Virus record (IMG/VR): IMGVR_UViG_3300010401_000039
Location: 1-59,731 of that record
Reading direction: 5' to 3' (one strand)
Origin: a virus
Taxonomy: Duplodnaviria > Caudoviricetes
Length of the DNA: 59,731 nucleotides
Below the pieces are notes generated by a model that searched no databases, had not been told where the DNA came from, and saw nothing but the letters and a program-made list of their open reading frames with translations. Of the stretch, positions 1 to 59,731 are shown one piece after another (within the stretch, counting starts at the first letter, position 1; each line of letters opens with the position of its first letter). A program made the position numbers and the translations under genes.

Positions 1-268
1 CCAACGTGGCCATCGGCCAGAGCGTCAACATCACGGCGCTGATACAAAACACGGGCGACGCGGATTTCGTTGCGATGGACGGGGCACTGACGCTGTTGCC
101 GCCCGGTGCAACGCGCGACAATGGGCCTTACATTCACGTCGTCGTGGTGACACCGCCGCTGGTCGTTGCGGCCAAGAGTAGCGCCGCGATAAGCGGGACA
201 TGGACGGCCTCGACGGGCGTGGCGACGGGCATCTACACGGCGTACATGGTCGTCAAGTCTTCGGCGGG
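1..268 (+). repeat. Diverged direct repeat, copy 1 (pairs with 59464-59731)
   Basis: Gapless alignment by eye gives about 48 mismatches in 268 nt, mostly synonymous. Confidence 0.95.
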
Positions 269-593
269 CGTGTGGACGGCAAGTCCATACAGCTACTTCA
301 CTGTCACCGCTGCGCCTGCGCCGAGCGTGCCGCCTGCGCCAACCGACCTGCGCATTACGCCCGCGACTCAGACGCGGCTCGACCTGCGCTGGGTGGGCAC
401 GATGACGGCCGCGACTGAGGTGGAGCGCAACGAGGAAAACACCAGCTTCAAGCGCGTGGCCACGGTTGCGCCGGGGATACAGAACGTGAGCGACAGCATC
501 CGACGCCGCAGGAACTACGCTTACCGCGTCCGGCAGCGCAACAGCTTGGGCACAGGGCCTTATAGCAACGTCGCCGAGTATGCCGCACCATGA
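1..593 (+). CDS. 5'-truncated Ig/CARDB-like + fibronectin type III surface/virion protein
   Basis: The frame is open from the window edge. It has a beta-rich 'VNITALIQNTG' domain, then PPAPTDL...LRW...YAYRVRQRNSLGTGPYSN (FN3 pattern). The same domain appears at the window end. Confidence 0.7.
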   Translation, partial: NVAIGQSVNITALIQNTGDADFVAMDGALTLLPPGATRDNGPYIHVVVVTPPLVVAAKSSAAISGTWTASTGVATGIYTAYMVVKSSAGVWTASPYSYFTVTAAPAPSVPPAPTDLRITPATQTRLDLRWVGTMTAATEVERNEENTSFKRVATVAPGIQNVSDSIRRRRNYAYRVRQRNSLGTGPYSNVAEYAAP

Positions 594-865
594 TTTCAAT
601 GACCGGCACGCAACAGTTTGTGCTCGCGCTGATTCTTGGGCTTGTGGCCGGGATACCGCCTGCCATGACCGCTCTTGTCCTCTATCGGAAGGCGCAAATT
701 CAGGCGCGACGCGACGCCGAACGAACACGGGCGCAGCTGGTCGAGGTGCATCAGATCGTGAACAGCCGCTTGGACCGTGCGCTCAACAGCATGAAGGTGC
801 TGGAGGAGGCGCTGCGGTCGGCGGGCATCAAGATACCGCCGACGCCAACTACGCCGGACCCATGA
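590..865 (+). CDS. Membrane protein, holin-like
   Basis: N-terminal hydrophobic helix followed by a coiled coil. ATGA overlap with the upstream gene. Confidence 0.5.
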   Translation: MISMTGTQQFVLALILGLVAGIPPAMTALVLYRKAQIQARRDAERTRAQLVEVHQIVNSRLDRALNSMKVLEEALRSAGIKIPPTPTTPDP

Positions 866-1062
866 GCGCGCCCAGCGTCAGGCGGTGGATCGTCAAGTTT
901 CCGCACCTAGCCGCGCGTCCGTTGATGGACCCGGCATTCCCGAAGCAGTACGTCAACCGCATACCGATCATGCGCCTGGAGGAGATGGAACCGCCGAGCG
1001 GCTATGCGACGTGGCTGTTGGCGGTCAAACCGGGCGTTGACAGCGCAGCGCGAGGCGCGTAA
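862..1062 (+). CDS. Hypothetical protein (66 aa)
   Basis: ATGA-coupled to 590..865. Confidence 0.5.
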   Translation: MSAPSVRRWIVKFPHLAARPLMDPAFPKQYVNRIPIMRLEEMEPPSGYATWLLAVKPGVDSAARGA

Positions 1063-1071
1063 ACCTGCCGC

Positions 1072-1407
1072 ATGAACCGCCAACCCGACCCGTTCGCCAA
1101 AGTCCCGCCGCTGGCCATGTTCGCGCTGGTGGCACTGTTCTGCATCGTGCCTGTGGCGATACATACGGGTTGCGCCAGCTTCTCGTCGCAGCAAACCGAG
1201 ACGCAGTTGGACGGCACGAAGCGCGAGACGCACATTCACGTATCCACGCTGTTTGACGCGAAAAGCGACCTGACCAAGCTGCGCGCCACGACCACGGACA
1301 AGACGCAGGGCATGAGTCTCGCTGGCCTATCGGAAAGCTCCTCCTCGACGAACCTCGTCCATATTCTGCAACTCATCGCGGCCATTGCGGCGGCGAGCGC
1401 CAAGTGA
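1072..1407 (+). CDS. Lipoprotein (possibly spanin-like)
   Basis: Hydrophobic leader ending in lipobox-like HTG-C-ASF. Leaderless promoter TTGACA(1037)-17-TAAACC. Confidence 0.6.
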   Translation: MNRQPDPFAKVPPLAMFALVALFCIVPVAIHTGCASFSSQQTETQLDGTKRETHIHVSTLFDAKSDLTKLRATTTDKTQGMSLAGLSESSSSTNLVHILQLIAAIAAASAK

Positions 1408-1799
1408 GCAAGAGCATCGCCATCGTCTGCTTGGTTCTGTTTGCATGGGCGATGACGCTGTTCATACCGCGTGCAGACTCCACGCGATTAACGATCAATG
1501 CGACGAACGGAGCATTTTTCAAGACGAACTACTTCGACCGCCCCATCATTACCAACATCGCCATTGAAGGTTCGACGCTGTTCGCCAATATCAACGGTCT
1601 CAAGGTGCCGTTCACCGACGAAGCGAAGTCAAACCTCGTCGTTGCACTTGTCGCGAGCCGTTTGTTGTGCGACTTACGAGGGCACGCATGGGAGGTCGGC
1701 TGCGGCGTGTCGGGGTGCCTCGTGATCCATTACGAGCCAATGCGTCACTGCATTATCTGCGGCAAAGTTGAGTCGCAGCAGATTGGTCCTTGGCGATGA
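1404..1799 (+). CDS. Signal/TM-anchored protein with C-terminal Cys/His motif
   Basis: Hydrophobic N-terminus. CDLRGH...C..C...CIICG at the C-terminus. Confidence 0.55.
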   Translation: MSKSIAIVCLVLFAWAMTLFIPRADSTRLTINATNGAFFKTNYFDRPIITNIAIEGSTLFANINGLKVPFTDEAKSNLVVALVASRLLCDLRGHAWEVGCGVSGCLVIHYEPMRHCIICGKVESQQIGPWR

Positions 1800-1871
1800 T
1801 TGACGGCGTAACCCGCCTGCCCGCAACGTGCCAACCGGCTAGGGGGCTTCACCCCATAGCGTCTGCGGTAT

Positions 1872-1964
1872 TTACCTGATGATGCCCCACTCAAAGACGA
1901 TGGTCTTGGCAAACGTGCCGTCATCGCGACGCGTGTAACCAAGGAGGCTGTGCCAAGATTTCAT
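1872..1964 (-). CDS. Small hypothetical protein (30 aa)
   Basis: ATGA-coupled to 1961..2233. MKSWHSLLGYTRRDDGTFAKTIVFEWGIIR. Confidence 0.35.
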   Translation of the reverse strand: MKSWHSLLGYTRRDDGTFAKTIVFEWGIIR

Positions 1965-2233
1965 GCGCCCTCGTCCCTTCGCCGGTCGGCCAGTTCGTCG
2001 GCGCGCCCCGCGAGCGCGTCGGCCTCCTGCTCCTGCGCCATGTCAAGGACGGTGCCCGCGTCAATGGGCGCGTCGCAGTGCGAGCACTGGGCGGGTTCGA
2101 TGGTGCCGCCTTCGGAAAGGTTGCAACGCTCTGGCGGGCCGCTGACGCGAGCAGGCACGTAGGCGTAGGCGGTGACGGAGGTGGAGCGGTCGCAGCGCGG
2201 GCAGCACCAGATGACGGTGGTGGATTTGTTCAT
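1961..2233 (-). CDS. Zn-ribbon hypothetical protein
   Basis: CPRC...CSHC. Coupled to its neighbours. Confidence 0.6.
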   Translation of the reverse strand: MNKSTTVIWCCPRCDRSTSVTAYAYVPARVSGPPERCNLSEGGTIEPAQCSHCDAPIDAGTVLDMAQEQEADALAGRADELADRRRDEGA

Positions 2234-2724
2234 AGCAGGCCAAGCATCGCGTTGGTGCGGGCGAACTCACCGAATCCCGCCACCGCAGTTCGGTCGTAAG
2301 CGGCAGCGGCTTCTTCGGGCGTCAAAAAGCAACCAATGTGCTGCGTCTTGCCGTGCACTCGTATCATCGCGAGCCAATGCCCATTTCGCTTGTCGAGATG
2401 GACGCCTTTGAAGCCTGACGTGTTCCGCGAATTCTTGCGACTGTTACCGCGGTTCAGCCAGTGCGGGCATAGCCGAAGGTTATCGCGCCAATTGTGTAAG
2501 CCGTCGCCGTCTTTGTGATCCACCGTCAGGCCCTCAGGCGCGTTCATTATCAAGCGGTGCATCCACACGTTTCGGCGCAAATCACGTTCGCCCACTTTAT
2601 AGACGGCGTACCAGGTATCGGTGTGCGGCGATTTGTGCGCCACCCATCGGAATTCTCGCAGCCATTCGTAGTCGGCGGAGTCAACGATGGCGACTTGCCC
2701 ACGCGTCAGCGGTATTTCTTTCAT
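2230..2724 (-). CDS. HNH endonuclease with AP2 DNA-binding domain
   Basis: MKEIPLTRGQVAIVD...MHRLIM...VDHKDGDGLHNWRDNLR...NTSGFKGV...EEAAAAYD. ATG overlaps the polymerase stop. Confidence 0.9.
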   Translation of the reverse strand: MKEIPLTRGQVAIVDSADYEWLREFRWVAHKSPHTDTWYAVYKVGERDLRRNVWMHRLIMNAPEGLTVDHKDGDGLHNWRDNLRLCPHWLNRGNSRKNSRNTSGFKGVHLDKRNGHWLAMIRVHGKTQHIGCFLTPEEAAAAYDRTAVAGFGEFARTNAMLGLL

Positions 2725-4118
2725 AGCGGTGAGAGTTCGCCCCATGATGGCCCTGTCATAGCCTCAAAGGGAATCGTAAACGTAGTCCCCGCCACAGTAA
2801 TCGGGTTGGCAAACCATACCGGAATGCGCTCACGCACCCAATCGCGTCGGTCATGCGGTGCTTGAAACAGGACGCTATCATGGACGGTCAAGAGCGGTCG
2901 GGCAACGCGCTTGCCATCAGGGCACAGGTTTTGCGGGTCATTCCACAGCTTCAACAGGGCGAGGTTACAGCAATATGCTGTGTTGGCGGCGGGACAGAAC
3001 GGCAGTGCATCCTTGATTGTTTTGTGGTCCTGCTTATTACCAAAAAAATCTCGCTTGAGTCCGCTGGCCGCGATGAGGAAGCCGTCGCGTTGGAGCAGCA
3101 TCTTGGTTCGCTCCTGCCAACGTCGCACCCCCGGATAGCGCAGGAAATAAAGGTTCTGGAGACGCTTACACTGCGCGGCTGTGACGGTAGCGAGGGTGCC
3201 TTCGCCAGCCTCCCAAGAATCGCGCAAGACGGTCTCGGCCATCTTCACGTCGCCCTCGCCATAGTTGCTGCCGTGGCAGGCTTTCTTCGAGGTATCATAT
3301 AACCAATCTTTGGGCAGCGTCTTGCAACGGGCGAGCAGGGCTTCGCGCGGCAAGCGGTTGGCTGACTCGCCGTCGAGGTACAGAGCAGACAGCGCCTTGG
3401 CGGGCTTGAGACCAGCCAGCAGATCGTCCCACATGGTCGGATCGCCGAGCGCAAGACACTCTGCGGCGACGGTCCAAGTGTCAGCGCCGGCAAGGTCAAC
3501 TTGGTAGAAGTCGTGCCCTGGATCGGCGAGGAACAAGTGACGATGGCGCTCAGGGGTACTATGCAGAGCGTACCCGCTGCCGGTATTGCTCGCACCGCAC
3601 GAGACGCGGCCAACCTCGGTGCCCGCGATGTTGATGGACATGCGCAGGCGACCATCTTTGTCGAGCTTGCACCGGAGCGTTTTGAGTTGCGTCAGGCGGT
3701 CGCTCAGGCGCAGGCACAATTCGAGGCGCTTGTCCCGCGTCTGCCGGAAGGTAGCGAGCAGGGCATCGGCACTACGCGACAGTCGGTCAGTGTTTTTAGC
3801 GCCTTCTTTGATAAATCTACGCGGGAAGCCCCAGCCGTCCGGTGGCGGGTCGTAGAGTTTGGCAAGCAGGGCGGGCGAGTTGGTCTTGAGGTGGCGGTCG
3901 AGGAGCGTGTTCAATTCGCCCTTCTCCGCGTCCGTCAGCACGCCCTGTTGCGCCAACGCGACGATCCGCGCGGCGACGCTCCGTGGGCCAGCGGCCTCAG
4001 CGCCGTGCTGAGGCGGAGCCGACGCCGCCACCAAGCCCGCATTGGATTGCCGTACGACTACGGACGACGAACAAGGCGGCTGCCGCGTCGGCTCCTCAAA
4101 GAGTGTGGGCTGGGTCAT
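2721..4118 (-). CDS. DNA polymerase family A, polymerase domain only (divergent)
   Basis: GRVSC (motif 2), VDLAGADT (motif A), KKACHGSNYG (motif B), YFLRYPGV, LLTVHDSV (motif C). Confidence 0.88.
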   Translation of the reverse strand: MTQPTLFEEPTRQPPCSSSVVVRQSNAGLVAASAPPQHGAEAAGPRSVAARIVALAQQGVLTDAEKGELNTLLDRHLKTNSPALLAKLYDPPPDGWGFPRRFIKEGAKNTDRLSRSADALLATFRQTRDKRLELCLRLSDRLTQLKTLRCKLDKDGRLRMSINIAGTEVGRVSCGASNTGSGYALHSTPERHRHLFLADPGHDFYQVDLAGADTWTVAAECLALGDPTMWDDLLAGLKPAKALSALYLDGESANRLPREALLARCKTLPKDWLYDTSKKACHGSNYGEGDVKMAETVLRDSWEAGEGTLATVTAAQCKRLQNLYFLRYPGVRRWQERTKMLLQRDGFLIAASGLKRDFFGNKQDHKTIKDALPFCPAANTAYCCNLALLKLWNDPQNLCPDGKRVARPLLTVHDSVLFQAPHDRRDWVRERIPVWFANPITVAGTTFTIPFEAMTGPSWGELSPL

Positions 4119-5290
4119 GCAAGAGTGCTCACCAGTTCAATGCGTCGGCCAATCCAGCGCATGACAGGCACAGCCATTGAGTTCCCAAGCGCCCGGGAGC
4201 GCGGCCCGTCGCAGGCGGGTTTTCCGCGATAGGGAATGAGCGTGTAATCGTCGGGGAAACCGAATAGGCGCTCGACTTCGCGGGGGGTCAGGCGTCGGAC
4301 TGACATGCCGCTTCTCACTCGCGTTCCAACCGGATCGTGTCCTGGGCCATTCGCCCTCAAAGCCCCAGCGGTCTCGTACTCTCGAACCCCAGTTTGAGCT
4401 TCCTGAAAGGCCACAGCTATCAATGGCACGCTGCGCCCGGTTCCGTCCTCGCTGGCGTCATGTCCTTCGGCGGTCAGACTGTGCGCGACGATGGTTCCGC
4501 CTTGTTGGGCCCGTAACCAGGAGGCATCCTGACAACGCGCTATTTCGGCCTTGTTCGCCGCTTTTGAATCACCGTCACCGAGCATCGCGCATGAGTTGAA
4601 GCTCTGCAAATTGTAGGCTTGGCTTCCAGATACTTCGATCAACGCCCCGTCGCATTCGGCGTCTGTGCCGAGTCCGCCACCGCCTTGAGTGCGCGCGCTA
4701 ATGCTTGGGGCAGTTCCTTGCCCCGTTTCTCGGCTCGGCGGAGGATTCCAGCGCAGGCGCGGGGCGTCAAAAAGAACCGCTGCGGCACACTGCCAGCGTC
4801 CTCCAGCACATCCGACAACGAACACACGCTCGCGTCGTTGGGCCAGACCGAAGTATTGAGCGTCCAGAACGCGGTAGGCGAACCCATACCCCCGCTTTGC
4901 CAACCCGCCAAGAAAGGAGCCGAAAGCTCGTCCGCCATCAATGGACAGCACGCCGGGGACATTCTCCCAAACAACCCAGGCGGGAGCATAGCGGCCAACG
5001 ATGTCCAGAAATCGCATGGTAAGCCCGCCACGGTCGCCAGCCATTCCTGCTCGCTGGCCGGCGACGGAGAAGTCTTGGCAGGGAGTCCCGCCCACGAGAA
5101 CGTCGATTGGTTGCTGTGGCCATTGTGCATAAGCGTTCAAGTCGCCGTAGTTTGGCACGGCAGAATAGTAATGCTTCAGAAGCGCACAAGGAAACTTATC
5201 AATCTCGGCGATGAAGGCGCATCGCCAGCCAAGCGGCTCCCAAGCCACGCTCGCCGCTTCTATACCGCTGCACACGCTTCCAAAGGTCAT
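4115..5290 (-). CDS. C5-cytosine DNA methyltransferase (alpha polypeptide)
   Basis: SVCSGIEA (I), GGTPCQDFS (IV), ENVPG (VI), QRRERVF (VIII), RRLTPRE.ERL.GFPDDY, ALGNSM (X). Confidence 0.95.
   Translation of the reverse strand: MTFGSVCSGIEAASVAWEPLGWRCAFIAEIDKFPCALLKHYYSAVPNYGDLNAYAQWPQQPIDVLVGGTPCQDFSVAGQRAGMAGDRGGLTMRFLDIVGRYAPAWVVWENVPGVLSIDGGRAFGSFLGGLAKRGYGFAYRVLDAQYFGLAQRRERVFVVGCAGGRWQCAAAVLFDAPRLRWNPPPSRETGQGTAPSISARTQGGGGLGTDAECDGALIEVSGSQAYNLQSFNSCAMLGDGDSKAANKAEIARCQDASWLRAQQGGTIVAHSLTAEGHDASEDGTGRSVPLIAVAFQEAQTGVREYETAGALRANGPGHDPVGTRVRSGMSVRRLTPREVERLFGFPDDYTLIPYRGKPACDGPRSRALGNSMAVPVMRWIGRRIELVSTLA
4639..5130 (-). CDS. Nested alternative-frame polypeptide, M.EcoHK31I beta-subunit-like
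   Basis: The out-of-frame ORF ends CSLSDVLE...VPQRFFLTPRACAGILRRAEKRGKELPQALARAL, typical of alternative-frame beta chains of C5 MTases. The start is uncertain. Confidence 0.65.
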   Translation of the reverse strand: MHNGHSNQSTFSWAGLPAKTSPSPASEQEWLATVAGLPCDFWTSLAAMLPPGLFGRMSPACCPLMADELSAPFLAGWQSGGMGSPTAFWTLNTSVWPNDASVCSLSDVLEDAGSVPQRFFLTPRACAGILRRAEKRGKELPQALARALKAVADSAQTPNATGR

Positions 5291-5401
5291 ACGTTAAAGG
5301 AGGGTCGCCACGGTCACCGCTTTGTCTGTCGGTTTTGTAGCCCGTAATGGCTCACTGCGCAACGGTGCTGTCTGTGGCGCACCCTCCAAAGGTGGGATGG
5401 G

Positions 5402-6871
5402 TCATAACGCTGCCCGCATGGTAGGCTTGGCATGCTCTAAAATCGACTCCCACGTTGAGCACTTGTCCCACGCTTTTTTGAACGCGACGGCCTCGACCAC
5501 TTCGCGGAAGCTGGGCGGCGCGATGCCCGCAAGCTGATCGAGCGACCCCTGCGCCTCGTACACCTCAGCCTGGATTTGCGCCACCATCGCGTCTCTCGCG
5601 GCGACGTCATACGACATGCCCTCGTGCATCATCTCAAGGCACGGCTCAAGCAGGGCGATTTGATGCTGATAATAGCCGCGCTGCGCATCGCTGAACAAGG
5701 GCTGCATGGCCTGCCAGCACTCCAATGTCCGCATGCTGTCTTGGGCATTGTAGAAGTCGCGATCAGCCTGCACCGGCTCACGGCCATAGACGCCCCAGTC
5801 GGTGCTACTGCCCCAGTAAGCGCCGCGCGTGAGCAGCGACGCGACGACGCTCAAGTCCTTGAGCAGTTCGGGGTAGAGCGTGTGCCAAGCGAACATGGTG
5901 TCTTCGAGATTGCGCAGGCGATGCCCGTGCAGCCAGCGATGGACGAACGCCTCGTAAGCGCCGCTGTGAGCAACTTTGCACACAACCTCGTCTTCAAGCA
6001 CGTCGCCCACGGCACGAAGCAGGCGGGCTTCGTCGCTGTCGGACCACAGGTGCGACCAATCGAGGCCGCGTAATGGCACGCTGAGCGCAGCGGTGGACGT
6101 TGTGGCAAAGGATAAGACGGTGATTCCGCTGGTGGCATAGCCTTCAATGTCGAAGCCGACGGGCTGGCGGGCGTCGCGAATGGCTTGTAGCAGGGCGCAG
6201 GCTTCGTCCGCGTTTTGTGGCTGGTACATTGTACGTACCGGCAGCGCCAGCGCGGGCGAGGCGGCTTCGGCGACGGCACGCTTTACGTCTTCGCGAAGCA
6301 AGGCGAGTTGGGACGGTTCTCGCAGGATGGCGGCTGGATGCAGTGCTGCGACCACCTTGACGCGCATGCTGTCAAGTTCGCCTTCAAAGATTGAGCCTCG
6401 CCAATTGCTTACGAGATGGCCGTCGCCCAAGAAGGAACGCAGCGCCAAGTTGCCAAGGACGAGGACGCAATTTGGAGCGAACGCTTCGAGGTCAATGGCG
6501 AGGCGCGGCAGCAGCGGGCGCACGTAGTCGATGGTCTTTTCGTGCTCGGCGAGCGGCCTGCGGGAAACGTTGGCGACGAGTACGCGTTCGCGAGGCAGGC
6601 CCGCAGCTTTGAGCAGGTCATTGAGCAGCCTGCCCGACTCGCCGACCATAGGTGTCGGGCATGGCTCGAAGCGCTGACTGCCGCACCAAACGCAGCGATC
6701 ACGGCGGGCGAGTTGCTTGTTACTCCAGTGGTCAAGCGCGAAGCCGTGGCCGTTGTGGCAGATGCACCAGCTTACCTCCTCCACGGCCGGCGATTCTGCA
6801 CAGACGGCGAGCCGCACCGCGCCGGGGTCAACGGCGGGCGGTTGATTTGGCACCAGCACGTCGAAATTCAT
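5402..6871 (-). CDS. Uracil-DNA glycosylase (family 4-like) fused to 3'-5' exonuclease; N-terminal half of a split UDG-DNA polymerase
   Basis: CAESPAVEE, MVGESGRLL, LVLGNLA, LHPAAILR (UDG). FDIEG, AHSGAYE, EDTM, YNAQDS (Exo I-III). MMHEGMSYD marks the thumb start. Confidence 0.88.
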   Translation of the reverse strand: MNFDVLVPNQPPAVDPGAVRLAVCAESPAVEEVSWCICHNGHGFALDHWSNKQLARRDRCVWCGSQRFEPCPTPMVGESGRLLNDLLKAAGLPRERVLVANVSRRPLAEHEKTIDYVRPLLPRLAIDLEAFAPNCVLVLGNLALRSFLGDGHLVSNWRGSIFEGELDSMRVKVVAALHPAAILREPSQLALLREDVKRAVAEAASPALALPVRTMYQPQNADEACALLQAIRDARQPVGFDIEGYATSGITVLSFATTSTAALSVPLRGLDWSHLWSDSDEARLLRAVGDVLEDEVVCKVAHSGAYEAFVHRWLHGHRLRNLEDTMFAWHTLYPELLKDLSVVASLLTRGAYWGSSTDWGVYGREPVQADRDFYNAQDSMRTLECWQAMQPLFSDAQRGYYQHQIALLEPCLEMMHEGMSYDVAARDAMVAQIQAEVYEAQGSLDQLAGIAPPSFREVVEAVAFKKAWDKCSTWESILEHAKPTMRAAL

Positions 6872-6932
6872 AGAATGCAATGGCAGCTTCGCACAGGGCA
6901 ATCTCGCTCAAAACTTGAGCGCGGTTCTCGGG

Positions 6933-7043
6933 TCAAAGCGCAGCCTCCCACGCCCACAGGTAACTAAGCTGCTCAGTGAGCGCATCGACCGCCGCGCCGG
7001 GGTCGCAAGACGGCGGGCTGTTCGGGACGAGCACGTCGTTCAT
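6933..7043 (-). pseudogene. Duplicated UDG-exo N-terminus / gene relic
   Basis: MNDVLVPNSPPSCDPGAAV versus UDG start MNFDVLVPNQPPAVDPGAV. Stops after 36 aa, and the frame stays protein-like past the TGA. Confidence 0.5.
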
Positions 7044-7051
7044 GGCGCGGG

Positions 7052-7354
7052 CTATCGAACAGGCGCGGTCATGTCGAGCTTGCTGCGGTCGTATAAGCCG
7101 AGACGCTCGCTTATCCGCATCATTTGGTGCGGCGAGTCGCGCTTCTCAAGAAAGATAAGGGCACCCGCGCAGTGTAACGAATCGCGAGTCGCGACAAAGT
7201 TCTCGCCGCCGTCGCCATCGTCCCCGGTCGTGCCTGTTTTGTGGCAATGAAACTCGCCGCTCGCGAACTCCACCAAGCGGCGCATCGTATAGGTGTGCTT
7301 GTGCTTTTTGAGGAACGGGCAAGCGGCACACGGCGTTGTCATCGTATAGTGCAT
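7052..7354 (-). CDS. Cys/His-rich phage protein
   Basis: PCAACPF...FHCHKT...HCAGAL metal-binding pattern. Confidence 0.7.
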   Translation of the reverse strand: MHYTMTTPCAACPFLKKHKHTYTMRRLVEFASGEFHCHKTGTTGDDGDGGENFVATRDSLHCAGALIFLEKRDSPHQMMRISERLGLYDRSKLDMTAPVR

Positions 7355-7359
7355 GTGAG

Positions 7360-7551
7360 CTAGTCGTCGTCGGCATCGCCGCCCGTAGGATCGTAAGGCA
7401 CCTCGTCCACGCAGCGCAACGGCTCGTCGTGCAGCCCGAGCGAAGCGGCGTGCATCGCGGCACGATCGAAGGCTTCGTCCATGCTGGAGGCGACGACCTC
7501 GAATTGCTGGTCCCCTGCCTCCCATGTAAAGGTGCGCAAGTGGCGGCTCAT
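7360..7551 (-). CDS. Hypothetical protein
   Basis: Operon packing. Acidic tail. Confidence 0.5.
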   Translation of the reverse strand: MSRHLRTFTWEAGDQQFEVVASSMDEAFDRAAMHAASLGLHDEPLRCVDEVPYDPTGGDADDD

Positions 7552-7554
7552 AAA

Positions 7555-7752
7555 TCACTCGCCAATGAGCAGCGACAGTGCGCCCGCCTTCCAGTAGAGC
7601 AGGAAGATGAGCGTCGTCGCGATGACGCTGACGACAGCGCCCCTGAAGCCTTCGGGATCGCGTGCTTTAGTGCCTTCAATGTCCTGCTTCAGCATACGCA
7701 GAAGACCTAGCACCATGACCAAGCACAGCGCGATTTGACAGGCGAGTTTCAT
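7555..7752 (-). CDS. Small two-TM membrane protein
   Basis: Two hydrophobic stretches. ATGA coupling. Confidence 0.6.
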   Translation of the reverse strand: MKLACQIALCLVMVLGLLRMLKQDIEGTKARDPEGFRGAVVSVIATTLIFLLYWKAGALSLLIGE

Positions 7753-8183
7753 GCCGCGGTGGCCGTCGCGGGTTGGCTGTTGGCGGGCGCGGGCGTCCAC
7801 TCAAGCACGACATCATCGGCTTCGAGCGGCTGCGTTACGCGCCACGAGTTTGTGTTGGTGGCGATGCGGTACCATTTATTGGCGCGCATGTTGAAGCGCA
7901 GAATTTCCTCTTTCGGATCGTTTCGCGCCTCGACTTCCGCCAGCGTCTCCACTTTGCCCCCAAGGAAGTAACGCCCGCTTTGCTTCACGACGCGGCTGTC
8001 CAAGTCGGCATCGCCACGCGCTCGCGTTGAGAAGAAGAAGGCAAAGGGCGTGGTGCCATGGCGCTCCTTCACTTTACGCGCCAGCTGTTTGGCCAATTCA
8101 ACGTCCCACGATGCGATTGGCTTCGTCGTCTCCGCATGGACGAAGGTGCCCGGACTCAAGAACGTGACGAAGTGCTGTTTCAT
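7749..8183 (-). CDS. Hypothetical phage protein
   Basis: MKQHFVTFLSPGTFV... ATGA-coupled on both sides. Confidence 0.7.
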   Translation of the reverse strand: MKQHFVTFLSPGTFVHAETTKPIASWDVELAKQLARKVKERHGTTPFAFFFSTRARGDADLDSRVVKQSGRYFLGGKVETLAEVEARNDPKEEILRFNMRANKWYRIATNTNSWRVTQPLEADDVVLEWTPAPANSQPATATAA

Positions 8184-8413
8184 GCGGCGGTCGCTTTCGT
8201 ATCGCTGTTGACGGCAGTGGGCGCGGGCGCGGTGCCCCAAGCCTTGGCGCGGCTCGCCCGCTTGGGCAGCGCCGTCATATCGCGGCGCATGGCTTCGACG
8301 CGTTCAATGGCGGCTTCGATGCCCGCGAGTTGCGCGATGAGCCGCTGATGGTCTGCTTTAAGGGCCGCCTCGTGTCGGTCGAGGACGACCATTGCTTTGG
8401 AGGTGCGGGGCAT
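8180..8413 (-). CDS. Coiled-coil hypothetical protein
   Basis: Coupled ORF with a heptad pattern. Confidence 0.6.
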   Translation of the reverse strand: MPRTSKAMVVLDRHEAALKADHQRLIAQLAGIEAAIERVEAMRRDMTALPKRASRAKAWGTAPAPTAVNSDTKATAA

Positions 8414-8604
8414 TAGAGCCTCCCTACGGTTTTGCTCACGAGCGTCAACACGCGAGCGATTTCTGGGTTGGCATTTAGCGCGTCCAAGGCGCTGTTCACA
8501 TCGGCAAGCTCTGATTCGAGGCGCAGCTTCTTACTCTGGAGCCTGTCGTTGATGGTGGTGACGACTTCGCAATCGCCGCTTGGCTTCTGCAGTGCTTCGG
8601 TCAT
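8413..8604 (-). CDS. Coiled-coil hypothetical protein
   Basis: TAATG coupling. Confidence 0.6.
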   Translation of the reverse strand: MTEALQKPSGDCEVVTTINDRLQSKKLRLESELADVNSALDALNANPEIARVLTLVSKTVGRL

Positions 8605-8607
8605 AGG

Positions 8608-8838
8608 CTAGTTTCCTTTCGCTACCTGCGGGTCTTGGAGTTCGTTGTGTGGATTTATCGCGGGATTGGGCACGGCACCGTTGTTGCGGATTATGGCCCA
8701 CGACCACGGCTCCGCGCCACTAACGCGAAGCTCGAATTGAATCTCCTGCGGATGGGCAGGCAATTCAGGATGATCGGTGGCGCGAAGAATCCGGTGAACG
8801 GCGTCGGCTATCTCACGCTTCTGGAGAACGCTGAACAT
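8608..8838 (-). CDS. Hypothetical protein
   Basis: Operon packing. Confidence 0.6.
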   Translation of the reverse strand: MFSVLQKREIADAVHRILRATDHPELPAHPQEIQFELRVSGAEPWSWAIIRNNGAVPNPAINPHNELQDPQVAKGN

Positions 8839-8841
8839 AGG

Positions 8842-9291
8842 CTAGGCGGGCTGCACGCGGTTGAAGGCTTTAGCGTCACTGAAGCCCTTTTTGACGGCGA
8901 ACTCGACGAGCAACGGCTTGCCCTTGAGCGCCGTCCAGCCACCACGAGCGTCGATGGCGGTTTTGGCGTTCTCTTTGCTGGTGCGTTCGAGGCCAAGGAC
9001 GGCCAGCGCCAACTCACGCACGCTCGCCTTCCACTCGTCCTCGCGCCCTTCCCACTTGTTAAGGCTAATCATGGTGGGGAAGCCCGCCTGGACTTCGTCG
9101 CCATCCGTAGTGCGTGCCGGTTCTTCGAGCACAAGATTCACGATGGTCTTGAGCAGCGGCCCTTTGCCCGCTTCGCCGTTGTCGTCCTTGCGTGGGATGT
9201 CGCGCACGTCGCCGAGCTGGCAGCGTTTGATGCCTGCGGCGAGGGTGCGTTGCAGGGGCGTTGTGCCCCAGTCGTCATTCTGTAGTGACAT
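8842..9291 (-). CDS. Putative ssDNA-binding (OB-fold-like) protein
   Basis: Size, beta-strand pattern (LKGKPLLVEF) and position downstream of the Sak4-like ATPase and nuclease. Inference only. Confidence 0.4.
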   Translation of the reverse strand: MSLQNDDWGTTPLQRTLAAGIKRCQLGDVRDIPRKDDNGEAGKGPLLKTIVNLVLEEPARTTDGDEVQAGFPTMISLNKWEGREDEWKASVRELALAVLGLERTSKENAKTAIDARGGWTALKGKPLLVEFAVKKGFSDAKAFNRVQPA

Positions 9292-9347
9292 GTGATGTGT
9301 CCTGTGGTTGTGCGCCGGTCAGGGCGCGGTTGTTGTTGTTACTAAAA

Positions 9348-9893
9348 TCAGCAGGCGCAGCGAAAGCTGGTCGGGCGATTCGCCACGCACTTGCCAATGA
9401 AGGTTTCATAGTGCGTCCAGAATTCATCGTTGGGCTGCACATCATCGCCGTATTTAATGTCCGTGCCAAACACACCCTGCTCAGCGCAGGCAATCAAATT
9501 GGAAAAGCGCGTGCCTTCTTCCGGCTCATACCTAAACAGACGATGAGCGAAGGCGTCCAGCCACTTGCGCGATGCTTCTCGTACGTCGTTCGGCGTTTGT
9601 ACAAACGCCGGATGCGTCCAATCATGGCGCAGGCTGGTGATGGTCTGCGGATATAAGCACAACCAGAACGCATCGCCCGCTTGTGCCGGTTGCCTTAAGA
9701 ACGGGTCAACGATGCCGATGCAAGCCTCGTCAGCTTCAGCACCGCGCACAGAGCGCACTACGCCGGGCTTTACGAGGACGACGTGCTGGCCAGGATAAAG
9801 GCGCTCGTCGGAGGTAACAGGCGCGATGGCAATGTGGATGGCGTCACGCTGAGCCGAAGCGGGCGCAAGTGTGCCGAGTTTGATGTCGCTCAT
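9348..9893 (-). CDS. Hypothetical phage protein
   Basis: RDAIHIAIAPV...IGIVDPFL...ITSLRHDWTHPAF. Phage-like codon use. Confidence 0.7.
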   Translation of the reverse strand: MSDIKLGTLAPASAQRDAIHIAIAPVTSDERLYPGQHVVLVKPGVVRSVRGAEADEACIGIVDPFLRQPAQAGDAFWLCLYPQTITSLRHDWTHPAFVQTPNDVREASRKWLDAFAHRLFRYEPEEGTRFSNLIACAEQGVFGTDIKYGDDVQPNDEFWTHYETFIGKCVANRPTSFRCAC

Positions 9894-9896
9894 AGG

Positions 9897-10112
9897 TCAG
9901 GGCGCGGTTTGAGCGGGCGCGGGTGCGTCCGCCATTTCTACCCAGCAACAACCCTCCGCTTCATCGCAGAGGTGCTGGTAAATCTTGCCGCATGAGCAGG
10001 TCCAGCGGTCGCCGGTGACGCGGTAGCCGGACATGGCCCAGCGGCTCTGCCGAATCAGTATGTCGCAGTTATGTCGCTTTTCGCCAATACGCTTGGGTTC
10101 TTGTGCGTTCAT
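9897..10112 (-). CDS. Small Cys-rich protein
   Basis: WTCSCGK. Coupled to the ATPase stop. Confidence 0.5.
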   Translation of the reverse strand: MNAQEPKRIGEKRHNCDILIRQSRWAMSGYRVTGDRWTCSCGKIYQHLCDEAEGCCWVEMADAPAPAQTAP

Positions 10113-10900
10113 GCGCTCGGTGCGGTTTGCGCCGTGGACGGCGCGGGCGCGTCCGGCAAAAAGTATTTGTCCCAATAAGCCCGCACAACGCCGTCAACGC
10201 GCTCGCTAATGAGAATTTCCTGCCCGGTAAGATGCTGGCAGCGCGAGCCGCAGTTGACGGTGTCGCTGGTTTTGAAGTTGATGTACACCTGGTTCGCGAA
10301 GTTGCGCCACACATAGCCGATGCTGGAGCAACGGCTGGCGACGATGGCGCGAACCTTGCCCGTAAGTGCGACATCCTGGGCGGCGACCTCTTGCTGCCCT
10401 TTGCGCTCGATATACTTCTCGCGTACGTGTCCAAGCAAAACGCACTCGTCCGCGGCCTTGCAGAACAGCCAGAGCGTTTCGCCCATTGCTTCGCGCAAGC
10501 GACCGTAGCCCGCGCCCTGCGGCAGTTCCACAATGGACGTGCCTTGGAAGTCCTTGCCGAGCACGCTTTTCTTGTACTGGGCGAGCGCGTAGGGATCGCA
10601 GAGCGCTTCGACCTCGTCGATGGTGTCGATGACGAGGCGGCGGCAGGCGGGAGTGCCCGCTTCACGCAACGCGATGAGCTTCGCCAGAACCGCCTGAAGA
10701 TGCGCCATGTCGCGTATGTCGATCTTGCGCGCGGTGACGAAATCGGCGCCGGCAGGCTCCAGTTCGAGAATGAGCGAGTCGGGCAACAAGGCGGCGATGG
10801 TGGTTTTGCCGCCCTTGGGCGGGCCGTAGAGGAGAGAGAGTTTCGGGTTGCGGCGCGACGGCGGAACGGGCGCGGTCGGAATGTTGATGGGGTCGCTCAT
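10109..10900 (-). CDS. Phage AAA_24 / Sak4-like ATPase (recombination)
   Basis: Walker A LLYGPPKGGKTT and Walker B LVIDTID, plus GAGYG and LLGH. Confidence 0.85.
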   Translation of the reverse strand: MSDPINIPTAPVPPSRRNPKLSLLYGPPKGGKTTIAALLPDSLILELEPAGADFVTARKIDIRDMAHLQAVLAKLIALREAGTPACRRLVIDTIDEVEALCDPYALAQYKKSVLGKDFQGTSIVELPQGAGYGRLREAMGETLWLFCKAADECVLLGHVREKYIERKGQQEVAAQDVALTGKVRAIVASRCSSIGYVWRNFANQVYINFKTSDTVNCGSRCQHLTGQEILISERVDGVVRAYWDKYFLPDAPAPSTAQTAPSA

Positions 10901-11115
10901 GGTGCCGCCTCCCTACGCCCTGCCGCTGCGAGGCGGTCGGCGAGCCGTGCTTTGACCAAGTCGCGCAGTTGACGCTCGCGGTTCTCGGCTTCGACACGCA
11001 GCAATTGATTCATCCACTCGCGACACACGTCGCACAGTTTGTTTTCAGCGGCGATGCGCTCCATGTGGAGTTCGTTGAGCACGCCTTCGGCTTCAAGCAG
11101 TTCGGCGTCAGTCAT
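10897..11115 (-). CDS. Coiled-coil hypothetical protein
   Basis: Coupled ORF. Confidence 0.6.
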   Translation of the reverse strand: MTDAELLEAEGVLNELHMERIAAENKLCDVCREWMNQLLRVEAENRERQLRDLVKARLADRLAAAGRREAAP

Positions 11116-12068
11116 GGTGTCCCCTCGGGTTGTGCGCCGTCGCGGGCGCGTTCGCGTTGCTTGGCGGCTTCGGCATCTTCAAATTCGTCAGTGGCGAGCT
11201 TCAGCGGGCGGTCGCTGGGCGGCAGTACACAAACACCAATGTACTCGCAGCACCCGAAAGTATGGCGGCAACAACCAAGTTCAGCGCACGCCATCGGCCA
11301 CGAGTCATGGTCCTGCGGGTCGCGTTCAAGAATCTCGCGGGCCTTGCGAAGCGTATGACGACGCCACTCGTCAACACGGTCCTGCGGGAAGAACAGTCCG
11401 CCGTCCTTGGGAAAGGCGTAGGCGACGCCGGTCTTGCTCGGCTTGCGCATGATAATGCGAACAGGTTGAACGCCAGCGACGGACTTGTTGGGATGCTGCA
11501 CCTGCCACGAATAGATATAGCCCATGAACTGGCCGCTATTCTGCATCGCTTTGATTTGGGCGTCCTCGTCGCGGCTGCTACTTTTCCAATCGACTATCCA
11601 GCGACGGCCGTCTTGGTCAACGCCAACGAGGTCGCGGCGAAACTCCCACATAATACGGGCGGGCACTAAATCAGCGCAACCCATGTCCTGCGGTTTTCGG
11701 GCTACGTGGACAATGCCAAGCTCGACGACGCCCTGTTGCTCCACTTCCTCAATGGTCCAGCCAGTGAACGTGCTCGCATGCTCCGCGCGGAAAGCCGCGA
11801 GCGCATCCTTCAAATATGGCGCGGTCCTATACTCTTTCTCGCTCGCCGCAATGGGCGTCTCAGCCAGCACCGCGTCAATCGCCGCTTCCTGCGCCGCCAC
11901 GTCCTTGCCGGTTTGGAGCGCATGCAACGCTCCGTGGATGGCGGTGCCAGCGATGAGGCCGCTGGAGGTGCGCACCGGACGGCGGTCGAGTACCTTGTAC
12001 ATTCTGTACGCGGCAGGGCAGCGCGAGTACATGCCTAGCGACGAGGAGGAGAGCGTCAGCGTTGTCAT
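11112..12068 (-). CDS. PD-(D/E)XK (RecB/Cas4-like) exonuclease
   Basis: LSSSSL...CP, GTAIH, RDLV...IVDWKSS, QFMGY, C-terminal CC...CCEY...C cluster. Confidence 0.85.
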   Translation of the reverse strand: MTTLTLSSSSLGMYSRCPAAYRMYKVLDRRPVRTSSGLIAGTAIHGALHALQTGKDVAAQEAAIDAVLAETPIAASEKEYRTAPYLKDALAAFRAEHASTFTGWTIEEVEQQGVVELGIVHVARKPQDMGCADLVPARIMWEFRRDLVGVDQDGRRWIVDWKSSSRDEDAQIKAMQNSGQFMGYIYSWQVQHPNKSVAGVQPVRIIMRKPSKTGVAYAFPKDGGLFFPQDRVDEWRRHTLRKAREILERDPQDHDSWPMACAELGCCRHTFGCCEYIGVCVLPPSDRPLKLATDEFEDAEAAKQRERARDGAQPEGTP

Positions 12069-12322
12069 GCGACCACCGACCTTTCGCCTGCCGCATGGGC
12101 GCGGCGTTCTTCGACCAGGGCGGCGATGGCGGCTGCGGCGATGCCCGTGCTGCCCAGCAAAGCATTGCGCTTGTTCGCTGGCGCACTCGCTTCAAGCAAG
12201 CAACAGATCGCGTGGACAAGCTGCGGGCCGCTGAGGCTCGTGGGTACGGCCTCCTCAATGAGTTGAATTGCGCCTTGGGCAAGAGCGATGCCGTCGAGGT
12301 CTTTTTGGGTGAGGAGGGTCAC
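12065..12322 (-). CDS. Hypothetical protein
   Basis: Coupled ORF. Confidence 0.55.
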   Translation of the reverse strand: MTLLTQKDLDGIALAQGAIQLIEEAVPTSLSGPQLVHAICCLLEASAPANKRNALLGSTGIAAAAIAALVEERRAHAAGERSVVA

Positions 12323-12639
12323 GCTTTGCCTTTGATGATGCGGTTCAGGGCGCGAAGGATGTTGCGCTTGGGCGTTTGCACAAAGGCGCGTCCGACTGCT
12401 CTAAGACGGTCATTGATGCGATGGGTCGGCATACCGAACAAATTGGCCAAGTCTGTTTCAAGCGCGTTGAAGTGAGGCGTGTATCGCGGAATCTTTTGCA
12501 ACGCTGCAATGTGCCCAACCGCACAATGACGCCCGCGCAAGTCGTCGTAATCGCCAACGCACCATTGACTGGACGGGATGCGTTTGAGCCGTTCAGCGTA
12601 TTGCTTCGCCGCGTGTACTTTTAGTGGGTCGGTTTTCAT
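12319..12639 (-). CDS. Hypothetical protein
   Basis: Coupled ORF. WCVG...HCAVGH...IND. Confidence 0.6.
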   Translation of the reverse strand: MKTDPLKVHAAKQYAERLKRIPSSQWCVGDYDDLRGRHCAVGHIAALQKIPRYTPHFNALETDLANLFGMPTHRINDRLRAVGRAFVQTPKRNILRALNRIIKGKA

Positions 12640-12824
12640 GGCGTCATCTTCGCCGACCGCGCCAGCGTCCGTTCAATCTCCTCGTGCGTCACGACGAGGC
12701 CGTAGTGGACGGCGAGCCGGTGCGCGGCCAACTCGAACAGCGTCGCCGTCGTGATGCCGGGAAAGCCCTGCTCGTGGTTGCGCACCACGGTTTCGATCAA
12801 CTCGCTGCGGTCGGTAGCGGTCAT
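12636..12824 (-). CDS. Hypothetical protein
   Basis: Coupled ORF. Confidence 0.55.
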   Translation of the reverse strand: MTATDRSELIETVVRNHEQGFPGITTATLFELAAHRLAVHYGLVVTHEEIERTLARSAKMTP

Positions 12825-13279
12825 ATTCGGGGTTCGTCGTCGCCCACGTCAGGCTGTGCCGGTGCCTGCGCGGGTTGCGGCATGGCCTTCGCGCCAGCCA
12901 GCGCCATCTCGATTTGCGCCCGCAGCCACGGCTTGGGCGGCGGGTCGCTGCGGTCAAGGAGAAAGCGCAGGTACTGTGCGTCCTCACGTGCAATGCGCGA
13001 CAACGGCCACGCGCTCTTGGGCGATGATGGCCCGTACTTTGAGCCGTACGGCATCGTCGGGTCTTTGAAGCGCGGCTCTGTCGGCGTCGAAGCCGACACG
13101 GGCGCAGCGGTCACTTGCTTGATGCTGCTGGGGTTCGCCGCGAGTGCGTCGTCAATCTCACGCCGCGTGCAGCCGAGCGAGCGGAACTCGCGCAGCGCGG
13201 CCTGGGCGTCGTCGTCGCTCACGTCAGGCGAGGTGACGCGGCGAAACAAGGCAGCGAGCTTGGAGCGGAGGTCGGTCAT
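12821..13279 (-). CDS. Hypothetical protein with DUF3820-like C-terminal motif
   Basis: TMPYGSKYG...LSRIAREDAQYLRFL resembles MPFGKYKG...YL.W. Confidence 0.55.
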   Translation of the reverse strand: MTDLRSKLAALFRRVTSPDVSDDDAQAALREFRSLGCTRREIDDALAANPSSIKQVTAAPVSASTPTEPRFKDPTMPYGSKYGPSSPKSAWPLSRIAREDAQYLRFLLDRSDPPPKPWLRAQIEMALAGAKAMPQPAQAPAQPDVGDDEPRI

Positions 13280-13566
13280 GGCGCGGGTGTTGCGGGGGCT
13301 TTGTGCAATCGCACAGCATCAGCTTCCGCTTTCGCTTCTGCTTCCTTTTTCGCTCGGGCATCCCTTCGCGCACGATGCTCCTCAGCCTGTTTCATCGCGT
13401 AGTCAAAAGCAGTTTCAGTGCGCTTTTCTTCATCGCCGTCAATCTCCTCTAGGATGTCATAGGCGTTTTGTACCGCAGTTTCAACTTCGATGGGATTTTC
13501 GGGATGTGCCCATTGCCCGCCTACAATCGAAGCAGCCATTAACGCTAACAATTCTCGGTCTCTCAT
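13276..13566 (-). CDS. Hypothetical protein
   Basis: Coupled ORF. Confidence 0.6.
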   Translation of the reverse strand: MRDRELLALMAASIVGGQWAHPENPIEVETAVQNAYDILEEIDGDEEKRTETAFDYAMKQAEEHRARRDARAKKEAEAKAEADAVRLHKAPATPAP

Positions 13567-13799
13567 CGTTTGCTCGCTTTCTCTGGTTCAGGTTCAATCA
13601 CGAACAGTTCGTCCAGCGACACACCGCTCTTATGCGAAATCTGCGCAGCGGTATCCAATGTCATGCCGCCTGCGTCCTTCTTCGACATGAAGCGGTAAAG
13701 TATCGTCGGATGAATCCCCCATTTGTCGGCAGCCGCGTTTACCGAACCGTGAACTCGCTCGACAAGCAGGGTGAACTTTTCAGAAGGGCGAACGTTCAT
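13563..13799 (-). CDS. XRE/Cro-like HTH regulator
   Basis: SVNAAADKWGIHPTILYRF...LDTAAQIS...GVSLDELF. First gene of the leftward operon. Confidence 0.8.
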   Translation of the reverse strand: MNVRPSEKFTLLVERVHGSVNAAADKWGIHPTILYRFMSKKDAGGMTLDTAAQISHKSGVSLDELFVIEPEPEKASKR

Positions 13800-13800
13800 G

Positions 13801-13876
13801 TTTCGCGCAAATTACACACGACGCGAAAATGTGTCAACACTTTTTTAATTGACGCTATACACAGCCCATTTAAGCT
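13801..13876. promoter_or_regulatory. Divergent sigma70-type promoter pair with inverted-repeat operator
   Basis: Minus: TTGACA(13837-32)-17-TAATTT. Plus: TTGACG(13849)-16-TAAGCT. TTTCGCG...CGCGAAA (13801-13828) straddles the leftward -10. Confidence 0.7.
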
Positions 13877-13882
13877 GTCGTT

Positions 13883-14878
13883 GTGCCTGCCGCTATTTTC
13901 AAACCGGGCCTCTCTGGCGCAACGCTGGACGAGGCGTTGGAAACGTGCGGCGAGAGTCCACCAGTCCTTATTGACCAACTCATCAGCGACAATTCCACGG
14001 TGATGCTTTCAGGCGATGGCGACACCGGGAAAAGCATCATCAGCCTTTGTGTCGCGGCGGCCGCCAGCAGCGGGCTTCCAGTTTGGGGCCAGTTCGATTG
14101 CCGAACGCCACTGAAGATTTATTACCTTGTCGGCGAGCGCAACGCCCGAGAGTCCTTAATTCGCCTGCGCCAGATGCGAGCCAAGTTGCCGTTGAACAAA
14201 GAGAACTTTTCCATCAACGGCAGCTTGGTAGGAACCATCGACTTGAGCAGCGACATCTACGTCGCCAGCTTCATCGACTTTCTGAAGAAGGATTGGCCCG
14301 GCCTGCAACTGCTATTTCTTGAGCCGATCTACGCGATGGTCCCCGTTTGGGACGAGCGGCATGTTCTCGCTTTGGTTCGTAACCTTACGCTCATCAAGGC
14401 CCAACTGAATTGCGCCGTTTGGCTCACCCACCACAACACCAAATCCATTGTCAGCACTTGGGGGAGCGAGAAGCAACGCGCAAACGCTTACTATGGACCT
14501 GTTTGGCTGTACAACCACGTCGAGGGGCAATACAGCGTCACCAAAACCGGGGACAACACCCGCAAGTTGACGATGCAGAAGGACACAAATCGAATCATGC
14601 TCTCCGAAATCCCGCTCGTTTACGACTCCTCGACATGCACGGTCGAGATGGACCCCAACGACCTGCTGGCGCCGCTCAAGGTACGGGATCGCATGTATGT
14701 CTTCCTGCGACGGTGCGAGAACGAGAACCGCGGCTTTACCTTGAATGAAATCATGCTCCAAACTTGTGTGTCCCGCGCTACCTTCTTTCGCATCTGCGAT
14801 CGGCCTCCGTGGAACGGCAGAATCAGCAACACAAACGCGCCCGGAAAAGAGGCTTTTTACACCATCGCGCCACGGTGA
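13883..14878 (+). CDS. AAA_25 / RepA-like SF4 helicase
   Basis: LSGDGDTGKS Walker A, YLVGE, LLFLEPIY, AVWLTHHNTK, C-terminal HTH-like SRATFFR. Confidence 0.8.
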   Translation: MPAAIFKPGLSGATLDEALETCGESPPVLIDQLISDNSTVMLSGDGDTGKSIISLCVAAAASSGLPVWGQFDCRTPLKIYYLVGERNARESLIRLRQMRAKLPLNKENFSINGSLVGTIDLSSDIYVASFIDFLKKDWPGLQLLFLEPIYAMVPVWDERHVLALVRNLTLIKAQLNCAVWLTHHNTKSIVSTWGSEKQRANAYYGPVWLYNHVEGQYSVTKTGDNTRKLTMQKDTNRIMLSEIPLVYDSSTCTVEMDPNDLLAPLKVRDRMYVFLRRCENENRGFTLNEIMLQTCVSRATFFRICDRPPWNGRISNTNAPGKEAFYTIAPR

Positions 14879-14901
14879 ATTTTCCCATTTTCGGGACGCT
14901 G

Positions 14902-15084
14902 TAAGTCATTGATGCCGTAGTGAGACACCCCCCCTTTTTTCAATTTTGCTCAGCAAAACGCGAAATTCGCGTCGTTTTTGGGGTGTCTCAGCCTCTTGTG
15001 CATTGCATCGGTGAGACACCCCTGCGATTGTTCGCAACTTGCGTTGGTTATAGGCGCTTGCAAAGTGCCTCTAGGGTGTCTCAC
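14902..15084. other. Candidate replication origin: four TGAGACACCC boxes in alternating orientation, IHF-like site, palindromes
   Basis: Boxes at 14920-30(+), 14981-90(-), 15011-21(+), 15074-84(-). TAAGTCATTGAT matches the ATCAAnnnnTTR core. Palindromes TTTTGCTCAGCAAAA and ACGCGAAATTCGCGT. Confidence 0.6.
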
Positions 15085-15089
15085 GTTTT

Positions 15090-15320
15090 TTACTCTGTAT
15101 TACCACCATACGGTGATACAGGTAGAGAAAGATACTGGTCGCCGCTTGCGCGCCGCCTCTCAAATCGCGCTTGCCGCAACTGCGAATTCTCCTGCCTCAA
15201 CCGCTCGCATTCCCAGCGCCACCGTTCGCACTCAGCCGCCAGCCAAAGCAGCGTGCTCCGGTGCGCCTCCAGGACCACTTGCAGGCGAAACGCGGGCTGT
15301 TGTAGCTGGCGCTCGGTCAT
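15090..15320 (-). CDS. Coiled-coil hypothetical protein
   Basis: Leaderless promoter TTGACG..TAGCCT just upstream. Confidence 0.45.
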   Translation of the reverse strand: MTERQLQQPAFRLQVVLEAHRSTLLWLAAECERWRWECERLRQENSQLRQARFERRRASGDQYLSLPVSPYGGNTE

Positions 15321-15580
15321 TGGGCGCAAGGCTACCACGTCGCGTGCCCTCGTCAACGGGTGTAAGTCCCCAATTCGCTCCAGAATGCCCCAGGACGCTT
15401 TGGACCACTATACCGGTGCGCCCCCCCCCCTTGCGGCGCGCCCTGGACGGCAAAGCGGCGCTCCTACGGGGACTGGCGCAATTTATCGGCTCGCCGCAAG
15501 TCAATCCGGGACTCCCTTGCCAGTATATCTGTCAACTAAACCGCTTGACACGCCTGCGGGCATCGTTTATGGTCCAGTCA

Positions 15581-15666
15581 TGCGTCCTAGCGCAGAAACA
15601 CACAAAACCCTTTGCCGCCGTGCCCCGGCAGCGCCCTGCTGCAATCTAGGCGGGGTGCGGCGGTGC
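15581..15666 (+). ncRNA. Pseudoknotted 5'-leader RNA motif, copy 1
   Basis: P1 TGCG[TCCTAG]CGCA. AC-rich linker ending TTT. P2 GCCGCCGTGCCCCG/CGGGGTGCGGCGGT. P3. Loop complement CTAGG. Promoter TTGACA(15545)-17-TATGGT. Confidence 0.7.
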
Positions 15667-15672
15667 TAACGT

Positions 15673-15975
15673 ATGCAAGGACTTATGAATGCGAAGTATC
15701 CGATAAAAGCACCGCAAGATTTCACTATAGAATGCGGGTGCCAGGTGCGATTCGATAACGACGGTTATGTGCGGCTCGCACAGTGCCCAATGCACACAAT
15801 GGCCGCTGATTTGCACGATGTTCTTAAAACGATTGTGGATAAGTCGTACCTACGTCCCGGTAAACACGAGGATTGTCACGTCCACCCTGAATTGATTGAG
15901 GCGGGGCGAAGGGTGTTGGACGCAATCAAGCTCACATCTCCGCTCGCCGTCCCTGCCGAAAAGGGGGCACAATGA
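15673..15975 (+). CDS. Hypothetical protein (ECGC...QCPMH)
   Basis: ORF directly after leader copy 1. Confidence 0.65.
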   Translation: MQGLMNAKYPIKAPQDFTIECGCQVRFDNDGYVRLAQCPMHTMAADLHDVLKTIVDKSYLRPGKHEDCHVHPELIEAGRRVLDAIKLTSPLAVPAEKGAQ

Positions 15976-16193
15976 CCTTGCAAGCCTTCATTCGCGACAA
16001 TCCCGCCGAACTGGACGCCGCAATTGGCCGCGTCCTTGGCCACGTACCACGCACCGCAAGCTGCGATTGCCCGCGCTCAGGCACAGACCACTACCACGAG
16101 CCGCCGCGCCTCAGCGACGCAGACAGGCGCGATTGGATACTCAATGACGCTGGCCTTTATCGCTGGGCACGCTCAGAGGGGGTGCGAATATGA
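15972..16193 (+). CDS. Hypothetical protein
   Basis: Coupled. C-terminal DRRDWILNDAGLYRWARSEGV. Confidence 0.65.
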   Translation: MTLQAFIRDNPAELDAAIGRVLGHVPRTASCDCPRSGTDHYHEPPRLSDADRRDWILNDAGLYRWARSEGVRI

Positions 16194-16336
16194 AAACAGC
16201 CATTGCGTCAACGCGACTCAAACCGTCCGAGGTAAAGGCGCTGGATCGCTTCGCCAAGCGCCAAGGGCAAAACCGAGCCGCGCTTATCGCCGAAGTGCTG
16301 CGAATCGCGCTAAAAACCATGCGCCAGCGCACTTGA
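16190..16336 (+). CDS. Ribbon-helix-helix (CopG/Arc-like) protein, 48 aa
   Basis: MKTAIASTRLKPSEVKALDRFAKRQGQNRAALIAEVL. ATGA-coupled and below the ORF-track size cutoff. Confidence 0.7.
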   Translation: MKTAIASTRLKPSEVKALDRFAKRQGQNRAALIAEVLRIALKTMRQRT

Positions 16337-16451
16337 CGCCCGCCCGCCTCGGTGCGCTTTACGCACCGGGGTAGCATCCGCCCCGTAAGCCACGCAAGCC
16401 GCGTTTACTGCTCAGACCACCATACGACAGCGGAAACCCGCTCCCGATGGC

Positions 16452-16730
16452 TTACGGGGTTGTCACGGGCACCAAAATCTCATGGTAACGGCGTTCTGAC
16501 CTGTCTGCTGAGACACACGCCCAGCCATAAGAGCCGAAATCCTCGTTTCCGGCCAATACTTCGCGCTCTGGATAGTCCCAACCCATGATCCGCTCTGGCG
16601 GACGCGCTCGCACTTGATGGACCTCCCAATAATCGCTGTGCGCCGCCTTGTACATCACCGCGGCACCGTCTCGTTTGACCAGCATCATCGGATGACCCGC
16701 CTGCTTGTAACTGTCAGGGATTGTTTGCAT
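16452..16730 (-). CDS. Hypothetical protein
   Basis: Own leaderless promoter (TTGACG 16764-59, TATCGT). REVLAGNEDFGSYGW. Confidence 0.65.
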   Translation of the reverse strand: MQTIPDSYKQAGHPMMLVKRDGAAVMYKAAHSDYWEVHQVRARPPERIMGWDYPEREVLAGNEDFGSYGWACVSADRSERRYHEILVPVTTP

Positions 16731-16807
16731 GGCGCAACGATACCAGAACCACGCAAGCCGTCAACCAACGCACTTGACACGCTCGACGCTTCGTGTATCT
16801 TACCCGC

Positions 16808-16911
16808 GTGCAACGTCAACCTGCACCAACCAACAACGCCCGCTTTGCCGTGCGGCGCCTGCGTCTGGGCGTGGCCTCCACGCTCAGGTTGACCGCGGGC
16901 TGTCGCGCGGC
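16808..16911 (+). ncRNA. Pseudoknotted 5'-leader RNA motif, copy 2
   Basis: P1 GTGCA[ACGTCAACC]TGCAC. P2 GCCGTGCGGCGCCTGCG/CGCGGGCTGTCGCGCGGC. P3 CTGGGCGTGG/CCACGCTCAG. Loop complement GGTTGAC. Confidence 0.78.
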
Positions 16912-16925
16912 TCTCACTAAACCGT

Positions 16926-17579
16926 ATGCAAACCAACGAAACCCAAGCCCCGTCAACATCCACGCCAGCAACCGCTCAAACCGTTGTGCTCCTCAGCAAA
17001 GAGCATGACATTACCGCGTTTGCGTCAGATGATCCCAGTCGCTTTGTCATTCAAGGTATCCACTACAACGCGACGGCTGGCTGTGTCGAAGCAACCAACG
17101 GCAGGCAGCTTATTCGCGTGCCTGTCGAGCGGTCTGAGGACTTCCCGCCAGTGCCAGGTGCGTTTACGCCTGCTTCTGACGTGATTATCCCATCAGCGCC
17201 GTATAAAAAGGCGCTGGCTGGCATTCCCCGGTCAAAGACATTGCCGATCATTGAGAACGTCGCCTTGTCCGCCGTCAACGGCTCGAAGGTGCGACTGACA
17301 ACCAATGACTTAGACAACGAGAACAGCGTAGTTGCCAAGGCCATCGAAGGCAATTACCCCCGGCTGGACCTTGTTATTCCCACAAAACCGCCCGTGTTCA
17401 CAATCGCCTTGTCAGCTTACGAACTGCGAATCATCGCCGACTACTTCGCCCGGCACAGCGACGCCACAGCCGCCGTTACCTTCCAATTCACTGCCGACAC
17501 CGAACCCGTTCGCTTCGCTGGCACCTTGGCCAGCGGCAAACGCGCTACTGGCGTGCTCATGCCGTGCCCCCTAACCTAA
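16926..17579 (+). CDS. DNA polymerase III beta-clamp-like protein (short, 217 aa)
   Basis: SRFVIQGIH...VEATNGRQL...IEGNYPRLDLVIP...GVLMPC match beta-clamp domain 2/3 motifs. Confidence 0.7.
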   Translation: MQTNETQAPSTSTPATAQTVVLLSKEHDITAFASDDPSRFVIQGIHYNATAGCVEATNGRQLIRVPVERSEDFPPVPGAFTPASDVIIPSAPYKKALAGIPRSKTLPIIENVALSAVNGSKVRLTTNDLDNENSVVAKAIEGNYPRLDLVIPTKPPVFTIALSAYELRIIADYFARHSDATAAVTFQFTADTEPVRFAGTLASGKRATGVLMPCPLT

Positions 17580-17628
17580 TTGTCAACGCCAATAGTTGAC
17601 AGGCGTAATGGGCCGTGTATATTCGCCT

Positions 17629-17730
17629 TGTGAACGTCGAACCTCACAGCAACTCAAAACCACCTTGCCGCGCGCTCTCGCGTCCAATGCCCGCACCGGG
17701 CAACGGGTTCGACCGCCAGAGTTGCGCGGC
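17629..17730 (+). ncRNA. Pseudoknotted 5'-leader RNA motif, copy 3
   Basis: P1 TGTGA[ACGTCGAACC]TCACA. P2 GCCGCGCGCTCT/AGAGTTGCGCGGC. P3 TGCCCG/CGGGCA. Loop complement GGTTCGAC. Promoter TTGACA(17596)-16-TATATT. Confidence 0.78.
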
Positions 17731-17742
17731 TTTAAGGACAGT

Positions 17743-18102
17743 ATGAACATGAACCAAGCGGAAATTGAGTGGGCGGCTAGCGTCCATCACGAGTGCCCGA
17801 ATGTAAGGCGCGGGCTTCGATTGCTCTTAGCCTTAGTCGAATCAGTGAACGAACAGTCTGACGGATGGGCTTACTGGTCTGCCCCGTCCCATGCCAGCGA
17901 CAAGTTGCAGCGGCTTCTCCAATCCACCGGGAACCTCTACCACGGCACGCACGGCAGCATCACGGATGACCAGCTCAGGAAGGCGATAAGCCCAATCCGC
18001 GCAATGGTGACACGGCAGCGGGTGATTCAGGCCCGACACGGGAACAAGTTCGACTTCGATGTTGACGCTGCACTCGCCCAATCTCAATCCATCCCCCTAT
18101 GA
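17743..18102 (+). CDS. Hypothetical protein
   Basis: First ATG after leader copy 3. NEQSDGWAYW. Confidence 0.65.
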   Translation: MNMNQAEIEWAASVHHECPNVRRGLRLLLALVESVNEQSDGWAYWSAPSHASDKLQRLLQSTGNLYHGTHGSITDDQLRKAISPIRAMVTRQRVIQARHGNKFDFDVDAALAQSQSIPL

Positions 18103-18359
18103 ACAATCAAACTCAAACGCCTTTCCCGACAACCTTGGATTGGATGAAAGAACAGGCTAAATGGCGGCTCATCACTCTTGACGATGGCTCGCTCTGGCTT
18201 ACAAACGGCACTGACGGTTACAATCCAGCCGTCATGCTTGAGCAATACAAACAAGCCCTTGACCGACTCGCGCAAATCATTGCATTCGGCGCAACGGTGC
18301 TAAAACCCGCTTCTCGCCAGTGGAGGAAGGCACCATGCGTGACCTTGAATTGGCAATAA
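18099..18359 (+). CDS. Hypothetical protein
   Basis: Coupled ORF. Confidence 0.5.
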   Translation: MNNQTQTPFPTTLDWMKEQAKWRLITLDDGSLWLTNGTDGYNPAVMLEQYKQALDRLAQIIAFGATVLKPASRQWRKAPCVTLNWQ

Positions 18360-18380
18360 CCAAAGCCACGGGAGGTTCCA

Positions 18381-18581
18381 ATGACTCTTGACTCGCTCAA
18401 GGACCGCTACAACGGCGCAACCTACCACGAACGGCATCAAATGATCAAAAACGCCAGCCAAGTCGCAATGAAAGCAATGGGCGATTGGCGCGATGGTCTC
18501 ATCACCGTTGCCCAACGCGAGTCTCGCCGTGCCGCGTACTTCGCCTTGCTCGAACTCCGCAATAACATCGAAAAGGAATAA
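18381..18581 (+). CDS. Hypothetical protein
   Basis: GGAGG upstream. Operon packing. Confidence 0.55.
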   Translation: MTLDSLKDRYNGATYHERHQMIKNASQVAMKAMGDWRDGLITVAQRESRRAAYFALLELRNNIEKE

Positions 18582-18584
18582 TCC

Positions 18585-18941
18585 ATGAATGCTCAACACA
18601 CATCAGGCCCGTGGCGAGTGCATGACAAACATGTTCGGTACACGCTGATTCTGGCTGGCCCGGATGAATCCGCTAAAAGTATTGTGCTGGCCGAAGTGCG
18701 GGATAATGACTCGCGTCTTGCAACTGGCGAAGCTAAAGCCAACGCCAAGCTCATAGCGACTGCGCCCGATCTTCTAATCGCTTGCCAAATGATTCGTGCG
18801 TCGAGTTCGGCTGACTTCAAATCGTCGTTGCTTTGGGGGCAATGGTGCCGTGATATTGCCATTGCTGCCTTGAACGGTGACACCGAACTCTTGGCCCGTT
18901 GCAAGTCTTGGGCCAGGTTGATGGCTAAGGTCAAAGGATGA
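18585..18941 (+). CDS. Phage protein with HT.GPW...ANA.LIA.APDLL motif
   Basis: HTSGPWRV...ANAKLIATAPDLL, a common early-gene family. Confidence 0.75.
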   Translation: MNAQHTSGPWRVHDKHVRYTLILAGPDESAKSIVLAEVRDNDSRLATGEAKANAKLIATAPDLLIACQMIRASSSADFKSSLLWGQWCRDIAIAALNGDTELLARCKSWARLMAKVKG

Positions 18942-19168
18942 AATCGTTCAGGCTATCCTCTCGCACCCAAGCCAAGCACGAAGCCCAGCTCGCTAACATG
19001 CTGTTCGGCTTTTACATGGACAAAGCCGTCAATCGCATTGGCACAACTGGCTGGGAAGCCATTAAAGGCGATTTGACCGCAGGTCTCGCTCGCACCATTG
19101 CCAGCGGCTCAACCGAGGGCAATATCCTCGCCAAAATGCACGGTGTTCCGCCTGCCGCTGCCAGCTAA
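18938..19168 (+). CDS. Hypothetical protein
   Basis: Coupled ORF. Confidence 0.55.
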   Translation: MKSFRLSSRTQAKHEAQLANMLFGFYMDKAVNRIGTTGWEAIKGDLTAGLARTIASGSTEGNILAKMHGVPPAAAS

Positions 19169-19194
19169 CGCCCGTCACGCTGGGCCTTTATACC

Positions 19195-19380
19195 ATGAAC
19201 GCTACTGCAAAAAACGGCGACACTTGGACGGGCGAAAAGCAAGACGGCTTTTGGCTTTACCGAGACGCGAACGGCAACCTTTACGAGTCGAATGAGGTTC
19301 CCGCTTATCGCATTACAATGGACAATGCCACGCAAACGACGGTGCGCGGCAAACGAACCATAACCCAATTGCTGCCATGA
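19195..19380 (+). CDS. Hypothetical protein
   Basis: Operon packing. Confidence 0.5.
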   Translation: MNATAKNGDTWTGEKQDGFWLYRDANGNLYESNEVPAYRITMDNATQTTVRGKRTITQLLP

Positions 19381-19649
19381 GAATCGGCGATAAGGTCTGG
19401 CTAATCACAAGCAGTCTTGCCGAGGGCACTGTCACGGAGGTCCATGCCGACTTTGTAAAAGTTGCCCTCAACGACGGCAACGAAATCGCACTCCCGCCAG
19501 CCTCTGTATTTGACAACCCGCACATGGCGTTTGCGGCATGCGTTCAATGCCAACATTATTATTGGCGACGACAGGCGGAAAAGCCGGTGGACGTAATCTG
19601 CGCCAGTGATCCCGATCATCCCCAGCATCCCAGCTATCCTCGCCATTGA
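19377..19649 (+). CDS. KOW/SH3-like hypothetical protein
   Basis: MRIGDKVW...GTVTEV...VKVALNDG. Confidence 0.55.
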   Translation: MRIGDKVWLITSSLAEGTVTEVHADFVKVALNDGNEIALPPASVFDNPHMAFAACVQCQHYYWRRQAEKPVDVICASDPDHPQHPSYPRH

Positions 19650-19682
19650 CGCCCCTCCCTCCCTTGGCGTATCGTCCGCCCA

Positions 19683-20024
19683 ATGAGCGCCGTTGCCGAA
19701 TGCGTAGCTGATCCGCCCGCCTTGCGTCCATCCAGACCGCCCGGCCCGCGCTCTGGCGTCCATCGCCTCTCCGCACTCACTCAAGCCATGGACCTGAAAG
19801 ACGTTGCCTACCGCGATGGCACGGCCGACTCAACCCCCGTTCATATCAAAGCCGCCCTAATGCGTGCTTGGGTTGACCTGCAAGAAATGGCGATGGCATT
19901 GCGCGGCCAGGGTAAGCCGAAACCAGTCGAGGCGCGCAACGCGACACCCAAGCGCAAGCGTGAAAGTGTCGCGCCAATCGCGCCAGCAAGCGCGTCCACG
20001 AACGCAGTTGACAAGAGCGCGTGA
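19683..20024 (+). CDS. Hypothetical protein (weak candidate for small terminase)
   Basis: Own leaderless promoter TTGACG(19646)..TATCGT. Helical core with a basic tail. Confidence 0.5.
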   Translation: MSAVAECVADPPALRPSRPPGPRSGVHRLSALTQAMDLKDVAYRDGTADSTPVHIKAALMRAWVDLQEMAMALRGQGKPKPVEARNATPKRKRESVAPIAPASASTNAVDKSA

Positions 20025-20040
20025 TAGTGTAGGCTACGGG

Positions 20041-20144
20041 CGTCGAAGGTCAAAGTTCGATGAACCGTCACGCAAAATTTGCCGCTGATCTGTGCGCCTC
20101 ACTGAGCGCCCGCTCCGTGAACTTTGACCGCGCGGGTCGGCGGC
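20041..20144 (+). ncRNA. Pseudoknotted 5'-leader RNA motif, copy 4
   Basis: P1 CGTCGAA[GGTCAAAG]TTCGATG. P2 GCCGCTGATCTGTGC/GCGCGGGTCGGCGGC. Loop complement CTTTGACC. Promoter TTGACA(20008)-16-TAGGCT. Confidence 0.78.
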
Positions 20145-20156
20145 TTCCTTCATTAT

Positions 20157-20492
20157 ATGAACCCACACAATACGGACGTTCACTCGATTCGCTACAGCGA
20201 CGAAGTGAAACGTGAAGCCGTGGCGCGATTGCGAAACGGCGAGAGTTACAAAGCGGTCGCAGCGTCCATCGGTTGCCACACCAGCAACCTCTCAATATGG
20301 AAGCGCAACGTCGAAGGCACAACGCCAGTGAAACGCGCTCACGGTTGCCCACATTGCGCGGACCTTATCGCGGCGTTGCGCCTGGTGCTCGCAAGCGCCG
20401 ATGGCTCGCACGCGCTCCGGGCCAGCGTTAATCAAATCGCGGAGCAGGCCATTGCTCGCGCCACACACAGCGACAAGGAGGCTGCGTTATGA
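20157..20492 (+). CDS. HTH DNA-binding protein (transposase-type HTH, no catalytic domain)
   Basis: RYSDEVKREAVARLRNGESYKAVAASIGCHTSNLSIWKR. Confidence 0.7.
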   Translation: MNPHNTDVHSIRYSDEVKREAVARLRNGESYKAVAASIGCHTSNLSIWKRNVEGTTPVKRAHGCPHCADLIAALRLVLASADGSHALRASVNQIAEQAIARATHSDKEAAL

Positions 20493-20788
20493 ACGCCGCG
20501 TTAATAGAGATTGGCCCGAACCTGGTCGCTGCGCTCAATGAGCTGTATCCTGAATCGTCGCCGGTTGAGCAAATAGAGTTGCTGCTGTGTGAACACGATT
20601 TGCAGGCGCAAGCCGAAGTCACGGCCCTGCGCGCCGAACTATCCGCGCTCGCCGCAAAACTAGACGCGACGCGCGCCGCTTGTGAAGCGGTGTTAGCGTT
20701 CTCGCGCACCTACGACAATCTGCTAGGCCACATACCCAACGCCGACCAGACTCGCCTTGTGCGGCAACTGCGCGCCGCCCTCGCCTAA
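20489..20788 (+). CDS. Coiled-coil hypothetical protein
   Basis: Coupled ORF. Confidence 0.6.
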   Translation: MNAALIEIGPNLVAALNELYPESSPVEQIELLLCEHDLQAQAEVTALRAELSALAAKLDATRAACEAVLAFSRTYDNLLGHIPNADQTRLVRQLRAALA

Positions 20789-20808
20789 CCCTCACCGCTA
20801 CCATCACG

Positions 20809-20838
20809 CCCGGCCCGTTCACGCGCGCCGGGTTTTTT
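20809..20838 (+). terminator. Intrinsic terminator
   Basis: CCCGGC...GCCGGG followed by TTTTTT at the end of the rightward early block. Confidence 0.65.
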
Positions 20839-21048
20839 ATGCCCGTGTACTTGTACCGCTTCGCCCGCCGATTGCGGCTCGCGCCGCATCGACGTTCTCC
20901 GCTATGGCAGGCGCACGCTGCGACCCGCCCAGCGCCGGGCAGGCGGCAAAAAAGAGAGCCTAGGTTGCTTTGTCCGCACGACCGTCCCCGCACCGTCCGG
21001 GTGGCATGGGCGCAGGTGGGCGAGATGCGTCGCGTTGGGACTCCGGCT

Positions 21049-21186
21049 TTAGCTGGGGCGGCGTCTGGGGAAGCGGGTGCGGCGGACGAGTTTTAGCCAC
21101 GGGTCGGTGCGCTGGGCGATGAGGGCAACGTCGAGCGGTGCGGTGTACGTACTATAGGCTGGCTTGCGGCGGGGCTTGCGTTTCAT
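21049..21186 (-). CDS. Small basic protein (45 aa)
   Basis: ATGA-coupled to the stop at 21183. Confidence 0.35.
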   Translation of the reverse strand: MKRKPRRKPAYSTYTAPLDVALIAQRTDPWLKLVRRTRFPRRRPS

Positions 21187-21599
21187 GGGGCGGGCGGAGC
21201 GGCGACGTTCTGGGCCGCGATACGGTCAATAGCGGCTTGGACGACGGAGACGCGGAGGTTGGTGCGGACGGCGATGGAGGCAGGGGAGCGGCCTTTGGCG
21301 AGGTGATGGGCGATTTCGCGGTCGAAGCCCAAGCGGGCGGTACGGCTAAAGGTGCGGGCAGCAGCGCGGCCGCGAAGCCGTTTATTGGTTTGGCGTTTGT
21401 GATAGCTGTTGCGGTTGGAGTCAAGAACGCGTTGGTAATTGTCGCCGGTGGCCCGCCAGTGGGCGTTAGCGGCGACCTTTTTAAGGCGGGCCTCGGGATG
21501 GGTGGCGTAATGTTGGCGTTGGTAACACGCGCCGCACAGTCCCTTGGCCCTCACAGGGCGACCGCATTGCGGCGTGGCGCACAGCTTCGCGGCAGGCAT
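21183..21599 (-). CDS. Zn-finger + HTH protein (possible transcriptional regulator)
   Basis: CATPQC...AKGLCGACY and IAHHLAKGRSPASIAVRTNL. Confidence 0.6.
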   Translation of the reverse strand: MPAAKLCATPQCGRPVRAKGLCGACYQRQHYATHPEARLKKVAANAHWRATGDNYQRVLDSNRNSYHKRQTNKRLRGRAAARTFSRTARLGFDREIAHHLAKGRSPASIAVRTNLRVSVVQAAIDRIAAQNVAAPPAP

Positions 21600-21613
21600 G
21601 TCAGAGGGAGGCG

Positions 21614-21904
21614 TCAAGGGACGGGCGCATCGGAACGCAGGCGCGTTCCAGACGGGGCGTGGGGGTGGGGTAAATCTTTCATGCAAATGGCACAGCGATA
21701 AAAGGTCACCAACTTAATCCTTAATGGGTGGACGCGGTTCACGCTGCCAACTTCTTCTGGTACGCACTTGTGCGTCTTGTCTTTAGCGTAAATTCGGCGC
21801 AACGTCGCTTCGTGTCGTCGCATCTCGCGCCAGTATGCTTTGAATGTCTTTCCGCATGTGCGGTTGATGAGCGCTTCAACGTTCTTGTAATGGGTGCGGT
21901 TCAT
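21614..21904 (-). CDS. Hypothetical protein
   Basis: Coupled. HKC...YRCAIC. Confidence 0.5.
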   Translation of the reverse strand: MNRTHYKNVEALINRTCGKTFKAYWREMRRHEATLRRIYAKDKTHKCVPEEVGSVNRVHPLRIKLVTFYRCAICMKDLPHPHAPSGTRLRSDAPVP

Positions 21905-22269
21905 GGGTCGGGCGGCACGGGACGGGAGGGCGTTGCGGGCGGTGGGGGCACGCTGACACAGGCGTGCTCAATGGGGAACAGCGGGCCGCCGCACTTACCG
22001 CATCGGCCTCGGTTGAAATGGCGGAGGTCGGCTTCGAGTGTCGTTGTGCGCTTGCCGCATGACGCGCATTCTACGGTTTCGTCGGACGACGTGGCGGACT
22101 CATCGGAGCACGGCGGTGCTCCGGCTAGGGCGGCGTCAATGAGTGCGAGCGCGTCGGTAGTCGCGTTGCGATGGCGGGTGTAGGCTGGACTGCTGGTGCC
22201 TGTGCGGAACGTTTCGAGGAGCGGGTTGGAGCGCCCGCGCTCCGAGGCGGTCGTGTGTGGCGTGCTCAT
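21901..22269 (-). CDS. Zn-ribbon hypothetical protein
   Basis: CASCG...CGKCGG. Confidence 0.55.
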   Translation of the reverse strand: MSTPHTTASERGRSNPLLETFRTGTSSPAYTRHRNATTDALALIDAALAGAPPCSDESATSSDETVECASCGKRTTTLEADLRHFNRGRCGKCGGPLFPIEHACVSVPPPPATPSRPVPPDP

Positions 22270-22445
22270 GGGCATGGCTTGGCGGGTGTCGGCGAAGGCG
22301 CTTTTGGCGAAGGGATTCTCATGGCTTGCGACCATTCAAATTCACTGGCGCATTCGGCGCAGGTCACTCTGTTGTCCGGCGATTGGTCGGCGGGAGCGAA
22401 GTTATGCGCTCCGCACTTGCACCACCAGTAAAGCTGTTTGCTCAT
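22266..22445 (-). CDS. Small Zn-ribbon protein (59 aa)
   Basis: MSKQLYWWCKCG...TCAEC. ATGA-coupled at both ends. Confidence 0.5.
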   Translation of the reverse strand: MSKQLYWWCKCGAHNFAPADQSPDNRVTCAECASEFEWSQAMRIPSPKAPSPTPAKPCP

Positions 22446-22636
22446 GCCGTCTCCTTCAGTTCATCGCGCCAATTGCCCGCCAGCCCTTCGCCGTGCTCGC
22501 GACACACAGGCATCGCCTCGGGCTTGTGCCAAGGCAACGGGCGTGGCGTCCAAGTATGTGTAGCAGGTCGCCCGCAGCGCGGCCAGCCGCCGTCGCGCTT
22601 CGCCGCGTCGAACAGGATGAATTGGCAGGTGGTCAT
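22442..22636 (-). CDS. Small Cys/His protein
   Basis: CQF...CGRPATH...VCREH. Coupled. Confidence 0.5.
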   Translation of the reverse strand: MTTCQFILFDAAKRDGGWPRCGRPATHTWTPRPLPWHKPEAMPVCREHGEGLAGNWRDELKETA

Positions 22637-22842
22637 GGCGATCCTTCCTTGCCCGCGGCGCTGCGACCCGCCTGGGCCTCGCAGAATCGGTGCGCTTCGC
22701 ACCAGAGCGCGTGGGCAACCCCAACGGCGCGCTTGCAGGATTTCTCCGTCCACTCCGTTTCGCTGGACAGCAACGGCGCTGCAATCAACGCAAGCTCGGT
22801 TGGCGTGGGTTGTGGTGCGTGGATGATGGCTTCGTCGCTCAC
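22633..22842 (-). CDS. Hypothetical protein
   Basis: GTGA-coupled. Confidence 0.45.
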   Translation of the reverse strand: MSDEAIIHAPQPTPTELALIAAPLLSSETEWTEKSCKRAVGVAHALWCEAHRFCEAQAGRSAAGKEGSP

Positions 22843-23192
22843 GCGGCCTCCTTCAACCCCGCAGCGCGAAGCAGGATGCGGCGTAATCGACGGTGCTTCC
22901 ACGGGTAAATGGAGTCTGAAAAGCTTTCTTGCGAATCGGCTGCACACATTATAGGCGTTGCCCAATACCCCAGGCCCATCTGCGTTGCTGCCGCTATAGC
23001 TCTATTGCCCGACGACCCCAAATATCCTCCCACAAATGTCAGTGGGCACTGATCGCCATGCCGAATTTCCTCGCAGCCCAGTCGCCACCCCGTCCCCTTA
23101 CGCATCGCCCGCGTCAACGCTCGCATTTTGCGAAAGAGGCTCGCCTGCCGCAGCACAGCAGCGTCGTCGCCTTTCAACATCATGTCGTTCAT
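22839..23192 (-). CDS. Hypothetical protein
   Basis: Coupled ORF. Confidence 0.55.
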   Translation of the reverse strand: MNDMMLKGDDAAVLRQASLFRKMRALTRAMRKGTGWRLGCEEIRHGDQCPLTFVGGYLGSSGNRAIAAATQMGLGYWATPIMCAADSQESFSDSIYPWKHRRLRRILLRAAGLKEAA

Positions 23193-23458
23193 TGCTCGCT
23201 CTCCTTTCGCGACGCGCCTCGCGACGCCGCCGCCTCGTTAACCGCCGCCTTGTAAGCTTCCACCACCACCTCGGTCCACCGTTGCCTGCCCCGCTCCAGG
23301 TTGCTCACATGGGTCGCCGACTTTCCCAGTGCCCGCGCCACTGCCCGCAGCGACACGCCCATCTCCTCACGATACGCCCTCAACCCCATGCCCACCTCGC
23401 GCGGATCAGCCAGCTTGCCCGTCCCACCGCACCGCTTGCAGGGTATCGTTTGGTTCAT
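23189..23458 (-). CDS. Zn-knuckle + XRE HTH regulator
   Basis: CKRCGGTG then LRAYREEMGVSLRAVARALGKSATHVSNLERG. Confidence 0.85.
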   Translation of the reverse strand: MNQTIPCKRCGGTGKLADPREVGMGLRAYREEMGVSLRAVARALGKSATHVSNLERGRQRWTEVVVEAYKAAVNEAAASRGASRKESEQ

Positions 23459-23466
23459 AGCGTCGC

Positions 23467-23652
23467 TTATTTAGGCCGCAGTTGCTTTACCGGAATCACA
23501 AACGGATAGCACCCTTTTCGCCGCACCATCGCATATCCCTCTGCCACCGACATCACACGCGCCGTCTCCTCATAGTGCGCCCTCACGGCAAGCATCACGG
23601 ACCCGACTCTAATGCCACCCGTCACTGTGCTTGCTCGTTTACCTTTGCCCAT
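23467..23652 (-). CDS. Hypothetical protein
   Basis: Leaderless promoter TTGACA..TAGAGT on the minus strand just upstream. Confidence 0.5.
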   Translation of the reverse strand: MGKGKRASTVTGGIRVGSVMLAVRAHYEETARVMSVAEGYAMVRRKGCYPFVIPVKQLRPK

Positions 23653-23741
23653 GCCGCCCACTCTACGCCTCGCCCCGTCTGTGTGTCAAGTGCCGCGCTT
23701 TACACCTTGACACCCGCCCAGTTCGCGCCCCACAGTGCCGC

Positions 23742-24083
23742 GTGTTCACCGTTTACGTCCTGTCGCTGCTCTACATTGACGGTTATTACGTCGGCTTCAG
23801 TTCCAACTTTCCGCGCCGACTCACCCAGCACATCCTTGGCGAAGGCGCGAACGTCACCAAGGAATTTGGCGTGTGCTCCATTATGCACACCGAACCCGCG
23901 CCTGACGCTCCCTCAGCCATTGCTCGGGAAGGCCAACTTACCCGCCTCCTACGCCAACAGGGTGCCATTGCTTGGGGCGGCTCGCTCGCCACCACGAAGC
24001 CAAGACTGAAGAACTTCTTGCACCGCGCATCGCGTATCATCGACCCGAACGCGCCGGAGCGAAGCAGGCCAAGAATATCGTAG
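23742..24083 (+). CDS. Stand-alone GIY-YIG nuclease
   Basis: FTVYVL...YYVGFSSNFPRRLTQH...G...T...AIAREGQL. Confidence 0.8.
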   Translation: MFTVYVLSLLYIDGYYVGFSSNFPRRLTQHILGEGANVTKEFGVCSIMHTEPAPDAPSAIAREGQLTRLLRQQGAIAWGGSLATTKPRLKNFLHRASRIIDPNAPERSRPRIS

Positions 24084-24180
24084 CAATTCCGGCCGTAGCG
24101 TGCGGTGCGCGAAGCGCATGGCGAAGCCAAGCACGCGGAGGCTTGTCCAGCGAAGCACGCGGACCCCTCCCAGCGAACCA
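24059..24180. repeat. Cluster of GCGAAGC mini-hairpins and short direct repeats
   Basis: GCGAAGC at 24059, 24109, 24121 and 24150. AAGCACGCGGA occurs twice. Confidence 0.6.
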
Positions 24181-24248
24181 TATCGTCGCCTGCGCGTATA
24201 TACAGTACGTACAATAGGCGACTTAAAAACGCCGCACCTGCCGTGGGA

Positions 24249-26567
24249 TTACTCCTTGTTCTTGGTCGCGCTGGCCTTCTTCGCCGCTGCCTTGGCTTCC
24301 GCTTCCGCCTTGCGCTCGATGGCGCGCACTTCGGCTGCCGTCTTGGCGTGCTGCGCTGCCGTCTCCGCCACGCCCTCCATGCCCGCAACGAACACGTCGG
24401 CACGCGTCTTTTCCATCTCGTGCGCCTGCTTCTGGCGGAACGCAGCTTCCTTTTGTGCGAGCTTCTGCTGGTCGCTGACCTGTTTGGCCTGCACCTTTGC
24501 TTGCGTGGTCGCCGCAATCGACGCCACCTTGGCCATCGTCTCCGGGTCTTGGTGCCCGTTCTGTTGCGCTGCCATTTCTTGTTGCCGTTGCGCGAACGCC
24601 TTAACCTGATTACCCAGCTTGCCCAAGAAATCGCGATACTGTTTCACGCGCTGCGCCTCGCTCTCGTCCTGCTCCAGCAAATCAATGTGCTGCGTCACGT
24701 AAGCTGCGGCATTCGTTATCCCGACCACGTCCTGCGGCATGCCCACGCCGCCGCTCTGCTCAATCTGCTGCACCTTCATGTCCATCATTCGTAGCAGCGT
24801 TTCGATAACTTCGCGGTGCGAGTCGCCTTCCTTGACTGGCATCGGCACGCCGGTCATCAGCGTCCCCCACGCAAGCGCCGCATCGAACACCGTGTCTGTG
24901 ATCTTGTTCGGCTTGATTGGCGCAAGCTCATCCGCTTCCGCCGCGCTGTCCGTCACCGCCAGCACCAACTTATGCAGCGTCCGTTGTTGCGCCGACGGCT
25001 CCATAAACTGCCGCACGCTCATCAGTTTGTCCGCGCCGGCCAACTCAAGTTGCTTGCTGCCGCCGCCCATGACGGTCTCGGCGCGTATCTCCCAGCGGTC
25101 CGAGTCCAACCACTTCTCAAGCACGCCCGCCTCGCGGCACCGCTTCTGGAACGCCTTCGCGTCCGCGTTGTGCGTGTCCTTCAGGCACAGGCGCCGACAA
25201 ATCTCGCGATACTCAAACTCCGCCTGTATGTACGCATTATTGAGCAGCGAACTGAGCAACGCGCTGGTCTGCGCCAAGAGCGCTTGCACCTCGAACTTGG
25301 TGCGCTCCTTCTCCGTCCCGCTGTCGATGTCCTGTGTGTAGCTGCTCGCGCTCTCGCCCATGTATTGCTTCAGGTTGCTGAACAGCATTTGGCTTAGCTG
25401 CGGGTCAAACTGATAACGGTCCTCGCGCTTCACAAATCCAATGCCATCGGGCAGCAGGCCGTAACGAAGGCCGAAGTGGATTTTATCGACGGCTGCGCGA
25501 TCCGCCGGGTCTTGCACTCTGAGCAGTAACAGAAAGTCTTCGTGAACCTTCGACACGAAGCGGTTCATCGTCATGTCCTGTATCTGGCATAGGTCAAATA
25601 GCAGGAATCCAAGCGACCGAATGCTGTAGAACATGAACGGCGCTTTGTGATTCGAGTCGCCGACTTGCATGTGCAAAATCTTGTCGAGCGAGTCTGTCAC
25701 CGGGCGCTTGCTCTCGTACAAAAACTCGTCGAGTTCGTTTACGGTGCCGTAGCTGTTGGTGAATTCGCGGTCCAACACGATTTGCAGGTTCCACTCGCCG
25801 GTCTCGTCATCTTGCGAGTAGAAGTCGAAGCACCATATCTTGGGCACGGCATCGGACTGCCAGTAAACGCAGTTTTGCTTGTAAAGCTCTGCGGCCTTTT
25901 CGGGATAGTTTACCCAATCGTACGCTTGGTCCGATGTGTCGTCCTTCTTTATGGCTTGCAGAACGCGCCTCACCATCTTGACGTTCCATCCCGGATCAAT
26001 GTTTTCGTCCTTGGCAATCGTCTTGCGGTAAAGTTCATACGGCGTCATTCCGCGACGCACCGAGAAGTGGGAAATCCCGTTCAAGCTAACGGGCGTATCC
26101 GTGGGGCACAGCCAATCTTCAATCGCGATGAAGTCAGGAATCAGTTGGTCCTTGTCGAACCACATCTTGATGGCTACGCCGTTGAGCATCACTGACGCGC
26201 CCGTCTCACGAATCAAGCTCCAGTACTCTCGCGAGCGCTTCAATGGTCGATTCGCCTCCTTGGTAATGATTTGCCCCCATTCTAGCGCTTTATCCACCGG
26301 GGCATCCTCAAGGGAAACGTTAAAGTAGTGCGCCGTCTTGCCAAAGGCGTTCTCGTATTGCCTTCGGGCCGTCGCGAGCAGATTTGAGCAGGTCTTGGTC
26401 GAAAAGTTGACATCCAGTTTGTTCTCCGCCATCTGCGCGTCAGTAAAAGGCGGCAACCCGTTCGCTTGATTTTGGATGAGCACGCGGTTACGCGCCCGAA
26501 TCTCGTCCGCGAGCCGCATGCTTTGAATCACCTCGCCAACTTTGGTGGCTGTTGATGTGTCGCTCAT
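24249..26567 (-). CDS. Portal protein (P22/podovirus-like with long helical C-terminus)
   Basis: About 772 aa, in the same operon as terminase, with a Q/A/K-rich coiled-coil tail. Confidence 0.75.
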   Translation of the reverse strand: MSDTSTATKVGEVIQSMRLADEIRARNRVLIQNQANGLPPFTDAQMAENKLDVNFSTKTCSNLLATARRQYENAFGKTAHYFNVSLEDAPVDKALEWGQIITKEANRPLKRSREYWSLIRETGASVMLNGVAIKMWFDKDQLIPDFIAIEDWLCPTDTPVSLNGISHFSVRRGMTPYELYRKTIAKDENIDPGWNVKMVRRVLQAIKKDDTSDQAYDWVNYPEKAAELYKQNCVYWQSDAVPKIWCFDFYSQDDETGEWNLQIVLDREFTNSYGTVNELDEFLYESKRPVTDSLDKILHMQVGDSNHKAPFMFYSIRSLGFLLFDLCQIQDMTMNRFVSKVHEDFLLLLRVQDPADRAAVDKIHFGLRYGLLPDGIGFVKREDRYQFDPQLSQMLFSNLKQYMGESASSYTQDIDSGTEKERTKFEVQALLAQTSALLSSLLNNAYIQAEFEYREICRRLCLKDTHNADAKAFQKRCREAGVLEKWLDSDRWEIRAETVMGGGSKQLELAGADKLMSVRQFMEPSAQQRTLHKLVLAVTDSAAEADELAPIKPNKITDTVFDAALAWGTLMTGVPMPVKEGDSHREVIETLLRMMDMKVQQIEQSGGVGMPQDVVGITNAAAYVTQHIDLLEQDESEAQRVKQYRDFLGKLGNQVKAFAQRQQEMAAQQNGHQDPETMAKVASIAATTQAKVQAKQVSDQQKLAQKEAAFRQKQAHEMEKTRADVFVAGMEGVAETAAQHAKTAAEVRAIERKAEAEAKAAAKKASATKNKE

Positions 26568-27214
26568 AGATTCAAGAGTTGTTGTGCTCCACGGTAAGCC
26601 GCCCACTCAATTAGCGATTTGGCACCTTTGCTAAGATTGCAAGGTCCGCAGGAAACGCACAGATTTTCGACTGCGTGCAGTCCGCCCTTAGAAAGCGCGA
26701 TGATGTGGTCGAAGTGAATGGTGCGTGTAGAAACTCTCTCTTGGCAGTAGTAGCAGGTTGCAAGGGGCTTTGCCTTTATGCTCCGCACGAAGGCTATAAT
26801 GCCTTGCATGTTGATTGTGGCCGCTTTCTTTAACGCGTTTCGCTTTTGCACGCGGGCGAAACTCTCTGCTTTGTGCCCTTTGTAATAGGCAACGCCCTGC
26901 TCACGCAGCTTTTCTCGGTTGGCTTCTCTGTAAACGATGCCTCGCGATTGCCTCTTTTGTTTGTGCTGCTCTAGTTTGTGAGGGTCGGCTTTTATTACGT
27001 CACGCGCCAAAGCTGCCTGCTGTTTTGCATGCTCCTGGTTTGCCTTGTAATATGCCGCGCCTCGTCGAAGTCTGCGCTCCCTGTTTTTTGTGTGGTATTC
27101 GGCTTGGTAACGGCGTTGCTTCTCGATGACTTCGGCTTTCTGCGCCTCGGTCATGGATTGCCAGCGACGGCGACGATACTCCATCTTTCTTTGGCTCTGC
27201 TGCGTGGCGCTCAT
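26564..27214 (-). CDS. HNH endonuclease
   Basis: CYYC...HFDHIIALSKGGLHAVENLCVSCGPCNLSKG. Basic helical N-terminus. Confidence 0.9.
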   Translation of the reverse strand: MSATQQSQRKMEYRRRRWQSMTEAQKAEVIEKQRRYQAEYHTKNRERRLRRGAAYYKANQEHAKQQAALARDVIKADPHKLEQHKQKRQSRGIVYREANREKLREQGVAYYKGHKAESFARVQKRNALKKAATINMQGIIAFVRSIKAKPLATCYYCQERVSTRTIHFDHIIALSKGGLHAVENLCVSCGPCNLSKGAKSLIEWAAYRGAQQLLNL

Positions 27215-28323
27215 ATCACAGCCATCGGCTCACGCTGTTTGGTCGCCTGTTGCTGCGCCTTGCGCTTCGCCTCCTCCTGGTATTCCTTGCTGCGTTGTGC
27301 GGCGGATTTGCGGCGTTCGGCGAGTGTTGCGTCGCCGCCTTTGAAGTTCGGGTTCGCCTCGCCGGGCTTGCCCACGACCGCTTCGCCTTCCTGCGTCGGT
27401 GCAGGCTCCGTTGCCGTCGGCAACGCCTTAGGTGCTTCGATCAGCCCCGCTTCCAGCGCCTTGTCCAGCACGTATGCGCTCGCTCCGGTTGGCTTCAGCG
27501 CCTCTACCGCCAGCGCCTTCCTGTGCTCCAAGCCGACGCGCCACATCGTCAGAAAGTCCTCCGTCTCTTTCACCCGGTGGAAGATTGCCGCCTCGCGCTT
27601 GATGAAGTCCAACGTCACCACGTTCGCCGGGTCCGCCTCCGTCCGCAGCGTCTTGAACACAGGCGGCGTGCTGTAAGCCGTCCCCCAATGGCTCTGTATC
27701 AGCGGCGTGTGATGCGCCCGCGGCGTCAGCGTGTCCGCGAAGGTCATATCCCACGCGCCCACTGCGGGTGCCTCGCGCTGTCCCGGCCGGCGCACCGGAC
27801 TCGTCGGCCCGGTGAACTTCGCTTCCTGCCATCGCTTGCTGAGCAGTCCGAACAAATCCTGCGGATAAACCGCGATGCCGCTCACGTATCGCTTTGGCAA
27901 ACCTTCCGGCGCGTCTGGGTTGTCAATCACATGCCCCATCAGCGGCCGCGGGCATAGGCGATACGCGCCCGCCAAATCATCCAGCCAGCCCGCTCGCAGC
28001 GGCACGCAATCCGGCTCCACCCACAGCCACGGCAACTTGTAGCCCTCGTAAATCTGCCGCGCCACCGCCCGAAACATCAGGTTCGCTGCCAGTGGCCAGC
28101 CCTTCGCGCCTGTCTGTATAATCATTGCCCGCACGCTATGGAATGCCGGTCGCGCCACATCCAGAAGCGCCTTCACGCGCTCCTGCGGGATGCCCGCGTC
28201 CGCGCCCACCAACAGGCTGTGCTCGCGCATTGGGCCAAGTTCTACCATCCACTTCATCAGCGTCTCGGCCTGTTCGATGTCGCCTGCGTGCGTGGGCAGC
28301 GCGACTATTAGGGGTATGCTCAT
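27211..28323 (-). CDS. Glycosyltransferase-like (GT-A fold) protein
   Basis: IVALP...GWPLAANLMF...WLWVEPDCVPLRAGWLDDL...SGIAVYP...WD...IFHRVK. Confidence 0.55.
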   Translation of the reverse strand: MSIPLIVALPTHAGDIEQAETLMKWMVELGPMREHSLLVGADAGIPQERVKALLDVARPAFHSVRAMIIQTGAKGWPLAANLMFRAVARQIYEGYKLPWLWVEPDCVPLRAGWLDDLAGAYRLCPRPLMGHVIDNPDAPEGLPKRYVSGIAVYPQDLFGLLSKRWQEAKFTGPTSPVRRPGQREAPAVGAWDMTFADTLTPRAHHTPLIQSHWGTAYSTPPVFKTLRTEADPANVVTLDFIKREAAIFHRVKETEDFLTMWRVGLEHRKALAVEALKPTGASAYVLDKALEAGLIEAPKALPTATEPAPTQEGEAVVGKPGEANPNFKGGDATLAERRKSAAQRSKEYQEEAKRKAQQQATKQREPMAVI

Positions 28324-28826
28324 GGAGTTTGTTGGGGTTTGTACAGACACAAGGATGCGTTGGTAAGAGCGAACTCTCCGAAATGTTTGACAACTTCAGC
28401 ATCGTAACGCTTCGCGGCTTCTTCTGCTGTGTCGAAGTAACCGAAAACTATTTCTTGGCGACTAATTTGAATTCGAGCGCGCCATTTCTTCATACCTTTG
28501 TGCCAAGAAACTCCTTTGAAGCCAGATGTGCTTTTTGACGATAGTTTCTGATGTCGCACGTTTTCGGCGTTAGTCGCCAAGCTGAGATTGGATTTTTGGT
28601 TGTTTAATCCGTTGTGATCCGCGTGATGAACTTGCAATCCTTTTGGCGCGCCCATTATCAAACGGTGCATCAATACAAATCGCCGTTGCCCGGCTCTTCC
28701 GGGGTTAGTTGAAGCGTAAAGCCCCCCATTAGATTTATGGGTGTGCCATTTGTATTCTGAGATCAACGGCAAATCTTCGTCGTCAACCAAAGCAACTTGA
28801 TTTTTTGTCAGCGGGATTTCTTTCAT
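28320..28826 (-). CDS. HNH-AP2 endonuclease (paralogue of 2230..2724)
   Basis: MKEIPLTKNQVALVD...MHRLIM...VHHADHNGLNNQKSNL...SGFKGVSW...EEAAKRYD. AT-rich. Confidence 0.9.
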   Translation of the reverse strand: MKEIPLTKNQVALVDDEDLPLISEYKWHTHKSNGGLYASTNPGRAGQRRFVLMHRLIMGAPKGLQVHHADHNGLNNQKSNLSLATNAENVRHQKLSSKSTSGFKGVSWHKGMKKWRARIQISRQEIVFGYFDTAEEAAKRYDAEVVKHFGEFALTNASLCLYKPQQTP

Positions 28827-29494
28827 TGTTGGATGTTAACTTGTCCTTCTTTAGCTATCCAACAAAAAGGCGGGAACGCGTTCAGCGTCGCCTCGTCGGT
28901 GTGCTGTAAAATGTTGTTCAGCGGCACATGCACCTTGAGCGGCAGCGGGCAGCGACAGATAGCGCACGCGTGCAACCGATCCTCGCCCTCAACGCGCAGT
29001 TTCAAGTGCTCCTTGGCGTTCATTTGCTCGGCGATGGCGCGCACGGCGTCCGCTGTCAGCCGCAAAAGGCTGTGCCCATCGCGGTTCTCTGGGCATTCCA
29101 GGCACACGTTGGCCCGTCGCTGTGCCACTTCAATGGGAACTGGCACTGCGCCCTCCCCTAGCCACTCAATCAACACGCGACCGCCGACCGCCGCATGTCC
29201 GACACTTCTTGACAGGCGGTCTATCGCTGCTCGAACGCCTTTTTTTTTATCCGCGTCGATGCAGTGCGCCGGATCATTATGCAGCCGCTCGCATTGCGCG
29301 TCGTCGATGTCCTTCAGCGCTTCCTTGGGCGTTGCCCGCTCCAGCCCGTTGCCCGCCCGGAAGTTCGCCACCTGCACCGCCAAGCTCCACGCGTCATTCA
29401 TCGTGTGGAAGTTCTTCGCGGGCGTGCGGTCCGTCGCCGCTTGCGTGTAGCGAAAGCCGCCAGGGGGCACGACCAGAATGTTGCGTAATGGCAC
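28823..29494 (-). CDS. Cys-rich hypothetical protein
   Basis: RRANVCLECPEN...CAICRCPLPLKVH...PPFCW. Confidence 0.7.
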   Translation of the reverse strand: MPLRNILVVPPGGFRYTQAATDRTPAKNFHTMNDAWSLAVQVANFRAGNGLERATPKEALKDIDDAQCERLHNDPAHCIDADKKKGVRAAIDRLSRSVGHAAVGGRVLIEWLGEGAVPVPIEVAQRRANVCLECPENRDGHSLLRLTADAVRAIAEQMNAKEHLKLRVEGEDRLHACAICRCPLPLKVHVPLNNILQHTDEATLNAFPPFCWIAKEGQVNIQQ

Positions 29495-29526
29495 TGTGCC
29501 CCTTATCTACCCCCCGGTGCACTCCG

Positions 29527-32364
29527 TCAAGCCGCAGTCTTGAGGCGCATGCTGGCGATGAGCTTCCTGTGCCGGTCGTTGAGTTCTTCCAGCCAGCTTT
29601 TGCCGCCCCCCTCGATGAACTTGTCAGCGCCCAGTTTGGCTATCTGCAAACCGCGTTGCCGCGCCCCTTCCACGGCCGTCGCCAGCCAGTCCGCCTCGTC
29701 CGGCGACCTGCCGATGCGCTGCTTGGTTTTGTCCTTCGGCTCCACGTCGCGCTTGTTGCCGCCGACAAAGATGAACTCCCGCATGAAGAACTCCTGGGCG
29801 ACCGACTCCGGCAACTCCCGCAACTGTTCGCTCTCCACTAGCCAGCGCACCGCGAACCAGAACTCGCTCACCCGCTTCTGGTATTCCTCGTCGGCGCGCT
29901 TCAACCTGCGCTGCTGCGTATGCTGATCCACAACGAACAGGTCCAGACGCACCGGCCTAGCGCTTGGCCTGCCTCCGAACTCCACCGGCACTGGAATTAC
30001 ATGCCCGAACACCCGCGCAAACGCTGCGCCCAGCGTCCCGCGCCCCGTCGAGTCATAGAACACGTTCTCGACCGGAATGCCCTCACGCAGGCACTCGTCG
30101 CGCACATGCTCGGCAATTTCGTCCTCCGGCTCCGCACCCCGCTTCATGCCAATCTTGATAACGTGCGGCTTCTCGACGCGCACAATCTGCTTGCCGTCCA
30201 CGTCGTCGCCGAACTCAATCCAGCCCCCGACGCACCTATCGCCTCCGTACGCCGCGTCCACGGCATAAATCTTCGTCCGGTTCACGCCCTTCCATGTCGC
30301 CTTCTCAAACGCCTTGTGAATTGTGCAAAGCTGCTTCGTCAAGACTCGCTGCGAGTCTTCGCCCGGCCGCATGATGCCCAAGCACATCGCGTTGAACTCC
30401 TCGCTATGCGGCCCGTAGAACCGCAGCGTGCTGTCAATGCGCTCTTGGTCGATCAGGAACGGGTAGTGCCGCCCGTCGCCCTCGAAGTTCGGTGAGTCTG
30501 TCCCGACGAAGTTGATGCACTTGCCCTTCGCGTACTTCGTCGCCCAAATCGTCGTCTTGGTGATGTCGCGCACGCTGCCCCAGCCCAGTTCCGGTTCGCA
30601 CGACTGGCCCATCGGCGAGTGCTCCCCGTTCACCGGGTTCGCGATTGGGATGAAGAAGAAGCGCTCGTTTTTGTCCAAGTTCGACGTTGCCCGCAAATAC
30701 GAAATATGCATGAGGCTGCATTCATCCGCCACGAGGAATACCCACTTGTTCTTGATGCCGACGAACGGTCCGATGCCCACCCAGTGCTCTCCCTTGTAGC
30801 AGTTGTGGACGATTACACCGTTGACTGAGTAGCTTGGATGTCCTGCAACTTCGAGATTGTGGACTCGATAGCCTCCTTGACCCGCGTCGTATCGTTCATC
30901 GCCTTCTTGTTTGAGAATCTCAACACGGTCCACCCAAGCTCCCTGAGTCGGCCGTCGCGGAATTTGTCCTTCGTTGCCACACTCGGAATCCGATGAATGC
31001 CGCCGTCGATTTCCACGCCTAACTTCAACGTTGGAAAAGCCACGTCCACCTTGTACCCGTGTCGTCTGCCGTCGGCCTTCAACAAGCCGCTCCTGACGTA
31101 AAGGTTCCACGTTGCGTCGGGAAACAGCTTCCAGATGATTAGTTCCTCTGGCGTCGGCATCCTGCCCTTGCGATGGTGCCGCTTGGAAATCCACTTCAGC
31201 CTGCAAGATAGACCGCAGAACCGCGTCCTGTCCTTCGCGGGCGATTCGCGCAGCGAAACAAAAGCCTTCCCACACCGCTGACAAGGCATCGTCTCCGGGC
31301 GATTGCGGCATTGCACTGAGCAGAAGTCGCGGTTGTGATGCACAGCTTTCATTGGTTGCCCGCAATTCTTGCACGCCTTCGACACTTTCTTGATGCAATC
31401 TTTGTGTGCGGCTGCCCATCGTCCCGCGCAATCCGTACCGCAGAAACGACCGGATCGGGCGTTGCTCTTGCGCCACGGGCGAAACGGCTTCTGGCAATGA
31501 GCGCAATTTTTGGGTGGTAGGAAAATGCGGCACTCGCTTGAGCAGTACTTTCGGTTGGGATAGCCCGGTCCCAAGTTCCCCTTGCAAGAGGCGCAGCGTT
31601 TCATGCGCCGAGAATACCCTGTCATAAGTCTCCAAGTCACGTACTTTCACCCATCCTCGTTGCGTAAAAAACGGATGTTCCTCTGTGCAATCTATCATTC
31701 GGCCATCCGACAAGTGAACTCGGAATGCTCGGTCAACTATTCTTGTGTGCGTCTCGGTAATGGTTCCGATGCCAGAGGCATTGAAAACCTTGTCTCCAAC
31801 GCGCAATGTTTCGATGGGCTTTGGACCGCTCGGAGTGTCAACCAAAGTGCCCGGTAAAAAACATGCAATCCCAATCACGCCGTTTCTGAAATCACGCGTG
31901 TCGCCGTCCTCGCTTCGGTCCGTGATGATGCACCGCTTATAGTCCAGCGCCACGCCCGGCAAATCGTCCCACCGCGCCTTGGCCTGTTTGTGCAGCTTCT
32001 TCACTTCGCCCAATATGCCGAGGTCCAATTTCTGCACCGTCGTCGTCGTCAGCAGTATCGTCGTCTCCTCCGGGTAAACGTAGTAATGCGACAGGACGAA
32101 CTTGCTCGCGTAATACGTCTTGCCGCAGCTGCCCGGTCCGAGCAGCCCTACCATGCCGCGCTTGCGAAACTCGACGCAATCCGTGAACTCGCGCAGCGCC
32201 AAGTCGCTCCACTTATTGTGCTCGTCCTCCCACAACAGCGAGTGCAACGCCCGATAATGCGTAAACAGGTCTTTGCCCTGCCGGATGCACCATTTCTCGA
32301 TGTCAATGGCGCGCGTGCCCGCTTTCCAATGATGCGAGTACCGCTCGAAGGTCGCCGTTGCCAT
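29527..32364 (-). CDS. terL: Terminase large subunit with intein
   Basis: Walker A GPGSCGKT, Walker B FLVADEC, nuclease AVDAAYGGD...YDSTGRG...GRSPDEAD. Confidence 0.9.
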   Translation of the reverse strand: MATATFERYSHHWKAGTRAIDIEKWCIRQGKDLFTHYRALHSLLWEDEHNKWSDLALREFTDCVEFRKRGMVGLLGPGSCGKTYYASKFVLSHYYVYPEETTILLTTTTVQKLDLGILGEVKKLHKQAKARWDDLPGVALDYKRCIITDRSEDGDTRDFRNGVIGIACFLPGTLVDTPSGPKPIETLRVGDKVFNASGIGTITETHTRIVDRAFRVHLSDGRMIDCTEEHPFFTQRGWVKVRDLETYDRVFSAHETLRLLQGELGTGLSQPKVLLKRVPHFPTTQKLRSLPEAVSPVAQEQRPIRSFLRYGLRGTMGSRTQRLHQESVEGVQELRATNESCASQPRLLLSAMPQSPGDDALSAVWEGFCFAARIAREGQDAVLRSILQAEVDFQAAPSQGQDADARGTNHLEAVSRRNVEPLRQERLVEGRRQTTRVQGGRGFSNVEVRRGNRRRHSSDSECGNEGQIPRRPTQGAWVDRVEILKQEGDERYDAGQGGYRVHNLEVAGHPSYSVNGVIVHNCYKGEHWVGIGPFVGIKNKWVFLVADECSLMHISYLRATSNLDKNERFFFIPIANPVNGEHSPMGQSCEPELGWGSVRDITKTTIWATKYAKGKCINFVGTDSPNFEGDGRHYPFLIDQERIDSTLRFYGPHSEEFNAMCLGIMRPGEDSQRVLTKQLCTIHKAFEKATWKGVNRTKIYAVDAAYGGDRCVGGWIEFGDDVDGKQIVRVEKPHVIKIGMKRGAEPEDEIAEHVRDECLREGIPVENVFYDSTGRGTLGAAFARVFGHVIPVPVEFGGRPSARPVRLDLFVVDQHTQQRRLKRADEEYQKRVSEFWFAVRWLVESEQLRELPESVAQEFFMREFIFVGGNKRDVEPKDKTKQRIGRSPDEADWLATAVEGARQRGLQIAKLGADKFIEGGGKSWLEELNDRHRKLIASMRLKTAA
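30802..31863 (-). mobile_element. Intein (354 aa) in terminase
   Basis: Block A CFLPGTLV, block B CTEEHPF, block F/G VHNLEVAGHPSYSVNGVIVHN, +1 residue Cys. Confidence 0.92.
30813..31604 (-). CDS. Zn-finger + DUF559/Vsr-like endonuclease nested out of frame inside the intein
   Basis: Four CxxC...(F/Y)CxxxC repeats, then TPEE..W...YKVDVAF...LGVEIDGGIH...DKFRDGRLRELGWTVLRF. Confidence 0.85.
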   Translation of the reverse strand: MKRCASCKGNLGPGYPNRKYCSSECRIFLPPKNCAHCQKPFRPWRKSNARSGRFCGTDCAGRWAAAHKDCIKKVSKACKNCGQPMKAVHHNRDFCSVQCRNRPETMPCQRCGKAFVSLRESPAKDRTRFCGLSCRLKWISKRHHRKGRMPTPEELIIWKLFPDATWNLYVRSGLLKADGRRHGYKVDVAFPTLKLGVEIDGGIHRIPSVATKDKFRDGRLRELGWTVLRFSNKKAMNDTTRVKEAIESTISKLQDIQATQSTV

Positions 32365-32432
32365 TGACGGAACCTACGCGAGGGCGCATAAGGTAGGCAA
32401 TACCCGAACGGCGGGCCAACGAAAGGCACTTT

Positions 32433-33260
32433 ATGAGCTTCGGATTACAGGACTGCTGCCAAGTATGTCCAACTCCAGAGACGGTCTCGATACCGGGTTT
32501 GGAAGGGCCGCCGGGCACCGACGGCACCAACGGTACCAACGGCGTCAGCGCCTTCACCTTCACCACTGCCGACTTCGTTGTGCCACCTGCGGACGGTGCG
32601 ACACCCGTAACTGTCGAAGTGGAAAACACAAGTTGGATGGCTGACGGGGAGCCAATCTTCATTCCAGGCGGTCTGTTCTTTCTCGTTGACGCGATTATCG
32701 ACAGCACCCATTTCAGCGTGGTCAGTCCTGATTGGGAAAGCAACACGCACGCTGGCGATACGATTTCTGCTGGTGAAAAGGTTTCCCCATCTGGTTGGCA
32801 GCCCGCCGTCACTCCACTGCCCGCTATCAACGCCGTCGTTAAGTACGCCAGCGGCACCGGACACGTCATTACTGGTGCGGCGTTTGCCGAAGTCACGTTT
32901 GGAACCAGTGGCGCTGAGGAAATAACGCTGACAACCGCAGGTGCGTGGATGCTCTATGCGCGAGCACGCGTCGATTACACGGGTAGCACATTTGCTGCAT
33001 CGCGCACCGTCAGCCTAAAGTTGCACAGGCAGAACAACACGCCAGGCGACGTGGCTAACGCTGCCACTGCGTTCAAGACTCGCGTCGTCACCGCTGAAAC
33101 ATCTACGGCCATCGACTTGGTTGTGCCGCCTGTGATGTATTCCACGGCTGGCGTGACCGACATCATTGAAATGATGGTGGCGATTGACACGGACCCATCT
33201 GGCGGCACGACGATTACCATTGTCGAGTGCGAGATTGTGGCCGTGTTCCTTCACGCTTGA
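32433..33260 (+). CDS. Virion protein with short collagen-like (GXY) segment
   Basis: DCCQVC N-terminus, GLEGPPGTDGTNGTNG, beta-rich C-terminus. Confidence 0.7.
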   Translation: MSFGLQDCCQVCPTPETVSIPGLEGPPGTDGTNGTNGVSAFTFTTADFVVPPADGATPVTVEVENTSWMADGEPIFIPGGLFFLVDAIIDSTHFSVVSPDWESNTHAGDTISAGEKVSPSGWQPAVTPLPAINAVVKYASGTGHVITGAAFAEVTFGTSGAEEITLTTAGAWMLYARARVDYTGSTFAASRTVSLKLHRQNNTPGDVANAATAFKTRVVTAETSTAIDLVVPPVMYSTAGVTDIIEMMVAIDTDPSGGTTITIVECEIVAVFLHA

Positions 33261-33278
33261 CGGGGACGCCCGCTCCTT

Positions 33279-33401
33279 CACATAGCCGCCCACTTCCACC
33301 TCAACGTAAAAGTCGTTGAGAAACGCCTGCGCCTTGGGTGGCCACCGGAAGCAGCCTTTACAGCGCCGTTGAAACAGCGGATAAGTGAGTGGATTGGCTG
33401 A
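33279..33401 (+). pseudogene. Relic of a homing-endonuclease C-terminal DNA-binding domain
   Basis: Startless frame HIAAHFHLNVKVVEKRLRLGWPPEAAFTAPL, overlapping the start of the next gene. Confidence 0.55.
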
Positions 33402-35400
33402 TAAAGTAAATTACCTGTTTGATTCGGTTGCCGCGTTCCCAGACGGGATGAACTCTGGGATGCTCCCTTCCCAGCTTCCTCGCACGCAGTTGGCCTATGC
33501 CACGAATGTTAGCGTGCGCGGGGGATATGCTACTCCTCGCGCACCGAATCGCAAGTTGGCATTGGATTGGGGAGGCGACGCGGTTTTGCAGTCGCGTCAA
33601 CAGAACGCAAGATTTCAAGGCAGCGCCTACTACCGCGCCGACTCCGGCCAAGGCTCGATCATCGCGTCCATCGGCGGGCGCCTGTTCCAGTTCACGCCCG
33701 CGGCTAAGAGCGCGTCGGTCCGCGAAATCACCATCGCCCACAACACCATCGTTGACGTGGGCTTCGCCGTGCCGGCCATCGGCGCGACCGTCACCATCAC
33801 TGTCCTGTCCACGGCGAACCTCGCCGCCAATTACGAAATCCGCATCGGCAACCACAATTACCTCATCGTGTCGGTGGACAGCGCGACCGTGCTCACGGTC
33901 GAGAACATCGACGATCCTGGCCCGCTCGTCGCTGCTGGCGCCGTCCTCACCTTCTGGGACGTGAACCCCGCCTCGCGCACTCAAGCGTGGCTTTGGCAGG
34001 CCGAGAAGTGGATGATTATTAACGACGGCCAAAGCGTGCCCATCTTCTTCGACGGCGCGACCAGCCGACGCTCCGTGCTCGTCGGCGCAAACCCCGAGCT
34101 TCCCATCGCTCGCATGGGCACCTACTGGCTTGGGCGCGTGTGGCAGGCCGGTCCCGATGGGCGCACCTTCATCGCTGGCGATGCCGTTGGCGGTGCGAGC
34201 GGTACAGCAGCATACCAGTTTCGCGACGCCGTCCTGCACGTCACCGAAAATACCTACCTCGCCTCGAACAAGGTCTTTTACGTCCCCGGTAACGTGGGCG
34301 AAATCACCGCCATTCGCGGCGTGCCCACCCTCGACGCGTCCCTTGGTCAAGGCCCAGTGCAAATCCTCACGCCTGAAATCGTCTTCTCCTGCAACGCGCC
34401 CACCGTGACCGCCGACTGGGCGACCGTCACCAACCCCATCCTGACCGTGTCGCAGGTCGAAAGCGGTGGCCTATCCCAATACAGCACCGTGGTCGCGAAG
34501 GGCGACCTCTGGTATCGCGGCACCGTCGGCATCTGGTCGCTCATCCTTGGCCGACGCGACTTCGCCACCTGGGGCAACGTGCCCATGAGCCGCGAAGTAT
34601 CCAACGTGCTCGACAAGGACGACCCGGCATTGCTCCAGTACTCCAGTGCCGTCGTGTTCGACAACCGCTTGCTAATGACCGTCTCGCCTGTGTTCACTCA
34701 GCACGGCGTCCTGCATCGCGGCTGGGTCGCGCTCAATTTCGACCTCATTAGCAGCCTGCGCGGCAAAGCGCCAACCGTGTGGGAGAGTGTTGACACCGGC
34801 ATCAGCGTCCTCCAGTTCGTCAAAGGCATGTTCAACGGCGTCGAGCGCTGCTTCGCCTTCGTCTTAAATGCCGCACAGGAAATCGAACTGTGGGAAGTGC
34901 TCAAGAGCGAAACCGATATCATCGAGGACAACGACCAGACGCCACTCATTTGGTCGCTGGAGACCGCAGCGCTTGACTTCCACAACACTGACCCGCGCCA
35001 CTTCATCAACCGCCTCGAAGACGGTGAAGGCTACTTCTACGACGTGCGCGGACGCGTTGACGTGACGGTGTATTGGCGTGCCGACGAATACCCGTGCTGG
35101 AACCAATGGACACGCTTTTCGCTCTGCGCCGAACGCGCCTCTTGCGAAGCCGACCCGCTCACCGGCTGCGCCCGCATCACCAACGTCCCGCCGCAAATCC
35201 GCGACCCCATCGGCTTTGGCAAGCCCGAGAGCTTGTGCGACGAAATCAACGACCGCCCGCTTACCGATGGCAGGCGTATCCAGTTCCGCCTCCTGATTCA
35301 AGGCCACGCGAGGTTCTTCGGCGCGTCGTTCATGTCGTCGCTTGTGCCCATGCCCAAATTCGCTCGACCTTTGTGTACTTTGCAGGAAGACTCACGATAG
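33385..35400 (+). CDS. Virion tail nozzle / DNA stabilisation protein (P22 gp10 / T7 gp12-like role)
   Basis: 671 aa, FPDGMNS...ATNVSVRGG start, beta-propeller-like composition, position in the virion operon. Confidence 0.55.
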   Translation: MSGLADKVNYLFDSVAAFPDGMNSGMLPSQLPRTQLAYATNVSVRGGYATPRAPNRKLALDWGGDAVLQSRQQNARFQGSAYYRADSGQGSIIASIGGRLFQFTPAAKSASVREITIAHNTIVDVGFAVPAIGATVTITVLSTANLAANYEIRIGNHNYLIVSVDSATVLTVENIDDPGPLVAAGAVLTFWDVNPASRTQAWLWQAEKWMIINDGQSVPIFFDGATSRRSVLVGANPELPIARMGTYWLGRVWQAGPDGRTFIAGDAVGGASGTAAYQFRDAVLHVTENTYLASNKVFYVPGNVGEITAIRGVPTLDASLGQGPVQILTPEIVFSCNAPTVTADWATVTNPILTVSQVESGGLSQYSTVVAKGDLWYRGTVGIWSLILGRRDFATWGNVPMSREVSNVLDKDDPALLQYSSAVVFDNRLLMTVSPVFTQHGVLHRGWVALNFDLISSLRGKAPTVWESVDTGISVLQFVKGMFNGVERCFAFVLNAAQEIELWEVLKSETDIIEDNDQTPLIWSLETAALDFHNTDPRHFINRLEDGEGYFYDVRGRVDVTVYWRADEYPCWNQWTRFSLCAERASCEADPLTGCARITNVPPQIRDPIGFGKPESLCDEINDRPLTDGRRIQFRLLIQGHARFFGASFMSSLVPMPKFARPLCTLQEDSR

Positions 35401-35402
35401 TT

Positions 35403-35969
35403 ATGGCACGCACACCACGCCCCTATATTTGTCAGCTTTGCGGCAAATCCTTCATGGCTGACTGGAAAAATCCGAAGTGTTGCTCTCATGCGTGCGCGGC
35501 AAAAATGACCATAGGCAAAGTTGGAGCAGAAAGCCGATGGTGGAAAGGCGGTCGAAGGCTCACGAATTGGGGTTACATAGACGCTTGGACTGGGCCGAAC
35601 ACAGCAAAACGCGAGCATCGCATATTGGCTGAACGTGCGCTAGGCCATCCTTTGCCCAAAGGTGCGGTTATTCATCATTGGGATGAGAACAAATCGAACA
35701 ACTCTCCCGGCAATCTGGTAATTTGCCAAGACAACGCCTACCACAAATTGCTGCACGCTCGAAAGCGTCGATTGGACGATACCGGATCGTTCGATTTGAA
35801 GCGGTGTCGTGTGTGCAAAGTCGTGAAGGCTGTGTCGGCTTTCTCTGTCGCTAAATTGGAATGGGACGGCAAACGTAGCGCCTGTAAGGAATGTGATAAC
35901 GCTAGAAACCTTGAGTACTATTATCAGGCGCGAGCGAAAGGCAAAGCGTGGGCACTCCGACACACGTAG
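35403..35969 (+). CDS. HNH endonuclease with Zn fingers
   Basis: CQLCGK, WKGG...GY, EHRILAERALGHPL...IHHWDENKSNNSPGNL, CRVC...CKEC. Confidence 0.88.
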   Translation: MARTPRPYICQLCGKSFMADWKNPKCCSHACAAKMTIGKVGAESRWWKGGRRLTNWGYIDAWTGPNTAKREHRILAERALGHPLPKGAVIHHWDENKSNNSPGNLVICQDNAYHKLLHARKRRLDDTGSFDLKRCRVCKVVKAVSAFSVAKLEWDGKRSACKECDNARNLEYYYQARAKGKAWALRHT

Positions 35970-37906
35970 AATGCTTTGAGGGTCCAGAGTGTTGTCCTGT
36001 TCCGGCACCGCCATTTTACACACAGGGCAGAGTTTACGCGTCCGATCAAACTGGGTTCCTGTTGCAGTGCCAAAGTGGATTCTCCTGCGATCCGGGGGCA
36101 TACCCGCATCCCATAGTTATTCCAAAGGGTGCGATTCCTTTCACACCGCCGACGGGCATGAATCCTTTGCGATTTACATGTTGTGACGGCGCAATCGCGA
36201 TTAGGTATCTGGCAGACGGATTTACACAACAAGAGTTTGACCAAGCGGCGCAGTCGATTGCTAATGAAGCCGCCCAGCACCTCGCGCTCTGCGAAGCCGC
36301 CGCTTACAACGCGCAGCACGCCCGCCAGAACCCGAACTGCGTCATCTCCACGCCCGGCACGTTGCCCGAAGCCTTCTCCGGCACCGACTACTTGGCGACC
36401 TTGGAACAGTCCGGCGCACTCGCGCCCGTCGTGTGGACGGTGGTTGGCGGCACTTTGCCTGGTGGCTTGAGCCTGTCCGCTGATGGTGTCATTTCCGGTA
36501 TGCCGATGGTGTCGGGGCTGTTCACGTTCGTTGCGCAAGCCACAGGCGCAGCCGAACCCGTCACAGGCAGGCGTCTTGTGTGCAAGCGCGTGTTCCGGCT
36601 CACCGTCTCGACTGACGTGCCCTGCGACCTCGGCGTCAGCGACAACACCAGCTTCGGCGACCGCGCCCTGAACACATTCGACTCCACCGCCACCGTTCAG
36701 TGGACGAGCCTGAAGATCGGCACCTACACCGTGCAATACGTCAGCGGCGGTGTCGCCTCCAACTTTCCGGTGCTCGGCTCCGGCCCTTCGTCGCCGTGGT
36801 TGGTCAACCCGCAGTTCTTCGCCGGGCCGCCCGACAGCAACGCCCAGCTTGTCCATGACGGCACCACGCGCCTTGAACTGCCTTGGGGCAAGTGCGCCGA
36901 AGCCTCCTTGGCCGATCTCGAAGCCAACTTCGACGGCAACGCCGTGGGCTGTGGCACCGCAGGCGGGTTCTTGCCGCCACAGGGGCGCACCATCCAGTTC
37001 CAGAGCCTCGGCGCGACCATCTTCATCGACGTGCAGACCACCTGGGCACCCAACTCCGGCGCATCCAACTGGCGTCTCACGCGCATCCGCAAGCCCGCGC
37101 TCGACTACCAAGCGATGCAGCTTCGCATCGTCAATCTCGCGTCGGTGCTCACCAGCCTGACGCCATTCTCCGGCTGCGCCGCTGGTGCTGGCACCCTTTG
37201 GGATGGCACCTTTCCGGCGTTCGAGCCGAACCTTAACTACGTCAATTACGAGTGGCGCGTCACCAGCGGCTTTGCGCCGTTCCAGCTCAATAGCGCGCTC
37301 CTCGACACGCCCGCCGCCGTTAAGGTCTATCACGACACCGCTGGCCAAGCGACGCCCACCGGATGTGCGTGGATTCTCGCCGTCACCTACCTCCACCCCG
37401 TCCAGGGCAACGTCGTCTCGTGGGTTGGCCTTGGCGGCGCTGGCTACGCGCCCGCTGGCACCTTCGTCTTATCCTCCGACGTGGTCGGCTGGACGATGTT
37501 CGGCAAGAAAACCGCGTGGCGAGTTGCCACGACCGTTGCGCTGCCAGCCAATACCCGCGTCCTAAATGTCCTCACCGCGAATGCCAACGGCGCGTTGCCT
37601 GCCATCGACGGCATCGCCTTGTCCGTCGCCGACCGCGTCTTGGTCAAGGACGAGGCGACGGGCGCAAACAACGGCAGCTACGTCGTCACCTCCCTTGGCA
37701 GTGGCGGTACGCCTTGGGTGCTTACGCGTTCCGCCGACCTCGATACCAGCGCCGAAATGTTGCGCGGCATCTTCGCCCCCGTCACCGACGGCCTCACGCT
37801 CGCCGGCTCCCACTTCCGCCTCGTCACCAACGGCGTCATCACGCTCAACGCGACCGCTCTGTCCTTTACCGCCATCGCGCCCACCATCGCCGTCGAGGAG
37901 TATTGA
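35948..37906 (+). CDS. Virion/tail protein with putative Ig (He_PIG-like) and fibre-base domains
   Basis: WTVVGGTLPGGLSLSADGVISGMP and IDGIALSVADRVLVKDEATGANNGSYVV...WVLTRSAD. Cys-rich N-terminus. Confidence 0.75.
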   Translation: MGTPTHVECFEGPECCPVPAPPFYTQGRVYASDQTGFLLQCQSGFSCDPGAYPHPIVIPKGAIPFTPPTGMNPLRFTCCDGAIAIRYLADGFTQQEFDQAAQSIANEAAQHLALCEAAAYNAQHARQNPNCVISTPGTLPEAFSGTDYLATLEQSGALAPVVWTVVGGTLPGGLSLSADGVISGMPMVSGLFTFVAQATGAAEPVTGRRLVCKRVFRLTVSTDVPCDLGVSDNTSFGDRALNTFDSTATVQWTSLKIGTYTVQYVSGGVASNFPVLGSGPSSPWLVNPQFFAGPPDSNAQLVHDGTTRLELPWGKCAEASLADLEANFDGNAVGCGTAGGFLPPQGRTIQFQSLGATIFIDVQTTWAPNSGASNWRLTRIRKPALDYQAMQLRIVNLASVLTSLTPFSGCAAGAGTLWDGTFPAFEPNLNYVNYEWRVTSGFAPFQLNSALLDTPAAVKVYHDTAGQATPTGCAWILAVTYLHPVQGNVVSWVGLGGAGYAPAGTFVLSSDVVGWTMFGKKTAWRVATTVALPANTRVLNVLTANANGALPAIDGIALSVADRVLVKDEATGANNGSYVVTSLGSGGTPWVLTRSADLDTSAEMLRGIFAPVTDGLTLAGSHFRLVTNGVITLNATALSFTAIAPTIAVEEY

Positions 37907-38023
37907 CAGCGCCCGCCGTCCGCCTCATGCTGCCCGCGCTGGTCTCCCCGGCCAGCCGTCCTAAACTCGGGAACCTTGGTGAAAAGTGGGCGCTCGCGAT
38001 TGCATACCGCGGGCGCTCTTTTG
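37903..38023 (+). ncRNA. Candidate small RNA (promoter, hairpin, terminator)
   Basis: TTGACA(37903)-17-CATGCT. Hairpin GCTGG..CCAGC. GGGCGCTCGCG/CGCGGGCGCTC followed by a T-run. Confidence 0.45.
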
Positions 38024-38058
38024 CTTTCGTTCGCGTTGCGGTTCTGTTGAAATCAGCG

Positions 38059-38161
38059 CATCGGATTCAGAGCCGATGGAAGCCACAAATCAATTTGCAC
38101 CTGCTCGCTCTTGTGAGACGGTACCCTGCCAGTCTTCTCTGAAACCTGAGCGGGCGGGTGT
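38059..38161 (+). ncRNA. Pseudoknotted 5'-leader RNA motif, copy 5
   Basis: P1 CATCGG[ATTCAGAG]CCGATG. P2 GCACCTGCTCGCTC/GAGCGGGCGGGTGT. Loop complement CTCTGAA. Overlaps the GIY-YIG start. Confidence 0.75.
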
Positions 38162-38933
38162 AACTTTCATTTATGCTTTGCGTGATCCGCGCACGTCGGC
38201 CGTTAGGTACATTGGGAAAGCTGACGACGTAGAGAAGCGCTTAATGGGCCACATTTACGACTCCCGCCACGAAACGAACCGTAAAGCAAATTGGATTAAG
38301 CTGCTGCTGCGGCAAGGGCTAAAGCCAATTATCGAAGTCATTGACCAAGTAGCGCAATCTGAGTGGATGCCAGCTGAGTCGGCCTACATAATTTTTTACA
38401 AGGAAGAAGGCGCAGACTTGCTAAACACAACGCTTGGTGGCGATGGTTGGGGCGCGGGCGAAGATCATCCTAAGTTTGGAAAGCGCCAATCGCCTGAGGC
38501 CATTGAGAAAATGCGTCAGACAAAGCTGGGCAAGAAGCTCTCTGTAGAAGCCCGCGCCAATATGCGTGCGGCTGGTAAACGAAGGAAGCCGCCGTCTGAC
38601 GAAACACGGGCAAAGTTGAGTGCGGCGAGCGCTGGAAGAAAGTATTCCGTTGCGGCTCGTGCAAATATGAGTGCCGCACAGAGAAAGAGAAAGCATTCTC
38701 CCGCAACTCGCGCTAAAATCGGCGCGGCACAAAGAGGTAAGAAGCGTTCTCCCGAAGCCATCGCTAAAATTGTTGCAGCAAACACAGGCAAAAAGCGGTC
38801 TGACGCGATTCGCGCTAAAATGCGGGCAGCTTGGGTAATTCGGCGCGAACAAAATCGGTCGCTCGTTTTCCATTGTAAACCCACCGGAAAAGGGCCATTG
38901 GTAGTGACGTGGCAGCAGATGACATTATTTTAA
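38076..38933 (+). CDS. GIY-YIG homing endonuclease with NUMOD3 repeats
   Basis: FIYALRDP...RYIGKA...R...H...E...LLNTTLGGDG and repeated S.E.RAK(M/I)SAA motifs. Confidence 0.9.
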   Translation: MEATNQFAPARSCETVPCQSSLKPERAGVTFIYALRDPRTSAVRYIGKADDVEKRLMGHIYDSRHETNRKANWIKLLLRQGLKPIIEVIDQVAQSEWMPAESAYIIFYKEEGADLLNTTLGGDGWGAGEDHPKFGKRQSPEAIEKMRQTKLGKKLSVEARANMRAAGKRRKPPSDETRAKLSAASAGRKYSVAARANMSAAQRKRKHSPATRAKIGAAQRGKKRSPEAIAKIVAANTGKKRSDAIRAKMRAAWVIRREQNRSLVFHCKPTGKGPLVVTWQQMTLF

Positions 38934-39463
38934 GAACTGCGGTTTCGCCGTTTCCTCCAGGGTATTGCCCGAGCAGCCAACAGCAATTTGCAAACGACAT
39001 AGCGGCGGCGCTTGAGGTTTTCCTGCCAAATGACTTCGGCTTCATTGTTATTTCGTCGTCGCAGCCTACGGTTGAACAACGGTCGCGCATTTGGGCAAAA
39101 GTGGATGCCTCAACTGGCGTTATCGTTGGCTTCTATACTTGGAATTTGATTGTGGGGGCTTGGGTGAAAAATCACTGGGGCGCTGGTGTTGCTCCCACGA
39201 ATCTGCGCCAGATTTATGTTGGTTCTGCGCTGTCGCTGGAGACGTTTGACGGCGGTCAGTCAGGCACAGTCAGTCAAAGCACAGGTCCATTTTGGCAGAT
39301 TGATAGCGCCTTTTCCGACAAGTGGCCCTTGGGCGTGGGCGCACTCATCGCCGCACCCCTCGCCACTTTGAGCGTGTTCGACGATGCTACGCCGGGCGTG
39401 CCGGATGCAATCGGCTGCTATTTTATTCGACCAACCACACGCATTTGGGACGTTGCAACATGA
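38909..39463 (+). CDS. Virion protein
   Basis: Located in the structural operon and coupled to the next gene. Confidence 0.65.
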   Translation: MAADDIILRTAVSPFPPGYCPSSQQQFANDIAAALEVFLPNDFGFIVISSSQPTVEQRSRIWAKVDASTGVIVGFYTWNLIVGAWVKNHWGAGVAPTNLRQIYVGSALSLETFDGGQSGTVSQSTGPFWQIDSAFSDKWPLGVGALIAAPLATLSVFDDATPGVPDAIGCYFIRPTTRIWDVAT

Positions 39464-40503
39464 CCTTCGGCGAACTTCGACAAACGCGGGCGTCAGACGT
39501 AGTGGGCGTCTGCTCGAACAAGGAGACGTTTCGCGCCCTGACCAATGAGGCCACCTCTCGGCTGATGACGAGGGGGAACTTTTGGGCGACCGTCACGAAG
39601 CTGCGCACCTGCGTCCGGTGCCGCGCCATCGTATGGCCTCGCGCCGTTGACACCGTGCTCGCGACCAACATTTGCGGCACGCCTGTCGCAAACAGCGGTT
39701 ACTGGTATCAATTCCTTCCGATGAACGGTGCGGACTTCGGCAGCTTGCGCGGCTGGGGCACATTCGGCGCAGGTGGCATCGGGCGCGGTAGCTGCGGCAA
39801 CGTTGTCATCCTGCACGACGGACCTGTGCCGGTGCAGGCGCAGTTGACGTGCGGCAACCCGCGTTACATTCGCGCCTTCGCCTCCTATCAAGCTGACCTC
39901 GGCAAGCATATCATCATCTTTGGCATCGACGATAACGGGCAAGTCATAATGACGAAGCGGGATGACGGCACATGGCAGCCCGGCGTCCAGCTCACGCTCG
40001 CGTCGCCCTTCGTCGGCACGCCCTTCCTTGTGCGCGAAGTGACCCGCGTGCTTAAGGACGCGACGATGGGTCCGGTGCGTCTCTATGCCTATGACGCCGT
40101 CCACGACGTAATGGAGGACATGGCTTACTACGCGCCTAGCGAACGGTCGCCCGCCTTCTTGCACAGCACCATTCGCGGTCTGCGACGCGTCACGCTCGCA
40201 GGCGTCTCCAATTGCAACGGCCTCACCAGTATCGAGGCGCTCGTCAAGCTGCGCTTCATCGCCGTCGAGACCGACGACGACGAGGTGCTCATTCCGAATT
40301 GGACCGCGCTCAAGCTGATGATGTTGTCCATTCGCGCCGAGGACGCAGGCAGCACCAGCGAAGCGCTCGCGCTACAGGCGCGCTCTGTCCACGAACTGAA
40401 CCTTGAGCTTCGGTTGCATGTGCCCGAGGACCAAATTCCCATTGCCATCGAGCCGTTCGGCAGCGCGACGCCCCGCAGCGTCGGGGTCGGTTGCCTCGTT
40501 TAG
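39460..40503 (+). CDS. Putative head-tail adaptor (tail tubular A / gp4-like)
   Basis: MTFGELR...LTNEATSRL start and helical C-terminus typical of adaptors. Position. Confidence 0.5.
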   Translation: MTFGELRQTRASDVVGVCSNKETFRALTNEATSRLMTRGNFWATVTKLRTCVRCRAIVWPRAVDTVLATNICGTPVANSGYWYQFLPMNGADFGSLRGWGTFGAGGIGRGSCGNVVILHDGPVPVQAQLTCGNPRYIRAFASYQADLGKHIIIFGIDDNGQVIMTKRDDGTWQPGVQLTLASPFVGTPFLVREVTRVLKDATMGPVRLYAYDAVHDVMEDMAYYAPSERSPAFLHSTIRGLRRVTLAGVSNCNGLTSIEALVKLRFIAVETDDDEVLIPNWTALKLMMLSIRAEDAGSTSEALALQARSVHELNLELRLHVPEDQIPIAIEPFGSATPRSVGVGCLV

Positions 40504-40506
40504 CCT

Positions 40507-41451
40507 ATGCCACGTTCATCCAGCACACGCACCGGAGACTTCAACTTCACGCCGTTGCCATTCACAGGCGGGACGTCGCCCTTCAACCTCAACGCCGCGC
40601 CACGCACCGGCCAAGGCCCGTTTGGGCTTGTGCCAGGAGCCATTGGCCTGCCGAACGTTTACAATGACGTGGCGGGCGCTTTCCCCGGCTTGAGCGGCAA
40701 CCTCGGCAAGCTGTCGGCGACCATCGGCAGCGAGTTGTCAGGCGAACTCGACCCGGAGACAATCGCCATGCTCCAGAACACGGCCGCGCAGTTCGGCATT
40801 GGCGCAGGCGTTCCGCTCAGCCCGTTCGTGGGTGCCAAGGGGCTGCGCCAGCTCGGGCTAACAGCCGAGGCGCAGAAATCCAAGGGCGCGGCTGACCTTC
40901 TCGCAGCGCTGCCGACCGTGGCGAAGACGCTGACGGTGTCGCCCGAGACGCAGCTTGACGTGGCCAATCGCAACGCGACCTTCAACGCCGCACCCGATCC
41001 GCAGGCCGCAGCACGCGAAGCCGAGCGCCTGTTCAACGCGTACTTGGCCAAGACGCAGCGCGGCGGCGGTGGTGGCATTTCTTATGGCGGTGGTGGCGGT
41101 GGCGCGCCGCGCAACCTGAATGCGCCCGCCAACTTCAACGCCGGTCCGTGGGCACCGTTCTCCGGCGACAGCGTGTGGGGCAGCATACCCACGACGCCTT
41201 ACTATGCGGGCACTGGCATCAATTGGGGTGCTCAAGGCGGTGCGCCACAAGACTTGTGGAGCGGCACGCGTGGTGGCTTCCCCGGACCCGAAGGCGGCTC
41301 CTACGCGACACCGGGCGGCGGTGGCTTTATGGACTGGTTTAACGACCCGTTCATCGGCGGCGGTGCGGGCGCAGGCTTCGCTGGTGGCAACTGGGGCGAT
41401 GACATGGCGTTGCAGCCCATCTATCCTGACTTCCCTGAGTGGGACTTCTGA
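40507..41451 (+). CDS. Gly-rich internal virion/ejection protein
   Basis: First of three consecutive low-complexity helical ORFs. No Cys. Confidence 0.55.
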   Translation: MPRSSSTRTGDFNFTPLPFTGGTSPFNLNAAPRTGQGPFGLVPGAIGLPNVYNDVAGAFPGLSGNLGKLSATIGSELSGELDPETIAMLQNTAAQFGIGAGVPLSPFVGAKGLRQLGLTAEAQKSKGAADLLAALPTVAKTLTVSPETQLDVANRNATFNAAPDPQAAAREAERLFNAYLAKTQRGGGGGISYGGGGGGAPRNLNAPANFNAGPWAPFSGDSVWGSIPTTPYYAGTGINWGAQGGAPQDLWSGTRGGFPGPEGGSYATPGGGGFMDWFNDPFIGGGAGAGFAGGNWGDDMALQPIYPDFPEWDF

Positions 41452-41454
41452 CGC

Positions 41455-42183
41455 ATGGCATTGTCAACGTCATTACCGTGGCTCGACATCACGCCGAACC
41501 TGTTCTCGCAGGCGCTTCAAGCTGGGGCGCATGTCGGCCTCGCGCTGAGCGACCAGAGCCTTCGAGCGCAGGCGATGGCGCAGGCGCAGCTAGAGCGACA
41601 AGCGCAGGCTCAGGAACGCGCTGACGTGCAAGCCGAGCGCCAGCGCGAGTTCGAGGAGACGCGCCTGCTCAACGTGCAGAAGATTGCCCAGGACGCCCAA
41701 GCCTTGGCACAAAAGCAGGCTTACGAGAACGCCCGAGAATCGCGCCTGTTCAAGTCTGCCCAAGCCAGGCTCGCCGTTGATTGGGCCAGAGCCGACACGG
41801 CGGAAAAGCGGCAGGAAGCGCTCGACAAGTTGGCTACGTCTCGGCTCGACCAGCAGAAAACCGCTCTGGCCCTGCGCACCAAGCATTACAACGAACTTGA
41901 GCAGCACAACCGCGACATGCTGGACTTTCAGCGGGAAAAGGCGGCGAAGGAGAAAGCGCCCACCGTCGTCAAGAACGTCTATGATCCAGCTAATCCATTC
42001 GTTGCCATCGGCAGTGTGCGCGGCACGCTCGACCAAGTCGGAATGCCCGGCGAAGTTGATAACAGTGCGGTGCTGCCCATACCCGCCACGAAAGAAGAAC
42101 TCGTCAAAGGTAAGCGATACCGCGACCGGCAGAATCGCGTGTTGGAGTGGGACGGCGAGAACTTCTTGGACTATTCACAGTGA
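41455..42183 (+). CDS. Coiled-coil internal virion/ejection protein
   Basis: Q/E/R/A-rich with C-terminal LVKGKRY...WDG. Confidence 0.55.
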   Translation: MALSTSLPWLDITPNLFSQALQAGAHVGLALSDQSLRAQAMAQAQLERQAQAQERADVQAERQREFEETRLLNVQKIAQDAQALAQKQAYENARESRLFKSAQARLAVDWARADTAEKRQEALDKLATSRLDQQKTALALRTKHYNELEQHNRDMLDFQREKAAKEKAPTVVKNVYDPANPFVAIGSVRGTLDQVGMPGEVDNSAVLPIPATKEELVKGKRYRDRQNRVLEWDGENFLDYSQ

Positions 42184-42189
42184 TCCGCA

Positions 42190-45100
42190 ATGCCCAAGAC
42201 GCTCAGTTTCGAGGAAGTAACGCGGCCCCGTAAGATTAGCTTCGAGGACGCGCAGAACCCGTTGCTACCGTTGCCGCCCATTTCGCAATACTACGCGACG
42301 CATCCCGACGACGGTGGCGTCTCCTTTCAGCAGCCTGCGCTGGAACTGTTGGCACCAGACCATTTTCCCGGCCCCGCAGGCATCCCGCGCATCCCGTCAC
42401 TTGGGCGCGAAGGCTCGGTACTACGGGGCGCGTCGGAATTCGCGGGCGGTGCGCAAGAATCGGTTCTTGGCGGGCTGTCGAGCATGACGAGCCGCGAAGG
42501 CCAGTTAACTTATCCCTTGTTCAGCCTGCCCTACATTGGCCCAGCGCTGGGCCTTGTGCTCGGTTCCAAGCTGCTTGGTGAAGGCGGCGGCGAGTTTGTG
42601 CATGGCATCGAACAAGGCGAGCCGCGTATCGCTGGCGCTGGCGCTGGCAGGAGTGTGCTGAGCTTGCCCCTGCTGTTTGGCGGTGGCAAAGGCGCAAAGG
42701 AACACGTCATTGGACCTGACCCACGCGAAGTCGCTTTGACGGAGTTGGCACGCGAGAAGGCGTTGCAAGCGTCGCTGCCGCAAGTGGGCGAAGGTCGCAT
42801 ACGGCATCAAGCGCCTGAGAACATTTACCAAGTCGGTGGCTTGAATCGACCGCAGGCGATGCCGATAACGCCAATGGAAGGTGCTGAAGCTCTCGCCGCC
42901 AACGTCGAACGAGACTTGGTCCAAGGCGAATCGCCAGCCAGTCAGCGTGTCGCTGCATCACCTTCAGCCAGCGAAGTAGCCGAAAATCTGCGCAAACTCG
43001 CTGAGGTTGACGAAGCAGCGCGTGTTGCTGAAGCAGAAGGTAAACCCGTCGAGCAAGTTAGTGCGCCTTTGCCTACACCAGAAGAACAAGCAGTAAATGC
43101 CGGATTACGCATGGCTATCGAACAATCCGTTGACGAAGCCAAAGGCGGATTGGCCACTGCTGAGCCGACGCTTGATCTGTTGCCCGCCGCCAAAGTTGAA
43201 GAACTAGCAATCAACGAGCTTTTGCGTCAAGGCATCGAACGTGGTGCCGCCACGAAATTCGTCGAGTCGTTGGGCGATGCCATTCAGCGCGTGAAGGATT
43301 ACCCGCGTGCTGCCGCTGAGAAGATCGCGCAACAGATTGCCGATGGCGTGAAGGCGATGGTCCATCCAGACAAGCCACTCACGGCGAATCAGGTCAAAAT
43401 CACTTACGACGCACTAACGAAGGCCATCACGGAGAATCGCCTTAGCGAAGAACGTCCCGGCATCATTTCAGGCACAGGCTTGGAGAAATGGGCTGATGCC
43501 ACGATTAAAGAAGGTCGTGGGCGCGTGAGCGTCGGTCTTGACCCTGTGCAACTCGCCGCTTACATCGTCAAAGGAGCAGCATTGCTGGAACGTGGTATCA
43601 CTGACATCGCGAAGTGGACGGCGGAAATGGTGAAAGAATACGGTCCACAAATACGCCCGTATCTTAAAACCATACGCGAGCACGCGGAACAAACCCGTGC
43701 GGCGACGTTTACCGCATCGCAAAAGACCGAAACGAAAGCAGAATTACCTGCCGCACCCGCCACTGCAACTGAGACCGTTACACCCACAATTTCCAGAGCC
43801 GCACGCCCGTTGCCGAGCATAAGCGCTGCTGAACAGTCTGCATTCACCCGCAGCATGAACAATCTCGCGCAGGACATTAAGGCGATCTTTCAGCGGCGCG
43901 GCGTGAAGCGGGACATGGCGCAGTTGGCTGATGCCATGATCGACACCATCCCCGCGAACAAAGGGAGGCAGGCTGGCAATGAACTGCGCGTGCTGAGTCG
44001 CAGCGTGGTCAAAGGCAAGGTCGTTGACAACAAGCTCGCTCGAAAGGCGGCGGTGTTCGTCGTCCAAGCGGGCGGCGACCGAGGCAAACTCGCCACTGAC
44101 CTCGTGAAGGTCAAAGGCAATAAGGACGCTGAAGGCGCCGTTCGCTACGCCCAAGCCAACTGGGACGCGCTCCAGCCTTTGGCGGCTCGCACCAAGCTCT
44201 TGTTCGACGAGCAAATCGCTTACGAGCAGGGCAACGGCATCGACACTAATTACGAGAACCATTACGTGCCGCAGCGTCACGAGAACATCCTGACGGATCG
44301 TGGCGTGCTGTTTGGTGAGACGGGCAGCGGCATCGCAGGCACCTCCTTCAAGAAGGCGAAGGTGTTCCCTGATTACGCCAGCGCCATTCAAGCGGGCTAC
44401 AAACCGCGCAACTTGGACATCGCCGACCTCGTCGAGCACCGCGTCCGAAGCGGCCAGCGCTTGGTCAACAAAAAGCTGTGGGCGGAAGGTTTCAAAGGCG
44501 TCGCCGACCCCTATTCGAGCGACCCGGTAATGACGGACCTCATTACCCGCAAGATTCAGCGCCCGGACGGCACGACTGACACGCAATTCAGCGCTCCGCA
44601 AGGCTACGCTGTGAAGGAGATCATCCCCGGCGTTCGCATCGCCGTGCGCCAAGGCTACGGGCACCTGTTTAACGCGCTCACGGGCACGAGCCAGATACGC
44701 GAGTCTGCTGTTGGCCGTGCTGCCTTAACCAGCGCTGGCTGGCTCAAGCACAAGCTGCTTTTGCTCGACAGCTTCCATGCCGTCCGCACGATGGAGACCA
44801 GCTTGGCGAGTCGCGGCAGCGCTGGCTACAATCGCGGGTTGAGCGTCCTTGAGTATTCTGACCGTGCGTTGCGTGATGCCGTCCAACGAAAACTCGTGAC
44901 GCCGGAAATGGCCAAGTGGGTGCAGACGCCGCAGCCCTTTGAGATAGGCGGCAAGACTCTACAACTTACGCCGCGCACCGTTCTCCAAACAGGAATGCGC
45001 AATGGTCTCAACGTGGGGCGCTTTGCCGACGCCCTTTACAACGACGCGAAGGGCACCGTCGGCACGAATCCTTTTAGTAAGTGGTTGTTTGAGAAGCTGA

Positions 45101-46107
45101 CGCGTGGCGCGATGGCTGAAACGTTCATGTCCGAGTTCGCCCGCGTCGGCAAAGCGAACCCCGAATTATCCTTGAACGCGGTCGCCAAGCAGGTGGCCCG
45201 CGACGTAAATGTCATCTTCGGTAACTTGCAACGCCAATCTATTATCAAGAATCCAGCCATCCGCGACCTCATGCAAATCGCCTTCCTCGCGCCGCAATGG
45301 GTGGAATCGCTGGCGCGTCGCGAGCTTCGTGCAGTGGGCCAAACTGCGGAAGCTGTCGTCAGTGGAGCACGCGGCAAAGGCGTCCAACTTGGCACAGCCG
45401 CGAAGACCGTCGGCACTGGCCTCGCCGCTTATGTAGCTGTTACGCAAGCGCTCAATTACATCACTCGCGGACACAGCACACTTGAGAACAAAGAGGAAGG
45501 GCACAAGCTCGACGCGTTCATTCCTGACCCGCTGGGCGGCAGTGAGGGATTCTGGTTTTCGCCGCTGGCTGTGTTCGCTGAAGTAACCCACGACCTGTTG
45601 CGCTACTCGCACACAGAACCAACCAAGATTGGCGCTGCGGCCCGCATTGTGCAGAACAAGCTCGGGCCAATCGGACGCGCCTTGTCCATCGTCGCATCGC
45701 AGGAAGATACCATTGGCACCAAGTTGCCCAGCAGTTGGGACGTGGCGAGCGAAGCCGGATTCGCCGCCGTACCGCTTCCCATTGGCGCGAAGCCCATCGC
45801 GCAAGAAATTGCCAATCGCGTCTCGGGCGGTAAGGTGCCAGCGCCCAAGCCTGGCACCATCACGCGTCAGATTGCGTCCTCAGTCGGCCAGAAGATTGAG
45901 CCATACAACAAGGACGAGGCGCAAATCAAACGCGCTCGCGAAGTGAACCTTTACATCGACTATTGGAAGAAGCACGCTCGCCAGTTGCCGCTGCCTGAAC
46001 GCGGTAAGTATTTGATGAGCGAGATGAAGAAAAGCGGCTTGAACGGTGCCGAGGGCAAGAAGGCCGTGCGCGAGTTTCACGAAGCCGGTTTGTTTATCCA
46101 CCCATAA
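42190..46107 (+). CDS. Large internal virion/ejection protein (1305 aa)
   Basis: Size, helical Ala-rich composition, NHYVPQ motif, podovirus-type synteny. Confidence 0.65.
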   Translation: MPKTLSFEEVTRPRKISFEDAQNPLLPLPPISQYYATHPDDGGVSFQQPALELLAPDHFPGPAGIPRIPSLGREGSVLRGASEFAGGAQESVLGGLSSMTSREGQLTYPLFSLPYIGPALGLVLGSKLLGEGGGEFVHGIEQGEPRIAGAGAGRSVLSLPLLFGGGKGAKEHVIGPDPREVALTELAREKALQASLPQVGEGRIRHQAPENIYQVGGLNRPQAMPITPMEGAEALAANVERDLVQGESPASQRVAASPSASEVAENLRKLAEVDEAARVAEAEGKPVEQVSAPLPTPEEQAVNAGLRMAIEQSVDEAKGGLATAEPTLDLLPAAKVEELAINELLRQGIERGAATKFVESLGDAIQRVKDYPRAAAEKIAQQIADGVKAMVHPDKPLTANQVKITYDALTKAITENRLSEERPGIISGTGLEKWADATIKEGRGRVSVGLDPVQLAAYIVKGAALLERGITDIAKWTAEMVKEYGPQIRPYLKTIREHAEQTRAATFTASQKTETKAELPAAPATATETVTPTISRAARPLPSISAAEQSAFTRSMNNLAQDIKAIFQRRGVKRDMAQLADAMIDTIPANKGRQAGNELRVLSRSVVKGKVVDNKLARKAAVFVVQAGGDRGKLATDLVKVKGNKDAEGAVRYAQANWDALQPLAARTKLLFDEQIAYEQGNGIDTNYENHYVPQRHENILTDRGVLFGETGSGIAGTSFKKAKVFPDYASAIQAGYKPRNLDIADLVEHRVRSGQRLVNKKLWAEGFKGVADPYSSDPVMTDLITRKIQRPDGTTDTQFSAPQGYAVKEIIPGVRIAVRQGYGHLFNALTGTSQIRESAVGRAALTSAGWLKHKLLLLDSFHAVRTMETSLASRGSAGYNRGLSVLEYSDRALRDAVQRKLVTPEMAKWVQTPQPFEIGGKTLQLTPRTVLQTGMRNGLNVGRFADALYNDAKGTVGTNPFSKWLFEKLTRGAMAETFMSEFARVGKANPELSLNAVAKQVARDVNVIFGNLQRQSIIKNPAIRDLMQIAFLAPQWVESLARRELRAVGQTAEAVVSGARGKGVQLGTAAKTVGTGLAAYVAVTQALNYITRGHSTLENKEEGHKLDAFIPDPLGGSEGFWFSPLAVFAEVTHDLLRYSHTEPTKIGAAARIVQNKLGPIGRALSIVASQEDTIGTKLPSSWDVASEAGFAAVPLPIGAKPIAQEIANRVSGGKVPAPKPGTITRQIASSVGQKIEPYNKDEAQIKRAREVNLYIDYWKKHARQLPLPERGKYLMSEMKKSGLNGAEGKKAVREFHEAGLFIHP

Positions 46108-46112
46108 CGCTT

Positions 46113-46274
46113 ATGCCATTCAAATCCAAAGCTCAAAAGGGGTACATGTTCGTCCACCACCCACAAATCGCCAAGCGTTGGGCGCACGAGTACGGCGTGC
46201 CCAAGAACCTGCCTGAGCACGTCGCCCACGAGAAGGCGCAGCGCAAGCGCAACCATCGTTACATGAACAAATGA
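46113..46274 (+). CDS. Small MPFKSKAQ-type phage protein (53 aa)
   Basis: MPFKSKAQKGYMFVHHPQIAKRWAHE...NLPEHV. Coupled to the next gene. Confidence 0.75.
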   Translation: MPFKSKAQKGYMFVHHPQIAKRWAHEYGVPKNLPEHVAHEKAQRKRNHRYMNK

Positions 46275-46555
46275 TCTCCTTCGCCCCCGTTGACCTGTTC
46301 CGCGACAACTCCGACTTGTCCTCGCCGTGGAAGGACGAGGCACGCCAGCGCATGTTTCACGAAGCGGCCACGCACGCGCTCGCCAAGCTGGCTTGGGACG
46401 GCGCTACCGCCGACGAGATGGCCGGTGCCAAGAAGTTCCTCGTCCTCCTGCTCAACTGCGCCGAGACGCCCGAAGCAATTAGCGTTGCGAGTCCGTCGCG
46501 CTTAAACTACAACGTCGAAGCTGAGATCGCCGCTCGCCGCATGAAGAAAGAATAG
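46271..46555 (+). CDS. Hypothetical head-module protein
   Basis: Coupled. Precedes the scaffold. Confidence 0.65.
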   Translation: MISFAPVDLFRDNSDLSSPWKDEARQRMFHEAATHALAKLAWDGATADEMAGAKKFLVLLLNCAETPEAISVASPSRLNYNVEAEIAARRMKKE

Positions 46556-46558
46556 CCT

Positions 46559-47845
46559 ATGCCCGCTGCACCTGTCGCTGCCGCACCCGTCGCCGCCCCT
46601 GTCACCGCGCCCGTTGTTGCTTCGCCGCCCAAACCCGCCGCCGCTGCTCCTTCGCCTGCACCGAAGCCAGCGGCGGTGCCTCCTGCGCCGGGTCGCGCTG
46701 GCGAACGCAGCAACTTCTTCGAGGACGAGGACGCGTTGCCTGCGGCAGTGGACGCTGACCCGACGCCTGCGCCAGCCAAGAAGGAGGACGACGACGACGC
46801 GCTACCCGACGACGCGCCACCCGCGAAGGCCGACGACAAAGCTCCTGTCACCGCGCCCAAGCCCGCCGACGAACCGCCCGAGCCGGTATTCCGCACCAAC
46901 CGCGAACTCAAGAAGGCTTATGAAACGACCAAGAAAGCGAACAAACAGCTCACAGCGCGCGCACAAGAACTTGAAGCGCGCATCGCTGAACTCGATAGTG
47001 TCGCCTCGCATGCAAAAGCAGATAGTGGCCCTTTGGCTGAGCAGTTGGCTGCTGCCCAAAAGCGAATAGACGATTACGAAGGCCGCCTGCGACTGAAGGC
47101 GTACGAGGAAAGCGACGATTTCAAGACGAAGCACCTCGCGCCGTTCAAGCGCACCGAAGCCCGCGCGTTCAATGACGTGCGCCAGTTGGAATACATCGAG
47201 GGCGTGGACGAGGAGACGCAGACGCCGCGTACTCGCGCTGCCACAGACGCCGACTTCATCGAACTCTACAATTTGCCCACTGGCAAAGCCTACGCCCACG
47301 CCAAGCGCGTCTTTGGCGACTCGGCGCAGCTCGTGATGAACCACTATCATACACTGCACCAGCAGCAGGACGACATGCGCGAGGCCATCGCCGACTATCG
47401 CAACCGCGGTGCCGACGAGGAAAAGCAGACGCAGGCTCGCACCGCACAGGAGCGTGAAGCCGCCGACCGCATGTGGCGCATCGCCAACCAGGAGACTCAG
47501 GCCAAGTATTACAAGGACTTGGGCATCGACCCGGACGACGCCGAAATGAAGGAGACGCTGGCCAAGGGCTATGGGCCGGTGCAAAAGCTATTTGGCGGTA
47601 ACGGCAACCTGACGCTCGCGGAAAAGGTGGGCTTGCAGGCGAGCGTGCTGCACCGGGCTGCGCTGTTTGGTGTCACGCGCAAACAACTGCTCGCGGCGAA
47701 GGCTGAACTTGCTGCCGCGAACAAGACCATCGAGGAATTGCGCGGCAGTGCGCCCGGCAAGCCGAAGCCCAAAGCCGACGCCGTGCCAGTGGGCGACTAC
47801 AAGGACATTGCTGACGAAATGGCCGCTTACCAGATGGAGATCTAG
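46559..47845 (+). CDS. Capsid scaffolding protein (putative)
   Basis: Pro/Ala/Asp-rich disordered N-terminus and long coiled coil, upstream of the capsid gene. Confidence 0.6.
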   Translation: MPAAPVAAAPVAAPVTAPVVASPPKPAAAAPSPAPKPAAVPPAPGRAGERSNFFEDEDALPAAVDADPTPAPAKKEDDDDALPDDAPPAKADDKAPVTAPKPADEPPEPVFRTNRELKKAYETTKKANKQLTARAQELEARIAELDSVASHAKADSGPLAEQLAAAQKRIDDYEGRLRLKAYEESDDFKTKHLAPFKRTEARAFNDVRQLEYIEGVDEETQTPRTRAATDADFIELYNLPTGKAYAHAKRVFGDSAQLVMNHYHTLHQQQDDMREAIADYRNRGADEEKQTQARTAQEREAADRMWRIANQETQAKYYKDLGIDPDDAEMKETLAKGYGPVQKLFGGNGNLTLAEKVGLQASVLHRAALFGVTRKQLLAAKAELAAANKTIEELRGSAPGKPKPKADAVPVGDYKDIADEMAAYQMEI

Positions 47846-47847
47846 TT

Positions 47848-48129
47848 ATGGACGCTTCTATCGGCTGGAGCAGTTCACAGAATCGCGTGCGGATTGAAGC
47901 GGTCATGCGCGATGCCGTTCCAAGGCGACAAATCGTAGTTGAAATTGAGACGTGCGACATGGACGAGGCGCGTGAAAATCTAGCTATGCACCGCGCCATG
48001 AGAGCCGCAGACCGCGCTATCGGCGAGGTGCAGGGCTTGCCACAGAAACAAGTGGAGCGCGAGTGGCAGGCGCATTTAGATGAGATTGCACGTTGCGGAG
48101 TGCGCTTCATTCCAACGCCCCCCGTTTAA
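47848..48129 (+). CDS. Hypothetical protein
   Basis: Operon packing. Confidence 0.55.
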   Translation: MDASIGWSSSQNRVRIEAVMRDAVPRRQIVVEIETCDMDEARENLAMHRAMRAADRAIGEVQGLPQKQVEREWQAHLDEIARCGVRFIPTPPV

Positions 48130-49007
48130 TGCGTCTGCACATCTTCACCATCGTCTTGGACGGCCTTCCGTTCTTGCCGATGCAGTTCGCGAACTACAAC
48201 CGACTTCCTGACAGCGTCGATTGGCACTGGTCAATTGCCGAGGGCGCGGCCATGAACGTAAACTGCACGAAATGGTGCCGCACCCAGCGACCGCGCCTCA
48301 GCAACGACGGCACCACCGACTTCCTCAATAGCCTGCGTGCCCACCCGCGAATCACGGTGCATCAGCGCGCGAAATGGATGGGCAAAGTGGACATGGTTTG
48401 CACCTGCCTCGCTGACTTCAAGCAACCCGGCATCGTGCTGGAAGCGGACGCCGACGAGCTTTGGCTGCCGCACCAGCTTGAAACGCTGCTCGCGCTGTTT
48501 GAGCGCCGCCCTTCGCTCGGCTCCGCGCACTTCTTCTGCCGCTACTTCGTCGGCGTCAACATCCTGATTACCTCGACGCACAGCTATGGCAATCGCCCAA
48601 CCGAATGGGCGCGTTGCTGGCGCTGGACGCCGGAGCTTCGCGTCCTGTCGCATGAACCGCCGCTGATGAGCGGCATCGCAGGCGAGTGCGCTTCCCGCGA
48701 AGAAACCCGCGATGTCGGCCTCGTGTTCGACCATTACAGCTACGCGCTCGAATCGCAGGTGCGTTACAAGCAAGACTTCTACGGCTACCGCGATGCCGTC
48801 CTGCACTGGCGACGGCTGCAAACCAATCGCGATTGGCCGGTGCGCGATCTGCGAGCCTTCCTGCCGTGGGTCGATGCAGGCGTCACGGCAGACCGATTAT
48901 GGACGGCAAACTCTACCTTATCCTTGGGCGCACCGGCGACATCCTCGGCGCACTCCCCATCGTTCAGCACGAGGCCGCTGTCGGCCGCAAAGCCTGCGTT
49001 ATGGTGA
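48129..49007 (+). CDS. Glycosyltransferase (GT2-like)
   Basis: IFTIVLDG...IAEG...SNDGTTDFL...LEADADELW...FDHYSY. Confidence 0.8.
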   Translation: MRLHIFTIVLDGLPFLPMQFANYNRLPDSVDWHWSIAEGAAMNVNCTKWCRTQRPRLSNDGTTDFLNSLRAHPRITVHQRAKWMGKVDMVCTCLADFKQPGIVLEADADELWLPHQLETLLALFERRPSLGSAHFFCRYFVGVNILITSTHSYGNRPTEWARCWRWTPELRVLSHEPPLMSGIAGECASREETRDVGLVFDHYSYALESQVRYKQDFYGYRDAVLHWRRLQTNRDWPVRDLRAFLPWVDAGVTADRLWTANSTLSLGAPATSSAHSPSFSTRPLSAAKPALW

Positions 49008-49702
49008 GCCGCGAGTACGCTGACGTGCTGGATGGCGCCGGCGTTGCTCGCATCGTGTGGGACGGCGACTGGCGTCATGTCCGCGCCGCTTATGACAGCG
49101 TCGTCCATGACTGGCCTCGCATCGTCGTCCTCCAGCAATACAGCACCGATGGCTGGCCGGTGCAGCACGTCACCGATAGCTTCATTAAGGAGATGTATCG
49201 CGTTGCGAACAAGCTGCCGCTGTTCCCGCTGCCATTGCGATTTGACAGGCGCGATCCGCAGCGCGAGTCGGCGCTGGTCGCCGCATTGCCAGAAGGCGCG
49301 CCCATCATCCTCGTCGCCACCCGCGGCTTCTCCAGTCCGTTTCCGCAGGGCCACGAGTTGCTAGCGCTCGTCGCCGACGCTTTTCCCGATGCCGTACTCG
49401 TCACCATGGACGCGGTGCGAGCCGAACGCATCTATGATCTGCTGGCATTGTTCGAGCGTGCCTCCTGTCTCGTTACCGTTGACAGCGCCTTGTTGCACTT
49501 GGCGCAGGCTACGCCCTCGCTGGCCGTCATCGCTTTGGTTGCCTCGCACCCCACGACATGGCACGGTTCACCCGCTTATGCAGGCCAGCGTCTCCGCATC
49601 CGTTATCGCGAATTCGACAGGAACAAGGGCCGCATCGTCGAGATTCTTGGTGCATGTCTGGAGTCAGCGCCAGCGCTGGGGCCACGACGAGCGACGGCAT
49701 GA
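48899..49702 (+). CDS. Glycosyltransferase family 9 (heptosyltransferase-like)
   Basis: LGRTGDILGALP and LVTVDSALLHLA. Confidence 0.8.
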   Translation: MDGKLYLILGRTGDILGALPIVQHEAAVGRKACVMVSREYADVLDGAGVARIVWDGDWRHVRAAYDSVVHDWPRIVVLQQYSTDGWPVQHVTDSFIKEMYRVANKLPLFPLPLRFDRRDPQRESALVAALPEGAPIILVATRGFSSPFPQGHELLALVADAFPDAVLVTMDAVRAERIYDLLALFERASCLVTVDSALLHLAQATPSLAVIALVASHPTTWHGSPAYAGQRLRIRYREFDRNKGRIVEILGACLESAPALGPRRATA

Positions 49703-50285
49703 GCTTGCTAAGGCAAGCTGGAGGCGCGAGTACACCAGCGGGCACTGGCGCGGGTTGCCCATCAGCGCACCGCAACGCACCGCTAAGAGCGTCCTGCGCG
49801 ACCCGCGTGCGCTGCCCTTCCTGCGCGATCTGCTGGACGCGGCCATGCGCCATGCCTCACCACGCGACCTCATCGTCTTCACCAACGACGACGTTGTATT
49901 CGCGCAAGGTCTCACGGCGACGTTGCTACGTGTGGAGCACGCCGCTTGGGCGAGCCGCATGGAGTTCATTCGCCTGCCGCAATTGCCGTCCTGCATCGAA
50001 ATCATCAGCGGTCGCAAGCATCCCGGCGCTGACCTGTTTGCCATGACGCCGGGATGGTGGGCGCGGCATCGCCCCGAGTGGCCCGACATGGTCGTGGGCT
50101 GCGAAGCCGTTGACCTCGTACTGCGCAAGCTCATGGCAGCGAACGGCGGCATCGAGCTTCATGCCGCCATCGCCCACGAGGAGCATGCAAGCTGGTGGCA
50201 AAGCCATCGCGGCGACCCTGCCGCCAAGCACAACCGCAATCTGGCCGGCCCGTGGCTCGCCAAGCGAGGACTCACATGGGACTGA
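49650..50285 (+). CDS. Glycosyltransferase-like (GT-A) protein
   Basis: LPFLRDLL...IVFTNDDV...GADLFA...WPDMVVG...HEEH. The start is uncertain. Confidence 0.6.
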   Translation: MHVWSQRQRWGHDERRHELAKASWRREYTSGHWRGLPISAPQRTAKSVLRDPRALPFLRDLLDAAMRHASPRDLIVFTNDDVVFAQGLTATLLRVEHAAWASRMEFIRLPQLPSCIEIISGRKHPGADLFAMTPGWWARHRPEWPDMVVGCEAVDLVLRKLMAANGGIELHAAIAHEEHASWWQSHRGDPAAKHNRNLAGPWLAKRGLTWD

Positions 50286-51028
50286 AATTGTGGGCATTCA
50301 CAATGTCGCACTGGAACGATGCCGCCGACGCGCAGGCCAAGGGCGACGGCCTGTTCGGGCTGCGCTCATGGCACGAGCGCGTCACCCGTTACCTGTCGCC
50401 GACGCACTGCTTCATCGCATGCGGCACTTGGTCCGAGCCGTCCTTGTCGCCGCTACCGCCCAGCCTGCCCACCGTCAATGCGGGCGTCCAATCCGATGCG
50501 CCCTATGACGTTCATTACAACCAACTGTCGCTCTGCGCTATGACCGCCGCGATGGCCTATGCGCTCAACCACGCCAAAGAGTGGGACTTGTTGGCGCTGC
50601 TCGACACCGACGCGCTCATCGGCGCGGTGGACTTCGACGCCCTCATCCGCGAGTTCCAGCAACGCACAGAAATCATGCTCGCCCAGTCGTGGTGGGACGG
50701 CATCGGCGGACCGCTCTACGTCTGGAAGCTCATCGGCGCGATTCGCATGCAGCACCATCGCCTGCGCGCCAACATCATCGCCCGCCCCGACGACGACAAA
50801 GCGCCCAAGCCGCTCTTGCCCGAGGAGGAAATGGCCGCTATCTATCGCGGCTTGTGGTGGAATCCGTGGCCCGACCAGCGCACGCTGCGCCAAGACTACG
50901 GCGGCATTGACCCGTTTCGCGATAACGCCGCCGTCCTCAAGTGGCCCTTTGTGCGCCTGCCCGACCCCGCCATCGTTGAAGAGTACACGCGCACGCAAAC
51001 GCCGCTCGCCAAGCCACTTCAGCCTTGA
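50276..51028 (+). CDS. Glycosyltransferase-like (DxD) protein
   Basis: AMAYALNH..WDLLALLDTDALI. Confidence 0.55.
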   Translation: MGLKLWAFTMSHWNDAADAQAKGDGLFGLRSWHERVTRYLSPTHCFIACGTWSEPSLSPLPPSLPTVNAGVQSDAPYDVHYNQLSLCAMTAAMAYALNHAKEWDLLALLDTDALIGAVDFDALIREFQQRTEIMLAQSWWDGIGGPLYVWKLIGAIRMQHHRLRANIIARPDDDKAPKPLLPEEEMAAIYRGLWWNPWPDQRTLRQDYGGIDPFRDNAAVLKWPFVRLPDPAIVEEYTRTQTPLAKPLQP

Positions 51029-51059
51029 TTCTCCACGTGGAACATGCTTCACTTGCCCC

Positions 51060-51866
51060 ATCGCCACGACCTTCATCTACGCTCTGAACGACCCGCGCCC
51101 CGGTGACACGCATTGCTACATAGGCAAGTCGGACAAGCCGCGTCATCGCTACCATCAGCACTTCTGGGAATTGTCCAAGGAGAGCACGCGCAAGACTCAC
51201 TGGCTACGTTGCTTGCTGAAACTTGGACTCAGGCCGTCGCTGGAATTGTTGCGCGAGGTGCCCGTCGAGGAATGGGAGTATTGGGAGCGCACGTTCATCC
51301 ATTGGTATCGCGTCCTTGGCTGGCGCGTCGTCAACGTAACCGATGGGGGCGAAGGCTTGACCAATCCTAGTGACGAGACGCGGGCAAAGTGCGCTCTTGG
51401 ACGAAAAGGCAAAGGGCATACGCCTGAAGCGCGTGCAGCGATTGGAGCAGCCTTTCGCGGCAAACATTTGTCAGACGAGCATCGTGCCAAGATCAGCGCC
51501 TATCGCCAACGCGAAAAGGCCAGTGGCAAGAAGCGCAAGTTGTCCGTTGCGCATCGAACAGCCATTGGCAACGGACTTCGCGGTCGTGTGGTTTCTGCTG
51601 AGGCCCGACGCAACATGGGACAAGCCCATAAAGGGAAGCCCTTGAGTGTGGCACACCGCGAAAAGTTGCGCATCTCCCACTTAGGCAAAGTGTATGGCCC
51701 GATGTCGCCGGAGCACAAAGCCAAGATAGCTGCGACCAAGGTCGGCGAGCGCAATCCAATGTTCGGCAAATACGGCGCACTTAACCACATGTTTGGCAAG
51801 CATCACACCGACGCAACCAAAGCCAGAATTAGATCCTCTAAAAAGAAACGGTTGACTTCACCTTAA
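51060..51866 (+). CDS. GIY-YIG homing endonuclease with NUMOD3 repeats (start codon unclear)
   Basis: FIYALNDP...YIGKS...R...H...E...NVTDGGEG, KGHTPEARAAI repeats, NPMFGK...HHTDATK. Confidence 0.85.
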   Translation: MATTFIYALNDPRPGDTHCYIGKSDKPRHRYHQHFWELSKESTRKTHWLRCLLKLGLRPSLELLREVPVEEWEYWERTFIHWYRVLGWRVVNVTDGGEGLTNPSDETRAKCALGRKGKGHTPEARAAIGAAFRGKHLSDEHRAKISAYRQREKASGKKRKLSVAHRTAIGNGLRGRVVSAEARRNMGQAHKGKPLSVAHREKLRISHLGKVYGPMSPEHKAKIAATKVGERNPMFGKYGALNHMFGKHHTDATKARIRSSKKKRLTSP

Positions 51867-51883
51867 AGTAGTGTTCCTGTAAC

Positions 51884-52051
51884 TGCGTCGTTGCGGCCCG
51901 CAACTTCAAACTCGGCTTATAGTCCCTCTGGCCGGTAGGGCGAACGAAGCGTCGAGATAGCTTCAGGCTCGCGGTTAATTCCGCCAAAGCGACGAACGTC
52001 GTAGGAGACGGCCTCCCCAAAATCAACGTACGCATGCACTTTGACCGTGCA
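51884..52051 (+). ncRNA. Structured leader of the major capsid gene (candidate)
   Basis: Non-coding ~200 nt containing about seven short hairpins, downstream of TTGACT(51852). Confidence 0.4.
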
Positions 52052-52067
52052 TTAACTAAACTGATTT

Positions 52068-53387
52068 ATGGCGTGGAATTGCTCAGCTTTTTTCGATTAC
52101 TTATTTGACCGTGTCCCACATTGGGACAGTCGCGTTGAAAGAGACTGGTGGCCAAACGACGACGCGTGGGTTGGACAAGTTGAACTAATGGAGTGGGCAC
52201 CGCGCACCGGCACGTCGCACACGTGGGACCGGGTGCATGTGGGCACGCCGGACCTGACGGGGTGCTGGGAGGAAGTAAACTTCGAGGACGAGCAGTGCGT
52301 GGACAACGCGTGCGATCCGGCGAGCAAAACGGTTAGCTGGGGCAGCACGCGCAAGAGTTACACGTACTCTAGGCAGCGCGTGAAGACGTTGCCGCTGTGC
52401 TTCGACCAGATCAACACGCGGGCGCTCGCCGAACAGCAGGTGAGCAGCATCGTGGACGGCCTCAAGGACATCGTGAAGATGTACAAGAGCGACTTCATGC
52501 GGCGCAACTCGCTCCAGAAGGCCGACTTCATTTACATCGCCGACGACCGCAACCTGAGCATCGCGATTGACGGCAGCACATTCAACGTGGACTGCACGGA
52601 GATTGACCTGGGCAGCGCTGATAACGTGCCGCAGAGCCAGTTGACCATTCCCTACCTGCAACGGCAGTGGGCGCCGCTTCAATACAACGGCTACTTCAAA
52701 TACAAGTTCGTGCCCAACGGCATGATGAAGCTTATCACCGACCCGATTGTGGCGTGGCAGCTTGAGCAGGGCAACCCAGCGCTCACGGAGAAGTACCGCT
52801 TCACGGACTTCACCAAGGGCGGCGAGTTGTTCAAGTACGGCATGAGCACGGCGGTCGGCAACTTCGGCATCGCCTATGACGTGTTCCCTATGCGGTTTAA
52901 TCACATCGGCGGCGGCGTGCTGCGACGGGTGTTCCCTTACACGAACACGGCGGCGACCATCGGCATCAAGCGCCAGTTCGATCAGGCGTACGAGGAAGCC
53001 TGCATTCAGTACAGCCCAATCTGGCATCCGAGCGCGATGATTGCGCTGGTGCCGTCGTTGCGGAGCGTGTCGCCGGAAGCGCCGTTCTTCAACCGCGACC
53101 TGTTTGGCAAATGGTACTTCCTTGGCGGCAACCGCGACCGCAGCTTTGTCGCGACCGACCCGTCCACAGGCGACGTTTGCACCATCGACAACACGGCTGG
53201 CAATAAGGGCCTTTGGTGGACCGACATGCAGGCGGGCATCAAGTTTGTGCGGCCCGAGCTGGTGCGCGGCATCCTGCACTTGCGCGAGCCTGGGTGTCTG
53301 AGTAATTCGCCGCGGTGTACTCCTTGTCCAGACACGTACGCTCCTCAAAACTTTGAGCAGAATCCGTTTTGCCAAGAGCTCACATAA
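52068..53387 (+). CDS. Major capsid protein (putative), Cys-rich
   Basis: 439 aa, strong codon bias, long dedicated leader, downstream hairpin, follows the scaffold module. Confidence 0.75.
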   Translation: MAWNCSAFFDYLFDRVPHWDSRVERDWWPNDDAWVGQVELMEWAPRTGTSHTWDRVHVGTPDLTGCWEEVNFEDEQCVDNACDPASKTVSWGSTRKSYTYSRQRVKTLPLCFDQINTRALAEQQVSSIVDGLKDIVKMYKSDFMRRNSLQKADFIYIADDRNLSIAIDGSTFNVDCTEIDLGSADNVPQSQLTIPYLQRQWAPLQYNGYFKYKFVPNGMMKLITDPIVAWQLEQGNPALTEKYRFTDFTKGGELFKYGMSTAVGNFGIAYDVFPMRFNHIGGGVLRRVFPYTNTAATIGIKRQFDQAYEEACIQYSPIWHPSAMIALVPSLRSVSPEAPFFNRDLFGKWYFLGGNRDRSFVATDPSTGDVCTIDNTAGNKGLWWTDMQAGIKFVRPELVRGILHLREPGCLSNSPRCTPCPDTYAPQNFEQNPFCQELT

Positions 53388-53393
53388 TTCATC

Positions 53394-53432
53394 GTCGGCG
53401 CGGGGCGCTTCACAACCGTCCCGTGTCGGCTT
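53394..53432 (+). terminator. Hairpin after capsid gene (attenuator/terminator-like)
   Basis: GTCGGCGCGGGGCG/CGTCCCGTGTCGGC with a weak U-tract. Confidence 0.45.
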
Positions 53433-53438
53433 CATCTT

Positions 53439-53675
53439 ATGGCTATGCCTATGCCCGAGCCTGACGTTGAGACAGGCGCCGACAGCATCACGATTCCCAA
53501 GAGCGTGCTGGGCGACCGCAAGTGCAAGCCCGGCGAGAAGCTGACCTTTACCGTGACGGACGTGGACGAGGACGCGGGCGAAGTTGAAGTCGTGTTCTCG
53601 GGCTACGGCGGCGGCGGCGGGGCTGACCGCGGCGGACGCGACCCGGAGATGGACAACTACGCAATGGAAACCTGA
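53439..53675 (+). CDS. Small acidic protein
   Basis: KPGEKLTFTVTDVDEDAGEVEV. Confidence 0.65.
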   Translation: MAMPMPEPDVETGADSITIPKSVLGDRKCKPGEKLTFTVTDVDEDAGEVEVVFSGYGGGGGADRGGRDPEMDNYAMET

Positions 53676-53678
53676 CCT

Positions 53679-54044
53679 ATGCCACTCACCTGCACAGCAA
53701 GCGACATCGCAGAAGCCGCGAAATGCTTCCAAAACTACTGCGTCAACGAGGCGGACCGGCTCGCCATCGCTGTCCTGTTCAAAGCCTACCAGCTAGTGAC
53801 GGCGGGCGGCACAAACTACACGACCAACTTCGACGCGCTCATTGCCGATTCGGTTGGCATCATCAGCATCGGCCACAACGAAATGTCCGCGGAGGAACTG
53901 GCGCTGTTGCAGGACGCGACGGTCGGTGCGCCGGATACCGTGAATGAATTGCTTGCGGCGGTGACCTGCCTGCGATGCCAGCCGCTCAAGGTGCTTCGCA
54001 AGGCGCTCCTGTTCTTGCAGTGCGCCATCACGGCGGAGGGCTAA
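53679..54044 (+). CDS. Cys-rich virion protein
   Basis: Shares the 'NELLA.V.CL.C' motif with the next gene. Confidence 0.65.
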   Translation: MPLTCTASDIAEAAKCFQNYCVNEADRLAIAVLFKAYQLVTAGGTNYTTNFDALIADSVGIISIGHNEMSAEELALLQDATVGAPDTVNELLAAVTCLRCQPLKVLRKALLFLQCAITAEG

Positions 54045-54047
54045 ACC

Positions 54048-54407
54048 GTGGCCGTCATAGACCCACAGGCGGCGATTGACGCAGCGCAGCCGTGGTGCTG
54101 CGTGCCAACCGGAGACCTTTGGTATGCGGTCCTCGCCGCTTTAATCGACGTTGGAGAAGGGAATCCCGTGCCTGCTACAAATGAACTCTTGGCTCAGGTC
54201 GCGTGCTTGAAATGTGCCGTGCAATCGGGCGACCTGCCGTTGCTGCTCCTCGGTGCGGTGAGTGGCATTACAGGTGGGGGCAGCGGCGGAAGTGGCGTTA
54301 CGTGCGGTTCCGGCCCTCCTGTCGCAGCGCCGTCAGGAACGTGCGGCATCTACATCGACACCGACGACGGCACGACGTACAAGTACTATCTCGGAGCTTG
54401 GCATTAA
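54048..54407 (+). CDS. Cys-rich virion protein (fibre-attachment-like C-terminus)
   Basis: NELLAQVACLKC and GSGPP...GIYIDTDDGTTYKY..GAW. Confidence 0.65.
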   Translation: MAVIDPQAAIDAAQPWCCVPTGDLWYAVLAALIDVGEGNPVPATNELLAQVACLKCAVQSGDLPLLLLGAVSGITGGGSGGSGVTCGSGPPVAAPSGTCGIYIDTDDGTTYKYYLGAWH

Positions 54408-54411
54408 CCCA

Positions 54412-57150
54412 ATGAAACGCCTGTTCGCAGTCATCATCACGGCCCTCGCAGCATTGCCCCTCGTCGCAGCCAACTTCGACAACGCCTTTACGACAAACCG
54501 ATTCACAAATGCGTTTTATGAAGCGACTACCGGGCGATTGACGTTGGGCACGCCCACAACGGCTGGACCTGCGCTTCTGACGCTGGGTGGGTCGCTGGGC
54601 AGAACCAACGGCCTCTACATCGGCACCGGCACAATTGGTAACGGCAACAATCTGCAACTCTGGCAAACCAATGGCGAGAGCTTCCTGTCGTTTGGCAAAT
54701 CGGTCGGCGCTTATAGCTTCAGCCTCTACGATAACTTTACGCAAGTGCCGTTGCTCAAGTTGCGCGGCAGCGGCATCGCCGACCTGACAGGCAACTGGCG
54801 TCCGCTAAATGTCGGGCCGACGAAGCTGGTTACGACCGACGCGAACACCAACTTGGCGGGCGTGGCGATAACGGGCGATTCCAATGTGTTCTTCAACGGC
54901 AACGGCGCATTCAGCGCACCACCCGGCAGCGGCATCACGAACTCGGGCACCGGGACGGCAAACACGCTGGCGAAGTGGACCGGGACGAACTCGCTGGGCA
55001 ATTCGACGATTACGAACACCGCCAGCGCCATTGGCTTGGGCAACGGCTCGCTGGCTGGCACCACGCTTTCGGGTAGCTCCGACGTGGTGGCCATTGGCGA
55101 GACGGCGCTGCAAACCTCAGCTTTCACGAACAGCTCGTCGATTTTCGTTGTGGGATCGCTCGCGGATGTGGGAGCCAGCAATCTTTTTGGATTCTACGGC
55201 TTAGGCATTAGCGGCGGCGGGAACAGCCTGTTTCGAGACTCCAGTCAGCTCGTTTGGCTTGGGGATTCGCTATTCGACAGTACGACCGTGACGAACAGTT
55301 CCGATCTGATAGGCGTAGGCCATTCGGTATTCAACTCGGCGGTGATACAGACCGGCACCGACCTATTCGGGATAGGCCATTTCGCCCTTTCAAGCTCGGT
55401 CATCACCAACTCACAGGACATTTATGGATTCGGCTACGGGCCTCTGTTTGCCGCCAAAGTCACGAACAGTTCGCAGATTTACGGCTATGGCGATTCGGCC
55501 TTGGACCACGCAAAGGTGAGCGGCTCGTCTGAAGTTTACGCTTATGGCGATGGTGCGCTGGAAACATCAACGCTGACGAACGTGTCGGACATCTACGCCT
55601 TTGGGACCAGCGCCGGTAGCGCATTGAGCCTGAGCGGCAAGTCCCACATCTTCATGCTCGGCAGCGGTGCGCTGGCGACCAACAGCAATGATTACGTGTT
55701 CGGAAACAGCGCCTACAACTATTTCTTCCCTGGCGCCTCGGCGAGATTTGCCGCAACCCCAACTGTGAACGGGGTTCCGGTGCTGACCAATGCGAGCGGC
55801 ACAACCGTATCGGTAAACGGCACCAACGTGACGACGCCGAACTTCACCAACACGGCGACGGTCACACTAGCCGTCAGCGGCAGCAATATTCTGGCGACGG
55901 CGATTGTCCCGGCAGGCACTGCCAGCGCCAGCGGCACTGCGAACACAGTCGCCAAGTTCACGAGCAGCACAAACCTTGGCAATTCGTCCATCACGGACAA
56001 CGGCACGACGGTCGCGTTGACCAGCGGCATCACGACGGTCGCTGGCACGCAGACCAACACCGCAACGGCTATCAGCCAAGTGCCATTCGTAGCTGTGGGC
56101 GCTAGCGGGCAGACCAACGATTTGATGCAGTGGATGGCAAGCGCAGGCACGAATTATTCAAAGGTCAACTCGAACGGGCAGTTCCTCCTGCAAAGAGGTA
56201 GCCAGACCAATCCTAGCCTTGGTTTCCTTGAAGATGCGGACGGCGCTGCCACCGGCTTATTTCGTCAGGCTGCCGATACGATAGGCTTCACTCTCAATGG
56301 AACCGAAAGAGTCCGCATCGCGAGTAGCGGCGCGCTGCACACTACGTTCTTCGCTGCGACTTCTGACGGTGCCTACGGGTTCACTTCAAGCACGTCGCTT
56401 GGCGGTGGGTACGATACTCAGCTAAGTCGTGATGCCGCTGCGGTGTTTCAACTGGGCGCGGATGCGGCGACGCCCGTCAACCAAGCGCTCAAGGCGGCGG
56501 ACGGCTCCGGCACCGACAAGGCAGGCGCGAACTTCACGCTCGAAGGCGGGCAAGGCACTGGCACTGGCGTAGGCGGCACATTCTACATCGCCACCGCGAA
56601 GGCCAGAACGACGGCGGCGACGGTTAATCCTTACACGAATTGGTTCAGCGTGGACGCCAATGGCGCGGTGGCAGTCAGCAATATCACCGGCACGGCGACG
56701 AGCTTGGCCGGGTTCACGTCGAGCAACACACTGGCAGGCGTTGGCATCGGCGCCGGGTTGGCGATGAGCGGGACAAACCTGACGGTAACGACGACAGGCG
56801 TGAGCACAGCAGTCACTCCGCTGGCTTATTCCGGCACGAATATCACAGGCTTCGATTGCACGACGAACAACATGAGCTATACGCTTACGTTGACGAATCA
56901 CTGTCTGTTCGGCACTTCGACGTTCACCGGGCTCCCAAACAAGACGACGAACATGTTCTTCACCGTTGGCTTTCAGCAAGACGCCACTGGAGGGTGGACT
57001 CCGAAGTTCACGAATACTGTCGTGGCTTGGGCTGACGGCAATCAACCTGTGATTCGCACAAACGCCAATGCCGTGAGCTTTGTTTATCTGCACACGCATC
57101 TTTTCACCAACAGCATGTTGGTCGGCAGCGCGAATATAGGGCTTCAATGA
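54412..57150 (+). CDS. Tail fibre/adhesin-like protein with N-terminal signal peptide
   Basis: MKRLFAVIITALAALPLVA-AN. YadA-like IG..AL repeats, duplicated GTANT.AK.T..(N/T).LGNS.IT, C-terminal QQDATGGW...W domain. Confidence 0.8.
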   Translation: MKRLFAVIITALAALPLVAANFDNAFTTNRFTNAFYEATTGRLTLGTPTTAGPALLTLGGSLGRTNGLYIGTGTIGNGNNLQLWQTNGESFLSFGKSVGAYSFSLYDNFTQVPLLKLRGSGIADLTGNWRPLNVGPTKLVTTDANTNLAGVAITGDSNVFFNGNGAFSAPPGSGITNSGTGTANTLAKWTGTNSLGNSTITNTASAIGLGNGSLAGTTLSGSSDVVAIGETALQTSAFTNSSSIFVVGSLADVGASNLFGFYGLGISGGGNSLFRDSSQLVWLGDSLFDSTTVTNSSDLIGVGHSVFNSAVIQTGTDLFGIGHFALSSSVITNSQDIYGFGYGPLFAAKVTNSSQIYGYGDSALDHAKVSGSSEVYAYGDGALETSTLTNVSDIYAFGTSAGSALSLSGKSHIFMLGSGALATNSNDYVFGNSAYNYFFPGASARFAATPTVNGVPVLTNASGTTVSVNGTNVTTPNFTNTATVTLAVSGSNILATAIVPAGTASASGTANTVAKFTSSTNLGNSSITDNGTTVALTSGITTVAGTQTNTATAISQVPFVAVGASGQTNDLMQWMASAGTNYSKVNSNGQFLLQRGSQTNPSLGFLEDADGAATGLFRQAADTIGFTLNGTERVRIASSGALHTTFFAATSDGAYGFTSSTSLGGGYDTQLSRDAAAVFQLGADAATPVNQALKAADGSGTDKAGANFTLEGGQGTGTGVGGTFYIATAKARTTAATVNPYTNWFSVDANGAVAVSNITGTATSLAGFTSSNTLAGVGIGAGLAMSGTNLTVTTTGVSTAVTPLAYSGTNITGFDCTTNNMSYTLTLTNHCLFGTSTFTGLPNKTTNMFFTVGFQQDATGGWTPKFTNTVVAWADGNQPVIRTNANAVSFVYLHTHLFTNSMLVGSANIGLQ

Positions 57151-58010
57151 GAGCCTTCCTGTTATCGCTGTTGATCGCGTGGACGGCCAACGCCGCCTGC
57201 ACGCCGCCGCCAAACACGTATGACATCTTCGCGGATACGTGGCGCAACCAGGTGCTGGCGACCGGAACGCCGCTCAGCGCAGCCGCGTATCGCGCTGGCA
57301 CGGTGTTCATGCAACAAACCGGATGGTGGGGCGTGCGGCCTTACCTGAAGCGGGTGAACCTGTATCTGGGCGGCACCACCAACGCGATGCTCATACCGAT
57401 CATTCGCGACTGGTTCAGTTCGTCGGACCAGTCGGACAGCTTAGTCGCATTCGCGAGCACGGACTTTGACGAGACCCTTGGCTTGACGGGCAACACGACC
57501 TCGAAATATCTGCGTTGTAATGGCACGCCGGGACTCAACTTGAACGGTCTGACGGTCTCGACCAACTTGCATCTCTCGGCGTATGTGCGGACGAGCACCA
57601 ACGAGGCGTCATTCACGATGGGAGTGCAGACGGGCACGACCATTCCGCTGTTCTATTTGTTCGTCTCGTCAACCGGCGTGCAGACATCAACGCAGCTTGG
57701 TTCGACGGCGATTGCGGTTTACACCGACACGACGGGTGTCGGCTTCTTCGTTGCCACTCGCAGGTCTCCAACTGATCTTGCGCTTTACAAGAACGGAGTG
57801 GTGCAAGCTACTGATACGACCTCGGATACCGGCGTCATATCGTCGGTGGACATGATAGTTCATGCGCTGAACCAAGGTGGCACTCCGGCACTGTTCACGA
57901 GTCGCACCTTGAGCTTTTACGGCATTGGCCTCACCATTCCGGTGGCGTTGGAGAAGCCTTATTATGACGCGGTGCAGAACGTGCAAATTCGGATGGCACG
58001 CCAGAAGTGA
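57147..58010 (+). CDS. Signal-peptide protein with LamG/concanavalin-like domain
   Basis: MRAFLLSLLIAWTANA-A and HLSAYV...FFVATR...LALYKNGV. Confidence 0.75.
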   Translation: MRAFLLSLLIAWTANAACTPPPNTYDIFADTWRNQVLATGTPLSAAAYRAGTVFMQQTGWWGVRPYLKRVNLYLGGTTNAMLIPIIRDWFSSSDQSDSLVAFASTDFDETLGLTGNTTSKYLRCNGTPGLNLNGLTVSTNLHLSAYVRTSTNEASFTMGVQTGTTIPLFYLFVSSTGVQTSTQLGSTAIAVYTDTTGVGFFVATRRSPTDLALYKNGVVQATDTTSDTGVISSVDMIVHALNQGGTPALFTSRTLSFYGIGLTIPVALEKPYYDAVQNVQIRMARQK

Positions 58011-58021
58011 GCAATAAATCT

Positions 58022-58432
58022 ATGAAACGAATCCTTGTGTCGGTGCTGTTGTTTTCGGCTCTCGCGGCCCATGCGCAGAGTGTCAGCGTCCGCGTCACGA
58101 CCAACGACGGGTCGGTCGGCGCGACCAATACCATCAACGTGCCTGCCATCTATGTTCAAGGACTGCTCGCGCAATGGGGCGACAACTCGCGGACGAGGAC
58201 CAACGCAGGGTTGTCGGCGCTGACGTTCAACGCTTACGTGTCGCAGGAGCTTGGCGACAAGAGCGCGGAATGGAACCGGCGCGGCGGGCTGGACGCAGCA
58301 GCGGCGTTTGCGCTGACTCAGGGGCAGACTAATCTCGCGATCCCGCCCAAGATCGGTGACCTATGGGGCGGCTTCACGCAAGCGCAGCGCACCAACGCCA
58401 TCTTATTCATTGTGACGGCGGGGCCATTTTGA
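58022..58432 (+). CDS. Signal-peptide protein
   Basis: MKRILVSVLLFSALAAHA-Q. Confidence 0.75.
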   Translation: MKRILVSVLLFSALAAHAQSVSVRVTTNDGSVGATNTINVPAIYVQGLLAQWGDNSRTRTNAGLSALTFNAYVSQELGDKSAEWNRRGGLDAAAAFALTQGQTNLAIPPKIGDLWGGFTQAQRTNAILFIVTAGPF

Positions 58433-58551
58433 CCTTCCTCGATTACCTTCGGTCGATGTGGTGCTGGGTCGCTGGACATCGTTTTGTCGAGCGCCCTGAC
58501 GGGATGCGATTTTGCACCAGATGCCGTCGCCATGTGCTTTTGGTCCGCTAA
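58429..58551 (+). CDS. Small C..GH...C.RC protein (DUF1660-like)
   Basis: TTGA-coupled. WCWVAGHRF...FCTRC. Confidence 0.5.
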   Translation: MTFLDYLRSMWCWVAGHRFVERPDGMRFCTRCRRHVLLVR

Positions 58552-58595
58552 AAGCATCTGTTGACGGCAGCGCAGGCGGGGCGGACACTTGCGGC

Positions 58596-58772
58596 ATGAA
58601 CGAACAAGCCACGTCAGCCATCAGAAGCGTCTTAAAGCTGGTCGGCGGTGCCCTGATAACCAAGGGTTATACCGACAACTCGACGCTGGAAATCATCATC
58701 GCCGGGATCATTGCGGCGGTAGGCGTCGGCTGGTCGATTCTTCATCATTCGACGACCAAGCCAACGTCGTAA
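58596..58772 (+). CDS. Small two-TM holin-like protein
   Basis: IRSVLKLVGGALITKGY...IIAAVGVGWSI. Confidence 0.7.
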   Translation: MNEQATSAIRSVLKLVGGALITKGYTDNSTLEIIIAGIIAAVGVGWSILHHSTTKPTS

Positions 58773-59135
58773 AGCGTGCGTCACGCGGTTTATTTCTATT
58801 ACCCGAATGACGAGCTTGTTCTCTACATCGCCATCATCAGCCCGGATAACAAGGTGCGATTCTTCACCGAGGCGGGCACGGAGGCGGTCAGCACGGCCAT
58901 TCCGCTGGAGAAGGCGCTTCGCAACGGGCGCTTCGTGCAGCTTGGAGTCACCAACCGCCGGTCGCAGTGCAGCAAGTTCAACTTGGAACGAGGCAGCGAA
59001 CGGGATCAGTTGCCGCCCGAGTTCATCAACGGACGGCGCACTGTCCAACCGTATTTTGATCCGAACGGCAACAACGGCCTGGGTTGCTGGTGCAGCCATG
59101 CAACGAACGGCAACGGCCACACGAAAGTCAACGGC

Positions 59136-59731
59136 ATGAAAAAAACAACACTTCTGTTTCTGGCCCTGCTCTGGTCGCTGGGCGTCAACGCCGCGAACAC
59201 GAACCTCGTCTGGAACACGAGCGCAGGCGCACTCAGCTACACCGTTTACTCGTCGGTTGGCACTGCGCCATTTGCGCCCATCCTGAATCTCACCGGGAAC
59301 ACCGCGTCGGTGCCGGTGAACGCTACGCTGGTGACGCGCTTCTACGTGACGGCGGTGAATACGGTCGGCGAGAGCGGCCCCAGCAACACGGTGACGAACC
59401 AGCCGGGGCCGGTGCCGCCGAGCGGTCCGGTCATTACGATGGTCGCGCCGGGCCTCTCGACGACCAACGTGGCGATAGGACAAAGCGTCAACATCACGGC
59501 GCTGATACAGAACACGGGCGATGCAGACTTCGTGGCGGTGGACGGCGCACTGACGCTGTTGCCGCCCGGTGCGACGCGGGATAGCGGGCCCTATATCCAC
59601 GTAGTTATCCTTCAACCACCGCTGGTGGTCGCAGCCAAGAGCAGCGCAGCCATCACGGGCACTTGGACGGCCACGACGGGCGTCGCGACGGGCATCTACA
59701 CGGCGTACATGGTCGTCAAGAGCAGCGCCGG
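59136..59731 (+). CDS. 3'-truncated signal-peptide FN3 + Ig/CARDB-like protein
   Basis: MKKTTLLFLALLWSLGVNA-A, LVWNTS.GA.SY.VY...FYVTAVN..GESGPSN. Runs off the window. The frame is also open upstream to GTG 58776. Confidence 0.8.
   Translation, partial: MKKTTLLFLALLWSLGVNAANTNLVWNTSAGALSYTVYSSVGTAPFAPILNLTGNTASVPVNATLVTRFYVTAVNTVGESGPSNTVTNQPGPVPPSGPVITMVAPGLSTTNVAIGQSVNITALIQNTGDADFVAVDGALTLLPPGATRDSGPYIHVVILQPPLVVAAKSSAAITGTWTATTGVATGIYTAYMVVKSSA
59464..59731 (+). repeat. Diverged direct repeat, copy 2 (pairs with 1-268)
   Basis: Same reading frame and domain as 1-268, with about 7 aa differences. Confidence 0.95.

Follow-up and report, generated by a model that had tools for sequence, protein, structure and literature searches.

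The sequence analysed here is the complete record of an uncultured soil phage; its whole 59.7 kb (59,731 nt) will be called the window. We have found in it five copies of a pseudoknotted leader RNA, all on the plus strand and each about 85–107 nt long, at the places given by the original prediction, so that this recurrent leader is confirmed as real. Each copy has a sigma70-type promoter in front of it, and the first base of the leader coincides with the transcription start predicted from the promoter consensus. Copy 1 (15581–15664, defined by its fold and model score) follows the promoter TTGACA-17-TATGGT at 15545–15573, with a predicted start at 15580/15581. It is formed by a hairpin P1 (15581–15594), a linker (15595–15613), a long stem P2 (15614–15627 paired with 15651–15664) and an inner hairpin P3 (15628–15642); its pseudoknot joins CCTAG (15586–15590) to CTAGG (15646–15650). 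The first gene after it (15673–15975, plus strand) codes for 100 aa and has no family. This gene also has an in-frame ATG at 15685, with AAGGA upstream of that ATG.

The promoter scan places the promoter of copy 2, TTGACA-16-TATCTT, at 16774–16801. The leader itself (16808–16911) has P1 at 16808–16826, the linker at 16827–16846 and the outer arms of P2 spanning 16847–16911; GTCAACCTG (16815–16823) pairs with CAGGTTGAC (16885–16893). It is followed by a gene for a sliding-clamp-like protein of 217 aa (16926–17579, plus strand; phrog_3007/phrog_947). Next comes copy 3 (17628–17730), behind TTGACA-16-TATATT (17596–17623, promoter scan). Its P1 occupies 17628–17649, a linker follows and the outer arms of P2 span 17667–17730, while the pseudoknot joins GTCGAACC (17636–17643) to GGTTCGAC (17706–17713). 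The gene after it (17743–18102, plus strand, 119 aa, phrog_22197) has AAGGA 5 nt upstream of its ATG. Copy 4 (20041–20144), defined by its fold and its score when held out of the model, lies behind a match to TTGACA-16-TAGGCT at 20008–20035. It has P1 at 20041–20062, the linker at 20063–20080, P2 at 20081–20096 paired with 20129–20144 and P3 at 20099–20120; its pseudoknot is GGTCAAAGTTC (20048–20058) with GAACTTTGACC (20119–20129). The following gene (20157–20492, plus strand) codes for 111 aa with an HTH_Tnp_1 domain and a weak match to a small-terminase phrog.

Copy 5 (38059–38163) has P1 at 38059–38078, then the linker, and the outer arms of P2 spanning 38095–38163; TTCAGAG (38066–38072) pairs with CTCTGAA (38137–38143). 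An extended -10-like element, TGnTGAAAT, is found before it at 38045–38053; it was read by eye and missed by the promoter scan. Upstream of this -10 a terminator-like hairpin with a T run is seen by eye at about 37990–38029. The open reading frame of a homing endonuclease with GIY-YIG and NUMOD3 domains (38076–38933, plus strand) runs through the leader. As predicted, it starts inside P1: position 38076, in the 3' strand of P1, is its only in-frame ATG, and the ATG at 38173, 9 nt past P2, is out of frame with it.

A covariance model built on copies 1, 2, 3 and 5 recovered the held-out copy 4 with 46.1 bits (E 7e-8). The four copies used in the model score 69.6, 52.5, 57.4 and 78.5 bits respectively. 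The sixth-ranked match in the window has 15.4 bits as against 46.1 for copy 4, so the window holds five copies and no more. The coordinates in the model are 15581–15666, 16807–16913, 17628–17732, 20041–20146 and 38058–38163. With a model of copy 4 alone, copies 3, 2 and 5 are the top three other matches in the window (E 5e-5 to 3.5e-3) and copy 1 ranks seventh (E 0.22).

All five copies are folded by RNAfold into the same nested layout that had been predicted: hairpin P1, an unpaired linker, the long P2 and, within it, P3 with unpaired nucleotides on its 3' side, with folding z-scores of -2.4 to -4.0. In every copy examined (a set of 14, plus those of the phages G004 and G003) the partner of the P1 loop is found between the 3' strands of P3 and P2. 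In the set of 14 the pseudoknot strands have fixed places, at positions 8–11 and about 79, and the size of the element ranges from 85 to 130 nt. The linker has 17–23 nt, is A/C-rich with 0–2 G, ends in YTT and is kept in genomes of 46% and 60% GC. Conservation at the sequence level is limited to the base of P2, where a G-C and a C-G pair are near-invariant and are flanked by YTT and TY. Several features are common to the family: its predicted 5' end is base-paired, the A/C linker is poor in G, a GC rod follows, and 8–20 nt further on comes a start codon. The 5'-terminal segment, usually shown in the P1 loop, pairs with the nucleotides that separate P3 from the P2 3' arm, and the ribosome-binding region and the start codon lie just past the P2 base. 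The anti-loop strand runs on without a break from the 3' strand of P3 into that of P2, so that P3, the pseudoknot and P2 can stack on one another. We infer a coaxial rod of roughly 30 bp, which the linker would cross.

Sequence variation among the copies argues for P1, P2 and the pseudoknot. In P1 and P2, 93.2% of 310 helix cells are paired, compared with 26–50% in slid controls, and both sides change in 19 of 21 pairs; the observed values were reached by none of 500 shuffles. The loop and anti-loop strands had been predicted to covary, and they do: in nine independent pseudoknot classes the cognate complements have 5–11 nt (sum 69; non-cognate mean 4.5), a sum which none of 20,000 permutations reached. 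The complements given originally are all present, although those of copies 2 and 4 are longer than was stated, 9 and 11 nt. Comparison of copy 4 with its ortholog in contig L013 shows a double compensatory change in an extension of the pseudoknot, at the cost of one P1 pair. The plus strand is also upheld: 41 of the 310 helix cells (13%) are G-U pairs, which would be A-C on the opposite strand, and the reverse-strand model scores at most 15 bits.

Copies 1–4 lie directly behind a TTGACA promoter, as had been noted; these promoters, TTGACA-16/17-TAnnnT, end 5–7 nt upstream of P1, and each of the four perfect matches to a TTGACA promoter in the plus strand has a leader behind it. Wherever a promoter can be recognised, the predicted first transcribed base is 0–1 nt away from the base where pairing begins. 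Among 11 distinct copies the triplet at this base, read by eye, is RTG in seven and RTC in four. It is true that every P1 contains ATG or GTG, but it is most simply explained by the context of the start site, C-R-T-S. The copies of phage G003 lack the P1 stem or have one of 3–4 bp, and yet the first 9–10 nucleotides of the predicted transcript pair directly with the same internal strand. Therefore a base-paired 5' end is the universal feature of the predicted transcripts.

Where a downstream gene exists, its start codon is always found 8–20 nt past P2. The open reading frames running through the element are that of copy 5 and a ligase-like one in G003; one copy on the minus strand of L013 (8803–8905) has no start within 80 nt downstream. 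The downstream genes are mutually unrelated, so the element is tied to the 5' end of the transcript and not to one gene product. The original prediction had restricted it to genes without a Shine-Dalgarno sequence. This is no family trait, because a Shine-Dalgarno-like motif can be seen by eye in about 7–8 of the 12 copies whose downstream start is clear. As predicted, the upstream reading frames of copies 1 and 3 stop where the next gene starts. Those of copies 1, 2 and 3 have 29, 66 and 38 codons, and the second overlaps the next gene by about 80 nt. Read by eye, the frame has three codons in L010:3831, a variant of copy 1, and stops inside P2 in L019. We have discarded a leader-peptide attenuator: the upstream frame is not conserved in relatives, its peptides are unrelated, and copies 4 and 5 have no start codon at the first transcribed base.

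The leader is also present, with new compensating pseudoknot sequences, in relatives: metagenome contigs, a 56.6-kb phage and probably a phage with 46% GC, where the knot is made by the bare 5' end. Together with the window they make 13 pseudoknot classes. Before the clamp gene the pair is GTCAACC/GGTTGAC in the window, GCGAACC/GGTTCGC in L016 and AGAGACAC/GTGTCTCT in L013, and these orthologs with covarying leaders have 66–67% protein identity. The leader similar to copy 1 has CCTAG/CTAGG in the window and TAGAGAC/GTCTCTA in G004; the one similar to copy 3 has GTCGAACC/GGTTCGAC and CTGAACAC/GTGTTCAG respectively. The copy-4 leader heads the HTH gene in the window and an HNH gene in L013. Five copies are found directly upstream of HNH or GIY-YIG genes, in three phage lineages, and most copies head ordinary genes. 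The portability which had been proposed is borne out, with unrelated genes headed by the leader, exchange between mosaic relatives and copies before homing endonuclease genes.

What the leader does can be proposed from its position and anatomy. The most likely role, which we put forward tentatively, would be that of a portable 5'-UTR module which protects the 5' end and frames translation. By burying the 5' end of the message it would hinder 5'-end-dependent decay, as the ompA 5' stabiliser does, and the start site next to it would sit in a structural setting that is constant and insulated. Promoter, leader and gene would move as one cassette, homing-endonuclease cassettes included. Against this role speak the two reading frames that run through the element and the L013 copy with no start behind it. 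Moreover, the known cases of mRNA stabilisation need no more than a simple 5' hairpin, and a more specific partner is suggested by the conserved pseudoknot, the fixed linker and the U-flanked GC/CG base of P2. It is conceivable, though unlikely, that we are dealing with a new functional RNA class with a mirror-pistol, double-crossing fold, which is carried from phage to unrelated phage together with promoters and homing endonuclease genes and acts on a cellular machine. It might be a cap-like 5' knot which blocks a host nuclease or defence that senses 5' ends, it might modify RNA polymerase in the manner of put, or it might be a ribozyme. If so, the leader would be more than a passive stabilising hairpin.

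Alternatively, a trans-acting factor might switch these transcripts on or off during infection, the leader being its operator or loading site; we consider this possible but not probable. The factor, either a phage or host RNA-binding protein, an Hfq/S1-type protein on the A/C linker or Rho on the G-poor strands flanking P2, would recognise the shape and a few conserved bases. The nearly invariant P2-base pairs with their YTT and TY flanks agree with this, as does the low G content of the linker across both genome compositions, and one module heads several operons as a regulon-type operator would. However, the loops have no conserved bases and the pseudoknot strands vary freely; no candidate for the factor came to light, most early proteins being without family.

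Somewhat less probable is an RNA that stays on its own RNA polymerase and confers resistance to pausing or termination. The put RNAs of phage HK022 have about 70 nt and lie behind both early promoters; putL pairs from nucleotide 3 with no protein needed, and the distance of putR from the start site is about 270 nt (PMC9378689). They suppress terminators further down through the zinc-binding domain of the polymerase beta' subunit. The leader is similar in being a folded RNA after phage promoters, with at least two copies per genome and pairing from the 5' end of the predicted transcript; independence from protein is a feature of put (PMC9378689). The leader found at the predicted first transcribed base behind every perfect plus-strand TTGACA promoter fits this reading, and copy 5 would restart transcription right behind a terminator-like hairpin. 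On the other hand, put is a V of two stem-loops with a triplex in stem I (PMC9378689), whereas the leader has 85–130 nt, with P1 and a bipartite P2/P3 stem joined by a loop-to-bulge pseudoknot, and we discarded the put architecture. The leader also abuts the start codon, a tight spacing which this reading leaves unexplained, and it has no strong terminators downstream, the sites after copies 1–4 being only weak. Promoters with their own leader recur every 0.8–2.4 kb, and therefore processive antitermination is unnecessary.

A processing signal, either a self-cleaving mirror-pistol ribozyme or a substrate of RNase III, E or P which trims the leader, appears doubtful. P2, the asymmetric internal loop and P3 resemble the RNase III sites of T7, and the U at -1 and G at +1 of the P2 base resemble RNase P or E contexts, but P2 has no 3' CCA after it. 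The strands follow one another as in pistol, except that the partner of the pseudoknot has shifted to the opposite shoulder, and pistol ribozymes are often associated with phages (PMC4604425). Nevertheless pistol has 10 highly conserved nucleotides and a right junction of strictly 2 nt which is the cleavage site (PMC4604425), while the leader has no conserved unpaired nucleotides outside the linker.

It is quite improbable that the leader is primarily a part of homing-endonuclease cassettes, where it would hold endonuclease translation down, the other copies being leftovers of endonuclease traffic. The five copies before HNH and GIY-YIG genes and the change of gene behind the copy-4 leader favour it; so do the T-even endonuclease genes I-TevI, segB and mobE, which are regulated by stable RNA hairpins at the ribosome binding site, and seg43(25), with a very stable hairpin just upstream and a site free past the stem base (PMC2988022). 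Yet ordinary genes follow most copies, and the clamp-gene leaders are kept with covariation across orthologs, a sign that selection acts on them where they are. Chance similarity, or a DNA-level repeat without RNA structure, might be feared in a GC-rich genome where a loose structural descriptor gives many false matches, but it is extremely improbable and is contradicted by the held-out detection of copy 4, the helix and pseudoknot covariation, the G-U pairs and a stricter descriptor with 21 matches in 0.31 Mb of the clade against 16 in 2.08 Mb of background.

We have compared the leader with known RNAs. In Rfam the whole window gave no cmscan match at the gathering threshold and copies 1–4 (15400–20400) gave none even at E<=10; copy 5 was covered by the gathering-threshold scan only. 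The ZTP (pfl) riboswitch, c4 antisense RNA and all other Rfam 15 families were discarded for lack of a covariance-model match in these scans; pistol is part of that library. The pistol ribozyme is about 50 nt long, compared with about 105 nt for the leader. Both have a short P1 hairpin, a linker and a P1 loop knotted to a junction within the P2/P3 hairpin; in pistol this junction connects P2 with P3 at their left (5') shoulders (PMC4604425). In the leader it is the right (3') junction, of 5–11 variable nucleotides and not 2. The leader is not pistol because its partner sits on the opposite shoulder, as the original prediction had recognised: its topology is the mirror image, with the conserved core absent. 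Cis-encoded 5' leader RNAs of this kind form a true family which had not been catalogued before.

A parallel in order is the E. coli ompA 5' stabiliser, which reportedly (Emory, Bouvet and Belasco 1992; Arnold, Yu and Belasco 1998) begins with a terminal hairpin that leaves hardly any 5' nucleotides unpaired, followed by a single strand, a second hairpin and the ribosome binding site. The ompA leader is said to have no tertiary pseudoknot and to belong to a single gene, while here we have a portable family with multiple copies. The T-even hairpins share a very stable RNA directly before the endonuclease start; they are simple, mostly sequester the ribosome binding site and have an effect which depends on the promoter used (PMC2988022). 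Unlike them, the leader is a pseudoknotted domain from the first transcribed base and also precedes other genes. In T4 gene 32, which is autoregulated by its own product, a pseudoknot is followed by unstructured sequence and the start site. That pseudoknot has its position in common with ours, since it too opens the leader of a phage mRNA (PMC10690425), but it is specific for one gene, whereas the leader described here heads unrelated genes.

The five leader sequences of the window sit where the original prediction had placed them on the plus strand, at 15581, 16808, 17629, 20041 and 38059 (copies 1–5). RNAfold gives all of them a common nested layout, whose z-scores, relative to dinucleotide shuffles, range from −2.4 to −4.0. 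A P1 hairpin of 4–7 bp is followed by 17–20 unpaired nt and by the long, GC-rich stem P2, which encloses the hairpin P3 and, on the 3' side of P3, some unpaired sequence. The pseudoknot is formed by the P1 loop and an anti-loop placed before the P2 3' arm. R1, a covariance model made from copy 4 alone and searched in the whole window, finds copies 3, 2 and 5 right behind copy 4 itself (26.1, 25.2 and 19.3 bits); copy 1 is seventh in the ranking, with P1 misplaced. The model of the four other copies (R2) recovers the held-out copy 4 with an E value of 7e-8, and its best match outside the five copies lies on the reverse strand, at copy 5. Since the R2 score falls from 46.1 bits in the former to 15.4 bits in the latter, the window carries exactly five copies, all of them on the plus strand.

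Copies 1–4 are preceded by promoter-like sites TTGACA-16/17-TAnnnT, which end 5–7 nt 5' of P1. The plus strand of the window has only these four perfect TTGACA sites, all with a leader. Upstream of copy 5 a terminator-like hairpin is apparent by eye, followed by an extended -10 sequence TGnTGAAAT. There is a run of ten C at 15421–15430, about 115 nt 5' of the copy-1 promoter. Promoter-like sequences are also found in the minus strand. One of them, TTGACC-16-TACACT at 20026–20053, overlaps the P1 loop of copy 4, either by coincidence or as a possible antisense promoter; GTCAA/TTGAC is present within the pseudoknot strands of copies 2–4. Four TTGAC(A/G) promoters at 13837, 15356, 16764 and 23689 have an ATG 7–10 nt after the -10 hexamer. 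Their genes (78, 76, 92 and about 61 aa) are divergent from or back to back with leader-bearing promoters, and their mRNAs are probably leaderless.

The window is a complete virus record (IMG/VR rating 100%) with about 60% GC. Our own rough GC3-based map has four blocks: a minus-strand replication block at 2–13.8 kb, where pieces of the DNA polymerase and an exonuclease are encoded; a plus-strand block of small genes at 13.8–24 kb, which holds copies 1–4; a minus-strand block at 24–33 kb; and a last block, from 33 kb onwards, with large genes on the plus strand, presumably structural, among which copy 5 is found. Very few of the proteins have a PHROG or Pfam name. No cultured relative was detected in INPHARED with the DNA of 15000–21000, nor by tblastn with the 785-aa protein. 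A scan of bacterial genomes found no relatives of the sliding-clamp-like protein encoded after copy 2 and gave no clue to the host. A pattern scan of bacterial genomes, with a narrow pattern (16-nt promoter spacer, TTTGCCG...GCGGCT), gave 70 loci, none of which matched the model; it found no prophage copy. The DNA polymerase seems to be split, with an exonuclease/UDG-like part and a polymerase part in separate ORFs (5402–6901 and 2721–4118, both on the minus strand). Relatives of the first part are carried by contigs of 55–59 kb, which suggests a sizeable uncultured phage clade.

A search with the clamp-like protein gave two IMG/VR contigs and 13 metagenome contigs, the latter with 45–99% protein identity. 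R2 has matches (E ≤ 0.01) at 18 places in ten of these 13 contigs, which we inspected by eye and with a script; some are near-identical copies. The three contigs with no R2 match (L018, L020 and L021) have a short or simple-hairpin leader at the clamp gene. Compensatory changes in P3 are found at L010:4882 and L012:2885. L010:3831 is a variant of copy 1 whose P1 stem differs and whose linker is longer. A degenerate form of copy 1 is present at L012:505–590, and likewise at L017:3693–3778 and L008:4693–4778: it keeps P2, P3 and the anti-loop, while unrelated sequence stands in place of the promoter and P1, and therefore the pseudoknot partner has been lost. New members have pseudoknots of their own: L016 (GCGAACC/GGTTCGC), L009:1683 (GTAAGACC/GGTCTTAC), L013:8803 (TTTACG/CGTAAA) and L013:4853–4984 (AGAGACAC/GTGTCTCT), the last one with an additional hairpin within the linker. 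The copy at L013:8803–8905, on the minus strand, is promoter-proximal and the 160 nt downstream are C-rich and G-poor; no ORF start was found within 80 nt downstream, and it could be the head of a non-coding transcript.

More distant relatives are found in two phage records. A search with the polymerase-associated protein led to G004, a phage of 56.6 kb (57% identity). It has a copy similar to copy 1 (TAGAGAC/GTCTCTA, 27.7 bits), another similar to copy 3 (CTGAACAC/GTGTTCAG, 26.5 bits), a weaker one 5' of an HNH gene (18.2 bits) and a variant 5' of another HNH gene (10.5 bits). Of 60 IMG/VR loci found by a pattern scan, two were known relatives, and the model search of the other 58 gave one weak match (L053, 19.3 bits). 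It belongs to G003, a phage of 42 kb and 46% GC, in which the two best matches (19.3 and 14.8 bits) stand after TTGACA promoters. In both of them nucleotides 1 to 9–10 of the predicted transcript form a direct duplex with the strand that precedes the 3' arm of P2 (TGCTTTGAG, GTGTCACAGT); this duplex has −15 kcal/mol and there is little or no P1 stem. They are probably, not certainly, members of the family. Counting G004 and G003, one architecture is seen with 13 different pseudoknot sequences. The distribution of the family given here is a lower bound, as the model was run on selected loci and the collections were scanned with narrow patterns. G003 also has an sRNA-like unit outside the leader family, at about 26640–26764 on the minus strand: a TTGACT-16-TAGATT promoter and a transcript whose first 10 nt pair with a site about 85 nt downstream, with a strong terminator behind it.

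What the diverged paralogs of one genome still share is just their fold, two base pairs and a linker poor in G. In every copy the predicted 5' end of the transcript lies in a helix. The linker has 17–23 nt with 0–2 G, is A/C-rich and ends in YTT (TTA once, TTC once). P2 starts with G-C and C-G; the second pair is C-G in all 15 rows of the R2-guided alignment (A9). The anti-loop adjoins the P2 3' arm and is separated from P3 by 0–1 nt, and P3, the pseudoknot and P2 could thus stack along one continuous strand. Wherever there is a downstream gene, its start codon lies 8–20 nt 3' of P2. A strict descriptor of our own (P1 hairpin, G-poor linker, 7-bp GC-rich P2, complement of at least 6 nt) has 21 matches in the 0.31 Mb of the clade, almost all of which are true copies. 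Unrelated loci have 16 matches in 2.08 Mb; the complement is at least 7 nt in five of them, one of which is a G003 copy.

In A9, whose 15 distinct rows come from the 18 R2 matches and whose fitting to R2 favours the structure, P1 and P2 are paired in 93.2% of 310 cells and 19 of the 21 pairs have changes on both sides. The MAFFT alignments of the copies (A1, A2 and A3) ignored structure and were left out of these counts. None of 500 column shuffles reaches any of five measures, and sliding the partner by 1–3 columns leaves a pairing of only 26–50%. The covariation of P1 and P2 is far above the fitting bias. G-U pairs occupy 41 of the 310 helix cells; they would be A-C on the opposite strand, so that the RNA is read from the plus strand. 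A DNA-level repeat or a minus-strand RNA is ruled out by this G-U content and by the model scores of the reverse strand.

The pseudoknot lies outside the model alignment, since the anti-loop falls in insert columns. We have studied it with our own script, which takes two segments, nucleotides 1–28 and a 38-nt stretch whose end is 12 nt short of the 3' end, and finds their longest Watson-Crick complement. The complements of cognate segments, in nine independent classes, are 5, 9, 8, 11, 7, 7, 8, 6 and 8, with a sum of 69, which none of 20,000 random re-pairings reaches; the loop/anti-loop covariation that had been claimed is thus confirmed. The 72 non-cognate pairs have a mean of 4.5, with at least 7 in four of them. 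Shuffles of single copies are weak for copy 1 (178/500) and L013:8803 (69/500) and strong for copies 2, 3 and 4 (0–5/500). The strands have fixed positions, 8–11 and about 79. In copies 2 and 4 the complement extends into the 3' strands of P1 and P3. A T-to-C change in the extension distinguishes copy 4 and its L013 ortholog and is matched by A-to-G in the partner; because this compensation persists despite one broken P1 pair, the pseudoknot may be in competition with the inner part of P1. The presence of strongly diverged paralogs in a single genome provides unusually clean natural compensatory evidence for the pseudoknot.

Other claims of the original prediction need revision. The uORFs of copies 1 and 3 do end at the next start, but this is not general: the uORF of copy 2 overlaps the next gene, the variant of copy 1 has a uORF of three codons, that of L019 has its stop within P2, and GTC and ATC stand at the beginning of copies 4 and 5, respectively. 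Since the uORFs vary among copies, we have dropped a leader peptide as the function. The best account of the ATG or GTG seen in every P1 is a C-R-T-S context of the start site, together with its palindromic image. The downstream genes had been described as devoid of Shine-Dalgarno sequences; AGGA-type motifs are found in about 7–8 of 12 copies. An intrinsic terminator or attenuator was also rejected: there are at most three consecutive U after P2, and a terminator scan calls no copy.

Five leader copies stand directly 5' of free-standing homing endonuclease genes: a GIY-YIG+NUMOD3 gene after copy 5 (38076–38933, plus strand), HNH_3 genes in L013 (7613–8074) and G004 (24063–24596, and 18262–18789 on the minus strand), and a GIY_YIG_2 gene in G003 (10678–11034, minus strand). 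The leader of copy 4 is followed by an HTH gene in the window and by an HNH gene in L013, which looks like an endonuclease-minus/endonuclease-plus pair of alleles. That the leader is shared by phages whose GC differs (46% and 60%) and stands 5' of homing endonuclease genes suggests that it is a mobile expression module. After the leader (38160–38180), the ORF of the copy-5 endonuclease lacks any ATG, GTG or TTG start: its in-frame ATG lies inside P1 (38076), a further ATG (38173) is in another frame, and directly before the GIY motif, at 38169, there is an ATT in the frame of the ORF. A ligase-like ORF of G003 (L053 1434–2162) also spans its leader, with ATA ATT directly after P2. The window is otherwise rich in selfish elements: a 945-aa protein with a Hint/intein domain (29527–32364, minus strand), an HNH gene (26564–27214, minus), an HNH_3/AP2 gene (2230–2745, minus) and a phrog_314 homing endonuclease (50559–51866, plus). 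The R2 search of the window finds no leader at any of these four.

The leader corresponds to no known Rfam family: cmscan with Rfam 15 gave no match at gathering thresholds in the whole window, and none with E ≤ 10 in 15400–20400, which covers copies 1–4. No description of the motif was found in Rfam or by a keyword search of the literature. An IMG/VR catalogue with about 10,000 candidates for structured RNAs, some of them upstream of RusA-annotated genes, may already list it (PMC10690425); the clamp-like gene matches a PHROG named RusA.

Our tentative reading, which we consider quite possible, is that the leader is a portable 5'-UTR module for decay protection and an insulated translation start. 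A 5' end buried in the fold would be protected from 5'-end-dependent decay, and a start site framed by the leader would be insulated. We favour it because the predicted paired 5' end is the sole feature kept even in the G003 copies that lack P1, the start codon is always close and the downstream genes are unrelated. In its overall layout the leader resembles the ompA 5' stabiliser. Other explanations remain in play because the pseudoknot, the G-poor linker and the base of P2 are also conserved. Among them, a specific partner (a trans-acting repressor, Hfq, S1 or Rho) seems rather unlikely. A leader that stabilises or insulates transcripts would be of use in synthetic biology as a compact 5'-UTR part of natural origin; one that acts on the polymerase or on RNases would mean that phages control early genes by a new mechanism.

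To our knowledge, few phage cis-acting RNAs accompany a promoter rather than one gene; the classical promoter-linked ones are nut, put and the RNase III sites. The put RNAs of HK022 are V-shaped double hairpins of 70 nt with pairing from nucleotide 3 (PMC9378689). The leader is similar in its location after predicted early promoters, its several copies and its pairing near the 5' end of the transcript. The operons which carry it lack strong terminators, and a put-like action on the polymerase is improbable. RNA processing or self-cleavage is still more doubtful. In the pistol ribozyme the P1 loop pairs with the left-shoulder junction of P2/P3, while the right junction has strictly 2 nt and contains the cleavage site, with ten highly conserved nucleotides (PMC4604425). 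In the leader the pseudoknot partner is the right junction, the conserved nucleotides of pistol are not present and, among unpaired positions, only the linker is conserved. In spite of the five copies before such genes, it is very unlikely that the leader is just a part of a homing-endonuclease cassette. Homing endonuclease genes of T-even phages are themselves controlled by stable RNA structures at the RBS; seg43(25) has a very stable hairpin immediately 5' of a free RBS (PMC2988022).

Follow-up and report, generated by a model that had tools for sequence, protein, structure and literature searches.

The window, by which we mean the whole stretch of 59,731 nucleotides analysed here (IMG/VR record IMGVR_UViG_3300010401_000039, a virus of the Caudoviricetes), carries on its minus strand a long ORF interrupted by a class-1 intein, and inside the intein lies a second gene, read from the same strand in the +1 frame (Table 1). 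The exteins and the intein add up to the whole ORF (167 + 354 + 424 = 945), and the spliced host product would therefore have 591 aa; intein-free homologues of the host protein measure 590–620 aa. The sequence of the host protein shows a Walker A motif (GPGSCGKT) and a Walker B-like one (LVADE), and the +1 Cys of the intein is C168 of the host family, where it is nearly invariant. The earlier note had called the gene a terminase. The intein does sit in a P-loop ATPase gene, but that the host protein is a phage terminase large subunit is weakly supported, the sequence leads being weak Terminase_6N matches in 5/34 homologues (best E 8.7e-4) and an Atlas cluster, at rank 20, with Terminase_6C on 13% of its members. 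Pfam and PHROG searches with an intein-less homologue gave no match, nor did tblastn over 50,697 phage records, and nothing significant was found in the PDB with either the single sequence or a 34-sequence profile. Two free-standing HNH genes lie directly downstream.

Table 1. Features of the intein-interrupted gene and of the gene nested in it (window coordinates).
Feature	Position	Strand	Description
Host ORF	29527..32364	-	945 aa; P-loop ATPase (putative terminase large subunit), intein-interrupted; from ORF list
N-extein	31864..32364	-	167 aa, C-terminal end ...RNGVIGIA
C-extein	29530..30801	-	424 aa, begins CYKGEHW
Class-1 intein	30802..31863	-	354 aa; Cys1 ... His-Asn, then +1 Cys; Pfam, AlphaFold2, Foldseek
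N-terminal splicing module	31606..31863	-	86 codons, host frame only; block A CFLPGTLV, block B CTEEH
Host-frame read-through linker	30940..31605	-	222 codons, stop-free, unconserved, predicted mostly disordered
C-terminal splicing module	30802..30939	-	46 codons; AWVDRVEI strand, blocks F and G, ...VHN
Nested open span	30813..31640	-	ATG at 31604 gives 263 aa; from ORF list
Nested +1-frame nuclease gene	30813..31604	-	263 aa + TAA; homing-type nuclease
Presumed nuclease start ATG	31602..31604	-	in-frame alternatives ATG 31625, GTG 31640
Zinc-finger part	31194..31604	-	nuclease residues 1-137; four CxxC...FCSxxC (FCS/MYM-like) repeats
DUF559/Vsr-like domain	30891..31157	-	nuclease residues 150-238; D187, E198, D200, H204, D213, GWTVLRF
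Dual-coding stretch	30813..30939	-	nuclease residues 223-263 + stop, over intein residues 309-350
Presumed co-conversion tract and homing site	30691..31894	-	intein + 31 nt upstream, 111 nt downstream

Splicing modules and nested nuclease

The motifs of a class-1 intein are all present (CFLPGTLV; CTEEH, with the block B TxxH; VIVHN|C) in what correspond to blocks A, B, F and G. Among 57 host-frame inteins C1 and N354 never vary and H63 and H353 hardly do, and the Pfam matches of the host frame are Hint_2 (3.8e-8), PT-HINT and Intein_splicing. In the AlphaFold2 model, residues 1–90 and 310–354 reach pLDDT 93–98; the C-terminal module, which is conserved across loci, is modelled at 94–98 with strands at 309–316, 331–339, 344–347 and 350–353. 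Foldseek returned 35 PDB matches at E <= 0.001, the best being the gp41-1 intein (E 3.5e-7), and the 49 matches listed comprise inteins, gp41-1, DnaB and RecA inteins among them, bacterial intein-like (BIL) domains and the hedgehog autoprocessing domain. The reading of a complete 354-aa Cys...His-Asn/Cys intein thus stands, with a confident HINT fold. We infer that it splices itself out, since its motifs are intact and the host protein must function.

The middle of the intein is of another kind. Pfam gave no match to it in the host frame, and its pLDDT is mostly below 55; the linker is not uniformly disordered, since residues 190–225 reach 72–80. It had been described as stop-free, motif-less and Q/R/A-rich, and the first two hold; the composition of the 222 residues is rather R/L/Q/G-rich (13.5% R, 9.9% L, 9.0% Q, 9.0% G, 7.7% A).

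The +1 ORF begins directly after the N-terminal module and stops within the C-terminal splicing region, as first noticed from the letters; its stop lies 5 codons short of the intein end. The nuclease with four zinc fingers that had been read in it is conserved and well-folding (mean pLDDT 90.6). Pfam DUF559 (PF04480) matches at E 1.1e-10 and 41.8 bits against a cut-off of 20.6, over profile positions 43–107 of 109. The family profile aligns with the DUF559 structure 3hrl at E 1e-16 (chain residues 4–103 of 104) and with 3r3p, I-Bth0305I, at E 0.0029 over 57 residues; with Foldseek the same two structures are matched at target TM 0.66 and 0.63, with probability 1.0 and whole-model E of 0.02–0.04. 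Among 72 nuclease sequences D187, D200, G201, H204, D213 and W225 do not vary and E198 hardly does, and we take the conserved acidic and His residues to be catalytic. The zinc-finger part, with C34, C37 and C59 invariant and C55 near-invariant, gives weak profile matches to FCS and MYM fingers, and PF06467 is precomputed on a homologue (P0002); the repeats are presumed from sequence to be the DNA-recognition part. The stretch corresponding to the EDxHD motif, so named by Gosselin et al. (bioRxiv 10.1101/2025.01.02.630785), reads E-I-D-G-G-I-H in the nested nuclease.

Conservation and constraint in two frames

Relatives were gathered with patterns built on the nuclease's own conserved motifs, and 80 viral loci (the best of 163 relatives) and 80 loci of cellular genomes and MAGs (of 146) were kept. 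The nuclease is nested in the frame relation of the window in 77/80 of these best viral loci, and nested also in 30/80 genome loci. Two of the remaining three viral loci are truncated by contig ends; a single relative, L052, has its nuclease in frame with the intein, and it is placed amid nested forms on the nuclease tree. The nuclease is free-standing in 43 of the 80 genome loci and lies in 7 more in an open frame without intein motifs. Nested and free-standing forms separate on the tree, with 3–4 changes needed as against 41 in shuffles. Members occur in soil and marine phages, prophages and cellular helicase genes, and the host genes of nuclease and intein include the ATPase of the window, SF2 and SNF2 helicases, RecQ and a methylase-helicase. 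Two cultured phages carry the nested nuclease, Corynebacterium phage phi673 (gp43) and Vibrio phage CP-T1 (gp10); at both loci the annotation gives the helicase CDS alone, and the nuclease gene is missed. The nested arrangement is thus a large, conserved and mostly unannotated family.

The arrangement could be an artefact, made by two compensating indels or by a chance open frame, or an in-frame nuclease domain could be restored to the host polypeptide by two frameshifts. The points in favour are the oddity of the arrangement and the in-frame relative L052. An assembly error is refuted, and compensating sequencing errors are excluded, by the 77 viral loci alike and by a contig of an independent metagenome run that crosses the nested stretch with 0 gaps; a sequencing frameshift is no explanation, as had been argued earlier from the open host frame. 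A chance open frame is excluded by synonymous-codon shuffles of 68 unique nested nuclease ORFs, since the host frame contains 0 stops across all 68/68 where a mean of 10.5 is expected, and just 44/20,400 shuffles are stop-free. The third frame, as control, has 16.3 stops observed versus 14.9 expected. The linker is therefore kept stop-free by selection, which would be needless if ribosomes left the host frame, as two frameshifts require. Moreover, blocks F and G share their bases with the last 42 codons of the nuclease, and one polypeptide could therefore not contain both. We regard these readings together as having a negligible probability.

Selection was compared in both frames, as the earlier note had advised. 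Between L002, the twin of the window, and L003, the nuclease frame of the intein middle has an omega of 0.078 and the host frame one of 1.57; in the exteins host-frame omega is 0.05–0.08. In the middle of the intein, the nuclease frame is under purifying selection and the host frame is not. The end of the nuclease gene is different. There LGWTVLRF (nuclease residues 223–230) and AWVDRVEI (intein residues 309–316) are written on shared bases 30915–30939, which confirms the dual coding first seen there, and mean pS over 28 pairs falls to 0.46 (host) and 0.42 (nuclease) in the overlap, compared with 0.73–0.81 in single-coding parts. Both frames are constrained over the last ~42 nuclease codons and the C-terminal splicing module. 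Between the GW motif and the end of the intein the median distance is 45 host codons (range 38–53, n=58), and the codon choice at GWTVLRF is skewed (GGG in 53/60, TTG/TTA in 57/60, AGA/AGG in 51/60); the in-frame relative L052 has GGC, CTG and CGC instead at its motif of this type.

Translation and mobility of the nuclease

We consider it highly probable that a mobile class-1 intein occupies the phage P-loop ATPase gene and that its homing nuclease is a separate, same-strand +1 gene. Ribosomes in the host frame would read through the 86-aa N-terminal module, the 222-aa linker and the 46-aa C-terminal module, the linker being merely an off-frame reading of the nuclease gene, unconserved and largely disordered. 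The two modules would fold into a HINT domain and splice out to leave the 591-aa host protein. The nuclease would be made separately from ATG 31604 and would presumably cut intein-less alleles near ...GIIGIA|CYKG..., and repair would then copy in the element plus some flanking extein. Internal initiation, nuclease cleavage and homing of the element are what we infer from the comparisons below.

To judge by the sequences, the nuclease most likely begins at its own ATG 31604. The N-terminal module before it has exactly 86 codons in 8/8 close loci, and the start is kept at one position in all of them (ATG in 7, GTG in 1). Among 65 unique loci an ATG lies no more than 12 codons from the first CxxC in 50, an imperfectly controlled count as the host frame also has a nearby ATG in 29/65, and in most it stands 2–7 codons ahead of the first zinc finger. 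Alternatively, a programmed +1 frameshift past the N-terminal module could produce a fusion of N-extein, N-terminal module and nuclease. Such a route would account for a Shine-Dalgarno-like sequence that is only weak in the window clade, where a clear one is absent before ATG 31604 and the nearest AGGG and GGAG lie at about -16 and -27, and it would suit a nuclease frame that is open for 12 codons upstream of the ATG, from GTG 31640. The route of translation is likewise a question for the hidden nuclease of ShiLan (Arsenault et al. 2025, PMC11855218). Frameshifting, however, needs no start codon at a fixed position, and in four loci (L009, L010, L017 and L018) the ATG is the only start candidate within the open span. 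Aligned start regions share no slippery motif by eye, and no conserved RNA structure, promoter-like site or terminator was found around the start. Independent translation is favoured because the start codon is conserved, and we judge a frameshift improbable. Internal initiation within a translated ORF is expected to be inefficient.

The proposed homing agrees with the distribution of the intein, which is absent in 16/21 evaluable close relatives, where the site reads ...RNGIIGIA|CYKG. A near-identical intein-less allele is 99.6% identical to the window in the C-extein, with 5 differences that all fall within 111 nt of the junction; in the N-extein there are 10 differences in the final 31 nt and 0 in the next 274 nt. 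Such clustering is as expected from homing with co-conversion, and lends sequence-based support to the nuclease-driven homing that had been suggested, though precise intein loss plus local divergence could in principle leave the same pattern.

Could the nested ORF be a decaying, inactive relic of a free-standing endonuclease gene, in an intein that is inherited only vertically? Decay as the fate of such ORFs has been raised by Gosselin et al. (bioRxiv 10.1101/2025.01.02.630785), and some members look damaged: L036 retains an open span of only 104 aa, and the host ORF of L010 ends early. Decay does not agree with the low omega of the nuclease frame, the invariant D187, D200, G201, H204 and D213, the confident nuclease model, an ORF intact in 68 unique loci, or alleles so nearly identical that differ in the intein and at its junction, and we hold it to be very improbable. 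To an even lesser degree do we credit a nuclease that serves the phage, for instance by degrading DNA of competing phages or of the host, with its place in the intein incidental. DUF559 is a family without assigned function, its free-standing copies are common in bacteria (the 43 genome loci and the 7 more), and the two HNH genes adjoin downstream. Nevertheless, the nuclease accompanies the intein across unrelated host genes, nested and free-standing forms are separate on the tree, and it is around the insertion site that intein-less alleles differ.

Implications and comparison with known systems

The textbook intein is a single polypeptide that both splices and homes. In this lineage, which is large, splicing and homing appear divisible between two overlapping genes as the normal state. 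The 21 bases shared by the GWTVLRF strand and the HINT strand (R/W)VD(S/R)VE(I/V) recur in unrelated host genes at ~100 loci, which belong to phages, to bacteria of many phyla and to an archaeal MAG. It is possible, as a tentative proposal, that the overlap is an old, fixed-register overprint that binds the endonuclease to splicing and slows its decay, and that in-frame forms may derive from nested ones. The 3′ end of the endonuclease gene could then neither decay nor be deleted, because splicing of an essential protein would be lost. If so, the overprint would slow the homing cycle of endonuclease decay, mini-intein and loss, and would explain why the nested form is a family rule, though published surveys call such architectures rare; internal initiation would tie the nuclease dose inversely to translation of the host gene. 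The position of L052 amid nested forms is a hint that intein endonucleases of the canonical in-frame kind can develop from nested ones.

The family also offers a clear natural case of overlapping genes, in which synonymous choice holds a second frame open for more than 200 codons by the rule that no codon ends in T before AAN, AGN or GAN. The nuclease gene has been overlooked in deposited genomes, and the host-frame linker would pass for a domain of unknown function. For tools, compact zinc-finger-guided nucleases with long target sites are suggested. Phage phi673 on Corynebacterium glutamicum is a cultured and harmless system in which the translation of the nuclease becomes testable. For evolution, the family parallels the fractured genes of Dassa et al. 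in a contiguous form, and it is a test bed for the entry of endonucleases into inteins and their move into frame.

The claim that an out-of-frame endonuclease in an intein is new was too strong, since papers already describe intein endonuclease genes that lie out of frame or antisense, as well as Vsr-like endonucleases of split inteins; the general architecture is in print (Gorbalenya 1998, Dassa 2009, Gosselin 2025, Phillips 2026), the idea being traced to Gorbalenya 1998 as cited in Phillips, DeSimone and Gogarten (bioRxiv 10.64898/2026.09.14.751524). A sense-strand +1 DUF559 gene over blocks F and G was not found in the literature searched.

Dassa et al. 2009 (PMC2677866) described fractured genes with split inteins and a free-standing Vsr-like or GIY-YIG gene between the halves. 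The window resembles these in several ways. Their inteins lie in phage genes for DNA metabolism and terminase; at the endonuclease insertion point stands a Vsr-type gene on the same strand, which has a start of its own and whose 3′ end runs into the coding sequence of the C-terminal intein part, with an overlap of 6–69 bp in 15 of their loci; gp41-1, the best structural match of the window intein, is among their inteins. Their genes have a stop after the N-terminal half, a non-coding spacer of 27–51 bases and a separate start for the C-terminal part, whereas in the window the host frame is unbroken, the intein contiguous and the nuclease gene fully overlapped, with an overlap of ~126 nt with the C-terminal module. 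A fractured gene with a split intein is refuted by the continuous host frame in the window and in the 77 viral loci. The window nuclease also fits DUF559 (3hrl) far better than 3r3p, which belongs to the family of Dassa et al.

Gosselin, Arsenault and Gogarten (bioRxiv 10.1101/2025.01.02.630785) reported non-canonical actinobacteriophage inteins, proposed that these arose when a free-standing endonuclease gene invaded, and argued for continuing transfer. Their VSR-like endonucleases are antisense and their same-strand case is endonuclease VII-like in frame 3, while the window has a sense-strand DUF559 gene in +1 that overlaps blocks F and G and belongs to a family where nesting is the rule. 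Phillips et al. described a cyanobacterial dnaX intein with an out-of-frame LAGLIDADG endonuclease. Here too the endonuclease ORF overlaps a contiguous intein, the overlap has a low dN/dS for the endonuclease frame and a high one for the host frame, and the distribution is sporadic with intein-free alleles; the differences are the LAGLIDADG nuclease, the +2 frame and a host gene on a bacterial chromosome. The fixed-register overlap with splicing blocks marks the window family and is not reported in the passages of Phillips et al. drawn on here. The features by which both groups recognise the out-of-frame form are all found in the window: an ORF in another frame, a contiguous intein, a stop-free host frame and purifying selection in the endonuclease frame only.

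In the ShiLan element (Arsenault et al. 2025, PMC11855218) a phage DNA methylase gene contains an HNH endonuclease that is read out of frame. There too the host frame runs without a stop through an insertion whose endonuclease gene is concealed in a different frame, but the element has no splicing domain, and what is inserted therefore stays part of the host protein. I-Bth0305I (PDB 3r3p; Taylor et al. 2011, PMC3239194), an EDxHD or Vsr-like nuclease of a recA group I intron, is distant from the window nuclease in both profile and structural comparison and is intron-encoded; it shares with it the Vsr-like catalytic fold and a homing role, putative in the window, and is the only related nuclease with demonstrated activity.

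Anatomy and conservation of the nested gene

The intein matches Pfam Hint_2 (3.8e-8), PT-HINT and Intein_splicing in the host frame, and its middle has no Pfam match in that frame. The ORF nested in it, which contains four CxxC...FCSxxC repeats, matches DUF559 in Pfam (PF04480, 1.1e-10, 41.8 bits vs a cut-off of 20.6). The coordinates and lengths in the earlier note are all right, and its 591-aa spliced product agrees with 945 - 354.

Features of the host gene, its intein and the neighbouring genes in the window
Feature	Coordinates	Strand	Description
Host ORF	32364 to 29527	minus	945 aa
Intein	30802-31863	minus	host residues 168-521; starts CFLPGTLV, has CTEEH, ends VIVHN then Cys
Nested nuclease ORF	ATG 31604 to TAA 30813	minus	263 aa; one base off the host frame; already open from GTG 31640
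First downstream HNH gene	28320-28826	minus	free-standing
Second downstream HNH gene	26564-27214	minus	free-standing
Divergent neighbour ORF	32433-33260	plus	opens with a short collagen-like run, GPPGTDGTNGTNG

A protein search returned 7 relatives of the nested protein, five of them full-length at 42-54% identity, and zinc ligands and nuclease residues are retained in these relatives. Scanning of viral contigs confirmed 163 relatives, and the best 80 loci were kept. The nuclease ORF lies within a much longer open frame in 77 of these 80 and is always +1 to that frame; two of the exceptions, L011 and L039, end at contig edges, and in the third, L052, the nuclease is in frame. Around the nuclease stop, the long frame of nearly all loci reads (R/W)VD(S/R)VE(I/V)L...VYNLEVEGHPSYSVNG.LVHN followed by C at the junction, and both boundaries could be recognised by pattern in 61 unique inteins.

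The nested arrangement is neither a sequencing error nor a chance open frame. When the synonymous codons of 68 unique nuclease ORFs were shuffled (L052, L011 and L039 excluded, identical sequences counted once), a mean of 10.5 stops was expected in the host frame and none was observed in 68 of 68. Only 44 of 20,400 shuffles were stop-free, 41 of them from the 104-aa ORF of L036 and 3 from L019. The third frame held 16.3 stops vs 14.9 expected in the same shuffles. Compensating indels, the artefact considered in the earlier note, are answered by a contig of run X2, from another sample and another study, which covers 30700-31950 with 4 substitutions and 0 gaps; the arrangement is thus no assembly error, and it is common to 77 of the 80 best viral loci. 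Run X1 is possibly the source sample and is not counted as independent.

A 796-nt contig of run X3 equals window 30709-30976 exactly and then continues with 528 nt unlike the sequence below 30709 (plus strand), departing from the window 93 nt into the C-extein; it may represent the same intein in another extein background. At L010:3121-5010, the host ORF stops about 200 nt past the intein, while that of the close relative L009 runs on, and the alignment has a 1-nt gap there. The break may mark a host gene that has shifted frame and is possibly dead, or an error of assembly.

Two proteins encoded by overlapping frames

Substitutions in the two frames were compared between L002, the near-twin of the window, and L003. 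In the exteins, where the nuclease frame is not coding, omega (dN/dS) of the host frame is 0.05-0.08. In the 222-codon middle of the intein, omega is 1.57 in the host frame vs 0.078 in the nuclease frame, the latter with a pS (synonymous differences) of 0.73. The middle carries 114, 50 and 32 differences at host-codon positions 1, 2 and 3, that is, mainly at position 1, which is position 3 of the nuclease codon. The dN/dS calculation in both frames proposed in the earlier note thus reveals purifying selection on the nuclease frame of the middle and not on the host frame. Averaged over the 28 pairs that 8 loci form, pS is 0.79 in the N-extein, 0.73 in the N-terminal module, 0.81 in the nuclease middle and 0.78 in the C-extein. 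Taken together, omega by frame and pS identify the middle as a nuclease gene that needs only to be free of stops in the host frame. Owing to the geometry of the frames, keeping the host frame open should cost little by our reasoning, as a stop arises only where a T at the end of a nuclease codon meets a next codon that begins with AA, AG or GA.

The last ~42 nuclease codons are truly dual-coding. In this terminal overlap, mean pS over the 28 pairs is 0.46 in the host frame and 0.42 in the nuclease frame, and pN (nonsynonymous differences) is the lowest among all parts.

A hidden nucleotide-level signal in the N-terminal module was also entertained and dropped: the pS of 0.14 is specific to the L002/L003 pair, the 28-pair mean being 0.73, and the low value is probably that of a recombination mosaic. 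Window 31606-31863 compared with L003:3742-3999 gives this 0.14 for the module, against 0.57-0.66 for the exteins and 0.73 for the nuclease middle, and this likeness between the window clade and L003 points to a mosaic intein produced by recombination.

The overlap keeps a fixed register. (The counts of start codons, boundaries, register and ATG exclude L052, L011 and L039 together with L007, L033 and L036, which are cut or very short.) From Cys1 to the nuclease start there are exactly 86 codons in all 8 close loci, the start being ATG in 7 and GTG in 1; among 64 unique loci the spacing has a median of 86 and a range of 64-105. At the other end, 3-23 codons (median 8) separate the nuclease stop from the intein end, and the GW motif is 38-53 host codons (median 45) ahead of it. 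The codons of the nuclease segment G-W-T-V-L-R-F are strongly biased in nested genes (GGG in 53 of 60, TTG or TTA in 57 of 60, AGA or AGG in 51 of 60), and its bases read one base earlier give (R/W)VD(S/R)VE(I/V). The in-frame relative L052 has GGC, CTG and CGC at those codons, and the shifted reading would be WLDGAALF.

Both products are predicted to fold. In the AlphaFold model of the nuclease (72-sequence alignment), pLDDT averages 90.6 and every segment is at 50 or above. The profile of the nuclease family hits 3hrl, a DUF559 structure, at 1e-16 and 3r3p, the structure of the homing endonuclease I-Bth0305I, at 0.0029, with weak matches to FCS- and MYM-type zinc fingers; in Foldseek 3hrl and 3r3p are likewise on top with probability 1.0, although the multidomain model scores no better than E 0.02-0.04. 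The intein model (57 host-frame sequences) reaches pLDDT 93-98 at residues 1-90 and 310-354, and in between mostly 39-54, but 72-80 around 190-225. Foldseek gave 35 PDB matches to it at E <= 0.001, the best being the gp41-1 intein (3.5e-7), and the matches listed are inteins, bacterial intein-like domains and the hedgehog autoprocessing domain. AWVDRVEI forms strand 309-316 of the intein model and TVLRFS strand 226-231 of the nuclease model; as modelled, the same bases encode two beta strands of two proteins.

Proposed expression and homing, and the host protein

Most loci have a start codon 1-7 codons ahead of the first zinc finger. An ATG lies within 12 codons of that finger in 50 of 65 unique loci, most commonly at a distance of 3 codons; the third frame has such an ATG in 3 of 65 and the host frame in 29. 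Many distant loci carry a GGAG-like sequence at Shine-Dalgarno distance, encoded by host Lys-Gly-Asp codons; the window clade has no such sequence at that distance. No promoter-like or terminator-like sites were found in 30600-32500 (0 and 0 vs 0.7 and 2.2 in shuffles) for the promoter types scanned, and RNAalifold on 10 loci found no conserved RNA structure at the nuclease start (4 pairs, none covarying, -1.65 kcal/mol). Among the sequencing runs listed as containing the sequence there was no RNA run, which does not bear on expression. Internal initiation is the favoured route by which the nuclease would be made. Synthesis as a +1 frameshift fusion, the other route named in the earlier note, is ranked below it and appears improbable. 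At the sequence level, the observation made there holds up, and so does the proposed mechanism, in which an intein would splice and a separately produced nuclease would drive homing.

The intein is patchily distributed. Searching with the C-extein recovered 25 loci closely related to the host gene, of which 4 fall short of the junction; among the other 21, 16 are without intein and five (L082, L085, L086, L007 and L103) bear it, L007 (contig end) and L103 (offset match) having been scored by eye from intein blocks in their tails. Of the best 120 relatives of the host protein in a broader protein search, 8 have the length expected with an intein. Across the 1272-nt C-extein, L083, which has no intein, is 99.6% identical to the window's twin, and the 5 differences are all confined to the 111 nt nearest the junction. 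On the upstream side, 10 differences crowd into the 31 nt next to the junction, and the 274 nt before these have none. Intein-less alleles read ATC-ATC-GGC-ATC-GCG (with GGG in L083, L084, L102 and L093-L099, and GCA in L095-L099). In two clades, the intein-bearing alleles have GTG in common at the Val/Ile codon, and three or four more nearby synonymous positions set them apart from the intein-less ones. Co-conversion in the course of homing would produce just such differences close to the junction.

Two free-standing HNH endonuclease genes lie a short way downstream of the host gene, one with HNH_3 and AP2 (PHROG 99, 4.4e-38) and the other with HNH_5/HNH; the first is in a low-GC patch (0.46-0.47 vs ~0.6 around). 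The window phage seems heavily invaded by mobile nucleases.

The name terminase, given to the host protein in the earlier note, is a weak one at the sequence level. Walker A and B motifs are seen, 5 of 34 homologues give weak Terminase_6N matches (best E 8.7e-4), and the rank-20 cluster of the ESM Atlas, of which 13% of members have Terminase_6C, is a weak lead. On the other side, for the intein-less homologue neither Pfam nor PHROG gives a match, nor does PDB by sequence or profile, and tblastn finds none in phage records. The divergent neighbour ORF matches neither Pfam nor PHROG.

Range of the family and published precedents

Host genes at other loci encode SF2 helicases (ResIII, Helicase_C), SNF2 proteins, a helicase-methylase and a RecQ-like protein with several inteins. 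The last, a helicase of 1645 aa at L078:2104-7038, has Hom_end and LAGLIDADG_3 matches beside the nested-DUF559 intein.

Among genomes (one per species; 80 of 146 relatives), the nested form is found at 30 of 80 loci, in Chloroflexota, Firmicutes, Planctomycetota, Verrucomicrobiota, Patescibacteria, a Woesearchaeota MAG and others. At the other 50, the DUF559 gene is short and free-standing, and most of these loci are alphaproteobacterial. Seven of these (L127, L148, L156, L168, L175, L177 and L196) were among 37 loci flagged as nested and were re-sorted by eye, being from high-GC genomes with the other frame open and lacking intein motifs. On a tree of the catalytic domain, the nested and free-standing labels need 3-4 changes vs 41 in shuffles; the tree was built on 94 columns by a quick method and is poorly resolved, with 65 of 138 inner branches open. 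L131, from a Spirochaetaceae MAG, was scored free-standing with the other frame open for just 37 aa and groups with nested forms; a broken intein may have left it behind.

L052:2654-5761 (plus strand) is the only relative with an in-frame DUF559 nuclease, which lies inside the intein LLADE↓CLPY...VHN↓CQD (arrows, junctions) of a 1036-aa frame. The frame has a P-loop (GTGKT) and an LLADE box and looks helicase-like by eye. L052 is without zinc fingers and has a separate C-terminal splicing strand after the nuclease. The tree places it among nested forms on an unstarred branch without strong support, which is a hint only.

In deposited phage genomes, nuclease matches lie under CDSs annotated as helicase only (45 records). 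Corynebacterium phage phi673 gp43 (L197) and Vibrio phage CP-T1 gp10 (L198) have a +1 nested ORF, no host-frame stop and the intein boundaries DE↓CF...VHN↓CHH, the helicase being the sole CDS annotated there. At L199:2001-2672, Mycobacterium phage Malithi has a weak nuclease match (23.6% identity, E 8e-4) antisense to gp54, a 'hypothetical protein' between methyltransferase CDSs; this may be one of the Gogarten group's antisense VSR-like or hidden-nuclease cases.

Inteins with endonuclease genes out of frame or antisense have been published before. The out-of-frame idea goes back to Gorbalenya 1998, as cited by the preprints of Gosselin 2025 and Phillips 2026. Antisense LAGLIDADG, antisense VSR-like and frame-3 endonuclease VII-like genes are described in actinophage inteins, terminase inteins included (Gosselin et al. 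2025, 10.1101/2025.01.02.630785), and a +2-frame LAGLIDADG gene in a dnaX intein (Phillips et al. 2026, 10.64898/2026.09.14.751524). Vsr-like genes in split inteins overlap the C-terminal half by 6-69 bp (Dassa et al. 2009, PMC2677866), and an out-of-frame HNH gene occurs within a methylase gene (Arsenault et al. 2025, PMC11855218). No report of a sense-strand +1 DUF559 gene over blocks F and G, or of its abundance, was found in the open literature covered, supplements aside. The novelty suggested in the earlier note is therefore narrowed: the general architecture is in print, and the sense-strand +1 DUF559 variant and its extent appear new. The in-frame Vsr-type endonuclease of L052 is absent from the endonuclease types listed in the available part of Gosselin et al. 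2025. The dnaX intein of Phillips et al. 2026 exhibits the same contrast in dN/dS between frames as the window family.
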